Assembly: GCA_034780895.1 (NCBI GenBank)
Contig: JAUZTB010000063.1
Coordinates: 20,017,764 to 20,081,763, forward strand
Origin: Rhynchobatus australiae
Taxonomy: Eukaryota
Direction: 5' to 3'
Length of the DNA stretch: 64,000 nt
Shown here: piece after piece, positions 1-64,000 of the stretch
Layout of the letters: each line of letters begins with the position of its first letter
Position numbering within the stretch: the stretch's first letter is position 1
Position numbers and translations under genes: made by a program
The notes under the pieces: model-generated
Databases searched by the model: none
What the model was told of the DNA's origin: nothing
The model's input: the letters and a program-made list of their open reading frames with translations, nothing else

Positions 1-3000
1 CCTCTTGTCGCCACCATTTCAGCCCTGGGGAAAAGCCTCTGACTATCTACCTGATCAATACCTCTCATCATCTTATATATCTCTATTTATATAAATATTC
101 TGAAGTTTTGTGTTTACTATGACAACACATGTCAGTGATAGCAAAGATGAAATGCCTTTGGTGTTTCCTTTTCGTATCCAACATCAGCGTTAAGTATTTC
201 GCGGCAAAATATAGGATAAGCAAGCAGAAAAGTGAAAATATTTACACAGTTCCCTGTTATTTATTTTTCTACTGCAAGTTTAACATTTTCACTTTCACGT
301 TACCAGGCCTGACAGTCTCATTATCTGGATATTGTGGTCAGCAACAATGCTTGCTATTTACCTTGAAGAGAGCTTCCCATGATAATCTCGTGGTCTGGAG
401 TTTCCCGTGAAGATCTCGTGGTCTGGCCTTCCTACCATGCTCTGTAACCTTCTGCAATTCTGTGTGGATTTCCCATTTTCTAGTATCAGTTGCTATAACA
501 CATTAATTTTAGTTGATCCCTTGCATCTAGCAATAGTGATGATGTCAAGCTCACTAAACACACTGCCACATTGAAGAATTACTGTAGAATCAGGATTTCT
601 GCCATTTATTGCATTTGTTTAATCAGGAAGATATTAGCTAATATTGAAGATTTCCCTGGGCTATTAATAGGTTATTGGATAGGTTGATATTTATTCGGTG
701 GTTTTATTTTAAACTCCATTTCATGTAGAATTGCTATTGGAGATATTTATATCTTGGGTAAAGATAAATATTGGTTAATAAGTGGTGTATAACTAGCTGG
801 TTACAATCACATTATTATACCTGCTGTGCTGTAGTGGGATCTTCACTGATGTAGCAGCCTGTTAATTTGTGACAATGCCCAGCCTAAAAGTCAGCCCTAA
901 TTTGTTTACATTAGTACAAAACTCATTTGAGCCAGGATAAGCTGCATTAAAGCTTTTTACAATTTAGTTAAGAAGTATGTGTTCAGAATCTTAAAACTAC
1001 TTTTTTAAAAAAAATTGTCTACTATTTTTACTTTTAAGTGTTTATTGAGATTTGAGCATATCTACTTGTAAAAACGCACATCATATTGCGGTCAAAGTAT
1101 GGTTGATAAATTCCATCATGAACAACATTTAAATCCAATCTTTTACATTAGAAAGTACACAGTATGTGCAGTTTGGCCGTGGAGCTGTTTGTGCAATGCA
1201 AGACCAGATGTTTAAAATAATGTGCTGTACAAATTAGATGTTAATTCTCTAAATTTCATCGAAATTCTAATGATGGAAATCTATTAGAATCACTGCATCT
1301 CATTTTGCATCTTTCATTGACTAACCCCATTCAATTATTCACTCTGTCATCGAAGTATTAAGTGTATTTTTTACTTACTCCTACTTACATCGACTTATTT
1401 GCTGGTTTGAGGAGTTGTGGGGCAAAAGATATAATTTCTCTCTCAAGTAAAATGTCCTTGGTTGTCTAAATATAAATGAAATCTCAATAAGATTAGTGAA
1501 AAGTATTAGCAGAGACCCATACATTTGCTCATCCTTCTATTGTTACAATTTTAAATAACAACATGCATTTCAACCATTACTTGGCTTGGAATGATGAAGT
1601 CAAGGGAGCTATTTAGCCTGTATCAGCTCATTTGAAAAGCCATCCCATTAGTTCCTTGCTCTTACCTCTTTCCTTGTAAGTTGCTCCTTTCTTAAAAATA
1701 TTGTTCTGGATAAGTTTCTCCTATTTGTAACTTCTCTTTATTTACTTGTCTGGACACTTTGCAGCCATTTTAAAAGTTGTACAGCTAAATGTAAATATCC
1801 CAGACTGCTCTGAATTAAAAATCCAGCCCCATATCTAACCTCCAGAAGCGACCAGTTTTCCCTCTGATATTGTGCATTCCCATCAATTGGGCTGAATGGC
1901 CTGTTTATAGTTTGTAAATATTATGCAATTCTTATACTCAGTCCATTTTCCTTAAGTACACTTACAGTCAATAATGGGTAAATTTCTAGTGATCTTTCAG
2001 TAGCTTTAGTATTGAGGAAAATCTATAAATGAGTTTAAGACAAATGTATGCTTGTGTAAGCAGATTCATTTTGTTGTTACTGTGGAAATTGTTCTTAAAT
2101 GGTTGAACACATTGCACTTGAGTTAAAGCTATTGTGTGATAGTTCAACTTCCACTTTTAGTACTTAATATTTGAGAGCTTGGTAAACAAGGGTTACCTTC
2201 AAACATGATCAAGCTGTTACTGTTGTGCTAGTTTTATTCACATTGTAAGCAGAAACAAATGTGAGCACTTCATATGACCAAAAATGTACTTTGTTGAAAT
2301 CTTACAGTATTCTTAAACTCTGTTGTTTGACGTGGTAAGTTGATTGCAGTTATATGGTGAATGCTCTGTGTTAGATCTGTCCTTTAGGTTGAATATTTTT
2401 TTCTGAGACCCGTTGAGTGTATTCTGATGTTGATTCATAGAGATAATGAACTTCCTGAGGAGCTTTAACTTATTTTTGAAAGTTGTATGACTCCACAATT
2501 TTTATATATATCACACAGTCACTGATAATTGCTACAGAGTCTGCTATCTGGTGTGCAAGTCTTCTTTATGTCCTTTTTAAAAAATGTGAGTAAGAAGCAT
2601 TGCCAAGTAGTCGGTCTTACTTCAAGACGGTGGTATATTTTGAGATAGTCATGTGTTGCAAGTTGTTAAGATTTGCATTTTGTAAAATATTATGAAGTTA
2701 CAATAGCGATAGACCCATATTAGTCTAGATATGTGGTAGTTCCAAGTCAGACCTTGTAAGAATTTGAGTCATGAATGAAAAATCCAATTCTGCAATTTAT
2801 ATTGTCATGGATCTGATGCAACAATGTGAATTGGAAGGTGCCATCTAGATATTTCTAGATCTTTGTTTTGGAATCGTGTATTAAAACCGCCTGCAGCTGT
2901 ATAGTTATTATTTAATGTTGGATTTACATAAAGCAGCAAAGTTCAAATCTTCTTATTAGCTATTCAATGACTTGATTTTTATAGCCATTGAAATATTTTT

Positions 3001-4051
3001 GAATGGTTGTCTCTGTTGTAAGAAATGTGTCAACAGGTTTGACCTCAGAACTCCCTTAATCAGTCATGTGATAATGACCAAATGATTTGTTTTGCTGTTA
3101 AATGATAGATGATTGTTGGCCAACCTGCACTGGGAATAACTCATCTCCTCGTGTTCAGAATGGGGCCATGGAATCTTTTGTGTTTATCCAAGAAATTATC
3201 TCTTCNNNNNNNNNNNNNNNNNNNNNNNNNNNNNNNNNNNNNNNNNNNNNNNNNNNNNNNNNNNNNNNNNNNNNNNNNNNNNNNNNNNNNNNNNNNNNNN
3301 NNNNNTCTTCTAAAATGTGGCACCTTTAACAGTGCAGTACTCCCTTCTGTACTGCAGCCCCTCAGTACTGCACTGAAATATCAGCCCCGATTGTTATTTT
3401 TCATTCAAGTCTCCAGAGTGAAACTTGAACTCGTGTTCTCCTGAATTGGGGGTGAAACTGACGACCAAAGCTTCTAATTCAATGAAGGTAACCTACGTAA
3501 TGAGAATGCATACTCTTAATCAAGGAATGAGATTGTTACAAGGTATTAAATGTTTTGCCGCATGCAAACTTCCAACCAAGTGAAGGTGTAATAAAGTAGT
3601 ATTATTGTTCTGCTGTTCAATAAATATTTCATTGCCAGTTGTTAACTTGTTTTTCCAATCACGTCCATGGAGATGAGACTAAAATTATGTACTTGGCGAT
3701 GTTTTGGAAGAATCCAAGCTAATAGATGCATTGTGAATAAATGAAAGGCCAAATACATTTTTTCTGTATGCTTTTTATTTTCAAATATGTCATGTATAGC
3801 AGTTTTTCCCTTGTTAATCTGATACTTTTTTTTGTAGCATAACAGTAAGGAATGGGAGTATGAAGAAGAGCAAAAGAGGTTATTGGCACTTCTCCCACTT
3901 ATGAAAATTCTTGTAAACAAGTTTGTATTTAAATGCCAGAGTTCCAAACAAGTTGAGAAATGAATGTTTTGGTATGCTTTCCTTTATATTTCTTGCTTTC
4001 AACCTCCCCTGGTGCTGCGTGCATGGAGTTTGTATGTTCTTCCTGTGACCA

Positions 4052-4555
4052 TGTTACGAACCAGCAACAAAAGAAGCACACTGAGTCATGATTCAGTGTT
4101 TAAAAACTACTTTATTAATAGTTACTTATTATCATAAGAAAAATAAAGGTAAAAATGTTATAATGTTAGAACTTAAAATGTTAAACCTTGAACATTAACC
4201 CCAAAAACTAACTAAACCCATTGTGTGTGTGTGTGTGTGGCAAATTCCCAAACTCCAAGTTCATGGAATTGTTCTTAAAGTTTAGATTGGCAGGCCATTA
4301 GGTGAAACATGATCAAAGGCTTCTTCAACAACCGCCGTTGACTGAAGATAAGACGTAGATGTAGAGAGAAAATAGAGAGTAATTACAAAATCCAAATGTT
4401 CCACGATGGAACCCNNNNNNNNNNNNNNNNNNNNNNNNNNNNNNNNNNNNNNNNNNNNNNNNNNNNNNNNNNNNNNNNNNNNNNNNNNNNNNNNNNNNNN
4501 NNNNNNNNNNNNNNCAACGTCATGACGTCCTTTATCTTCTGTTGACGTAAGCACG

Positions 4556-4594
<39 letters not shown>

Positions 4595-4640
4595 CCCTAT
4601 CTTAAAGGATCATTCATCAATAGTAAACTAGTCTCTAACA
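4052..4640 (-). mobile_element. LTR-type insertion (solo LTR or gap-collapsed LTR element) inside a SINE
   Basis: Termini TGTTA...TAACA; 5-bp TSD GACCA (4047-4051 and 4641-4645); minus-strand AATAAA at 4111-4116; contains a 100-N gap. Confidence 0.75.
4557..4591. repeat. (CA)n microsatellite; a (TG)n tract also lies at 4222-4239
   Basis: Direct reading. Confidence 0.95.
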
Positions 4641-4679
4641 GACCACATGTGTTTTCTCTGGTTGTCATGTATATAGAGT

Positions 4680-6030
4680 CATATGGGACAGCATTAGGTT
4701 CTTTGGCCTACTATATCGATGCTAATCAATTCCCATGTACACTAATCCCATTTACCAACACTTTGTAGCTTTCTAGGTCATTGCCAGTTCTAGTTTCATG
4801 TGGAAAGTTATTAATTGTGAGAGTACCCACTTCCACCATCCACTCGGTAGCTTTGCTGATTCCAACCATCATATGGGTGGGGGAAAGAAAACTTCCTTGG
4901 ATTACCTCTAAACTTATTACCCTTAACCCATGCTTTTGAACGCTTCTGTTGTGTGGAAAAATTTCCAACTATCCAGTCTATGCCAGTCACAATTTTGTAT
5001 ACCTCAGTTAGGTTGCCCCCCTTTTTTTGCTCTAAGGAAAACAAGCCTCACCTTTTTACTCTCTCATCAGTGAAATGTTCCATCTCAGGCAATATCCTGA
5101 AATCAGACTTTCCTATAGACAGTGATATAACTGCAGACAGTACTCAGCTATGGCCAAACTAACGTTTTATAAAACTAACTTCCCTGCTCTTGTATTCTGT
5201 GCTCCAACTAATGAAGGCTAACATCCTCTATGCCTTGTTCACCATCATTATCTGCCTTAGCTACCACCTTCAGAATCCTTGGACTTGGATACCAAGGCCC
5301 CCATGTTCCTCAGTACTTCCAAGAGCCCTACCATTCATTGTACATATCCCACCCTTATTAGTCCCACCAAATTGCATCACTTCAGACTTATCAGGATTAA
5401 AATTCATCTCATTGCTCCATCAATCTTACTACCTGATCAACATTTTCCTGCAATCTAAAACCATTCTGCTTGCCATCAATATTTCTGCCAACTTTTGTGT
5501 CATTTGCAAACTTACTAATCATACATCCCACAGTGATATCTAAGTTGCTAATGTATATATTTTTTTTAAGTAAAAGTAAAAGTCCCAGCATCAATCCCTG
5601 TGGTACAAGCTTCCATTACCCTCTGCCTCCTTTTAATAAGCCAATTGTGGATCCAATTTGCCTTGGATCCCATGGCCTCTAACTTTTTGGATCATTCTTA
5701 TTGAAGTTCATGTAGATCATATCAATTGCATTGCCCTCTTTATTACCTATTACAAAAATCTAATTAAATTGGTCAGACAGGATCTCCTTTAACAAAGCCA
5801 TGCTGATTGTCTTTGATTAATGCCTTATTTCCAAGTGTGGATTAATTCTGTCACTCAATTTTTTTTTTCAGTAACTCCCCTACCACTAACAAACTTGGAG
5901 GCCTTAAGTTACTAGCCTTATGCCTGCTTCCCTTTGTAATTAAAGATACCCATTAGATATCCCTCATTCATCTGGCACTTGTAGCCAGTGAAGATTTAAA
6001 AATCTATGTCACTACCCCAGCATCCTCCGT
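4680..6030 (-). mobile_element. Decayed CR1 LINE (3' part of ORF2)
   Basis: Minus-strand peptides ISKFANDTKVG and FSLEQKKGGNLTEVYKIVTGID resemble the CR1 RT and C-terminus. Confidence 0.8.
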
Positions 6031-9000
6031 CCTTGCCTCCCATAGAAACCTAGGGTATATGTCATCAGTGTCTGGGGATTTATCCACTTTTAAGCAATAC
6101 AGCAAACTGGAAGAAGTGCAAGTGAATTGCTATTTCACCTGGAAAGAGTATTTAGATCCATGCATGGTGGGAAGGGAAGAAGTAAAAGTGCTGATTTTGT
6201 TTTCCTTGCCATTACATGGGAAGATGCCCCTTGAGAAGGGGACTGGTTGTTGCAGATGGAAGAGTGGAACCCACATCCTGAAGATGTGCAAGTTGATGGA
6301 CTACTTGGCCACTAGGGGAGTTGATGGGAATGTGTGTAAAATAAAATGGAATTCATGTGAGTGCTTGATGGTCACTGTGTGGGCTGAATGGGATGAGGGG
6401 CTAGTTTATGTGCTCTGTGACTATTGGAATTCTTAACTCAAGACTGAAAGCTCATTTGCTAAGTTTATTCAAGATAGAGATGGATAGATTTTTAGATGTC
6501 AAAGGAATGAAGATATTAGCTGAGGACAGTGGAATTGAGGTGAAAGATCAGCAATGATCTTATTGAATGGCAGAGCAGACATGAGGGACTGAATGGCCAT
6601 CTGCTTCTCCTTTTATTTCTTGTGTTGTAAATACAAACCATAAGAGTATGGCATGTGAATGACTAACATTTGTAGAACTGTATTGTAGCTAGGCTTCAGA
6701 AGAGAAACTGGCATCTTGAAGTCAAAATATTTCCATTAGCTACTGTTTAGGCAGTTTCCTATTTTAGTTCTTGTGTGTGCTTACTTAACACATTGGATGA
6801 ATGGCAGGGAGGTCATGGTAGGTTGCTGAAAGGGAGCTGATTAATGGTGAATAAACATGATTTTTCCTATAGCTCTTGCATTTGGACCTTCTACTGGATC
6901 TTCATAAAACATTCTGTAACAATATCTTACAAATGCTTCCAGATAATGATGGATAGTTTTAGAGAGTCAAAACACTAGAAATGTGTAAACTGTTGTTTTA
7001 TGCCAGTTGTGGCTCAATGATGATATCACTCAGCCAACCAATAGATGATACTTTGCCAATTAGGAAACCTTGCTTCATACACATTGTCTATCACAATTCC
7101 CTACATTACAAGATTTTCCAAGTCTTTGTTTATTTTCTTTCTTCTGCCTGAAATTTCATATATAAAATCATATTAGATGTATGTTAGATTTGGACGGTTA
7201 TTTTGTTTTTAATGTCAGAAAATCTGGCCAGATAAATGCCTTCCCAGTGTGTCCAGCATACTATTTTTGTGGAACTTTTGTAAGATATGTCCAGAAAACC
7301 ACTCTGCTTGTAAGGTACATTAACTTCCAGGCATCTGCTTTGGCTTGGTGGTAGTGCTCTCATTTGTGTGTTCGGGCCTTATTCCAGAGATTTGGGTGTG
7401 TAATCTCGTCTGGTAAGATTTGATTACAGGAGTGCCAGACTTCTAGAAGTTCTATCTGTAGGAGGAAGCTTTCAACTAAGGCTTTATCTGTCATAGATGG
7501 GTATGAATGATCTCCTGGTTCTATTTTGAAGGAGAACAGGATCGCTGTTATGTGTTCAGCCCAATATTTGTTTTTGTCTCTCGACCAACAGCATTTTCTA
7601 ATGCCTAAAAAGCTTCTAAGACTTGATATAACTTGTCTGGCTTGTGTTGCATTCTATTGTTTTGTCAAAATAATTTAATGTTGCTTTAGTATTATTAACT
7701 ATTCCTATATGGGGAATTGATTATATTTCACCAGAAGATCGGGGTTTCTCATTGTATGGAAATAGAGGCAGTTTTTTTTGGGGGTGGTGGGGAAGAGTTT
7801 CAAATGTTACACATCTGTTTAATTTTATCATCCACAACAATAAGTGTTTTGATGTTGTAGTCCTCTAATCTACTTTCTGTACATTCTTTAGATCCTTTAC
7901 TACATGACATCTATTTGAATGAAGGGCATTATGTTCCTTGACAAGTAGGGGCTGTGGATACAGTTCTCATCATGTGGTCAGGAATGGGTGTTGAAGATGA
8001 AGCAGGGTTGGTTCATGCCTAAATGCACCTAAAGCAGTATGTTAATTGTGTTTACCATGGAAGATGATTTTCTGCTTTTCTATGGAATTGAATTGCAATC
8101 ATTGTTTGCAAATACTGACCCAATATGACATTTATTTTCTTTTTGTACTGACATTTTGTAGAATATTAAAAAGACATGTAACCAAAGATCAAGATTTAAT
8201 AAAAATTCATAATTTTAAAGACTTCATTCAGAGCTGCTTCTTTGAACAGAATTGAAAGGGCTACAAATAGAGAGGAATGGCACTGGCAGGGTAAGACGTG
8301 TACTTGTCAAGGAAGAGTTCATTGTTGGAGCTGGAGAGACGATCATGTTGGAAGAATAGTGAGAGAGCGGGGTCAGGGTGGGATGTAAGGTCTGGGCCAG
8401 ATGGGGAAGTGATCGGGGTTGGGTAGGAGTTGGGGATAAAAGAGTCAGACAGAGTGTTAAAAGGGACATGGGGTAGTGGGTCAAACAAATAGCAGCAAGT
8501 TTGACAAAGTGGGAGTGAATACTGGGAAACCACTTAAATCACCAACCAGCAAAATACACTCTTTGTTTTTCCCAGCAGCACACCAAGTAAGGTCAGCCCC
8601 TTTAACTTGTGCCAAAGGAGGCCTGAATTCTCCGCCTAGATCTCTTCAGTACATGAATACGTGCAGAATAACTTAACACATGATAGCAGCATCTGAGCAT
8701 GCCTGGCTGCCTTTTCCCTGTACTTGTGGCGGTTGTACAAAATAACTGGAGCAGATTTATGGAAGCGTGTCCCCTGCGAACAACCAATCAGATTTTTGAT
8801 AACATTTATTTAAGTTGCTCACTAACAGGTTCTGCTATGTGCACAAGTTTCTGAGCTCAACAAGCGAGAAACTGCAGAAACTAGAAACCTAAAAATAGAC
8901 AATACTGGAAGATGCTCAACAGGTCAGGCAGCATCTATGGAGAGAGAAACGGAGGTAATATTTCAAGTTGATAACCTTCTATCAGAACTAGAAATTTTAG

Positions 9001-9559
9001 GCTGCTTGTTTTTCAAAAGGTTATCACGGAGGATAAGATAATATATTTATTAGCCACGTATACATCGAAACACACAGTGAAATGTGTCTTTTTGCATTAC
9101 TGAGAATGTGCTGGNNNNNNNNNNNNNNNNNNNNNNNNNNNNNNNNNNNNNNNNNNNNNNNNNNNNNNNNNNNNNNNNNNNNNNNNNNNNNNNNNNNNNN
9201 NNNNNNNNNNNNNNTGTCGAATTGCTCTGGACATTCTTGTGCATTTCCTTGCAGCTGGCTCAAAGACATTGGCAGTTTCTTGTACACTGGTTGATTCTTG
9301 CATTCCAGATAGGATTATGAAAAGTTAAAGTACACGATAGAAGTAAAAACTCCTCCAAAAAGAACCACAAAAAAAGTGATTTTTTTAAACTATTTACTCT
9401 GTTACCCTGATTGAAATTGAAGAGTCTGGAAAGAAATGGTAGAATAGGCTGATCTTTATGAACCTGAAATTTTATATAGGTTGAATTCTCAAAGAACCAT
9501 TTAAGCGGCATTACAAATTTGTCGAAGCTATAGATGTTTTCTGTTTCATTCGCTTGCAG

Positions 9560-10191
9560 GTAACGGTGAAAAAAGGAAACTTAGCACAGAAGAATTTCAG
9601 TTTAAAAAAATAAAGAAGAAAAAGAAAAAGAAACACAAGGAAAGCGAAAAACGAAAGCAGCCCAAAATGTGCAGCAAATCCATTCAAACCGTTTGTTCAG
9701 CATTAATGTCAGAAATCAAAGAGCAGCAGTTGACTTCAATACAAGATGGGAAAAAGCTAACCATTCTGTACCCAGATGATGGATTGCCTGAATGTCTGTC
9801 AGAGGAAAGTGGTCACCTTTTGCCTAATGTGTGCAACAACTCCAGTGTTGAAAACAAAGGTTCAAGGCTAAATATGTTGGAATTCAAAAGGTTTATCCAC
9901 ATAGAAGACCAGCCTAATGGAGGAGCTTCAGTGGTGCATGCCTACATGGATGAGCTCTCTTCACTATCTCCTGTGGAGATGGAGAGATTTTCAGAGGAAT
10001 TTGTGAATCTGACATTTAGTGAGAATAATTCTGCAGCCTGTTATGTCATGGGTATTGTTCATGGAGCTGCTGCGTACTTGCCTGATTTTCTTGAGTACTT
10101 TGCCTATAGCTTTCCAAATGCGCCAGTGAAGATGGAGATCTTAGGAAAGAAGGATATAGAGACAACTACCATTTCAAACTTCAATGCTCAG
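9560..10191 (+). CDS. RSBN1L: RSBN1L internal coding exon (first one seen in window): Lys-rich NLS-like tract and start of conserved domain
   Basis: Acceptor ttcgcttgcAG at 9558-9559, donor CAG|GTAGGG at 10192. Open frame reads ...FKKIKKKKKKKHKESEKRKQPKMCSKSIQTVCS...QPNGGASVVHAY...YVMGIVHGAAAYLPDFLEYFAYSFPNAPVKMEILGKKDIETTTISNFNAQ, recognisable as RSBN1/RSBN1L. The adjacent TMEM60 favours RSBN1L over RSBN1. Confidence 0.93.
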
Positions 10192-10739
10192 GTAGGGTGT
10201 GTGGGTGTGTAATTTAAAATTTAATATTAATGGCACCTGAGGAATTGGTGTTAGTACTTTCAGTTGGAAGCTACATCTGCTATATTTGACTTCTTAAAGA
10301 TTTGTTTTCACTCTACTAGGTTGCCTGGAGAGGGAGGGGAACCTGCCTTGGATATCTCTTTGTGCAATAATGGCTTCTATGGCCAGTCACTTATTGGAAA
10401 TTCCATGCCATCAGAAATAAAAACATAAGAATTTGTATTTCAGTTCATTATTATATGTTGTAAAGTAACCCTTTTCACCACTGGTATTGATGATGATGAT
10501 GATTGTTGAGGTTAGTGAAGTAAACCTGAAAGCCTATCAGAGGGGTCAGCCAGATGTCTGGGTCTCTGACTCTTCCCTTCCTTTCTGGATCTCTCCAGCT
10601 CCATCTCAGGGGTTGGCTTGCCATAAACATCCATTGGAAGCCCATGGACTCTCTCAGCTCTCTTGAACTTGTGTGCAAGCATTCTATTCTCCCAATTCTT
10701 CTTTGCACTTGCTGTAATAATGAGACTTTCTAGATGCCT

Positions 10740-11850
10740 CTGAAATATCTTCCTTCTTCCTAAACTGTGGCTTCCCTTCTCCCATAGTATACAGGGCCCT
10801 TGACCACATCTCATCTACTTAGCCACACCTCTGCCCTCACCTGCTCTTGAACAGGGCAAGAACAGTTCCCCTGAGCCTTGCCTTTCACCCAACCAGCCTC
10901 CCTACTCAGTGGATCATCCTTCATAATTTCCAACAGCTTCATTTAAGATTCCACCAACAGTCACACATCGTCTCCCCTTCCCTTTCAACATTTCAAAAGG
11001 ATTGTTCCCTTTGCAATTCCCTGGTTTTCTCTTCTGTCCCCACAATTCTCAATGGCATCTTACGGCATTTTCCCTGCAGTCATAGAATTTGGAAGTCTAT
11101 GGCAGTCCCTTCACCTCTTCCCTTCCCACCATCCAGGAACCCAAACATTGAGAAACAGTGATTTGCATATACATCTTCCAGTCTAGGGTACTGCATCTGG
11201 TGCTCATGATATGATCTCCGCATGGAAGAGACCATTGGGCAATTGCTTTGCGTTCAATTCACAAGAGTAACTGTAGGCTTCTGATTGCCTACTATTTTAA
11301 TTCTCTATCCCACTTCCATCTGACCTATCAGTTAGTGGCCTCTGCACTCTTATGAGGCTCAACAAAACACCTGAGGAACAGCACCTCATCTAACATCTGG
11401 GCATATTGCAGTCTTCTGGACTAATTCTTCAAGTTTAGTAACTTGCTCTTACTCTCCCTGGTCAGTTCTGTCAGTCATCCATCTGTGATTTTTGACTTGG
11501 ATTTTCTCTCTCCATCGGTGTGGCCTGTTCTGCTGGGCAAGTTCCACAGTCCTGCTATTAGCAACATGCACATGCAACACAGACAAGTAAGCATAATCTG
11601 CTTCTAACTGCTAGACGAACCTATTGGTCTAAATCTATCAGAGATGATCCGTTTTGCTCTACATATNNNNNNNNNNTCCCCCCCCCCCCCCTCCAAATTA
11701 TCTCTGGAACTGAAAACTAACTTGCTTTCTCTGTGTCCTAGTTCTGACAAAAGCAAAGGGGCCAAGATCTGAAACAATAACTCTTTCTCCTTGCACAGAT
11801 ACTGCCCGACTGTTGGATATTTTCTGCACTTTGTTTTTGCTTCAGATATT
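10740..11850 (+). mobile_element. Decayed Penelope-like element (RT-GIY-YIG linker, endonuclease remnant, terminal repeat)
   Basis: Peptides RTVPLSLAFHPTSLPTQWIILHNFQQL, TSSSLGYCIWCS and EEQHLI are typical of vertebrate PLEs. Ends in a hammerhead-like terminal segment at 11740-11782. Confidence 0.75.
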
Positions 11851-14800
11851 TGGTCTTCAGCTGAAAGAAAGTAACTACAACTCCAGTGACTAATTCCATT
11901 GAGAGTCACAGTTTAAGTTTGTGCATAACTGTATGTTACTATATTACCAGGGTGATATTATTAAATATTGTTTATGATATCACATATAGTCCTCCTTATA
12001 TGCCACAGATATTTTGAACATGTATAGATGTCCACACTGAGGAAATGGTCATTGTCTGTAAATGCCGTGGTCCATTGTGTCAGGTGGCTCTCTGCTTTAT
12101 GCTGCTCTAATAGAGAGCAGCCTTTGTATAGCTGTGCCTTCAAAACTGANNNNNNNNNNNNNNNNNNNNNNNNNNNNNNNNNNNNNNNNNNNNNNNNNNN
12201 NNNNNNNNNNNNNNNNNNNNNNNNNNNNNNNNNNNNNNNNNNNNNCTATTTATATTTATTTAGTGGTTTATTGGGTACAAAGGAAAGGTCTTTGGTGTCA
12301 TCCATGTTTTTTTTATCCCCAGGAAGTCTTTGCAGATAATGAAGGCATAGTGTGTAATTATAATATTTATCATGGGTTATTCTAACTGTGTTTTTGTGAA
12401 GCATGAGACTTGAATCTAGTTGAAGCTGCAATAGTTATTTAACCATGTGCTGTGCATACAGAAAATGTATTTCCAGGAACTATTTAAAAAAAAGTTATTT
12501 TGCCATTTTTGGGCAGACCTCTGGTGCCCCATTTGGTTCTGCCCTGCAGAGTGCTAATTCTCATTAGTGCTGTTGGACACCCAACCAAACACTCACAGGT
12601 ATATGTGCTCGGTCTCTACACTGTGCTATCCCTATCATCCTCTTATGCTCCCACAGCAAGAATTGCGCATGGTTCAGTGTGGATAGGTTGTAAATGGGTG
12701 ATGGTGGTGTGCAAGCTGGGTTTTGCAAGCGGGCACTTGGTGCTGATGCGTGAGCCAGATCTTGCTAAATGGTGGAGTAGGCTTGAGGGACTGAGTGGTC
12801 TCCATCTGTTCTTAATTCGCGAGTATGTGATTAAATTAGACGGAATTTGTTCTGTAAATTGTAATGAGATTTTTATTAGAGGTAAGTAAGTATCCATCCT
12901 TGTTTTGAGCTTTATTTGGATAAGATAGCTGCTCTTTGCTCATACAAGGTTCAAGGCACATAGTTTACTTTCTTTAGTTGACAACAGTAAAGCAGCTAAC
13001 ATTAGCTTGTGACTCCAATATCAAGAAATGTCTGCAGCAAGTACATTAATTTGCTAGTTTTTATGCTTTCTCATTGAAATGCATAAAATTATTAAAGTAC
13101 TTGATAGCATTGTCACAGACTCAATATTTCTCCTGGCTGGGGTGTCAGGAGCCAAGGCCACAGTCTCAAAATAAAGGGATGGCCATTAAGGACACAGATG
13201 AGAAATTTCTTCATCCATAGTAAATTTTTGAAATTCTGTACCCAAAAGAGTAGTGACTGTTTAGTCATTATGTTCAGAAAATGACAGCTTTTTAGATAAT
13301 AACTGAATTGAGGGAAATGGAATTAGTGTAAGAAGATGGTCTTAATCTGCTGCAATCTTAATCAGGGAGTAGAAACAAGGGACTAAATGGATTTTTCTTG
13401 CCTCTTGTGTTCCAAGATGAATTTACCTGAACCCCAAGATTCTGATTTCAAAATCTGCCTAAATTTACCAGGCCTTGACCTGCCACTAACCACTTGCTGT
13501 GAGAAACCTCATCCTTGCATTTGCTTCCTCAACTTTCTATTATCTCTGGATTACTTCATATCAATTTTATAATGTTCTCAGTATAAACTGATGAGAACTT
13601 CTGGTATTTGCAAACTATTCAGTCTGTGCTTGCCAGCAAATCATTATTTGTGTGGATTGCACAAATTTGCATTTGAAGGTCTCTTTTATGGGAATTGTTG
13701 CAGATTAATGCTAATTCTGTTTCAGAAATTGATATTAAAGACAAATAGGACTTTAAGGAGGAGGAATAGAATTGGAATTTTCAATTCCCCCTCCATTTTC
13801 TTCAAATATTCAGTATTGGGCAGATGCAATGTTTAAACAATAAAGTTGTTGCTTAACTGCAGGATATTTAATTNNNNNNNNNNNNNNNNNNNNNNNNNNN
13901 NNNNNNNNNNNNNNNNNNNNNNNNNNNNNNNNNNNNNNNNNNNNNNNNNNNNNNNNNNNNNNNNNNNNNNNNNCCTATTTCTTATGTCTCTGTCGTCCCT
14001 CTTGCTTTCCGGGATGAATAGAAACTTATTATTAGTGAACATTTCCAGGAAAATCATTTAGAGAAAGTGGCAGTAAATTGATTTTTTTTTACAATTGTTT
14101 AATGTATTATATAAAGCAAGATAAAGTCATTAAATTTTTACTGAGCAGTAGTTTTTAAAGATATACCATGTGCGATTCTGAAACTGCATTTGGAAAGTAC
14201 ATTGAAGTGAAAGAACTGGGAATTTGTAAAGGTTCCTTTTCATTTTGTAAGTTGGGTTAGTTTAAGTTTTATTATATATTCAAATATTTACAGAACGAGG
14301 CGTTTGGGTTTTTGTAGGAACTTTTTTGTTTTTGGAGAATGTTTTAGGAGAAAAAACATTTGTTTGCATGGTAACAAAGTCAAAGGGACTTTGAAAAAAG
14401 ACTTGACTAAAGCATTATTCATTACAGCAAATGCTGGGGAGATTCCTGAACATGAAATAGAGGCAGGATTGACTCCAAAATCTGCTTTGCCATTGAATCT
14501 GATCATGGTTGATCATCTACCTCAAGTTCATGCAATATTTTTAATGACTGAGCATCATCAACATCCAAAAAAATTATAGCCGTTTGAGTAACTTCTCCTC
14601 GTTTTATTTCAAAATTGTNNNNNNNNNNNNNNNNNCTCCAGCTAGAAGAAAAAGTCTCTGAGCATCTGGCTGTCTCAGAATCTCTGCAAGAACTCTTCTA
14701 TTGTTTAAATTCCATTGAATAGAGAGCAATCCAAGTAAATTTCCCCCAGAATAGTACTGGAGATCAACTCAGTGAATCAGTGCTGGACTGCAATCAAGAC

Positions 14801-14869
14801 AATTTTATCATTTGCTGGATTCTGAGATTAAAAACTATGCACAGTACTCCTGCAAATGCTTAAAAACTT

Positions 14870-15340
14870 GACTTTCAAACACAAAGTGTGGGAAATTCTC
14901 AGCAGGTCAAGTAGCGTCTGTACAGGTAGAAATAGAATTAATGTTTCAGGTTGATAATCTTTCATCAGGAAAACTTAGAGATAAAACAAGTTTTAAGATG
15001 CAATGAAAATGGACAGGGCAGAAGAAAACAAAACTGAAAAGCTACAAATGAATGAAGGCAGGAAGGGTTACATGACAAAAGCAATGGAACTGCAAGGTGA
15101 AAGAAGAGGGCAATTGGACAATTAAGCAAACAAAAGATTAGTCTGGAGAGTTGAATTGCAAACTGACAGTGGAATCTAAATTAAACGTTCTGCAAAAGAT
15201 GATTTTCTGAAATTGTTGAACTTTGTGTTTAGTACAAAGACCATAAACTGCCCAGTTGAAAGATGAGCTGTTTCTCAAGGCTGTATTGGAATGGTGTAGA
15301 AAGCTGATATAAGGGTTGGAGTGAGACAAAATTGTGACAT
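14870..15340 (-). mobile_element. Penelope-like element 3' fragment
   Basis: Terminal repeat motif with CTGATGA...GAAA core on the minus strand; adjacent decayed endonuclease C-terminal sequence. Confidence 0.6.
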
Positions 15341-15972
15341 CCACTGATGTATATTGAGATATAATAATTGTAAAGGCAGTCTGAAGTATTTGGTTGACTT
15401 GATGTGTTGCTTTTATAAAGTTACCTGTAATGTAATCGTGTGTATTATCTGGCTGAACGTTGTATAGGAGTCATTTGCAATCAAGAAAAGAAGCTTTATT
15501 TCTCATAACTCTTAACGATACAGAGATCATGTTCAAATAGACTTCTTTGTATGCAAAAAATGTGGATTAAGTATGTTTNNNNNNNNNNNNNNNNNNNNNN
15601 NNNNNNNNNNNNNNNNNNNNNNNNNNNNNNNNNNNNNNNNNNNNNNNNNNNNNNNNNNNNNNNNNNNNNNNNNNNNNNGGATTAAGTATGTTTGCAAAAT
15701 GCTGCAAGTATCCCACAGTCCCTTAAAACCTAACATTGCATTTCTCTGAGGAGGCAGCAATGGCAAGAGCAATAAGAACAGAGTCCTGGAAGAAACAGTC
15801 AAGGAAGTGATTTTCAGAATTTGTGATGGGGTACAGGGATCCCAGCAATGAGAGTGAGGTCCTGGACATGGTGGCAGCAGCAGGGGTAAGGTCCTGTAGG
15901 TCTTGGGAAAAGTATGCTTATTCAAAGTTGTTGCAGTATGTGAATATACAGACTCGTGTGTGCATGAGTAAC

Positions 15973-16214
15973 TATAGATGGTGCTGCTATAATATAATAA
16001 TTGTGTTCCTAAGAAACCATGTGTTATAAGAAGTTGTGTTATAGTAGAACTGGTTGTGGTTGCCTTCGAAGCACAAATTTAAACAGGTTTTCCCCACCGT
16101 GATTGCATTATAACTAACGTGGCCTGTGTACTGTAAATAGTGTTCCCTAATCCATGAATCATGTTATAACTAATTCACGTTATGGAAAGGCACATTACAG
16201 CAGAACTACCTGTA
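15973..16214. mobile_element. Possible Tc1/mariner (Tigger-like) MITE
   Basis: Imperfect TIRs TAtagatggtgctgctataatat and (reverse complement) TAcaggtagttctgctgtaatgt, 17/23 match, TA flanks. Confidence 0.45.
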
Positions 16215-16999
16215 TCGATTTGTGGTAAGTCAAGAACATGGATGTCAGCAGGGAGGTTTTCCCACCATTTGTTTTAATTGCAAAAAACTGTTCAGTGTTT
16301 GCTGTTTTGTATGTTAATTTGTTAATCTGAAATAATTAAACCATCTTGAAAATTTAAACTGATATTAAAAACACAAGTAATATGTTGGAGAAAGCATATT
16401 TTGATATGGTGAACTCATTAAAAATACACATTTTTTTAAAAGCTATTGTGTCCTCTAGTTTGAGAAGAGCTTTTGCACTCAAAGGCACTGCCATTGAGCT
16501 GTCCCAAGAGTTTGACCTTAAAGAAAAAGATGTGTTTAATCTTGTTTTTTTTTTAAATTCTCTTTTGGATCTTTGATTATAAAGCTCTTGTGGTAAAGGC
16601 TGTCTATGGAGATGTATTCCAAGTGTTTGTAGAATGAGCAGTTTCTAACAATGTCTCTAATATGTTTTACAAGATTTCTTTGGAAGAGGACTGTTAACAA
16701 ATTTTCCATGTGATGGTGATGCCATGTACTGACTACTCAGTGGTGCATGTAAACAATCTATATTTATTGTCTATCCAGAGCCTTCATTGGTCACATCAAG
16801 TTTGGAAAGGAAGATGATAATCTTGAGTATTTCACTAGTAGTGAAATTATGCGGCAAACTGTGTTACAGAGGGGAATGTGGGTAGTCTGAGTGATGAGCT
16901 GGATGAATGGAATATATTATACTTTATTAGTTTCTGCTCACTTGAATTATGCAGCAAATTTGAATAATGTATCAAGCAGATGGCAAGAGATGCGAAACA

Positions 17000-17264
17000 C
17001 AGTAAACTCCTTTAATCCAGGACACTTGGGACTTTATTGCTGGACTGCCAGATTTGCCAGACTCCTGGATGTTGTTCTTATCAATACTCCAACACACTTT
17101 CGATTCACATTTAATAATAGTTTCCAGATAACCCAGTAAGTTTAAAAGGAGCACATGAAACAAGGTAAGTTTCAAGGGAACGTGGAAAACTGCACCTGGT
17201 GAGCCAGTTGCCAACCTTTCTGGATTTCCAAATAGTCTGATTACTTGTTATTGGGACTTTACTG
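17000..17264. mobile_element. Possible old Tigger-like MITE
   Basis: CAGTAAACTCC at left, CAGTAAAGTCC on the reverse strand at right; TA TSD not preserved. Confidence 0.3.
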
Positions 17265-19632
17265 ACATGTTATTCTGAGTAAAAGGGGCCAAGCCACAGC
17301 CCTGTGGAGATCGCCGCAGCCTAATGAGGGAAAATTCTGTGGAATGTTCATAATATTCTAATAATTCAAACCTTATAATGTAAACAACATGATTACTTCC
17401 TCAATTACAGCCTCCTTAGATTGATGAAAGCAGTTATTTTCCATCCCTACTAACTTAAAGAATTAATCATGTCTGTCTAGTGTCTTTTGACTGAAGGTTA
17501 ATTTGGGGGAGAAAGGATATCTAAAGATTAATTCTTCTGCATCTAAAAGAAGAAAGCAATAGGTTTTGGGGTGTATTTATAAATTATGTAAAGATGAATC
17601 AAAAGAGAAATGTGACAGGATAGTGCCTGAAAATATGAAGATTTAAAATTGTTTAGTATCTTTGTGCAGAATGTAGTTGCAATACTGTATGTAACATTTA
17701 AGTGGCTGTAAAAAGGTAGTTCTTTGTAAAATAAACAAAGATGTTGGATTTAGCTTTTATTTTTTTAAAAAAGTTGGTGGGGGGGGGAGAAAAGGAAAAC
17801 TTTCCATTCTAATTTGACTTCTCCATTAAGGCAGGTGTTAGAAGTTTAAAAACAATTGCTATTCAACAGAAACATCATTTGGCATTCAGCTTAATTCATC
17901 TTGGCATGTTGGATCAATGTCTGACAGAGTACACCCTAAATGAGATGGGTCAGCTTAAATACAGCATCATTTGCAGATAACTATCACAACTGTATCTAAT
18001 CACAGATTATCTGACATTAGTTAACTTCATATAAACAAATTTACAAAAATAAATTCTCTATAAACTATATATTCAAAGATTATACCATTATATATGTATA
18101 TTATACCATTATATATTTTTGAACCTGTCATGAGCAATGCTATTAGTGATGAACTTTTTTGAAAATAGTTGCATTACATTTTTAAGTTCTTTGTACTTTT
18201 CCTTGAATATTATTTGTTTCTATCTGACCAGAAAGTGTCTTTTAAATAGCTGCTTCAGAATTATCAAAAATTTCTGGTTAAGGATTAAGATTCGTTGTTG
18301 ATTTGAAGATGCGCTTTCATTTGTGAAAAGTTTTTTTGATCACATAACCTTAAAAGAGCACTATGTTGAAATGAAACCTTTGGCTGGATATAGTGTAATT
18401 ATACTTTGTGCAGGTAAATTGAAAATTAGAATTGATGATGGAAAGGAACGAATTTACTTATCTTCCCAGGTAGAGGAAACTAGATTGAAAAATAGTTTGA
18501 AGGTGAAGGAAATGATTTTTTTAAAAATGGCAAATAATAGATGAGTACGCTTATGTGAGAAATCTGAAGGGTATTTCTTTCAGGTACTTGTAAATTGTGC
18601 CACCAAAAGTACCATCCAGCATCTTCCTGTACCTAATGGTGCTTTTACATGTCCGGTCATAAGCTTAACTTAAGCTTAACTTGAATGTTTTTTTTGTTAA
18701 CCACAACTTTTGGCAATTGAGCAAAGACGACCTGCATACATGTCACACTTTTATTTATGATTTAGCGTTTTAATTGCAATATGATTTCTATTTCTTTTGG
18801 TTTATGTTACAAGTCAATGAGAAGACCAATTCATTTTGGTCTAGATGGTCCAGATGTAGTACGTTGTGTCATATATTTATAAACGTATAAAATAGCAATA
18901 ACAGAGGTTGAAGTAGAATACTGAACAATCTAAAGTTCGAAACCTAAAGTGGATGTGCTTATTGAGTGTATAAACATATAGAAATTGCTGTTACAAAGAA
19001 GAACATTAATATTTTTGTGCCTAAATTCATGAATTCTAAAGTGAAGGCTCTGTTTCATCAAGGTGGTCTGTTCCTCTGTCCAATTTTTCTTTCGTGACCA
19101 TATTTTTCTTTCTGTCCCTGATTTAATATTGAATCCACCCATTCTAATATATTTTTTCTTGATCCTTTTCACAGGTAAGTCTGCAATTCTTCAATCTGGT
19201 CATAATGATACTCAGTTGCATTGATTCATTCAGGTCCCACGTGCCTGATTTTCCCTATCGTGTCATGATCAGCATACTCGTTCAACAACTTTCCATGATT
19301 TTATTTAAACTTCATCAACCAAAGTCCAATCAATAGCAAATAAGTTGGATGCTCTGCCACATCATATCTCTTGAGATGTGGGGCAGAGAATCCAACTTCT
19401 TTTAAATTGTAGTTGGGTTGTGCTTTCAATAGTAAGAGGGAAACTTTACTGTGCATCTGGCCATAATGTGGACATGGAATGAAAATGCTCTGATTCTTGG
19501 CACAGACCTCATAGATTTAAAGAAATTTATTTCATTTCAATATTTTCTGGTTGTACTCAATGTTGTGTACTAAACATGGCAAGACTAATGTACATTTGCT
19601 TAACATTGATTTTTTGTTTAATCTGATAATAG

Positions 19633-19770
19633 GTGAAGCGTACATACTCGCATGGTACCTACAGGGCTGGTCCAATGCGACAGATCAGTTTGGTAGGAGC
19701 TGTGGATGAAGAAGTTGGAGACTATTTTCCAGAGTTTCTTGACAGACTGGAAGAGTCTCCTTTCTTAAAA
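19633..19770 (+). CDS. RSBN1L: RSBN1L coding exon (138 nt)
   Basis: tAG acceptor at 19631-19632. Translates VKRTYSHGTYRAGPMRQISLVGAVDEEVGDYFPEFLDRLEESPFLK, phase 0/0, followed by a GCAAGT donor. Confidence 0.93.
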
Positions 19771-21130
19771 GCAAGTATTTTTTAATTATAGGAATTTACA
19801 GATATTGACAACTGTTACAAGAAATGTTCTGGACTGCATGTATGGGTGAATACAAAAACATAAGAAAATAGGAGTAGGCTCCCCCAAAGTTGCCCTGCCA
19901 TTCAATATTTTCATGGCTGATCTGCCTCAGGCCTCATCTCATCTGTGCTGGCTTCTGATAGCCCTCGGTTCCCTGATCCTTAGAATGTATCTACTTCCTA
20001 TGTAGGTATCCCCAATGATCTAACCTCCACAATCCTCAGGTGCTGAGAATCTTAGAACTCAACAATTCATGCACAAAACCTGTGGGACTAATATCCTTAT
20101 TATTCTTCCAAGCAGTATTCATAATCATTGTTCAGTGAAGGGAAAGAAAACATTTGTTATTGAATAATGGCAAATGAAAAGTAACACTAAAACCGCATCC
20201 ATATCTATTATGATCTGTTTAAAGTCCACTATTGCTATTTAGCTAATCTCTGTAATTACATAACTTTCTACAAATGCAAAATCAATTGGAATATAGACCA
20301 TTGGAAATACTTGCCCAGGTATTTAAATTTCAAGCAATATCTAATCATTTAACATATTTGTCAGTGTTGAAATAATGGGAGTTGATTTCTGAAAGCATGA
20401 TAAGCTATAGGAGTATTGTTATCGTTGCAGAAATGACTAAAATTTACGGTAATACATGTTGAAACTCTATGGTCTGGCATGTTTTGAATCTGTAGTACGG
20501 ATCTGTACTAATTAATTCTAAGTAAGATCTGTAGCTAATTAGCTTACCAGTGCAACTTTTGCAGTCTCAGCCAACAGCGTTTCTGACTTGCAGAAGCTTC
20601 AAGTTAGAACAGTTCTGGAAATCCTTATGTAACCCAGGGAGTGTCTATTCTTAAAAAAGAACATTCCTTTTCAGAGGAGGAAGGTGATCATGGGAGCATT
20701 TCCTGTGATCTGGGACCATCTGGTTCCCCCAAGGATGTCAGGCTAGAGGGTTCAACCTATACTAGCATAATTTTAAAATAAAATGCAAATACCCTAAATG
20801 GTTTAGTTTTGATTTCCACAAAACCTGTAACACTTTTCTGGTAATTACTTTCAAGGAAAATTCACTTCTGTTAAGTATATTTTTCTCCTTGGCTAAAATT
20901 CTTCTTTGGTCCTACGGAAGAATGGTATAGATTTATTTGCTTTCTGACTCAAAGATTGCATGTTATTGAAATGAAGAATTAAACCATTTCAGGTGGTTTC
21001 TTGTTGTATCTTGAAATTCATTTGAAGGAGTTTGGTTGATCTTTGTAATTCTAACCTGGACAAATTTCAGTGGCAAGAAAGAGACGTATGATAAAATTTA
21101 AAAAATAAGTTCTTTTTTTTCTGTTAATAG

Positions 21131-21273
21131 CGTACATTACCATGGGGATCACTTTCTAGTCTCAAACTTAAGTGCCGTAAAGAAAGTGACGATGGTCCTA
21201 TTATGTGGGTTCGTCCAGGAGAACAGGTGATCCCTATAGCAGACATGCCAAAATCACCTTTTAAACGACGGCG
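21131..21273 (+). CDS. RSBN1L: RSBN1L coding exon (143 nt)
   Basis: Polypyrimidine tract plus tAG. Translates RTLPWGSLSSLKLKCRKESDDGPIMWVRPGEQVIPIADMPKSPFKRR(R); donor CG|GTGAGT. Confidence 0.93.
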
Positions 21274-24200
21274 GTGAGTTCAATGTCTAGTGTATTATGT
21301 TAGCCAAGGCTGTAATTTTACCTTTCAGGTGTTAAGCAATCTCTGCTCACTTGCAGTAATTTTCCCTTTAACTGTTTGTCATAGGAATAAGATCTACAAT
21401 CTTTGCGTATCTTCCTAAATCATCAATTTTCCTCAGTTTGTATAATACCAGAAACATTATACTCCAGGTTTTAGAAGTTAATTAAAACTCTAGGGATCCT
21501 TTATATGGACCATGGAAATAAAAATAAATCCAGAAAATACTCAATGGGTCAAGCAGCATTTGTGGAGAGACAAAAACTGAATTAACGTTTTGGGTAGATG
21601 AACTATCAACAGAACTGGAGCTACTAGATTTCATTATTTAACTATGTGGCTGATAATATGGGGAAAATTTTTTTAAAAATTGGATTAATATAGGCTCAGT
21701 ATACATGGGTGGTTGATGGTGGGTGCAAACTTGATGAGCTGAAAGGCCTGCTTCTGTGCTGTAAGTCTCTGAGTCTATCTTCTGTGAGCCTCTGGCTTCT
21801 ATCTATCAAATCTGCCAGTTAAATCAAAGATATGTTGATATTTTTGATGTTCACAGACACTCAAAATTACTTGGGACCTATTAAGAGAGAAATAGTGTCA
21901 AAAATTTTGTGAAGAATTAAATAAACATATACTTAAAAAGAATTCTAACATTTTAAATTTTCTTCACTAATTCACATAAAAAGATTCTTTTAACCTTCTG
22001 GCAGCTGTTCATTTTAATAGGTTGGATGTGTTTACACCAGGTTAATCTGATGTGGGTTCAGTGAGTAGATCTCCCAAGCAGAAATNNNNNNNNNNNNNNN
22101 NNNNNNNNNNNNNNNNNNNNNNNNNNNNNNNNNNNNNNNNNNNNNNNNNNNNNNNNNNNNNNNNNNNNNNNNNNNNNNNNNNNNNNNNNNNNNNNNNNNN
22201 NNNNNNNNNNNNNNNNNNNNNNNNNNNNNNNNNNNNNNNNNNNNNNNNNNNNNNNNNNNNNNNNNNNNNNNNNNNNNNNNNNNNNNNNNNNNNNNNNNNN
22301 NNNNNNNNNNNNNNNNNNNNNNNNNNNNNNNNNNNNNNNNNNNNNNNNNNNNNNNNNNNNNNNNNNNNNNNNNNNNNNNNNNNNNNNNNNNNNNNNNNNN
22401 NNNNNNNNNNNNNNNNNNNNNNNNNNNNNNNNNNNNNNNNNNNNNNNNNNNNNNNNNNNNNNNNNNNNNNNNNNNNNNNNNNNNNNNNNNNNNNNNNNNN
22501 NNNNNNNNNNNNNNNNNNNNNNNNNNNNNNNNNNNNNNNNNNNNNNNNNNNNNNNNNNNNNNNNNNNNNNNNNNNNNNNNAAGGATTAGGTGAAGGAAGG
22601 CTGAGAGTTTGGGGACATAAAGAATGAATTGACTTGCATCTGTGTATGAGGAGTTTGTTTTATAAGGTATACCTTTACTTTTTTCTGGAGAGTGAGAAGG
22701 TGGTGGTCAGCTGTCACTTTGGATTGCTGTAGTCCTTTGGGTGAAGGTACTCCCACAGTGTTGTTGACTTGGGAATTTAGGGTTTAAATCTGGGTGATGA
22801 AGAAAAGGCAATATATTTCCAAATCAAGATGGTGTGTGACTTCAAGGGAACCTGCAGGTGGTGCTGTTCTGACACATTTTCTGCTCTTGTCCTTAATGGG
22901 AGAGGTTTTGGGTTTGGGTGATACTGCCAGAGTAGTCTAGGCAAATAACTTCAATCCATTTTTTTTTATCTGGCACCCACTGCAGGTATTTGCCTAGACT
23001 ACTGGGGGATCAGGAGGAAAGTTATTCACCACAATATTTGTATGGCTGGTACTTGTATCAGGAGGTGCCTCCATGTTGGATAAGTCTAGTTGTATGTAGG
23101 CATAAAATGCTTCAGTAACAGTTTGGCTATTGAGTGCTTTGTTTATAAAGCAGAAAATTGGTTGGCTGTTAGGTATTAGGGAGTGAGGGAGGATTAAACT
23201 CATGGAAGAATTTGGGGCAAACAAAGATTGTTTGGTGTCATGGATACCTTCATAAATNNNNNNNNNNNNNNNNNNNNNNNNNNNNNNNNNNNNNNNNNNN
23301 NNNNNNATGAAAAGCTGGAAAGATTAGAAGTCCCAAGAGATTTCTTGTTGATAAAGAACAAGAGGGTTCATGTTGATAAAATTTAATGAATGGTTATTCA
23401 AACTAATCAAAAAGGATAATTGAATTCTGGCCATAATATTTGAGAGAATATAGTTACAAAGCCATAATTATGCCTAGAATATTTTGAGCAATTTGGGGAA
23501 TTACAACCTGGAAAGAATGGAGAGAATGCATTGGAGGCTTGCTTTGAGCTCGGAGTTAAATTTATCACCAGAGAATGCACAACCTAGGGTTGATGTGAAT
23601 TGAGAGCTAATTTGGTTAGATAAAAACTATTGCGGCAGAAACTATTACAGTAATGAGTTAAATAGAAGCTATTACTGCTGGCTGGAAAATCTGGGACTTG
23701 GGGTCATGGTTGAAAAATTAGAACAAGTCCTTACAGGAGTGAAGATAGGAAACAAATTGACATGAATCAAATTTAGTATACATTTGGAACTCTTCCATGA
23801 ATAGATGCTAGTTCAGGTGTTAATTTTAAATTTGTGTTTGACAGACTTCAGTTAATCAGAGATATTAAGTGATAAAGAACAAAGGTAGCTGGAGAGAGTT
23901 ATATACTGTAAATAGCTGCTTACTGTTCTAATGTAAGTGCAAATAATTTGCTGTAGTGCTTTCTTATTAAAAAGACTAACAAGATTTTTGCTTTGATAAA
24001 TGCATGACATCACTCCCTTCTTTTAACAAAAAAAAGACTGATAAGATTTTAGAGTAACANNNNNNNNNNNNNNNNNNNNNNNNNNNNNNNNNNNNNNNNN
24101 NNNNNNNNNNNNNNNNNNNNNNNNNNNNNNNNNNNNNNNNNNNNNNNNNNNNNNNNNNNTTCCATAAGAACGAATGTGTCCTAGTCGTGAAAGCTAGGGT

Positions 24201-26404
24201 AAAAATTGTTGATGCTTGGTTCTGAATAGTTTTTGTATTCTTTATTTTAATAACTATTAAAATCAATATTGTGCACAGCCAGCATGACATGAGTTTCTGA
24301 TAAACAATTTTGGCTTGTTCTTGTGTATCTGGGGAGTTACAGTGATTATAATTATGTTTACTGCAACACAGTTGAATTGTTTGAAATATTTGAATTATTT
24401 TGTTCACAGCTCAGAATCCCTATAGTCCTGCATCCAAACAGCTCATCATCTTCAATTTTGCTGAATTATAGTCATAGCATTTCCAAACAAATTAATTTCA
24501 AGATCTTATTGATCTTGCCTTTGCAATTACATGAGATTACATGATGCATTGATATTCTTATGATTGAACATATATACAAGTGCTAATGGAGAAGTGAGGT
24601 GAGGCACAAGAAAGCAGGAATGTCCAAAGTTAGTATTACTGAGATTAACATCTCAGTTCAGAAGTCTGGATATGATTGATCTTGTGGGGTGCTTCAGTAG
24701 CAATGAAACCTAAAGTGATGTGCAAACTGTTAGAATTCTGGATCCTAGAATCATGGGATTACCTGAACAACAAATATCTTGTTTACTTGCTATACTTCTA
24801 ATTAATTCATCTGCAGAAAATTAGGACAAGTAATTTGCCCTTGGGGAAAATATTTCATGTTGGATTAGATTTAGCACCCCCTGTGCCAGTTTCTGTATTA
24901 TCTGTTCCAACAATAGCTAGGTAGATCTGATGCACCTTGCACTGTGAGCGAGGGTTCAACAGTTTCACTTGACAGATGTGACCTTGTAATGACATTATGT
25001 AATTGTATGTATTTAAGAACCACACTGAGGAGAGCTTTGGTCTTGCAGGCTGTGAACAATACTGTATTCTATTTGATGCATGCATCAAAATGTCATTACT
25101 TATGCTAGTTATATTTGGAATTTCTTCGATAACTTGGTGGATACCATGCTAAATTATTTGTGTTTAAGATGTAATAAAACTTAATATTTTGCGTTAATTC
25201 AGACCTCTGAATTGCAGGCAAAATGTAGAGGGTCTTCTTACAGAGCTTTGGCTCATAATGGTCAGATTTCTGACCTTGAAAAACATACTCACTTGTGTCA
25301 CTAGGATTCTTATGAGCAGTTACAAGAAGAGAGGTGCAATGTGTAAGACACCTGAATCTGTAGTTTCTTCTTGCCATAACATAACATTTATTAGTTTGGA
25401 ATTTGACCTCTTGTTTGCAGAGAATTCAATGATACTGCTGATATTGGTGTACTGCTTATTAAGGTTGGGTATGATGTGTGGTTGCTTCACATTTATGTAG
25501 GTCAGGTAGGTTGCCAAGATTTGTCTTATTGATAAATGCATCTATTGCTTGCTGAAGTTGTTCATGTAAGAAAAAACTATACAGGTGAGTGGCAAAAATT
25601 AAAACAAGCAATAATTCACAATTGAATATCTTGTGCACATTTAGCATTGGTATTGGTTCACTACAAAAAATATACCATAGCTATCAGCTGTTGCTGCATA
25701 TCAAACGAGAGTAAGGTGTCATGAATTGTTATACTTTGTTATCTTTAGAATGGTATATATTTCTGGATATGTCTATATCACTGTTTCTATAGAGATGGTT
25801 TTTATCTGATGTGATTCCTACAGCAATACTTTTCTGTTACATTTATCTCTATGGAGCATCTAAAAAACAAGGAGTTCAGTAATAGCATGAACCTCCCAAT
25901 TAGATCTTAAGGAAGGATTCTCCCTATCTCTTGAGCAGTTACTACACCTATAAACATCTCTCATGGTTACTCCTGATTTGCATGATAGATTTTGTTTTAA
26001 ATCTGGGGGCCTAAGGTGGACTTATTCTGAAAGGCAGTAAGTACTACACAATATATAAAGTTCAGGCCAAAATGAATAGTTATATTTGTTGATGATTACA
26101 CAGAAGCAGTAATATTCAGCAAGGTATTGATGAGAATAACATTTGGAAAACAAAGAAAGATCAAGTCCAGAAATACTGGAATACATTTCTTGCAATATTT
26201 ACAACAATCAGCTTTTAGAGTAAAGAATTCTTTTTTGAGCATTTTGCTGCACAATATGCTATGTAATTAATTCCCCATTCATCCCACAAAACGGGACTTG
26301 TGTTATGGGTAGAGGATCAAATTGAGACACAAGAGACTGCAGATGCTGGAATCTGAAACAAAAAAGCAAACTGCTGGAGGAACTCAAAAAGTCAAACGGC
26401 ATTA

Positions 26405-26880
26405 CAAATCAAGAACCTATACACCTCCACTTTAAATATGCCCAATGAATTGGCCCCCATAGCCATCTGTGGCAATAAATTCCACAGAGTCACCACCCTC
26501 TGGCTAAAGAAATTCCAACTCAGCTGTGTTCTAAAGGGACGTCCTTATTTTCTGAGGCTGTGCCCTCTAGTCCTAGAGTCTCCCATTACTGGAAACATTC
26601 TCTCCATGTCCACTCTATCCAGCCTTTCAATATTTGATAGGTTTCAATGAGAACCCCCCTCATCCTTCTAAACTCCAGTGAGTACAGGCCCAGAGCCACT
26701 GAGCGCTCCTCGTATGTTAACCCTTTCATTCTCTGGATCATTCTTACAAACCTCTGGACATTCTCCAATGCCAGTAAATCCTTCCTGAGATATGGGGCCC
26801 AAAACTGCTCACAATACTCCAAGTGTGGTCTGACCAACACCTTATAAAGGCCTCAGCATTACCCCCATTTGCTCCCACTC
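26405..26880 (-). mobile_element. CR1 LINE 3' fragment
   Basis: LVRPHLEYCEQFWAPYLRKD...GLTYEER...LGLYSLEFRRMRG, the CR1 ORF2 C-terminus. Confidence 0.9.
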
Positions 26881-27581
26881 TGCCTNNNNNNNNNNNNNNN
26901 NNNNNNNNNNNNNNNNNNNNNNNNNNNNNNNNNNNNNNNNNNNNNNNNNNNNNNNNNNNNNNNNNNNNNNNNNNNNNNNNNNNNNGCAAAGCCAAGACTG
27001 TATTGCAGTAGCATTGTTGTTACTGAAACTGATAACCAAAAATATAGTGTAGCTTAATTCTAGATCAAGCACTGCGAAACCTTAATTTTCTTTAAGGGGT
27101 GAATCATTTTTACCCTTTGAATCACTTAAACCCTTTTAATGTCATTGCCAGAATACTTAACCTTCTATTAACACTGATTATATTCAAAGAGTGTTATGTT
27201 AGTTATTCGGTTGATGTGTAGTTCTGTTCCAGCAGAAAATCCCTAGCTTCCCTGGAGCAATTAAGCAAATACTCCATGTTCAGCACTTTAGCTCCAAGTA
27301 ATGGCAGTTGTTCCATGCACTTCAGAGAAGGATACGAATTGTAGCCATTTGTACTTAATGCTGTAAAGATGACATTTTGCCCACCTAGAGAATATGATCC
27401 AGCTTTTTAAACAGTACACTATAAATTGCTTTTGTTTTATGAGACTACAAGTGAGTTATGTGCACATCTGAATTTTCACTCTCAAAGTAGGGATAATGTT
27501 TGGAGAAAAATGGTTTCGAATATAGTAATATGCCTTCTTGCAGAATGACTGCAAGTGAATAGTACAGACCACTTAGTATCA

Positions 27582-27829
27582 GAAACAAGAGACTGCAGAT
27601 CCTGGAATCTGGAGCAACAGACAATGTGCTGGAGGAACTCAGCAGGTCGTGCAGCATTTGTAGGAGGAAAGAAATTTCTTGCCACTCCCCTTCTCCTCTG
27701 TGCTGGCCATCTCACCTCTCCACTCTCAGTCCTGATGCAGGATTTCGACCCAAAACGTCAACAAGTTCTTTCCTCCCACAAGTGCTGTATGACCTGCAGA
27801 GTTCCTCTAGCACATTGTTTGTTGCTCCA
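27582..27829. mobile_element. Miniature PLE-derived element with 64-bp inverted arms and internal hammerhead-like core
   Basis: 27610-27673 is the reverse complement of 27766-27829 (57/64 identical). The loop contains AGTC-CTGATGCA-GGATTTCGACCC-AAAA-CGTC. Confidence 0.75.
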
Positions 27830-28238
27830 CTTTATTATCAGCATCACTGGGNNNNNNNNNNNNNNNNNNNNNNNNNNNNNNNNNNNNNNNNNNNNNNNNN
27901 NNNNNNNNNNNNNNNNNNNNNNNNNNNNNNNNNNNNNNNNNNNNNNNNNNNCGCCCCGCCCAACAAGGCTAGAAAATATACGGCAGACAGTTAAAATGGC
28001 CATCTTTTGTCTTGTACTTTATTTAGGTTTCGCGCTAATTTTATCTCATTAACAAATGCTGACTTGCCAATAATAAATTTCTGACTTGTTACTCTTCTTT
28101 CCTGCTTTTGATTTCCCTGGTGTATGAAGACCTGCACTTGGTACTGTCTTTGCAAATGACAAAAGCTACTAACTGGGTAAAAATAGAAACTGAACTTAAG
28201 CCAAACTTTGCATTTAAATTTTTATCCATTTCCTTTAG

Positions 28239-28406
28239 AACTACCAATGAAATAAAAAATTTACAGTATCTACCTCGTGCAAGTGAACCACGTGAAATGC
28301 TCTTTGAGGATAGGACTCGAGCCCATGCGGATCATATTGGACAAGGATTTGAGCGCCAGACTACAGCAGCTGTTGGAGTGTTGAAAGCTGTACAGTGTGG
28401 AGATTG
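28239..28406 (+). CDS. RSBN1L: RSBN1L coding exon (168 nt) with HxD metal-binding motif
   Basis: tttcctttAG acceptor. Translates TTNEIKNLQYLPRASEPREMLFEDRTRAHADHIGQGFERQTTAAVGVLKAVQCGD(W); donor TG|GTATGT; phases compatible with both neighbours. Confidence 0.94.
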
Positions 28407-29314
28407 GTATGTGAATTTGATTGGCTTGTACTATGTGCTGCTAATTATAAAGGTTGAAGAAAAATCTATCTGTCCTTAGTTACTGATTTTAAAGCTGAAG
28501 CTTTTATGCCCATCTTTAATATTACTTGAAACATTATGAAGCTTGACAACTTTTTAAATGTTAAAGGTTAGAATGTTGGTAGTAAATTTGCTTACTTTGG
28601 AAAGGATGTCTGGCATTTTTTTTTTGCATGCATGTCAAATTTGATATGCAAGTTACATGAACAAACTGTTCATGCATTGCTGCTGGCCATTCTAATATTT
28701 GAATTTGTCTTTTTATTTAGCACTTTTTTTCACCACGTAGTAAATGTAACACTTTTCTGAAAACTATAAAGCTAGTTGCATTTCTTTGTCATTATTTAGT
28801 CACAAAGTCCTTACCTTGAATGTAATTGGGGAAACTAATATTATGCTTTTTCTCTAATTTATGTTTGATATATGTGATACTATGGTTTGAAATCTAGTGG
28901 CAGCCCTATGCTTAAACTCTGATCTATATTGAGAAGCAGGCATTTCAATTGGATTTGACATTCCTAGACTTATCAGTGCTATGGGTAGGAGAGATATAAT
29001 CAACATTTATCAAAATGGCAGTATCTTTCAAGTTGAAATTTCAATTTTATGTTCTTAATTCTAATGGTAAGTTGAGAAGTATTTCTGCCTACATTACTTA
29101 TATTGTTTCACCACTCTATATTTTTCACATTTCTTTACATCACAGAAGGAACCTGTTCACCCCATGCATTCTACATTTGGCTCTTGGCTCACTCCTATCA
29201 TTCCATTCCCCCAGTTACCCTCCTGCAGCCTATTCCTTCTTTTAAATGCCCCCAGTTATCTCCCTGTAACCTATTCTCTTTAACTTACCCCAATTCTACC
29301 ACACACCTACACAA

Positions 29315-29508
29315 GGGACAATTTACAGTAGGTAGTTAACCTGCCAGCTCACTCACCCTTGAGTGATGAACTCTGAGCTTTGGAGAAAGCCATGTGGAGA
29401 CAGAGAGAACTTGCAAACTCCACACAGATGAAGCCAGAGATCAGGATCAAGCTCCAGTTGCTGGACCTATGCAGTAGGAGAATTAACTGCTGTACCACTG
29501 TGCTGCCC
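29315..29508 (-). mobile_element. tRNA-derived SINE
   Basis: Reverse strand starts GGGCAGCACAGTGGTACAGC (A-box-like), with body TGTGTGGAGTTTGCAAGTTCTC typical of fish/shark V-SINE-type elements. Confidence 0.6.
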
Positions 29509-29759
29509 AATTTCTGTAAATTCCCATAAAATGTGCTTTGGGAAGAGTTGACAATAGCAAGTATTACCTGGATGGCAAGGGTTGTGGGGAGGAGAAAGCA
29601 CAGTTTAAACTGCTACAGCCTTGGGGGTGTGGTGGATGATTGTTCCATATTAAATCCAAATTTCCATATGATATAGAAGGAAGCTGCTTTGGCTTATCAT
29701 CGATGCTGGCTCACAGAGCAAATCCCATTTCCTCAACTAATTTTTTCCTTGCAACTTTT

Positions 29760-30445
29760 TAGAACATAGAACAGTACAATACAGTATGGGCCTTTGGGCC
29801 CACGGTGTTCCAACCAACATAAACCAACTCCACGACCAATCTAACCCTTCCCTCCTACACAGCCCATAACCGTCCATTTTTCTTACATCTATGCGCCTAT
29901 CTAAGAGTCTCTTAAATGTCCCTATTGTATCAGCCTCTACCACCACCCCCAGCAGTGCATTCCAGGCACCCATCACTCTTTTTGTTTTAAGAGAAACCTA
30001 CCTCTGACATCTCCCCTAAACTTTCTCCACTCTCCTTAAATGGATGTCCTCTGGTACTTGTCATTGCTGCCCTGGGAAAAAGGTGCTGGCTGTCCACTCT
30101 ATCTATGACTTTCATACTCTTGTACAGCTCTATCAAGCCTCCTCTCATCCTCCTATGCTCCAAAGAGAAAAGTCCTAGCTTGTGCAACATTTCCTTATAA
30201 GACATGCTCTCTAATCCAGGCAGCATCCTGGTAAATCTCCTCTGCTCCCTAAAGCTTCCACGTGCTTCCTACAATGAGGCAACCAGAACTGAACACAATA
30301 CTCTGAGTGTGGTCTAACCAGAGTTTTAGAGAGCAACAACATCACACTGTGGCTCTTGAACCCTGTTCCCCGACAAATGAAGGCCAGCACACCATATGCC
30401 ACCTTAATCACCCTATTAACTTGTGCGGTAACTTTGAGGGATCTG
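29760..30445 (-). mobile_element. CR1 LINE 3' fragment with tail
   Basis: LVRPHSEYCVQFWLPH and LGLFSLEHRRMRGGLIELYK; AGAACATAGAAC-type tail repeat. Confidence 0.9.
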
Positions 30446-31049
30446 TCAACTATATCATGTTTAAACTTAAAAAAAAATTAGGAGTGGCACTGTTGATTCT
30501 TTGCTTAAATTTGAGGAAGTTTGGAGTCTATTCATTCAATATTTTCATATGATATAGATCCCTTTTCAATAATCTTTGAACTTAAAGGAGTGGAGTTGAT
30601 GACTTAATAATNNNNNNNNNNNNNNNNNNNNNNNNNNNNNNNNNNNNNNNNNNNNNNNNNNNNNNNNNNNNNNNNNNNNNNNNNNNNNNNNNNNNNNNNN
30701 NNNNNNNNNNNNNNNNNNNNNNNNNNNNNNNNNNNNNNNNNNNNNNNNNNNNNNNNNNNNNNNNNNNNNNNNNNNNNNNNNNNNNNNNNNNNNNNNNNNN
30801 NNNNNNNNNNNNNNNNNNNNNNNNNNNNNNNNNNNNNNNNNNNNNNNNNNNNNNNNNNNNNNNNNNNNNNNNNNNNNNNNNNNNNNNNNNNNNNNNNNNN
30901 NNNNNNNNNNNNNNNNNNNNNNNNNNNNNNNNNNNNNNNNNNNNNNNNNNNNNNNNNNNNNNNNNNNNNNNNNNNNNNNNNNNNNNNNNNNNNNNNNNNN
31001 AGGGCCTGTTACCACACTGTAAATAAAATTTAAAATTAAAAAAAAAATT

Positions 31050-31212
31050 TAAATTGACCTACCAGTCCGCACAGCTTTGGGATGTGGGAGGAAATTGGAG
31101 CACTTGAGGGGAAACTCATGGTCAGAAGGAAAATGTGCAAATTCCATACTGACAGCACAGAAGATCAGGGTGAACATGGATCGTTGGAGCTGTCAGACAG
31201 CTGTGCCACTCT
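31050..31212 (-). mobile_element. tRNA-derived SINE, same family as 29315-29508
   Basis: Shared TGCAAATTCCATACTGACAG body and a GTGGCACAG head on the reverse strand. Confidence 0.55.
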
Positions 31213-32439
31213 ATTGATGTATTCTGGTATACATCATTCTAGATACTGGTGTATGTTTGGTTTTGCTGACTTCATAATAAACACAAGCATATCAGCTGAT
31301 TTGAAAACTACTTGTAATCTTGGAATATCAAAGTAGTAAAAGGAATTCATGTTAACTGGGACTGAAGTAAGAACATTCAACTTGGTTGAATATTATATCT
31401 TGGCTGATTTGATCTTTGTGCCCAATAACGATCATCCACCCTACACTCCAAAATCTATCCATAACGACGACACAGCACCACAACTATGAGAGAGAGAATT
31501 CCAAAGACTTGCAGTCCACTGAAGATGCTCTTCAATAACTAAACTTGATCACAGATCTGGATACTATGCCCTCTAGTTCTATGCTTTCCCTCACAGGAAG
31601 AAACATCCTATTTACCTTGTCAAGCCCCAAATAGAATCTTGTATTCTTAATGCCACCTTTTCATTTATTCTGCTGAATTTCCTTTCAAAGGACAACACCC
31701 TAACGGTAGGATTCTGGCTAATGAAGTTTTCCTACTGTGCCTTCCAGGCAGGTGTATCTTTCTTGAAATGAAACTTAAGCAGTATTTCAGTTCTGGTCTC
31801 ACCAAAATCTTTTATTTTTGTAGTTGGGCTTCTATGCTTATACTCTTTAACTCTTGCAGCAGAGGGCAAAATTCTGTTTACCTTAATTGCTGTAGCTTCA
31901 TGTTAATTTTGTCTGTCTTAGACAAGGACAGCCAGACATNNNNNNNNNNNNNNNNNNNNNNNNNNNNNNNNNNNNNNNNNNNNNNNNNNNNNNNNNNNNN
32001 NNNNNNNNNNNNNNNNNNNNNNNNNNNNNNNNNNNNNNNGACATGAAACATTGAAGTTTAATGGTCTCGTTCTGTTTAAATAATATTCTGCTTTTCTGGT
32101 ATTCCTAACACATTGGATAATCACAGTTCACCTCAAGATACATTTTTGCAATTTTTTAATTATTTCTTGGGATCTGAGCCTTGCTGGTAAGGCCAGCATT
32201 TGTTGCTAAATTGCCCTTTGGAAGATAATGGTGAACTGCTGCATCCATTCAGATGGAGTTGTTCTTATGCTTCTGTGTAGGTATTTCCAAGATTTAAAAC
32301 CCAGTGGCAATGAAAGACTGTGTAACTTGCAGATGATAATGTTCCTGTGTACCTGCTGCTGCTGTTGTTTGAGCTTCCTTATCCTGGATTAAATGTCTGG
32401 CTTGTGCCTTGTAGATGTTGGATAGGCTTTGGGTTGTCA

Positions 32440-34090
32440 TTCACTTAATTAACCTATCTATATCCTAACTTTGTGTCCTCATCACAATTTGCTTTTCCAT
32501 CTATTATTTGTTCCTTCTGTACATCTGTATGCATTACACTTGATCCCTTCATCTGAGTAAATCATGAATAGATTTTAAAGGCATAGGCCCCTGCACTGAT
32601 CCCTGAGGATCTTCACTAGATACTGCTTCTTAATGTGAAAATGACCCTGTTGCCCTTTAAATCCAGCACATAATAAAACGCACCAGACAATGACTTTGTC
32701 TAACAACTATACTTTATTAATTGCAATTAGTTCAAACAACTCAAAGGTTCACTACATAGTTTCAAACAAGACTTTTTAGTTTCACAACTCTTTTAGTTAC
32801 ACAACTTTTTCATTTACTTTCACAACTCATTTTACCCATTCTTAATGGGCCTGGCTGGAGTTTGATCTTGGCAAGTTCTTCTGATTCCCCTGATTTGGGG
32901 TCGTCGTCTTCAGTGGATGTTCTTTGGAGTCACTGCTGCTGGTCATCTCATAATGCACCTTTTTATAGATTTCGTCACATTCCTTTCAAACAGTGTTGAG
33001 TTCTTCATTGCCACTTAGCTGTAATTCCAATCCTTATCCATTCAAGTATGTTTCTTTAACTTCTTCAAATTCCTGCTGGTGCCATTGCACAATTACTTCA
33101 ACCACTTGGTTCCTTAATTACCAGGGTTTGTTTGTGCTTTTCGTAACTTATCTAATTGTACTTTTCACAAGCCGTCAGTTCCCTAGAAACATCATCATTT
33201 GATTGTTCTGTCCTCCTAATGACTCTCAGTGGGATATTTACAATGGGATTGTTCCCTGGGCTGTAAAGGTGTCTCCTCTATACTGACTGCTAATTGTGTG
33301 ACCTACCTTCAGTGTGTCTCTTTGTTCTGTGCTTCCCAACAAAGTATCCTTCCAGAGGCTGATGGGATACTTGACATCATGCTGGCTGCTACAACCCTTT
33401 TTATCTTTCCTATGTTTTCCATTAACCAATCTTCTGTCCATGCTAATATGTTACCCTCAACCCCATGAGCCCTTCTCTTGCATCATAACCTTATTTCATG
33501 CCTTTTTCCAAATGCTATAGCTCCTTTGCTGTCTTACCCTGCTGGTTGTGTCATCGTAGAACAGTAAAAGATTTTTAAAAGTAATTCTATTTTCATAAAA
33601 TTGTTGCCTCTGCCTAACGATGAGAAGCATCTCTGAGTCCATTGTTATCATTTTCTTAATTCCTGTTTTTTATTTTGCTGACAATGTTAATCTAACTGGC
33701 CTATACTTCACTTTTTTAATGTGCTTTTCTTGAAAAATTTTCCAAGTCATTAGGACATTTTCAAAATCTAATGATCAAAATCTAAATTGCACCCAATACA
33801 TCCTTCTTGTCTGTAGCTAAGTCTTTTAAAACATCAGGATATAGATCATCAGGTTTATGGGATTTCCCATCCCTTAGTCCTAGTAATTTGTCCTTTACTT
33901 CTTTCCTACTAATATCCACTTTTTTTTGTGGCTTTAATGCTTTCCTTGTAAAGACAGGCATATGCTATTTCTTTATAATGTTTGCTGTTTTCCTGTTCCC
34001 CACATTTTTTTTTAATGCCCCTGCCTGAACTTTTTGAGGCATTGTTATTTGTTTTTGCTACTCTCTTCCATTTGACAGCCTTATAGAAGC
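32440..34090 (-). mobile_element. Old CR1 RT remnant interrupted by the solo LTR
   Basis: Matches the CR1 copy at 59800-60700 (e.g. AACCAATC...TCCATGCTAAT) on both sides of the LTR. Confidence 0.65.
32648..33393 (-). mobile_element. Solo LTR (746 bp) nested in a CR1 remnant
   Basis: TGTTGC...GCTACA termini; 4-bp TSD ACCC (32644-32647 and 33394-33397); minus-strand TATAAAAA at ~32960-32967 and AATAAA at 32713-32718; CR1 sequence resumes on both sides. Confidence 0.8.
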
Positions 34091-34904
34091 TGTAACTTAA
34101 TGGTGAAGCATGATTTCTTTTGTATAACAGTTTTAGAATATATAAAGTTAAATTGACATGTCATATTGCATTCATGCCTTGGAGTTTTCCTAGATTGTTT
34201 GCTGAAGTCCATGAATAACAAAATTTCCAGTAAGGGATGAAATTAGAAAAAGTAGCAGCATTAGAAATTGGACATGTTCTGTTCAAGGAAATAACTGAAT
34301 ATTTTATTGTCAGGCTTCTGCATGTGTTTAATGTAGAGAATATCTACCTTGAGGTTCTCCTTAAACTCTAACTCTATTTTCCAATGTCTGTTTGCTGTTT
34401 ACGAACTAAGAGAGTAGCTAAAAGTGACTCTGGACCTATTTAAATTATAAATCTACCCATTTAGATGTCTGTTCAGCATGTCTGAGGAGATTGAAAATAA
34501 CCAAAGATTTGTGGTGAAGTTTCAGCAGCTAGGACTTCTACACTGCAGATAATTAATTATTGAAATAAATTACCATGAATATTGAAATGAAGTAATGAAG
34601 CTGAATGTGCTTTTGGGATGATCATTGAAAGAGGATATGTTCAGTAGGGTTGTAACCTTCAGCTGTGTTAAGTCCAATAGTCATTTAATTGAGTTGAAAA
34701 CTGTCCAGCTGTTCTGTGACCTACCATTATTTAATGTGTAGTGAAGTCTAAATTCTATGTTGCTACCTATAATGCCACACACTCATCAAATGGAGAATGA
34801 CAGGCATCAACTGACCTTCATCCACAGTGGCATCTTTCAAAATGAACAGTTGCCACTGTACTGATTTTTGGCTCAATGGGATTGTTCCTTTTTTCCATTT
34901 TCAG

Positions 34905-35013
34905 GTCTGAACAACCTCGTATAACCAAAGATGTGATTTGTTTTCATTCAGAAGACTTTTTAGAGGTGGTGCAGAGGTTGCAGTTAGATCTGCATGAACC
35001 ACCATTGTCTCAG
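34905..35013 (+). CDS. RSBN1L: RSBN1L coding exon (109 nt)
   Basis: ttttccattttcAG acceptor. Translates [36 protein letters not shown]; donor CAG|GTAATT. Confidence 0.93.
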
Positions 35014-36004
35014 GTAATTCACGTTAAATAATCAAAACACATTTACAAATAATGTTTACACTTAGCATTTAGTTTCTATTTTGGAGAAATTTAAAATTAT
35101 CTTTGTAAATGATGATTAATTATGTTTGTTTTAGCAGGTTGTGTTTTTTGCTTTTCCCCTGGTGGCTGTGACATGTAGGGCCAATTAGGATGGGAAGCTC
35201 TAAATTCAGTTCTTCTGGTTTAGGGAGGGGAATAATCTGCCAAGCCACAGCCTTTGATTAATATCAATGACCCTGTTGAAAAATGTATTTAAGTAGGTGG
35301 CGGGTGAAGAAAATTATAGAGCTGGCACAGTGCACCAAACTTGGGTNNNNNNNNNNNNNNNNNNNNNNNNNNNNNNNNNNNNNNNNNNNNNNNNNNNNNN
35401 NNNNNNNNNNNNNNNNNNNNNNNNNNNNNNNNNNNNNNNNNNNNNNNNNNNNNNNNNNNNNNNNNNNNNNNNNNNNNNNNNNNNNNNNNNNNNNNNNNNN
35501 NNNNNNNNNNNNNNNNNNNNNNNNNNNNNNNNNNNNNNNNNNNNNNNNNNNNNNNNNNNNNNNNNNNNNNNNNNNNNNNNNNNNNNNNNNNNNNNNNNNN
35601 NNNNNNNNNNNNNNNNNNNNNNNNNNNNNNNNNNNNNNNAAAATCTTTATATAAAAAATACCAGTTATGCCAGTTTTGATCTTAGTTTTTTTTGCTTGAA
35701 TATTTATTGGGTAATGTTTCTTTTTTCTCAATAGAAGAATGGATACAGCCACATGAGTGATATAGTCCAGGGAAAATGTGCTCTGGTTCAATTAAAGATT
35801 AGTGTTTCCAGAAAGGATTTTCTGGAAAGGGGGGGGGAGGGGGGAATAGTAAACACAAATAAGAAATCATTTAATTCTTTTTATTGGTGGATTGAGGAAA
35901 AATATTAGCGGTACCTGAACTTGTGTATGCCAGAAATTATTGTATTTATATAGTTCATGTATACAATTTTAATTGCTGAACCTGTTTTGTTTTACCTTTT
36001 TTAG

Positions 36005-36499
36005 TGTGTTCAGTGGGTAGATGATGCAAAGCTCAACCAGATAAGAAGAGAGGGTATTCGTTATGCTAGAATTCAATTGTATGACAATGATGTGTACTTC
36101 ATTCCCCGGAATGTTGTACACCAATTCAAGACTGTCTCTGCAGTTTGCAGCTTAGCATGGCACGTACGGTTGAAACAATATCATCCAGATGCAGGAGATC
36201 CACCTGCTCAAGGTTGTGCTTCTGAAGGCTCAGAATTACTAGCAGACACCAAGTGCCCAGTTATCAAAATGGAGACTGAGGACAAAAAGCAGGGTGATGA
36301 TGATACTGCTGAGAGTGCAAAGCATGAAGAAATCAAGATAGAACTTAATATCACAGAGCTCTCGGAAATTAAAGTGGAGTCTGGAAGCACTGAATCACAG
36401 TATGTAGCTGAATCGAAAGATCTGGCATGTTCAAATACCAAAACTGACTGTGGAGATGAAGAACAGCTACTCTCAGTGAACACAAATGTGCATGACTAG
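36005..36499 (+). CDS. RSBN1L: RSBN1L last coding exon (end of catalytic domain plus acidic tail)
   Basis: tttttAG acceptor. Translates [60 protein letters not shown]...NVHD, TAG at 36497-36499. Confidence 0.94.
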
Positions 36500-37048
36500 C
36501 AACACAACTTTTCTTACTGATATGTGTATATTCTTTGGAGCTTTTATTTTTTTTAAATGTATCTTAAAACAATGGTGTGACGTACAAAATATGTTCTTGC
36601 TTATGTAAGCTCTGTGAGGCAAGCTTGTTACTGTTCTTAAGACTGTTACATGGTAGGACAGAAAAGTACATGTAGCTTTGTAACATTCCTCAGTGCCTGT
36701 CCATAACTGTGAAATATAACAGCACTTAGGGGGTGGGTGCACTGTCACACTGCAGATTAAATGGTGGTGGGTTGGGGGTTGGGGGAAGAGGGGTAAGGGA
36801 GGGAATTTTAAAAAAAAATTACTTTTTTATTTTTAGATAAAAAAGTAGTGCAGGTAGAAGCAGAGTTGACTTCGGCGTATACTTTTTTGTAAGCTGAGCC
36901 AAAATTGTTTCCAGGTTCAAGCTTATCCATAGAGCTTATGTCAAACTAGGTGCAAGTTTGAATACTGATATTTGTGTCAACACAGTAGTGTAAATACATT
37001 TTTATTATAATTATGTAGTGTGATTTCAAACTAAATTCTGAACCACTT

Positions 37049-37268
37049 AATAAAGGTTCAGTGTACTTTGATGTTTTTTTATATACTTAAGCATCAATTG
37101 TACTAGCCTTTGGTTGTTTTACACCAACATTATTTTATTTCACCTAATGTAGATGTGATGAAGTTTGTGTAACCATGCAGACAAATCCAGATTTTCTTTA
37201 TTTCTCTCCCAGAGGGAGAAAGAAAGGAATTGAGTGCAAAGTTATCATATTCTAGATTTCAAAATAAA
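37049..37268 (+). promoter_or_regulatory. Candidate RSBN1L polyadenylation signals (AATAAA at 37049 and 37263)
   Basis: Two AATAAA hexamers 550-770 nt after the stop in repeat-free AT-rich UTR-like sequence, each followed by GT/T-rich sequence. Confidence 0.5.
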
Positions 37269-37529
37269 GCTATTCATTATGTGCTGTTCTCCAAGATGAA
37301 GTACTGGTGCCCCTTCAAAGCCAGTTTATAAGGATCTCTGCCTCTTCACTATCTGCAAACTCTGGAATCATTTATGGTCCTGACATTAGTGTGGAGTCTT
37401 TTCATGTTGTTTCTTTATCTCTTCATCTGCATTTAGGCAGGGAAATGTTAAGAGCTTAAGGATTTAATCACAGTTACACAGTCTAGTTTGTTTTTGTGGA
37501 TTGTTCTCCTGTGGATCCATAGCCCCAAG

Positions 37530-39010
37530 CATATTGGAAAATACCAGCGATGTCCTTCCCATAAAGTAGATTATTTCTAACTCACCATTGTCCAGGGGTG
37601 GAGCACCAGCATAGTTACTTGAGATGCTGGATCCAGTAAATATGTGGCATTGAAGAATATTGGTAAAAGAAGTCAATGGAGATCAAGGNNNNNNNNNNTA
37701 CCTCATAGGAAAATGAGAATGATTGTTAGAGGTTAATCATCAATGCATTAGTTCCTCAGGACAATGACCTAGGCCCAACCATCTTCTGCTGCTTCATTGG
37801 TGTTCTTCCTTCCATCGTGGGTTCAGAAGTGGGGAGGTTTGCTGATGATTGCACATTTTTCAATTCCATTTGCAATGCCTCAGAAATTAAACTGGCCATA
37901 CTAGTTTGCAGCAAGCTCTAGACAACATTCAGGCAGGGGGTGATGTGGTGAGTTAATATTGTAGCACAAAGGTGCCAGCCAATGACTATCTGTAACAAGA
38001 AGTCATCTAACCACCTATCCTTAACATTCAGTCAAATTNNNNNNNNNNNNNNNGAACTCTCTGGAGGTCACCATTGACCAGAAGTTCAATCAGACCTGTC
38101 ACCTAAATACTATGACATGAAGAGCAGGTCAGAGGCTGGGTGTCCTGAGGCAAGTGATGGTTCCTGCCACCAAGCTTTTTCATCTACAAAGCACAAGTGA
38201 TTGAATACGCCTTGATGAGTGTAGATCCAATGACATTCAAGATGCTCGACACTATCCAGAATAAAGCATCCTACATAGTTGGTATTGCAAGCACCAGAAG
38301 TGCACGGTGGCTGCAATTTGTACCATCTACAAAATACATTGTAGTTATCTGTATAAGCAATTCCAGCAGGACTTCTAAACCCATGACCATAAGACACAGG
38401 AGCAGAATTAGGCCATTCAGCCCATTGAGTCTGCTCTGCCATTTGATCATGGCCGATTTTAATTTTCCCTCTCAACCCCATTCTCCTGCCTTCACCCCGT
38501 AACCTTTGACTCCCTTACTAATGAAAAACCTATCAACCCCCACTTTAAATATACCCAATGACTGGGCCTCCACAGCCACTGTGGCAATGAATTCCACAGG
38601 TTCACTACCCTCTGGCTAAAGAAATTCCCCCTCATCTCAGTTTGAAAGGGATGCCCCTTTATTCTGAAGCTGTGCCCTCAGATCCTAGACTCTCCTACTA
38701 ATGGAAACATCCCCTCCACGTCTACTCTATCCAGGCTTCAGTATGACCTCTACCACCAAGTAAGATGCGAACTTTAGCTGTTTCAGGAACACCATCACCT
38801 GCATGTTGCATAGCATACAGATTTGGAAATACATTGTTGGTCTTTCATTCTTCATTGTGTCTCTAAATGCTGGAGTTCCCTCTGGAAAAGCATTGTGGGA
38901 GTCACTTCATCTTAAGAACTGCAACAGTTCGAAAAGTGGCTTACTACCACCTACTGGAGGGCAATTAGGGATGGGCGATAAATGCTGACATGGCTGGTGA
39001 TGCCTAGATC
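37530..39010 (+). mobile_element. Decayed LINE (RT motifs PQ..LGPTIFCCFI..FADDC), second family
   Basis: Recognisable non-LTR RT motifs at 37750-37860. Related copies at 52800-52970 and 55670-56380 (+), and at 22680-23000 and 32150-32440 (-). Confidence 0.65.
38389..38742 (-). mobile_element. Young 5'-truncated CR1 nested in the older LINE
   Basis: CR1 3' end (ATAAGACACAGGAGCAGAATTAGGCCATTC); flanking direct repeat ATGACC at 38383-38388 and 38743-38748. Confidence 0.85.
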
Positions 39011-39749
39011 TGAAAAAAAATTTAAAAATCTGGCCATAGCTTTGTAAGAGAACTTTCAAAAGTGACATCACTGACCTAGATTTAAAGAAATGTATGCTGT
39101 TTACCTTTATTATTTTAATTTATAGGAGTATAAACTTTTAAGTAGATTTTTTTTTAATAGTTGATTCTACTTAACATTTTAAGAAAATATATCTGATTAC
39201 CAAAGTTACTTAAAAACTGTCTTTGGGCCTTTGATAGCAGCAAGCTGGCCATAAGTCTGAGAGTGGGAAATTAGGGTCCACTGCCTGAGGCCAGATGTCA
39301 CCTTGCCAAATGGCTGTGAAAGCCCAGCCTCATGTTCCATTGGAATAGCAGAGTCATAAATGCCAACTGGGATCATGGGACTAACAGGGAGTGGGTGGAG
39401 GGAAGCTTTGGTGCCAAGCCAAATTGATCATGATCTGGTCCATTTCTACTTTTCCCCAGTTGCAGCAAGATTGACCAGATTAGTATTCTGCAGTATCATC
39501 TTTGAATTAGTGAATATTCACTCTTGTTTAAAACCACAATATTCACACACAATTGGTCATTTAGTGCTAGTGTGATGATTAGCTGCACATAAGTATATCT
39601 GTGCAACTTGAACTAATATTAGATAATGTTTCCTTCGGTAATCTTTACATATAATGTTAGGAGAATCACCATGCTTCCGATAAAGAGAATGTATTTTAAA
39701 TTATCAATTCCATTTCAATTAGTGCAGAAAGCAAACTTATGCCAGGAAT

Positions 39750-40300
39750 CCAAAATAAAAACAAAACACTAAAGATTCAGCATAAAAGGCAACATCTGAG
39801 AAGAGTACTTAATGTTTTGGATTGATGACCTTTCACAAGAACTGAAAAGATTCCAGCCCAAGATTTAATATGCAGAATAAATGAAACGGGGGTCTGTGAT
39901 AGATTGGAAAGGTAATATTAAACAATAGATGTGGTGAAAATGTGAATAGTAGAATCGTTATCTTAAAATTGTTGATTTCAAATGTTGAGACTGATGCCTG
40001 GTTGAGGTTTGATTTCTTAAGCTTACATTGATTTTTCTTTGGGACAATGTAGGAGGCCAGTGATGGGAATGAGATGGAAAATTAAATGACAATTGGTAGT
40101 TTGAGGGTCATGCTTGCATACTGAATTGAGTAGTTAAAGCATTTTGCCTCCCACAATAGAGGACATTATATGATGAAAAGCACAAATACCCGACTAAGTT
40201 GAAAGACACAAGTAAATTGCTGAATCACCTGGAAGGCTTTTTGGGGATCTTGACGACAAGAAGGGAGGAGCTAAAATCATTGAATTTGAATATCCTAAGT
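39750..40300 (-). mobile_element. Decayed Penelope-like element fragment
   Basis: Terminal motif at 39807-39843, plus reverse-strand similarity to the GIY-YIG region seen at 11150-11430. Confidence 0.5.
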
Positions 40301-41579
40301 CTGAAGGATGGCAATTACTGGAAATACAAAGATCAGGCAGTAGTTTCATTCAGTGTTGGTTTATGGGATGGTAATTGGATTTACTTTGCCATTGCATTCT
40401 TCTCCCAACCATTTAATAGTTTAAGCCATCTTTAAATAGCATTTCCATGCTTCCATCTCTGCTATATAACCTATTTACAATTTTGTGAATTTGCACCTTG
40501 AAGTTCACCATGCTTTGTGAGAAAGAAAAATAATTATGTTAAGTGAAATCTATGCCAAAGCTTTAAACTACCAGTGTCCCTTTTTTTTATCAGTACTTAA
40601 TGCTAATCAGTTGATCTCATCTGGGTTGGGAACAAGGTCACAACACTTGTGCTGGGCAAAATAATAGCTGGTTTTCTGGCTCTTGATTATAAAGATGTAA
40701 GAATGCATGTAAGGGTGAAATAAGATTGGATTGGGCTGGTGTAATGTCTTCAAATGACAGTTTTGTTGGTACTTGCAGTCAGAGTTTACACTGACAGTTG
40801 AACAGTGAAGACAGTTGTAGAAATTGATGTCTCTAAAGGGATGAAGACAAAAATAACTTGCGTAAGTTTATAACAAGATTATTGATGTTTTCCAGTTATT
40901 TTACCAAACCTTTTTTGAGCTTATTCTATGAAGCCTTGCTGTTCAATTATCTGTCATTTTTTATTTGGTCTTCATTTAACCTTGTTTTCCTTATTCCCCT
41001 CCTGTAGGGTTACATAAGTACCTCCAGGTGTGATCATATCAGCATTTCTTCATATGACTCTGATTATAGTGTTGCATCTAAATATGATTGTCTTTCCTTT
41101 TACTTGCAGGTGTTGTTGCTTATAATCTAGTCAGGAATTGTGGCAAACATTTCCCCTTCCAAGGCCAATTGCAGCCTCTTTTCTGCCACATTGTTGAAAC
41201 TGATCAACCCAAGAACTATCAGGAATCAATTTGTATGGTCCATTAGCAAGTTGTCCTTGCAAATAGAATCATAAAGAAGGATCTGAAGTTAAAACACAAA
41301 ATGCGAGAAATACTCAGGTTGTATCAGTAAAGAAATAGAGTAAACATTTTATCAGAACCAGTGTTTCAGAATTTTAAATGTTTTTACTGTGAAAGAAATC
41401 CCAAGGTGCGTAAGAATGTAACAATTCTATTGAACACTTGCTGCTCAGTCCTTTGTTGACTGGTAACACTGACGTTCTAGCTTTCTCTAAAGAATGAAAT
41501 CAGTGACAGAATAGCTTTTATCGATCATTACCCACATTCAAGTTTTGTTTAGGCAATGTTATCTAAAAGGACATTTCAG

Positions 41580-42560
41580 AATATTAGCATGGATAGAGTA
41601 CTGGCAAACAAACAAGTGGCAGCAAGTTAGGAAAAGGGCTTCATTTTCTGGTTGGCAATGTGTAACCATTGGAGTGCCATGAAGATTAATGTTGGGTCTG
41701 TGCTGGTTACATTATATTTAAGGAAGGAAGTGAATACACTGTAGCCAAATATGCAGGTGTGTATCAGCAAATAGGTTGTGAGGGGTGGGGGTGGCATTGT
41801 TGAAAGGAAAGGTGTGAGAAAGACACAAACAGGTTACAGATTGATATATTGAGTAGGCAAGAAGTTGGCAAAATAATATTGGAAAATGGAATTTTCTTCA
41901 CTTTGGATGGAAGAATAATGAAACAGATTAATATTTAAATGCCGAACATAGGGATTTGGGCTCCTTATACATGGGACATGAAAAGTATCCCACAGGTACA
42001 GCAGGCAATCAGGGAGGCTAATGGAATGCTGACTTTTATTTCAAGGATTCGGAGTATAAAAGTAGGGAAGTCTCAGTACAATTGTACTAGGCATTAGTTA
42101 CACCGCATTTAGAATACTGTGTACAGCATTGGTCCCTCTAAGATTCACTAGGATGATATGAGGTATGTGGAAAGGTTGAATAGGCTGGGTCTGTTCTCAC
42201 TGGAGTTTAAAAGAATGAGATGTAAGCTTATAGAAAAATTCTTGGAGTGCTTGAGAAGGTAAATACAGGGAGGTTGCTACCTCTCATGGTAGAGTCTAGG
42301 ATCAGAAGGCATAGTCTCAGAACAAGGGGTGCCCATTTAAGACTAAAATGAGGAAGAATTTCTTATCTAAAAGACTTGAGTCTCCTGGATTCTTTGCCCC
42401 AGGAAAGCTGGAGTATACTCAAAGATGAGAGAGATTGTTAATCTGTAATTGAATCAAATGCTACATGGATAGGATGGGAAATACACTTGAGGAAAGTTAT
42501 TGGCCATAATCTTATTGAATGGTGAGCAAACTGAATGGGCTACCCTTGTTCCTAAATCTT
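41580..42560 (+). mobile_element. Decayed CR1 LINE 3' half
   Basis: LVTPHLEYCVQHWS and LGLFSLEFKRMR on the + strand. Confidence 0.8.
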
Positions 42561-43763
42561 TTGGTATTTAGAAAAGTCCTGCTTCAATTCAGTTAAAGTT
42601 GTTGAGTTATTGAAGATAATTTTATTTCTTTGGCTTATGCAATACTCCAAATCACATTAAAATTGAATATGTCAGGTGGAAAATATAGTGCAAATGAACT
42701 CATCGTAAGAAACCTCATTGAAAGTCTTGGTTTAGGCCAAATTGAAGTGTTAAAGTGGTTTGAAAGATAGTGAGCACTTCTATATTATAAAATTTTACTG
42801 GAAATTGTTCCAAATACTTGAAAACAAGAAAATATTGGTATTTTTATGTTTATTTCTTACACAATCTGAAACTATAAATTTTAGGGAGAAAATGATCTTT
42901 CATATATATTGTAATGTAATATTTATACATGGTTAAGACTTGTGCTTCCCCAAGTGCTGTTTCTCATAACTGAACCGTAGCAGTGTTCATGCTCCAGACA
43001 AGCATTCTCTCAATGTGCCAGCCATCAGCAAACCTAATTCTGTTTTACTTCATGAAATGCAATAATTGATGCACAGTAAATAGTTGACAATAATTACTAG
43101 CACGTTTTCCAACCTAAGTATGTTTGTTTCATTTAGGAAATATGCAAAATATAGGATAACTTCTTGTTTTAAAATTGGAAAGATGTGTACAGTTATGTAT
43201 TTGGCAATTATGTATATTCCCTTGTACTGAAATTATTTGCTTCCTAAACTTTGAAAAATTGGTATGAACAAGCTGGATGTCAATGTTGCTACCTTTCCTG
43301 AAAATGATGGCATGTGCTATAACTCCATGGTGCAACTCCTAAATTTGGCACAAATATTCCTATTCTGTCCATCACCTCTCCTTTTCTGCAACTTATAACA
43401 TAAAACAGTGCAACAAGGAACAGGCCCTTTTGCTCACGATGTCTGTGCCGACCATGATGCAAGTTTAAACTGCGCATCTGCCCACACACGGTTTATATCC
43501 CTATAACATGTTTGATTTCTCATATTTTTCCTAGATTTGAGAAAAATCATCAGCCAAAATGGTTAACTCTGTTCACTCAACAGTCGCTGTCTGACCTAAG
43601 CATTTCCTGTATTTTGTGTTTTTATTTTAGTTTTCCAGTATCTATAGCTTTTGCTATATTTGGCCCTCTGAATGGCCCAACCAAAGCTGAAAAGTTGCAG
43701 ATAGCAGGAATACCATCTAGTGAATTTTATGATTAAAGCATTTTCCATAAAAAGGAAATTATA

Positions 43764-43806
43764 CTGTAGATAACCCAACTATCCTGTAGATAACCCAACT
43801 ATCCTG
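43764..43806. repeat. 20-bp tandem duplication CTGTAGATAACCCAACTATC x2
   Basis: Direct reading. Confidence 0.9.
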
Positions 43807-44338
43807 CTTATGTAAATTAGCTGTTTGTTATCAACGTAGCATGTTAAAGGAGTTCAGTTGCATAAAATACAAACGGTTTTTGCTTGGAACAGATGGCAGG
43901 TGTGGTGGCAACGTTTCATGTATTAATTTACAGGGTGTTTATATAAAAACATTCACATTTACTTCAATAACCACGATGACTTCACAGAATGCACGGGGGA
44001 ATTGGTTATAAGGAATAACATTTGCAGTTATTTTGACTTAAAAGGATGAGTAAACCACTATTTTCTCCGTGTGCTGTAGTGTAAACAGCAAATGCTGAGT
44101 ATACGCTGCAGGTCAGGCCACGTCCATGGAAGGAGAAACGGAATCGATGACCCTTTCATCAGAACTATAGATGCTGCCTGCCCTGCTAATTTCTTCCAGC
44201 ACCTTCTGTTTTTGTTTCGAATTTCTCATAGTCGCAGGGTTTTTTTTTGCTCCTGTTCGAGCTATTTCAATTTATCGCCGCATGTTGGAGCAGTTACTAG
44301 GCCGGCAATAAAAACTAACGCACTGAGTGAGCACTTCA

Positions 44339-44737
44339 TTAGTCTTGCCTCATAGAATAGGTATTGTACCCTAGATCAATAATTGCTCCAATTAGTAACA
44401 GCCAAAGAGGTATAAAAATAAAACTAAGCTTCATTTGTGCAAATTGCTCTAATCTCGCGCACACCGCCAGCTGAAAGCCTAATTTAAGCAGCATAGCACA
44501 TAGGTACCAAACCTCCTTCCTGAGATTGGTACCATTCCTATCATAGCCTGCTTTGCATCTTCCTATTATCTTTACGATTAACATGATTAAAAGGATAGCA
44601 TCAAAAATCCAGAGCGGGATAAAGATGAGGAACCAGTTCCAAGGAGCTTTATCGTCCAGTTTCAGCACCAGTACAATTAGGAAGAGCAGGGTGAAGAGCC
44701 AGGTCATCAGAACCCTCTGCGCTAATGACATTCTCAT
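44339..44737 (-). CDS. TMEM60: Transmembrane protein 60 (intronless CDS, 132 aa)
   Basis: ORF MRMSLAQRVLMTWLFTLLFLIVLVLKLDDKAPWNWFLIFIPLWIFD... with four hydrophobic segments, recognisable as TMEM60. Convergent with RSBN1L as in mammals. Confidence 0.95.
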   Translation of the reverse strand: MRMSLAQRVLMTWLFTLLFLIVLVLKLDDKAPWNWFLIFIPLWIFDAILLIMLIVKIIGRCKAGYDRNGTNLRKEVWYLCAMLLKLGFQLAVCARLEQFAQMKLSFIFIPLWLLLIGAIIDLGYNTYSMRQD

Positions 44738-44744
44738 CTAAGAC

Positions 44745-45380
44745 AGACGGAGGGTACGATGCTCGCCTCTCGATTGTTTGCTCAGAATGTTTCAAGAAAC
44801 TGTTGCGAAGACAATCCGTTATGAAAATAAGGTGCATTTCATTTCAATCTATGACTGCGCCATTCGCTCTTTGATGTTACATGTGCACGTCGTTTACTCC
44901 GTATGATTATGTACGCTAGTACTTTGACATAAAAGCATCAACTTCATCCACCCTGAGTGTTCATTCCAGTCATTGCTTGGCCACGTTACAATATGTTGTG
45001 CGAATCAGAATCGGGTAAACAGCCTTCCATCAGCGATCTCGGATCTCTCTGCCCACTTCCAGGAGGCGAAGCCTCAACTCAGATGCCCGCTTAAATCCCG
45101 TTCAAAACGTTTCTTCCTGGCCCTTCGCTAGGCTTCGGGTCGGTTCGGTTCCTCTGTGCTTTGCTTTTTTTTGGTGTGCTTTCACTTTCCCTTCGAACCC
45201 TTTATCTCGCTGAAAAAGAGCAATTCGTACCCCTTTAATAACACCAGAGCCCCGCCTACGCTGTGATCTGATTAGTGCTTTACGTTGTTGTCATCAATGT
45301 ATCCAGTTCGAATTGTGCGGTCACATTGTCAATCACCAGTGTGACACACTTCCGGAATCACTGACTCGACGTCTCGAGTA
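44745..45380 (-). promoter_or_regulatory. CpG-rich promoter/5' region of TMEM60
   Basis: Marked CpG retention against a CpG-poor background. GC box CCCCGCC at ~45250, ETS/GABPA-type ACTTCCGG at 45348-45355, PBX/PREP-like TGTCAATCA at 45327-45335. Confidence 0.6.
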
Positions 45381-47479
45381 TATGCAGTGCTTTACAGGAA
45401 TGGTGTACTTTGATGCATATATATCAATTTTCATAGTTTTATCCCCGTAATTTCACGCCTCCAAAATATATATGATCTCTTTATGAGAAGATATTTCAGA
45501 GTCTGCAGAAAATAACCACTCCAAATGAGGACGGTCAGGCTAGTGAAGACCCGATTAAATTATCTGGCAACTACACTGCTGTTAGATCATGTGGCTGTCC
45601 TGCACATTTCTTCGGGTGGAAGAGCTGCAGTGGGTAAGATGGCTCCTATAATAGAACTGAAATGATTAACTCAGATATGGAACAGGCAAAGCTTGAAACA
45701 ACACACCAGCACCCTAATATCTGCTAGCATGTAGTATGGGGAAATGGATCTTGGTCCATTGAATCTGTACCATTTAACCATGTGTACATCCTATAGATAC
45801 ATCCTATCTACCAGCAACTTAGTAAACTCCTAGGAAAAACAAACCTTGGCCAATTAGGTTCTAAATAATTTTGGGAAACCTTTCTTTCACCTTACTAATA
45901 AATGGAAAAGAAATTTCAGATGATAATAATGTCTGTGAAGTTCATTTTCCAATTTTGAATGCTCTTGGATGGCATACAAAGACATTAGAAGGAACTTGTT
46001 AAATAAAAGCTAAGATGTTGTGCAGTCTCTGAAAACAAAAATTGGTTCAAATTAAAAAGGTGGAAATTTGCTTTGGGTTAAAGAATGTAAATTAGTCAAG
46101 GCATTATGAAGTAATCACCATTGTAGGGCAGACTCCAATCAGAATCTCTGTCATAGAAATTTCTGACACAGGAGCCCAATCAGATTATTGATTGGGCTAT
46201 TCCCTCATCTCTGTTTTTGCAAATTGCAGAATGGCAAGTGCCCCTCCATCTAGTTTTGAAATGTTTCAGCCGTGAGTTGCCATCACTGAAATCCACCATT
46301 TTTTGGATGATTTTTTTCCATCAATTTATTGCTAGTTTTTCCAATAATTGCTTCAAATCTGCATTCTCTAGTTGTTGACCTCTGCAAAGAAAATGGGTAC
46401 TTCCTGTTTGGCTCATGTCAGTGTCTCAATTAATCATAATAATCACTGTCATTTTGTTAAAAGTCTCAATAAATTTCATGAAGCCAACATTATAATCCTA
46501 GAAAGGTTCATCTGTTCAGCGGGCACAACCTGCGGTCAACAAATTCATGTTGATAAAAATGCGGCTCTGCAAACGGATGACTGTTTTGGCACATATCTGC
46601 ATTTGGAAAATATATCAACAATTACCAAGAAAGCTACATAGTCTTTATGTTGCTTCACTGTGGTTACAATGAACTGTTGTCAAAATGCATTGTTGGATGA
46701 GATTGTAAGATTAAGGAGTGTGTGACAATATTGCTTTATTTTACATTTTTCCTCTACATATAAGCATGACAAAGCAACAGAGAAGTATGTGTAGCATTTC
46801 AGCTAACCATTGATGTATTTTCCCAATACACAGACGTATCAAAACATTGCCGACATGACAATCCTGTTTTTTTCACAGTCTATTAATTATTGCAAGCAGC
46901 AAACAAAAAAATGAACACAAGGTGCCTGCCTGCTGTAATCTCTCAGCTTCGTATAAGGTAACTGCTGTGCTGGGTACTTGGTTGAAACACTTCTCTAATT
47001 TTTTTAAAATCCAATGCAGTAAGGTTTAGGCAAGACTGGCCTTGTCAGTGACATCCACATGAATAATGAAAAAGTTTCTTTATTTGGTCTATACTTGTAA
47101 TGAAATGGAAAAAAAATGTACAGACAGGTCTTTTGTTAATTATATTGGAGATCCTTAAGGAAGGTACTTACAGAAACCAAGTGCCTTGTGATGACTTTAA
47201 GCTGTCCAAAGTGCTTTAGAGTCAATTAAATTTATAATGTAGAAATTATACTGATTAATTTAAGCATGGCAAGACTCCACAAACCTCCATTCAAATAATT
47301 ATCAGTAAGTGTGGAAAAACAGCACCTTTTGATAGTGCAGTACTCCCTCAGTACTGCATTTTAGCATCGGCCTGGATTAACTGCTCAATTCCCTGGAATG
47401 AATTCATAAAATTCTAACTCAGGCAAAACTTAGATTAAGCTCTCAACATATGTAGAGCATTGGGGGCAGCATAATTGCT

Positions 47480-48080
47480 GATGTCTGCCATATTGGATTG
47501 ATCTCAGTGTGCCAGCATCCAATTATTCTCATACATTGCTTCTGTCCGATAACTAATTCTCAACCCATGTCAGTATATTATCCCCACTTCCATGTGCTCT
47601 AACTTTGACCTTCAATGTGGGTCGTCATCAAAAGCCTTCTGAAAATTCAAACACACATCAGCTGGTTCCCTCTTATCTATTCCACAATTCACATCTTCAA
47701 AGAGCGTTAGCAGATTAGTCAAGCATGATTTTCCTTTCATAGATCCATATTGACTCTGCTCAGTACTATTATTCATTGCAGGGTTTTCTGTTCTTACGTT
47801 GATCATTATAGTTTCCAGCATCTTCCTAATTATTGATGTTAGGTTAACAAGTCAGTACTTCCCTGTTTTCTTAAATAGTGGGATCATAATGATTTACCCC
47901 CAATCCACAGGAACAATTCCAGAAACTACAGGACCTTGGAAGCTGATAACAAGAACATCCACCATCTCTAATGCCACCTCTTTCAAGATTTTGGGATACA
48001 GGTCATACTTGGGATTTCCCAGATTTCAATGTCAACAGCTTCTTTGTTTTTTTTTTGACAAATAATGGGTTATCTCAGTT
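47480..48080 (-). mobile_element. CR1 RT fragment
   Basis: QYGSMKGKSCLTNLLTLFEDV...LNFQKAFD. Confidence 0.85.
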
Positions 48081-49339
48081 TCTCAAACTTACTAGACTCT
48101 TGCTGCACTATTTCATTCCTGGAGCCAGCCATTGGCAATTGACAGCTCGTCATCTGATATACTTTTCCAGGATGACAGGCTTCTTGGCTGGCAATGCAGT
48201 TGAGTGAAGATGGAGGTGATGGATAAAGGAGATGCTGAAGCATAAGAGATACGTAGCAGCAATTTGGATGATCTGGAATTTGAGAAGGGAGGAGAGAATG
48301 CCGAGAAAACATTAAATAAATTCTGATGTTGACCTTGACGTGGATAAGCCTAGAGATGTTAAAGATAACAGATGGGTTGCTTTCAAAATGAGGAGAACAA
48401 AATAATAGAGGGTAAACGTAAGAGAAATAAGACTTACAAGTTTGTAAAAAAATCTNNNNNNNNNNNNNNNNNAGTCAAGTTGATTGTAGGCAGGGAGGAT
48501 GATGAGCAGAAGTGAGGGAGCAGGTTTTTTAAAGAAGGCTAACATAATGGCTTCAGTCTTCCCAGTATTTCTTGTCTGTGATGTCTCAGATAGATAAACC
48601 AGAGTTTAACCTTGTTGGATTTCAAGTGTGAAAGGATAGGCTAGAAAGAAAAGCTTTGCAGTTTATAATAATAGTTAAGAATGGAACTGAGTGAGGGTAA
48701 TATTTGTCCAGGCAGTCATTAAAATCATTTGAGAAAGATGTTGTTAACTGTATTAAAAGCTAGATGATGTGGCACAATTAACAGATCTATTTTAATCTGA
48801 AATCAAGTTGGATGGGTGAAACAGAATTACTGGAGGAAAGGAAATGGAATCAAAAGATGGCAAGGATCTTGCATTTAGTAGGCATGGAAGAAGAATGGGG
48901 GATCAAGAGTATTTTTGAGGAGCTAAGTGACAATAGTGGACAAGAGGAAATAAAAGGGACAAAATACAGGATTAGAGATCATTTATAGTCTCAAATTATA
49001 TGAGTCCCAGGTGTGAGACGGGTGATTAGATATTTGGGAATAGAGTTGAGGAAATAATTCCTGAATTTGAAATATAAACACAAAATGCTTGAAATATTCA
49101 GACTCCCAGTCAACTTACCTGAAACATTAACACTATTTTTCTTTCCACAGATGCTGTCAGTTTCCTATTTCAGAAATGTTTGCATCTGCAGTCTTTTGGC
49201 TTTCATCTGTTAGGTTTGATTGACTTACATTGCTGCTTTTAATAAAAGATGTTCTGTGTATGATTCTACATGTCTTTTTCCTGTACTTGCAACATCACAA
49301 AGAAACTCAGAGAGGTTACACTGCTGAGTCCAAGGAATT

Positions 49340-49720
49340 AGATCTCATAATACCGGAGAGGATATCTTGGAGGGTTCATCCAGTGAGTCAATATGGGTAA
49401 AACTCAAGAATAAGAAATGTGCAGTCACTATGATAGGATTATACCATAGGCCTCCCAATAACTGGCGTGAGATAGAGGAACAGATGTATCAGGAGATTAT
49501 GGATAGGTGTAAAAGCAACAGGGTAGTTGCAGTGGGTGACTTCAATTTCCCCAGTATTGACTCTTACTCTTATTTAGTGCCAAAGGCTTAGATAGGGCAG
49601 AATTTGTTAGGTGCATCAAGGAAGGTTTTGTGACATAGTAGTTTGTGGATAGTCCAGCCAGGGAAGGGGCCATACTAGGCCTTGTAGCCTGGCCAGGTAA
49701 TCAGAATTTCAGTGGTCATG
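49340..49720 (+). mobile_element. CR1 APE endonuclease fragment
   Basis: SSESIWVKLKNKK...GLYHRPPN...VGDFNFPSID. Confidence 0.85.
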
Positions 49721-51339
49721 TCAACCACCCTGACTTCTTATAAGTAGGTCATTTGGTTTAATATTTTGATTATTTATTTTCAATACTTAAGAATATTTGC
49801 ATCATTACTTAAATTTCCCCCCTTTTCCAATGTTATTCAAGATGTTAAGGAACAAAACTTCTCCAAGCATTTGCCCACTTTTGAGATTTAACAGGCTCTT
49901 TGAGTATGAGAAATGCTGTCATTTACCTGAAATCCTGTANNNNNNNNNNNNNNNNNNNNNNNNNNNNNNNNNNNNNNNNNNNNNNNNNNNNNNNNNNNNN
50001 NNNNNNNNNNNNNNNNNNNNNNNNNNNNNNNNNNNNNNNNNNNNNNNNNNNNNNNNNNNNNNNNNNNNNNNNNNNNNNNNNNNNNNNNNNNNNNNNNNNN
50101 NNNNNNNNNNNNNNNNNAATATTTATATAGAACTTACAGGAAGAATTTGGCCTTTTGGTCCTGACTGACTCTTGTCACTGTTGATGTTGCATGTGAGACT
50201 TTTTTCCCATCTAATTCATCTGTCCTTTTAACACTTCCATCTAATCCTTCTGATCCTGTCTCCTTCGTGCATATATCCAGGTTCCCTCCAAATGCAACAA
50301 TGCTATCCACTTCCACGTGTCATGTGATTCTGCATTCCACTCAATTGCCAACCTAGAATGTGCACTCAAGTCTTTGGGCTTGTATGTGTGATGTTCTGAC
50401 TCAAAAAGGCAATAATGTTACCACTGAGCTAAGGCTGTTGCCTTAAATAAGCATGCAGGGATGATGTTTATGTGTGAAGAATGCCAATGTGAATGCAGGG
50501 GTTTTGGAGAAGAGAATTGTCTGTAAAAGAGCAAGGAATTGAACAGAATGCAGTATCTCTCGAACCACATATGAATGAATGAAATGCCTTTAAGTTTAAA
50601 CATTGGGTTGGGGTTAGATCCAGGAGAATGACTATTAAAATAATTACTGGTAAGTTGCATTGATGGAAAAGGCAAATGTTTTAAATTATTTTAATCTAAC
50701 ATTTTTAATCACAAAGAATATTGGTATTTTGTAATATTCATGTAATATTTTAGTTTTAATGTCAAAATTGTAAAATTTTCCAGAGGGATGTTTTATTAGT
50801 AATGCACCAGTTTTGCATTGTCAAGACTTAGATTTTTGCTTCATAATTAATGGTCTTACATTAATATTCCTCTATTGTGTATACCTAAATTTGATTGGTT
50901 GCTTTTACATGTTAGTGCCTTTCTTTACTCATCGGTTACTGGGGTCAGCATCAATTATTTTGAAGCTGTTGGTCAGCTTTTGCTATTTTTCTCAGTGACT
51001 TAATATGACATATTAAGTTATTGACCAATGTACAAATTAAGCAGTTATACAATTCTCTCTGATTTCAAGAAACTAGTGAAATTGGAAGCAGGAACCTACA
51101 GGCCAGTTTGCCTAACATTTGCCAAGAGGAAAATGCTGGAATCCATTATTAAGAAAGTAGTAGCAGGGTATTTAGGAAATTATAATATAATCAAGCAGAA
51201 TTAACATGGTGTCAAAATGGAGACACAAGAGACTGCAGATGCTAGAATCTGGTGTAACAAGTAATCTGCTGGAGGAGCTCAAGGGTCGAGCAGCATCTGT
51301 GGGAGGAAAGGAATTATCAAAACCCTGCATCAGGACCTG

Positions 51340-51600
51340 ATGTGCTGCACTATCACAGGAGATATTAAATAAAGACCTATCTGCCCTCTTAGGTGGGCAT
51401 TAAAGATTCCATGGCATTATTTCAGTGAAAAATTGGTGAAATCTCCTGGTACCCAGTCAACAGTTATCTCTGAAGCGGCTCTTAAAACAGATATACATTA
51501 ATTTATTTAATGTCTTTTGTGGGACCTTGCTTTGGAAAAATCATCTGTTCAGCTTTGCCACATTACAGCTGTGCCTAAACATCAAAAGCCACTCTTGCAT
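51340..51600 (+). mobile_element. Deu-domain SINE remnant (related copies at ~3320-3460 -, ~7340-7600 +, ~47200-47425 -, ~53690-53875 +)
   Basis: Recurrent GTGCTGCACT...TTAAA...CCTATCTGCC and TTTGTGGGACCTTGCT motifs, characteristic of DeuSINE-type elements from recall. Confidence 0.45.
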
Positions 51601-53319
51601 TTGAGAGCATTCCTTCCAAATATGGTCAAACTAGTACTCTTTGCTTTTCCTTTGTTCAGGCTCGCATTCTTCTTTCCATGGTATTTTCCATCCCCATTCC
51701 CTTTCAATAAAGGCTGGCATTCTTCCTTCTTATTTCTGCAATACATGGTACTATCAGTCTTTTCTCATCCCCAATTGTGGTCTGGACCACCTTCTCCCTT
51801 GTCCTCAAAACACTGACTCTCCTACACCAACAGCCATTTACGTTCATTTTCAGGTCCTCCCTGTATTATGAACACCTGACTTATGGACATCCATGCAAGT
51901 GAACAAGCATTGAGAGGCCGGAGGGATGGATGGGGATGGCTTCTGCAGGGCTGCAGGCATCTTCTGCTGGATGGGCACAGGGCATTTCTGCTTGCCTTCT
52001 CTCCCCACCACATTCCCACCTCCCNNNNNNNNNNNNNNNNNNNNNNNNNNNNNNNNNNNNNNNNNNNNNNNNNNNNNNNNNNNNNNNNNNNNNNNNNNNN
52101 NNNNNNNNNCTCACTCACTGAGTCAGTGAGGCTGGCTGGTGACCAATCATCTTGCGCCTGCTCACTCTCCCGTCATAGCTGTCCCTGTAATATTCTCCTA
52201 CATACTGTTGTTGTTCATTTCCAACGTACAAACAGTTCTCAGTAACCTAGGAACTTCCTGTAGCGGGAAAGTGTTGACATTATGTGATATTATGGTGCTT
52301 GTTTTATCAAAGCACTGAAATAGAATATTGCAGTTCCTTGTTAAAACCACAGAATGGTGGAAATACTTAACAGGCCAGACTGCATACAAAGGAGTCTGAT
52401 CTGCCTCTTATGCACTATTTTATGCCTTTATTTCAGTCTTCTAGAATCCATTGTATTTTGCTTTGATGTGGTGCTGCCTCTTGTATTTCTAGTTGGATGT
52501 TATGCATATAAAGCCAATCTGCAACGCAGATAACCTGCCTTAATAAAATGTACCATCAATTTAACAGAATAGACCAAGAGATTAAACACTTCACTGCAGT
52601 GTATCAAGTATCCAATCAGATACTCTACCATAAAAATCAAGTAGACAAAAATAATGCTGTGATACAAATGCAATTATGGATTGGTATCCCCACAAAAAAA
52701 GAGCAGACAAACATCAATGAGTATCAAGGGGAAAATGCTCCAGTGGTTAGTCTTGTCTAGTGCAAAGAGAGATGGCTATGCTTGTAGGCAGCCAGTAATT
52801 CCATCCCCAGGACATCATTGCAGGAGTTCCCCAGCTGTTTCATCAATGATCTTCCTTCCATCATAATGTCTGAGATGTGGAAGCTTGCTGATGTTTGCAA
52901 TTCTTTTAACAACTACTCAGCAAATAAAATAGTCTACACCTACATACAGTAAGAACCGGACAATATCCAGACATCTTCAGTTGTCACAAAGGGCCTTTGA
53001 GCAAATACATTAACTTTGTTTCTTTTTCCACAGATGCTGCCTAACCAGCTGTGCAACTCCAGCATTTTTGTTTTTGTCTCCGGGAGCTAACTGGTGAGGA
53101 TGTATGTGACAGTTATTAAGCAAAGGAGCAGATTAGCTTTCTTCAGCTTTTCTAAAAAGCTGCTTTATTAGCAAATACACGATGGATGCAATAATGAAGA
53201 AATATTTGTCTATCCATCCATTGCTTTGATCATTTGACAAAATTTGAAAGTTGTAGGATTTTTATATTCACCCATCACTTAAAACTTTCACTCCTTGAAT
53301 TTCCATTAGGGCACATTAG

Positions 53320-53635
53320 ATCACAAGACAAAGGAGCAGAAGTAGGCCATTCGGCCCATCGAGTCTGCTCCATGAGCTAAACTAAACTATTCCTATCTAG
53401 CCCCAATTTCTGGCCTTTTCCCCATATCCTTGACTAATTAGATACTTATCAATCTCCTCCTTAAACTCCCCCAGTGATCGGGCCTCCACAGCTGTATGTG
53501 GCAAAGAATTCTATAAATTCACTACCCTCTGGCTAAAGAAATTTCTCCTCATTTCCATTCTAAACAATTACCCTCTAATTCTAAGACTGTGCCCTGCAGG
53601 TCCTGAATTCACCCACCAAGGGAAACAGCTTAGCC
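53320..53635 (-). mobile_element. Young CR1 3' end
   Basis: Near-identical to 54549-54830. Confidence 0.85.
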
Positions 53636-54134
53636 TGACTGTTGGGGTCTTCCCAGCTTTTCAGATTTTCGATACCTTCAGTTTTTATGCTCATAAATTG
53701 TACCAATTATCTCGTTGTTATCATCTTTCTTTTTATGGGATGTGATGTGCACAAATCATTGTCTGCAGTCCTTACATCCCAACACTCAAAATGCCATAGC
53801 ACATATGCCATTGGCTGTAAAATGCTTCGGGACATCCTGGGGTTGTATAAGGTTCTATATAAATGCAAGTTGTTTCTTTTTGTGTCACCTGTGATGTGGG
53901 TCATGCCTACGTTGGGGCCAGGCTTCCGAATCCAGCCACACCCTGAAGTGCAATGAGCCCGTGTTACCAAGCACCTCTCCAGGGCCCGTCTCCGGACTGA
54001 TTCTTGTCTTCGTTTTCTCAGGATCCAGACTTTGCAGGAAAGACCAGCATTTACTACCCACACTAATTCCCTTTGAGAAGATGGGGGGAGGGGGGCACCT
54101 TCATAAACTGTTGCAGTCCCACTGGTGAGGGTAA

Positions 54135-54448
54135 AAAAATAAGCTGCTGGGGGAACTCAGCGGGTCAGGCAGCATCTGTGGAGGGAGATGGACCGTCGAC
54201 GATTTGGGTCAAGACCCTTCATCTGGACTGATAGAGGGGAAATAGTATAAAGTGAGGGGAAGGGATGGAGTGAAAGGTGACAAGTGATGGGTGGATCCAG
54301 GTGAGGGGGCGATAGGTGGATCCAGGTGAGGGGTGATGGGTGGATCCAGGTGAGGGGGCAATAGGTGGATCCAGGTGAGGGGTGATGGGTTGATCCAGGT
54401 GAGGGGGCGATAGGTGGATCCAGGTGAGGGGTGATGGGTGATGGGTGG
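54135..54448 (-). mobile_element. PLE terminal fragment with hammerhead-like core and internal minisatellite
   Basis: Reverse strand reads AGTC-CAGATGA-A-GGGTC-TT-GACCC-AAAT-CGTC-GAC at 54195-54229. Confidence 0.7.
54291..54440. repeat. Minisatellite: alternating 25/24-nt units (49-bp higher-order repeat x3)
   Basis: GTGGATCCAGGTGAGGGGGCGATAG alternates with GTGGATCCAGGTGAGGGGTGATGG; six units, running into a gap. Confidence 0.95.
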
Positions 54449-54548
54449 NNNNNNNNNNNNNNNNNNNNNNNNNNNNNNNNNNNNNNNNNNNNNNNNNNNN
54501 NNNNNNNNNNNNNNNNNNNNNNNNNNNNNNNNNNNNNNNNNNNNNNNN

Positions 54549-54985
54549 TGCTCCATGAGCTAAACTAAACTATTCCTATCTAGCCCCAATTGCTGGGCTT
54601 ATCCCAATATCCCTTGATACCTTGACTAACTAGATACCTATCAAAATCCTCCTTAAACGTCCCCAAGGATCGGGCCTCCACAGCTGTATGTGGCAAAGAA
54701 TTCCATAAATTCACTACCCTCTGGTTAAAGAAATATCTCCTCATTTCTGTTTTAAATGGGTACCCTCTAAATCTAAGACTGTGCCCTCTAGTCCTGGACT
54801 CACCCACCAAGGGAAACAGCTTAACCACATCTACTCTATCCAGTCTATGAGGTCCCCTCTCATTCTTCTGTACTCCAGTGAGTACAATCCAAGAGCTGAC
54901 AAACGCTTATCGTATGTAAGCCCTTTCATTCCAGGAATCATCCTCGTAAATCTTTTCTGAACCCTCTCCAACATCAGTACACCAA
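54549..54985 (-). mobile_element. Young CR1 3' end
   Basis: LFPLVGESRTRGHSLRFRGYPFKTEMRRYFFNQRVVNLWNSLP. Confidence 0.9.
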
Positions 54986-56699
54986 GATAACTTGATCCTT
55001 GTTTTGCTTAAATCCAGCAGCACCAGCAAGATTAGAAGCAGGCAATCATTACTAAGACAGGCCTGATTCACTCATGTTGTATATGTGATCTGGAGACAAG
55101 TATGTTCTATTAATAATGTAGTGAAGGAGTCCCAATGTTCCTCTGCTGGTTCATNNNNNNNNNNNNNNNNNNNNNNNNNNNNNNNNNNNNNNNNNNNNNN
55201 NNNNNNNNNNNNNNNNNNNNNNNNNNNNNNNNNNNNNNNNNNNNNNNNNNNNNNNNNNNNNNNNNNNNNNNNNNNNNNNNNNNNNNNNNNNNNNNNNNNN
55301 NNNNNNNNNNNNNNNNNNNNNNNNNNNNNNNNNNNNNNNNNNNNNNNNNNNNNNNNNNNNNNNNNNNNNNNNNNNNNNNNNNNNNNNCCATAGTGGGTGG
55401 AACCACTGATATTTCTTGATAAGCACAAAGTACAATCACACTAAACACAATAGAAAAGCAGGACACAATTAGGATGAACTGCTGGTAGAGCTGTGCTGTC
55501 TAGCTCTGCTGGGGAATCCAGTTACTTGAGAATGGTGAATTGTGTTGAGATGTTACACCTTGCCCATTACTTGAATATGCTGGATGATGGGGGAGCTGGA
55601 GAAGTCAGTTTTAATTGTAATAGTCACACCACAAAAGTACTAGACAATGGCCTTATTCATGAAGAGTCTAGCCACCTATGCCTGATGTTCACCAACAATA
55701 CCATTGCTAGGTACTGTACCATCAACATCCTGGAGGTTACCACTGACTAGAAGCTTAACAGGACCAGTCACATAAATACTGTGCCAATAATAGCAGGCCA
55801 GAGACTGGGTATCCTGTGGGGAGTTACCCATCTTCTGACACACCAAAGTCTTTCCAACATCTAAAAAGTGCAAGTCAGTAGTATGATGTAACAATCTTCA
55901 CTTGCCTGGAAGAGTGCAGCTCCAACAATACTCAAGAATCTAAGCCTCATCCAGGACAAATCAGCTCTTTTGATTGGTACCTCTTCCACCACCGTAGACA
56001 TTTATTCTCTCCACCATAGTTACACAGTAACTGCAGTTTGCATCTACAAAATGTGAACTGCAATACCTCAGCTAAGTTCATCCAGATCTTCCCCCAAACA
56101 TGCAACCATTACCAGCACAAGAGACAAAGATTTCAGGCTCATGGAAACACCACCACCTGCAGGTTCCCCTCTAAATCAGACATCATCCTGACTTGGAAAT
56201 ATTTCAACATGCCTTCATTGTCACTGGATCTAAGTCCTGGAACGCCCTGCTCAAGAGCATTGTGGGAGTACCCTCATCAGAAGGACTTCAGTGTTCCAAG
56301 ATGTTTAGTGTTCAGTGTCCAACTTGTCAAGGCCAATCAGGAAGAGGCCTTGCCTGTGACATCCAGATCCCCAAAATGAATAAACTAAGAAAAATAGTAT
56401 ATTGGTGTCTGTTTATTCCATGCTGCAGTTGATCAATTCATGATTACATTTGTTTTGCAGGGCGTTCATTTTACTTGATGTTTTACGGTAATGTGTCTTG
56501 TTGGATACTGTACTTAATGCACTACAGTAGTGTCTGCTCGCTTGCCGTATTCTGTTATATTTACAGTTCACTGTTAGACAGGTTATGTATCTTACTAATC
56601 AGCTATATATTCAGTTTGCAGTTACAGAGTTTATTTTGTGAATTGCTAGAAATGGGAAGTTGGTATTTGGCTGAATTTCGAAAAAATTATGGTAGCTTG

Positions 56700-57420
56700 G
56701 AGTAGGTAGTGGTACACTCGGTGTTTTGTGGTAGTTTACTTTTATTTCTCGGTGTATTACGGTGCATTCGCTATATATTAGGTGCTTTGCGGTATGTTCA
56801 CTTTCTGGTGTATTGCGGTATGGATTTTGCATATTTTGTGTATTGCGGTTGACTCACTGTATATTTGGTGTAATGCGATATGAAGTTTTGGGGATGAGAT
56901 TGGTTAGGTTCGTTATATATTTGGTGTATTGCGGTAGGCTTTCTATATATTCGGTTTATTACGGTAGGGTAACTACTTGGTGTACTGNNNNNNNNNNNNN
57001 NNNNNNNNNNNNNNNNNNNNNNNNNNNTATTGCGGTAGAGTTGCTATATATTCGGTGTATTACGGTATCTGGAGTAGTGTGGGGGTCGGTGTATTGTGCA
57101 TATTACGGCATCGGGAGGGTGGTCTGTACTCCGCGGTATTACGGTAGGTTGGAGCTTGTCTGGCGGGTGGATGGGAAAGGCTGTTGCTCTGAGCTCGGCA
57201 GCGGCGTCACGGTCAGAAACAGTCCTGATTTAAAAAGGCAAGGAATTTGGGAAATCGGCTGTTATCAGCGTTTCTGAAGAGGGAGATTGGCGGAAAGAGC
57301 TCGTGTAGAAATGGGAATGATCGCGGAAATGTAATATGCTGGTAAGTGATAACTTTGTGAGGAGCCGAGAGAATCAATTTTAAAAAGAAAGGCTGGTTTT
57401 GGACAACTATCGTTGAGCAG
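56700..57420 (+). promoter_or_regulatory. Second CpG-retaining region; candidate non-coding first exon ending at CTG|GTAAGT (~57341), possibly of the next gene (PHTF2 expected by synteny)
   Basis: CpG density and a consensus donor site. No coding evidence. Confidence 0.35.
56715..57150. repeat. Degenerate ~30-bp tandem repeat, core (TATATATT)CGGTGTATT(G/A)CGGTA
   Basis: About a dozen imperfect copies of GGTGTATTGCGGT separated by variable linkers; interrupted by a gap. Confidence 0.8.
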
Positions 57421-58434
57421 TAAGTGATGTGGATTAGAAATGGATGAAGGCGCTTGGATTTGCTAATGTTTGAAATAATGAGACTACGTAGTGGCTGGAT
57501 ATAATAAACCTATTTAAATTTAAGCTAACCGTGATGGTGTGTTGNNNNNNNNNNNNNNNNNNNNNNNNNNNNNNNNNNNNNNNNNNNNNNNNNNNNNGCA
57601 GTTTTATTCCTGTGAGGGGCCTATCGATTCATTCTCCAGGGCTGTGGATGTATTTTGTTGAATAGAGTTCATTTCTTGTTTTAAGATTGCCTTGTTGATG
57701 TGATGGATGCCGGCTAGTATTCGATGAGCTATTTGAAAGAAATAAATAATTTAGTCCTTCGGTTTTGATAGCAGTGGTGCACCATTCTGTATTGTTTCTC
57801 CTTGGTAATTCAGTATGTAAAGAAAATTGTGAAGGTACTAGAAAGGAAGTAACCCTTTGTTTTAGAATAAGGCCTGGAAGGATCGACCAAAAATGTAACA
57901 TCAGAATTCTGCTTGGGGCATATTTGAGCTCATCAAGAAGTCTGTAAACCACAGTGAAGAAAGTGCTTCTATTTTTTTCCTTGCTGTATAATTAACTTTC
58001 TATTTTTGCAAATGGTATAATGCAAAAGCACTATGTCTGTATTCCTATTTGCTCATAAATGAACATCTGATCTTTCACTGATTTAACTGGGACTGAAATT
58101 AGTTATTTAGCAAGTCTTGATGTGCTTGCCAGTACTTTGGTCTTCACGTGGGTGACCTTGGTTTATCAATGTGCAGCATCCGCAAGCATTCTTGAAGCCC
58201 TGCATTGGTATGACGTGGTACGCTGTGTATAGCTTGTTCTTCAGATGCCCTCTGTTTTATCTTTGGTTTAGTTATGTCATTTTTGAGTGATTCCCAACCA
58301 TCTTTTCTAGTATTTTCCCTTAAAGAGAATATTCAGCTATATACTGAGTGATGGGGTATAACATGAGGTGATTTTGTTTTCAATACAAGAATAGTAAATC
58401 AATTCAACCTGTGGCTCAGGTGAAAACTTCAAAT

Positions 58435-58790
58435 GGAGACACAAGAGACTGCAGATGCTGGAATATGGAGTAACAAACAATCTGCTGGAAGAACTCAGTG
58501 GGTTGAGCAGCATCTGTGGCAGGGGGAGGAGGAATTGGCAACGTATCAGGTCGAAGCTCTGCATCAGGACTAAGGAGAGTTAGCCAGTATAAAGAGGAGA
58601 CGGGCCAGTCGGTGATTGATGGATTGAGGAAGGGTGGAGTTGGGAGACAGACAGGTGGATGATAGATGGAGGCAGGCAGAAAAAACAGAGCCAGGTAGGG
58701 GAGGGAAGTGTTAAGGCGGAGGCAGCTAAGAGGGTAATAAAGTAACAACACAATGGCTACCAGTGCTGGAATCTGATGTGTTTCTCTAAC
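58435..58790 (-). mobile_element. PLE terminal fragment
   Basis: GAGACACAAGAGACTGCAGATGCTGGAAT terminus shared with ~26325, ~27582 and ~51222; hammerhead-like core at 58536-58571. Confidence 0.7.
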
Positions 58791-59009
58791 TTAAAATTTG
58801 AAAATTCATTATGGTCTGCCTTCATGTAGGGAAGGATAACTTTTCATTTTCTGAATATCGGCATTGAAAGTGATCTATGCATTATAAAATGGGCTAAGGT
58901 TCTCTATTGTGCTTGCTCTGAAACCTGCATGTTTCTCTTTTTCTTTTGCCTCCTCAAACTTGTTCGTGAGCCTTGCGCTCTGCTTCCATGGCCCTATTAG
59001 AAGATAAAA

Positions 59010-62000
59010 CCATAAGAAATGAGAGCAGGAGTAGTTCAATAAGTTCATGGCTGATCTGGCTGTGGGCTCGGATCCACCTACCTGGCTTTTCCCCATAGCC
59101 CTTGCAAACAATCCCCCTAGGACATTGACCCCAGTCATGCCAAGTTTAGACCGTCCAGTTTGTACAGGTCACACCTCCCCCAGAACCAGTTCCAATCCCC
59201 CAGGAATCTAAAACCCTCCCTCTATCATATCTCTCCCTTTCATAATTTTATATATTTCTATAAGATCCCCTCTCATTCTTCTGAATTCCAGCAAGTATAG
59301 TCTGAGGTGACTCAATCTCTCCTCAGATGCTAACCCCTTCAACTCTGGAATCAACCTGATGAACTTCCTCTGCACCGCTTCCAAAGTCAGTATATCTTTC
59401 CTTAAGTAAGGAGACCAGAATTGCATGCAGTATCCAGGTGCAGCCTCACCAGTACCCCATACAGTTGCAGCATTACCTCCCTGCTCTTAAATTCAATCCC
59501 CCTAGCAATGAAGGCCAACATTTCATTCACCTTCTTGATAACCTGTTGCACCTGCAAACCAACCCTTTTGTGATTCATGCACGAGAACTCCCAAGTCCCT
59601 CTGCACAACATCATGCTGCAATCTTTCACCATTTAAATAATAATCTGATCTTCTATTTTTCTTTCTGAAGTGGATGACCTTGCATTTACCAATGTTGTAC
59701 TCTATCTGCTAGACCCTTGCCCACTCACTTAACCTATCTATATCACTCTGCAGACTCTCCGCATCCTCTGCACAATTTGCTTTTCTACTCAGTTTAGTGT
59801 CATCAGCAAACAGATATGTTACACTCAGTCCCCTCTTCCAAATTGTTAATGTATATTGTGAACATTTGCAGGCCCAGCACCAACCCTTGCAGCACCCCAC
59901 TCACACTGATTGCTGACCAGAGAAATACCCATTTATCCCAACTCTCTGCCTTCTATGGGTTAACCAATCCTCTATCCATGCTAATACATTACCCCAACTC
60001 CATGCATCCTTATCTTATGGATAAGTCTTTTATGCAGCACCTTATCAAATGCCTTCTGGAAATCCAAGTATACAATGTCCACCTGTTCCCCTCTATCCAC
60101 CGCACTAATTATATCCCCAAAAACTCCAGTAAGTTTGTCAAACAGTACCTGCCCTTCCTGAATCCATGCTGTGTCTGCCTCATGGAACCATTTCTATCCA
60201 GATGTCTCACTATTTCTTCCTTAATGATAGCTTCAAGCATTTTCCTGATGACAGACGTTAAGCGAATTGGCCTATAGTTACCTGCCTTTTGCCGACCTTT
60301 TTTAAACAGTGGTGTGACATTCACTGTCTTCCAATCCATTGGGACCTGCCCAGAGTCCAGAGAATTTTGGTAAATTATAACAAACACCTCTACTACAACT
60401 TCTGCCATTTCTTTCAGTACCCTGGGATGCATCCCATCAGGACCTGGGGACTTGTCTACCTTTAGGCCCACTAGTTTGCGCATCACTACCTCTTTAGTGA
60501 CAGTGATTGTATTGAGGTCCTCACCTCCCATCGCCTCCATAACATCTCTTTTTGGCATGTCAGATGTATCCTCCACTATGAAGACCGACACAAAATAGTC
60601 ATTCAAGACCTCAGCCATTTCCACATTACCCAATATTAATTTCTCCTTCTCACCTTCCAAGGAACCTACATTCATTTTAGCTATCCTTTTTTGCTTTATA
60701 TAATTAGAAAAACTTTTAGTATCTGTTTTTATATTTTGTGCTAGTTTACTTTCATAAAGATCCATTAAGCAAGCAATAAGGAAAGGATCTTTGTTGCCTT
60801 TTAAAATTTTCCCAATCTTCCAGTTTCCCACTACTCTTGGCAACTTTGTATGCATGAGCTTTCAGCTTGATGCCTTCTTTTATTTCCTTAGTTATCCAAG
60901 GCTGGCTCTCCCCACCCTTACTGTCCTTGCTTTTAACTGGAATATACTTCTGTTNNNNNNNNNNNNNNNNNNNNNNNNNNNNNNNNNNNNNNNNNNNNNN
61001 NNNNNNNNNNNNNNNNNNNNNNNNNNNNNNNNNNNNNNNNNNNNNNNNNNNNNNCATGCATGAGCTTTTAGCTTGATGCTTTCTTTTATTTCCTTAGTTA
61101 TCCAAGGCTGGCTCTCCCCACCCTTGCTTTTGAATGGAATATACTTTTGTTGACCACTGTGAAAAATCTCTTTGAAAGTCTTCCACTGTCCCACCATATA
61201 GCCTGTGTTTTAGTCTATACCAGCCAACTCCTTCCTCATCCTGTTGTAGTCTCCCTTGATTAGGCATAATGCACTGGTTTTAGATCGAACTATCGCACCC
61301 TCCATTTGTATGAGAAATGCAGCAATACTGTGATCACTTTTTCCAAGAGGATCCCTAACTACAAGATGATTTAATTTTACCTGTCTCACCTGTACAGGAT
61401 GAGATCTAAGATAGCACTTTCCCTTGTAAGTTCATTAACATGCTGTTCAGGAAAGCTATCACAGATGCAGTCTATGAAGTCTTTCTCAAGACTGCCTCGA
61501 TCAACTTAATTCACCCAATCCATGTGGAAGTTAAAGTCCTCCATGACAACTGCCATTCCATTCTTGCATGCATCAAATATTTCTTGGTTTATGCCTGTAC
61601 CACTTTTTTTTTCCCTTTTACTATTCCTAATCTCTACCTAGATGGATTCAACATTCTGCTCCCTAGATCTTGTACACTCTCACTATCAACCTGATCTCAT
61701 TCTTAATTAGGAGCGCTCCCCCACATCCCTTACCTTCCTGCCTATCCTTCCATATTACCTGATACCCTTGGATATTTAATTCCCGCGCATCTCCACCCTG
61801 CCACCATGTTTCTGTAATGGCCACTAAATCATACCCCTTTGTACTGATTTGTCCACACATTCACTGACCTTGTTTCAAATACTACAGCCATTCAGATAAA
61901 GTGCCCTGATACTCATTATCCTTTTAGAATCTAATAACCTTTGTGTCCTTTGCATTTGACTTTTCTGTACTTCACTCTTACTTTTTTCCAACTTCTGCTC

Positions 62001-62317
62001 TGNNNNNNNNNNNNNNNNNNNNNNNNNNNNNNNNNNNNNNNNNNNNNNNNNNNNNNNNNNNNNNNNNNNNNNNNNNNNNNNNNNNNNNNNNNNNNNNNNN
62101 NNCTCTTTTAGTCTCTGCAGTGCTTCCCTCTGTCTTTCTGCATGGATTCCCATCCCCCTGCCATATTAGTTCAAACTCTCCCCAATGGCACTAGCAAATA
62201 ATCCCCCTGGGACATTGATCCCAGTCATGCCTAAGTGTAGCCCATCCTGTTTGTACTGGTTACACCTCCCCCAGAACCAGTTCCAATTCCCCAGGAATCT
62301 AAAACCCTCCCTCCTGC
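59010..62317 (-). mobile_element. Long CR1 LINE: ORF1 C-terminus (SGNH-esterase-like DGLHL), APE endonuclease and RT; frameshifted and rearranged
   Basis: Peptides YDLVAITETW, KSPGPDGMHPRVLKE, GNYRPIRLTSVIRKMLE, QHGFRKGRYCLTNLLEF and LFADDTKL; ORF1 end CRREGFRFLGNWNWFWGRCNQYKQDGLHL...GESLN*. Confidence 0.92.
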
Positions 62318-62399
62318 AATATTCCCAGTGCAATGTTGCCCACCAGTTTCATTCTTAGTTCCATTATTAGCTGATGTTATTAATGGATCTCTCTTGGGA

Positions 62400-63600
62400 T
62401 AGTGCTCATCCATCCTTGGGGAGTTGCCCTCTCCTCTATGAAATGTGCTGTGGTCAGCCCTATCCTTAAAAAAAACTGTTCTGTCCTTGCAAGTTACTGC
62501 TCTATTTTCATCCTTTTCTCTTAGTGCTTAAATGTATTGTAGCATCCCAGATTCCTGCCCATATTTCTTGAAATAACATATTTAAACCTGCTGGAGCACC
62601 ATCTCTCCAATCAGGAATCTGCCCCTGCAGCCCCCTGAAATGGCTCTTATTAAAGTGGCTACTCACATTCTGTGACTGTAATAAATGTAAACTATCCCTA
62701 GTTGGGGTTATTTATCTGTGTGCATTTCAGTGTGATTGACCACACCATTCTCTTCCACTATCCAGCAGACTGCATTCTTATCTATCCAATAATAGCCACA
62801 GGATCTTTTGAAATGGGTTCTTTTTGTGTTCCTGGACCATACCCTCTGGTGTCTGCTAAGGATTTGTTTTCGGTGGCATCCTATTTCTCATTTACTGGCT
62901 ATAATTTGGAAACGTACAATAATTGATGCTGTGGTTTTAGAACATGTGCTGACTGCACAGAGCTGTATCTTGCCACCAGCATTCTTGATTCTTCCACTGA
63001 CTCTAAATGGTCAGATTGCTTGCCCATTTTCCATGACTGAATATTGAGAATACAAGCACTTGTCCTTAGTTCCTTTCAAAATCTCCATTCACAAGTCATC
63101 GACTTCAGGCTTTTCAGGGCAATTGGTATGGCTGGCTCAGTCTATGTGCAACCTAGTTGTCTTGTTGAACCTTTATGCTTCTGACAATGTTAAGCTAAAC
63201 AACTTTTTTTAACCTCTATAATTTTGACAAATTCTGCCTAGGCCTTGGCTCAAATCCTCATATTTGCCTATGCTATGTCTAGGCTTTACTATTCCAATAC
63301 ATTCCTGTCCAGCCTCCCATGTACTATCCTTAATAAATTTGTTATTCGGAACTCTGCTACTCATGTTGTTTCTCTTGGCATGCCCCATTCACCCATCACA
63401 TCCATGCAAGATGATTTGTAGTGAATAAGCAAAGTTTTTTTTAAAGTTATCATCCTTTTCAAATTCCTCCATGATGTCAGTGCTTCTATCTCTATAATTT
63501 GCTCCAGTTTGAAACCTTCCCAACTCTAACAATGTACTTTTTGAACATCTGGATTTTACATGTTCTATTGTTGCTTCAGCTGCTAAGATCCTAAGCTCAG
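62400..63600 (+). mobile_element. Highly decayed L2 LINE
   Basis: Remnant RT motifs (EMALIKV, AFSVIDHTIL) and an L2-like C-terminal region. Confidence 0.5.
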
Positions 63601-63629
63601 GAGTCCCATTCATGAAGCACCTGGTCTCT

Positions 63630-64000
63630 AATGAACAATGAATTTTCCAGTTTTGGGTAATTCGTTCCCCCTCTATTCCTTTCCCGCTCCCACCAGTCCT
63701 CCCTTTGTGGACCTTTTCCATCCCTCCCTCGTTACTAAGATGTCATCCTCCCCCATTTGGTTCCATCTGGTAATCTCCCACTTGCCTATCTACTTCCATT
63801 TCTTCTCCCTTAGTTCATTTTTTTTTCTTATCCCTGCGCCCACCTGGTTCCATCTTCCCATTATCCTTCCCTTATCTGGTTCCACCTATCGGTCACCTTC
63901 CCCCTTATTTATGGCTATTTTCTCCCAATACTCCTGGTCATGATGCAGGTGCTTGACCCAAAATGTTGGCCATGCCTTTGCCTCCACAGATGCTGTTTGA
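63630..64000 (+). mobile_element. PLE 3' region with pyrimidine-rich repeats and hammerhead-like core
   Basis: ORF end MNNEFSSFG*, CACCTGGTTCCATC monomers, and GGTC-ATGATGCA-GGTGCTTGACCC-AAAA-TGTT-GGCC at 63936-63971. Confidence 0.6.

Follow-up and report, generated by a model that had tools for sequence, protein, structure and literature searches.

The window analysed here, a 64,000-nucleotide stretch of the Rhynchobatus australiae genome, holds a family of decayed repeats that are very probably the 3′ ends of Penelope-like elements (PLEs), likely of the Neptune clade and likely truncated on their 5′ side, which carry the known minimal type I hammerhead motif and are likely dead in every copy present (Table 1). 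The repeats share one layout, follow a PLE open reading frame in two copies, and are damaged. Within a younger group, termed B-type, two subfamilies with non-canonical cores, new here, appear to have spread with the core already altered.

Table 1. PLE remnants and repeat copies in the window. Copies are named in the text by their first position in reading direction.
Feature	Position	Strand	Details
Frameshifted 3′ part of PLE ORF (RT thumb, linker, GIY-YIG end)	10569..11432	+	RSBN1L intron; tblastn with ray protein P0004, E 3e-15
GIY-YIG remnant upstream of copy 39843	40003..40300	-	Score 68; outer limit approximate, by eye
Second PLE ORF remnant (linker, GIY-YIG start)	6085..6336	-	tblastn E 5e-8
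Family A motif (8953-8989) and tail	8865..8989	-	G8>A, A9>G
Family A motif and tail behind PLE ORF remnant	11740..11856	+	G8>A, U16.1>A, insertion
Family A motif and tail	14849..14972	-	11/11 core letters intact; stem I and palindrome broken
Family A motif and tail	21496..21616	-	A6>T, G12>A
Family A motif and tail	39730..39843	-	Three core changes
Degenerate family A copy	43541..43651	+	Not previously listed; profile E 3e-15
Family A copy, motif 3′ half deleted	44081..44166	-	About 170 bp past TMEM60-like stop codon, same strand
Tail-only piece, directly inverted relative to copy 44166	44168..44242	+	
Family A motif 3′ half and short tail	49117..49158	+	Profile E 5e-8
Degenerate family A copy	52979..53089	+	Not previously listed; five core changes
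Tail-only piece near A9C subfamily	26319..26402	-	
Tail-only piece inverted relative to copy 27728	27576..27675	-	Arms 67 nt, 88% complementary
A9C-subfamily motif and tail	27728..27836	+	G12>A
A9C-subfamily copy, motif 3′ half deleted	51216..51337	-	Not previously listed
Probable U4A-subfamily motif and tail	54105..54229	-	G12>A, A15.1>T in this copy
A9C-subfamily motif and full tail	58430..58571	-	A14>T
A9C-subfamily motif, cut off at window end	63936..64000	+	C3>A, G12>A

One repeat family with a hammerhead layout

A profile seeded with eight copies recovers 17 copies of one homologous repeat end of about 130 bp, motif plus tail, at E<1e-3 in the window; nine of these are non-seeds, and the reversed window searched with the same profile as a control gave no match at E<=1. 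The density is one copy per 3.6 kb (60,820 non-N bases), and 14 of the 17 retain part of the hammerhead motif, the remaining three being tail only. The ten stretches listed in the initial annotation, correct in all coordinates and strands, belong to this single family. With 25,109 contigs aligned to it in one run, the repeat is a very abundant fossil. DNA patterns for the motif or the tail matched nothing in metagenome, viral and prokaryote genome collections (the latter two scanned twice each), and a search for junk translations spanning the motif returned no candidate. The tail contains a pyrimidine run ending in CAG and then ATG, which resembles a splice acceptor and a start.

At the level of the family, the proposed minimal type I layout is supported: ten copies together retain 86 of 110 core letters, and 72% of stem cells are paired, versus 12-43% with slid partners. 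An extra base between positions 9 and 10.1 occurs in all ten (A in nine), and the palindrome at 15.2-16.2, which has no loop 3, reads CG in four of ten copies and CA, TG or TA in the others (76-79% intact per base in run X1). The sequences originally quoted for the two layouts proved idealised, exact CGTT-AACT occurring in no family A copy and exact CGTC-GAC only in copy 54229; the 5′ arm of copy 14972 is TTTC.

Single copies, taken as hammerheads, are not above chance. The exact descriptor of Cervera Fig. S7 (two stems, CUGANGA, GAAANNUH) has no match in the whole window, so the descriptor check suggested earlier passes no individual copy, and a relaxed version gives 13 matches, one of them a family member, compared with 6-13 in eight Markov controls. 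Hammerheads are likewise missing from the ten Rfam matches at E<=10. The CpG-aware majority of the ten copies passes the S7 descriptor; the family A majority fails it even when CpG-aware, and the B majority needs position 9 unconstrained in order to pass. By column, the family A majority reads CUGA with A9, and G8 is split 3:3 through CpG decay.

Compensatory change had been claimed for both stems, with different outcomes. In stem I the switch is real, the pair 2.1-1.1 being UA in five copies, CG in three and unpaired in two, and it is a single event. In stem II the claim fails: the A copies are mixed at 11.1-12 (TG three, CA two, AA one), and this TG/CA mixture is the mark of a decayed CpG, so that the switch is largely CpG decay. 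Position 10.1, a G paired with C11.1 in the published class, is G in all four B copies and A in four of six A copies, where the pairing partner is ambiguous. The covariation score is not above shuffles (0.291 versus 0.264 +/- 0.045; 133 of 500 shuffles as high). CpG decay itself, as first suggested, is supported, and inactivity of the copies is likely.

Chance-level single copies, the absence of an Rfam hammerhead and the non-significant covariation speak for the resemblance being a coincidence in an ordinary repeat. This reading, already largely refuted, strikes us as highly improbable, since the repeat agrees with the published consensus in its location downstream of a GIY-YIG ORF, in each of the core boxes, in the additional base that follows position 9, in the palindrome and in two stems. 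Moreover, the window profile recovers the hammerhead motif of a distant PLE locus (L013, E 5e-4), a motif that hardly differs from the one given for the Acropora Neptune element in Cervera Fig. S3.

Penelope-like origin and host gene context

The Penelope-like origin proposed at the outset is borne out by same-sense ORF remnants lying 310 bp upstream of copy 11740 and 160 bp upstream of copy 39843, with frameshift-aware scores of 103 and 68 against a mean of 30 and a maximum of 47 in 38 reversed windows; a 10-N assembly gap separates the first remnant from its motif. Linkage to PLE RT/GIY-YIG ORFs is thereby found for two of the 14 motif-bearing copies, both of family A, and the other 12 have no significant link in the window. 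What looked by eye like a further link, at 14972, fell short of significance (score 35, nhmmer E 0.56) and is not counted, and no hammerhead motif was found behind the PLE ORF remnant at 6085..6336.

Homologues of the ORF remnant carry Pfam RVT_1 and GIY-YIG, and among named proteins its closest relatives come from sharks and rays. A HMMER search with the decayed ORF returned 31 relatives at E<=0.001; Pfam, run on four window translations, left the decayed ORF undetected, and of 206 candidates in a word-indexed protein search with the same query, none received a score. The nearest relatives, P0004 and P0029 (43% identical to each other), join an RT to a C-terminal GIY-YIG through a CX2-5CxxC linker, P0029 being a full protein with linker CX4CX2C, and the window holds only damaged remnants of this arrangement. 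Linkers of the CX2-5CxxC type mark Neptune/Nematis (PMC8557442), and the element is likely a Neptune, a placement read from the linker motif rather than from a tree.

Drawing on published work, we suggest that reverse transcription would begin within the tail of ~100 nt that follows the motif and would mostly halt early, leaving solo pieces of motif and tail, sometimes with an inverted partner; the inverted tail pieces agree with the PLE arrangement described in PMC8557442. In an active element, two motifs would pair via the palindrome behind GAAA to form helix III, with cleavage after position 17. To cut RNA, the motif would need to form a dimer or be assisted by a protein. After insertion, G8, G12, the palindrome and the pair at the cleavage site probably decayed through methyl-CpG deamination. 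The older family A would represent the canonical core, and A9C or U4A was likely present before each of the two younger subfamilies amplified.

As annotated, copies 11740, 14972, 21616 and 27728 lie in RSBN1L introns; copy 8989 is upstream of the first mapped RSBN1L exon, and the TMEM60-like protein has no exact-sequence match in the protein collection. Two of the intronic copies, 11740 and 27728, share the sense of RSBN1L, and copy 44166 sits just behind the TMEM60-like ORF, also in its sense, an arrangement that could hint at domestication as intronic or 3′-UTR ribozymes regulating RSBN1L or TMEM60. We regard this as extremely unlikely, since core letters or half of the motif are missing from all three, the two RSBN1L sense copies are 16 kb apart, and the damage follows neutral CpG decay. 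The finding says nothing on host gene control.

B-type subfamilies with altered cores

Position 9 is C in four of the five B-type copies in the window. At copy 54229, position 4 is A in >92% of contig depth in four runs, a figure in which seed bias is possible, and no U is listed there among the contigs aligned in these runs. G12 accounts for only 35-47% of depth at the same copy, a shortfall that may be due to reference bias and CpG decay. Run X1 contigs aligned to this copy recover A15.1 as well as the fourth pair of stem I (93% each), and their CpG decay is symmetric, both at the palindrome (21%, 24%) and at 17/1.1 (17%, 21%). In a tail tree without 63936 and 49117, both too short, three A9C copies group at only 84/87 support, and no branch is starred. 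Two PLE lineages had been proposed; two is too few, the B copies comprising the A9C subfamily and a second, probable one with U4A. The CUGANGA box, whose absence from the consensus the initial annotation had named as evidence against a hammerhead, is accordingly in part lost from the B-type copies.

Could the B-type pieces instead be non-autonomous, SINE-like or retrozyme-like units with a borrowed Penelope end, copied in trans, whose cores were free to drift to A9C and U4A? No significant ORF remnant lies upstream of any of the five B-type copies in the window, their cores depart from canon, and pLTR-derived retrozymes, one chondrichthyan case included, are described in a recent preprint (bioRxiv 10.64898/2026.07.22.740005). 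However, 5′ truncation alone explains solo ends (Cervera 2014, PMC4209133), the window contains no tandem array of the unit, and the sequences upstream of the B copies lack a common fixed 5′ end: when 14 upstream regions were compared all-against-all by blastn, a single 42-nt match emerged, and this is an inverted tail. We therefore consider trans-copying of the B-type pieces rather unlikely; it would be compatible with our main reading for family A.

A tentative case can be made that in rays the younger PLE subfamilies reached very high copy number after fixing U4A or A9C, while the stems, G5, A6, G8, GAAA and the palindrome were kept, the fold serving as a protein binding or folding signal and cleavage being dispensable. 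Such a spread of altered cores fits the in vitro result that insertion needs no cleavage (PMC11167929).

Relation to known elements and significance

Minimal hammerheads in the pLTRs of metazoan PLEs were described in 2014 (Cervera and De la Pena, PMC4209133), and the ray copies resemble them in type I layout, a CUGANGA box (only partly kept here) plus one further base, stem II, GAAA, a palindrome of two bases, UH and short stem I. In both cases most copies stand alone, derived from truncated elements, and many motifs in their Fig. S3 have U at position 17. Cartilaginous fish are absent from their Table S1 and Fig. S3, and the accessible parts of that paper highlight only a U3-A8 core change, whereas here two subfamilies appear to be A9C or U4A. 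Our literature coverage, outside which most subscription journals fall, gave no paper on chondrichthyan PLE min-HHR cores among the matches listed.

Neptune EN+ PLEs (Craig et al. 2021, PMC8557442) share the order of RT, CX2-5CxxC linker and GIY-YIG with P0004 and P0029, and, with the window copies, a pLTR that combines a hammerhead, a tail and a truncated partner in inverted orientation; the window differs in holding ORF fragments only. In the green anole Poseidon element PAc (Frangieh et al. 2024, PMC11167929), similarly, a stretch of ~100 nt comes after the hammerhead and marks insertion ends. The PAc ribozyme is protein-assisted and dispensable for insertion in vitro, catalytic mutants still inserting. 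Unlike the ray copies, which are decayed and known from sequence, PAc is active, tested and of another clade. Animal non-LTR retrozymes, described in the preprint cited above, also carry pLTR-derived hammerhead repeats, including in one chondrichthyan genome. Those form tandem units with complete motifs, in contrast to the dispersed, solo and incomplete ray copies, among which the window has neither a tandem same-strand pair nor a complete motif.

Our study extends the hammerhead class of 2014 to a ray genome, and the subfamily-level core change is the part worth testing. Whether PLE hammerhead cleavage is needed for element spread is unsettled (PMC11167929, PMC8557442), and Naiads spread without the motif altogether (PMC8557442). 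If a single genome held an old canonical family together with two younger families of altered core, the cleavage requirement would be directly testable, and, if true, the altered-core subfamilies would be a natural experiment on what PLE hammerheads are for.

Repeat family and hammerhead signal

All ten stretches that the initial annotation had listed as hammerhead-like repeat ends are present in the window, and the dispersed repeat is genuine, since a profile built from eight seed copies recovered 17 copies at E<1e-3 (nine of them non-seed) versus none in the reversed window. The conserved unit is a motif of ~36 nt followed by a tail of ~100 nt; 14 of the 17 copies retain the motif at least in part, and three have the tail alone. 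In most copies, for example at 54170-54195 (-), the tail carries a pyrimidine run leading to CAG and then ATG, resembling a splice acceptor and start codon.

Hammerhead position numbers follow the standard scheme. A ribozyme is not discernible in individual copies: the window, which is CpG-depleted (observed/expected 0.22), gave 0 matches to the exact Cervera and De la Pena descriptor (Fig. S7), 13 to a relaxed descriptor versus 6-13 in eight controls, and no hammerhead match in an Rfam search. Core changes number 2-5 in nine of the ten aligned copies; copy 14972, although complete in its core (11/11 letters), is disrupted in both stem I and the palindrome.

Link to Penelope-like elements and host gene

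In a protein search, the broken frame upstream of copy 11740 matched 31 proteins at E<=0.001; among the ten of these examined, all seven named proteins come from whale shark and Atlantic stingray. A GIY-YIG match occurs in 4 of the 15 proteins scanned, one above the Pfam cut-off, and P0029, one of the nearest relatives, joins RT and GIY-YIG through a CX4CX2C linker of the kind that marks Neptune and Nematis (PMC8557442). For 14 copies, 800 bp of upstream sequence was also scored, allowing for frameshifts, against 38 reversed windows (mean 30, maximum 47). Two copies exceeded this null, namely 11740 (103), whose link depends on the way the query was obtained and has a 10-N gap between ORF and motif, and 39843 (68), an independent case; the remaining 12 of 14 scored inside it. 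The window profile also matched one of 14 distant Penelope-like element (PLE) loci, L013 (E 5e-4), whose motif is almost the same as that given for Acropora Neptune in Cervera Fig. S3 (PMC4209133 supplement). The distant loci L004 and L008-L012 have hammerhead-like motifs on the ORF strand with a longer palindrome after GAAA, outside the minimal descriptor.

Six RSBN1L exons map to the + strand from 9559 to 36496, placing copies 11740, 14972, 21616 and 27728 inside introns of this gene, as had been proposed, together with two tail pieces. Among the intronic copies, only 11740 and 27728 lie in RSBN1L sense.

Features mapped in the window
Feature	Position (strand)	Remarks
ORF remnant	10569-11432	E 3e-15; mapped back from protein relative
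Second ORF remnant	6085-6336	Mapped back from protein relative
Tail-like match	11501-11548 (+)	Weak (E 0.05-0.7); in 3' UTR of ORF-bearing copy, upstream of motif
Inverted-partner pair 1	27576-27836	
Inverted-partner pair 2	44081-44242	
Tandem repeat	54275-54440	49 bp x 3; directly upstream of U4A copy in element orientation
RSBN1L exon	9559-10194 (+)	Proteins of Narcine and Hypanus 90% identical, those of sharks and chimaera 75-84%; points to a likely batoid host
Single-exon ORF	44339-44737 (-)	132 aa, Pfam Tmemb_185A (E 1.5e-14); presumably TMEM60-like, TMEM60 being an RSBN1L neighbour
Pieces of another retroelement	60109-60861 (-), 54580-54906 (-), 26415-26625 and relatives	Weak RVT_1 match (E 3e-5); taken to be a CR1-type LINE

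Stem and core changes in the subfamilies

Across the ten copies, 72% of stem cells are paired versus 12-43% with slid partners. Stem covariation, offered earlier as evidence, is not supported, its score of 0.291 comparing with 0.264 +/- 0.045 in shuffles and being reached by 133 of 500. The stem I pair adjoining the cleavage site is U-A in five of the ten copies and C-G in three. Because positions 17-1.1 are uniformly TA in 6/6 A copies and CA, CG, TG and TG in B copies, the proposed compensatory switch in stem I stands as ancestral, although it represents one event only. The stem II difference, likewise put down to compensation, is mostly decay, to judge from the letter mixtures among A copies at 11.1-12 (TG, TG, TG, CA, CA, AA) and 7-8 (TA, CA, TG). 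These TG/CA-type mixtures point to a CpG at both places in the family A ancestor, leaving the closing pair of family A ambiguous.

Position 9 is C in four of the five B-type window copies, and three of these four cluster weakly (support 84/87) when only the tails are compared. Tails are 63-84% alike among C9 copies versus 47-76% among A copies, and the A9C copies are therefore likely younger than family A. At 58430-58571 (-) and 51216-51337 (-), the tail is predicted to fold on itself via CAGAUGCUG/CAGCAUCUG-type pairing (MFE structure), a stem from which reverse transcription might start.

Four sequencing-contig sets (runs), representing three coded organisms, were aligned at 80% likeness to copy 54229 and yielded 25,109, 25,225, 33,393 and 1,713 records. 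In run X1, which may be the same sample as the window, the private changes of this copy at 54187, 54194, 54202 and 54232 are overruled at 92-93%, thus restoring A15.1 and a 4-bp stem I, and CpG decay is symmetric (17-24%) at the palindrome and the 17/1.1 pair. The share of G12 is 35-47% across the four runs. The reference letter stands at 57-60% at the two CpG sites decayed in copy 54229 itself, which indicates reference bias. Compared with that level, every other letter at 54224 (position 4, A in copy 54229) stays below 8% in all four runs, although contigs passing 54224 do overrule the reference eight bases beyond. We consider U4A quite probably a subfamily trait, less probably an effect of seeding. 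Loose contig ends hold two further linker types, which we read as family A and the A9C type.

Proposed mechanism and relation to known elements

The motif resembles, and in family A most likely is, a PLE minimal hammerhead ribozyme, a kind known since 2014 and rightly recognised by the initial annotation, whereas B-type copies depart from the canonical core at one position. Such minimal ribozymes are described as cleaving weakly and only as dimers (PMC4209133). In an anole element, reverse transcription begins in the tail that follows the hammerhead; this ribozyme requires protein, and its catalytic mutants insert in vitro nonetheless (PMC11167929). The structure, damage and genomic context of the window copies are seen directly; the copies themselves would be insertions terminated early, two of them with inverted partners, that subsequently decayed neutrally. 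U4A would likely impair cleavage, as a mutational scan is reported to have measured little activity for single mutants of the CUGA turn (PMC9901934), and the majority of core changes are reported to reduce it (PMC3088659); for A9C, no direct activity value was found.

The Cervera tables (PMC4209133 supplement) lack cartilaginous fish, and hammerhead retrozymes are reported from one chondrichthyan (bioRxiv 2026.07.22.740005). Among the papers covered by word-based literature searches, none matched the A9C or U4A cores. The main value of these copies lies in possible core changes at the subfamily level, and the subfamilies with changed cores may either spread autonomously or be copied in trans.
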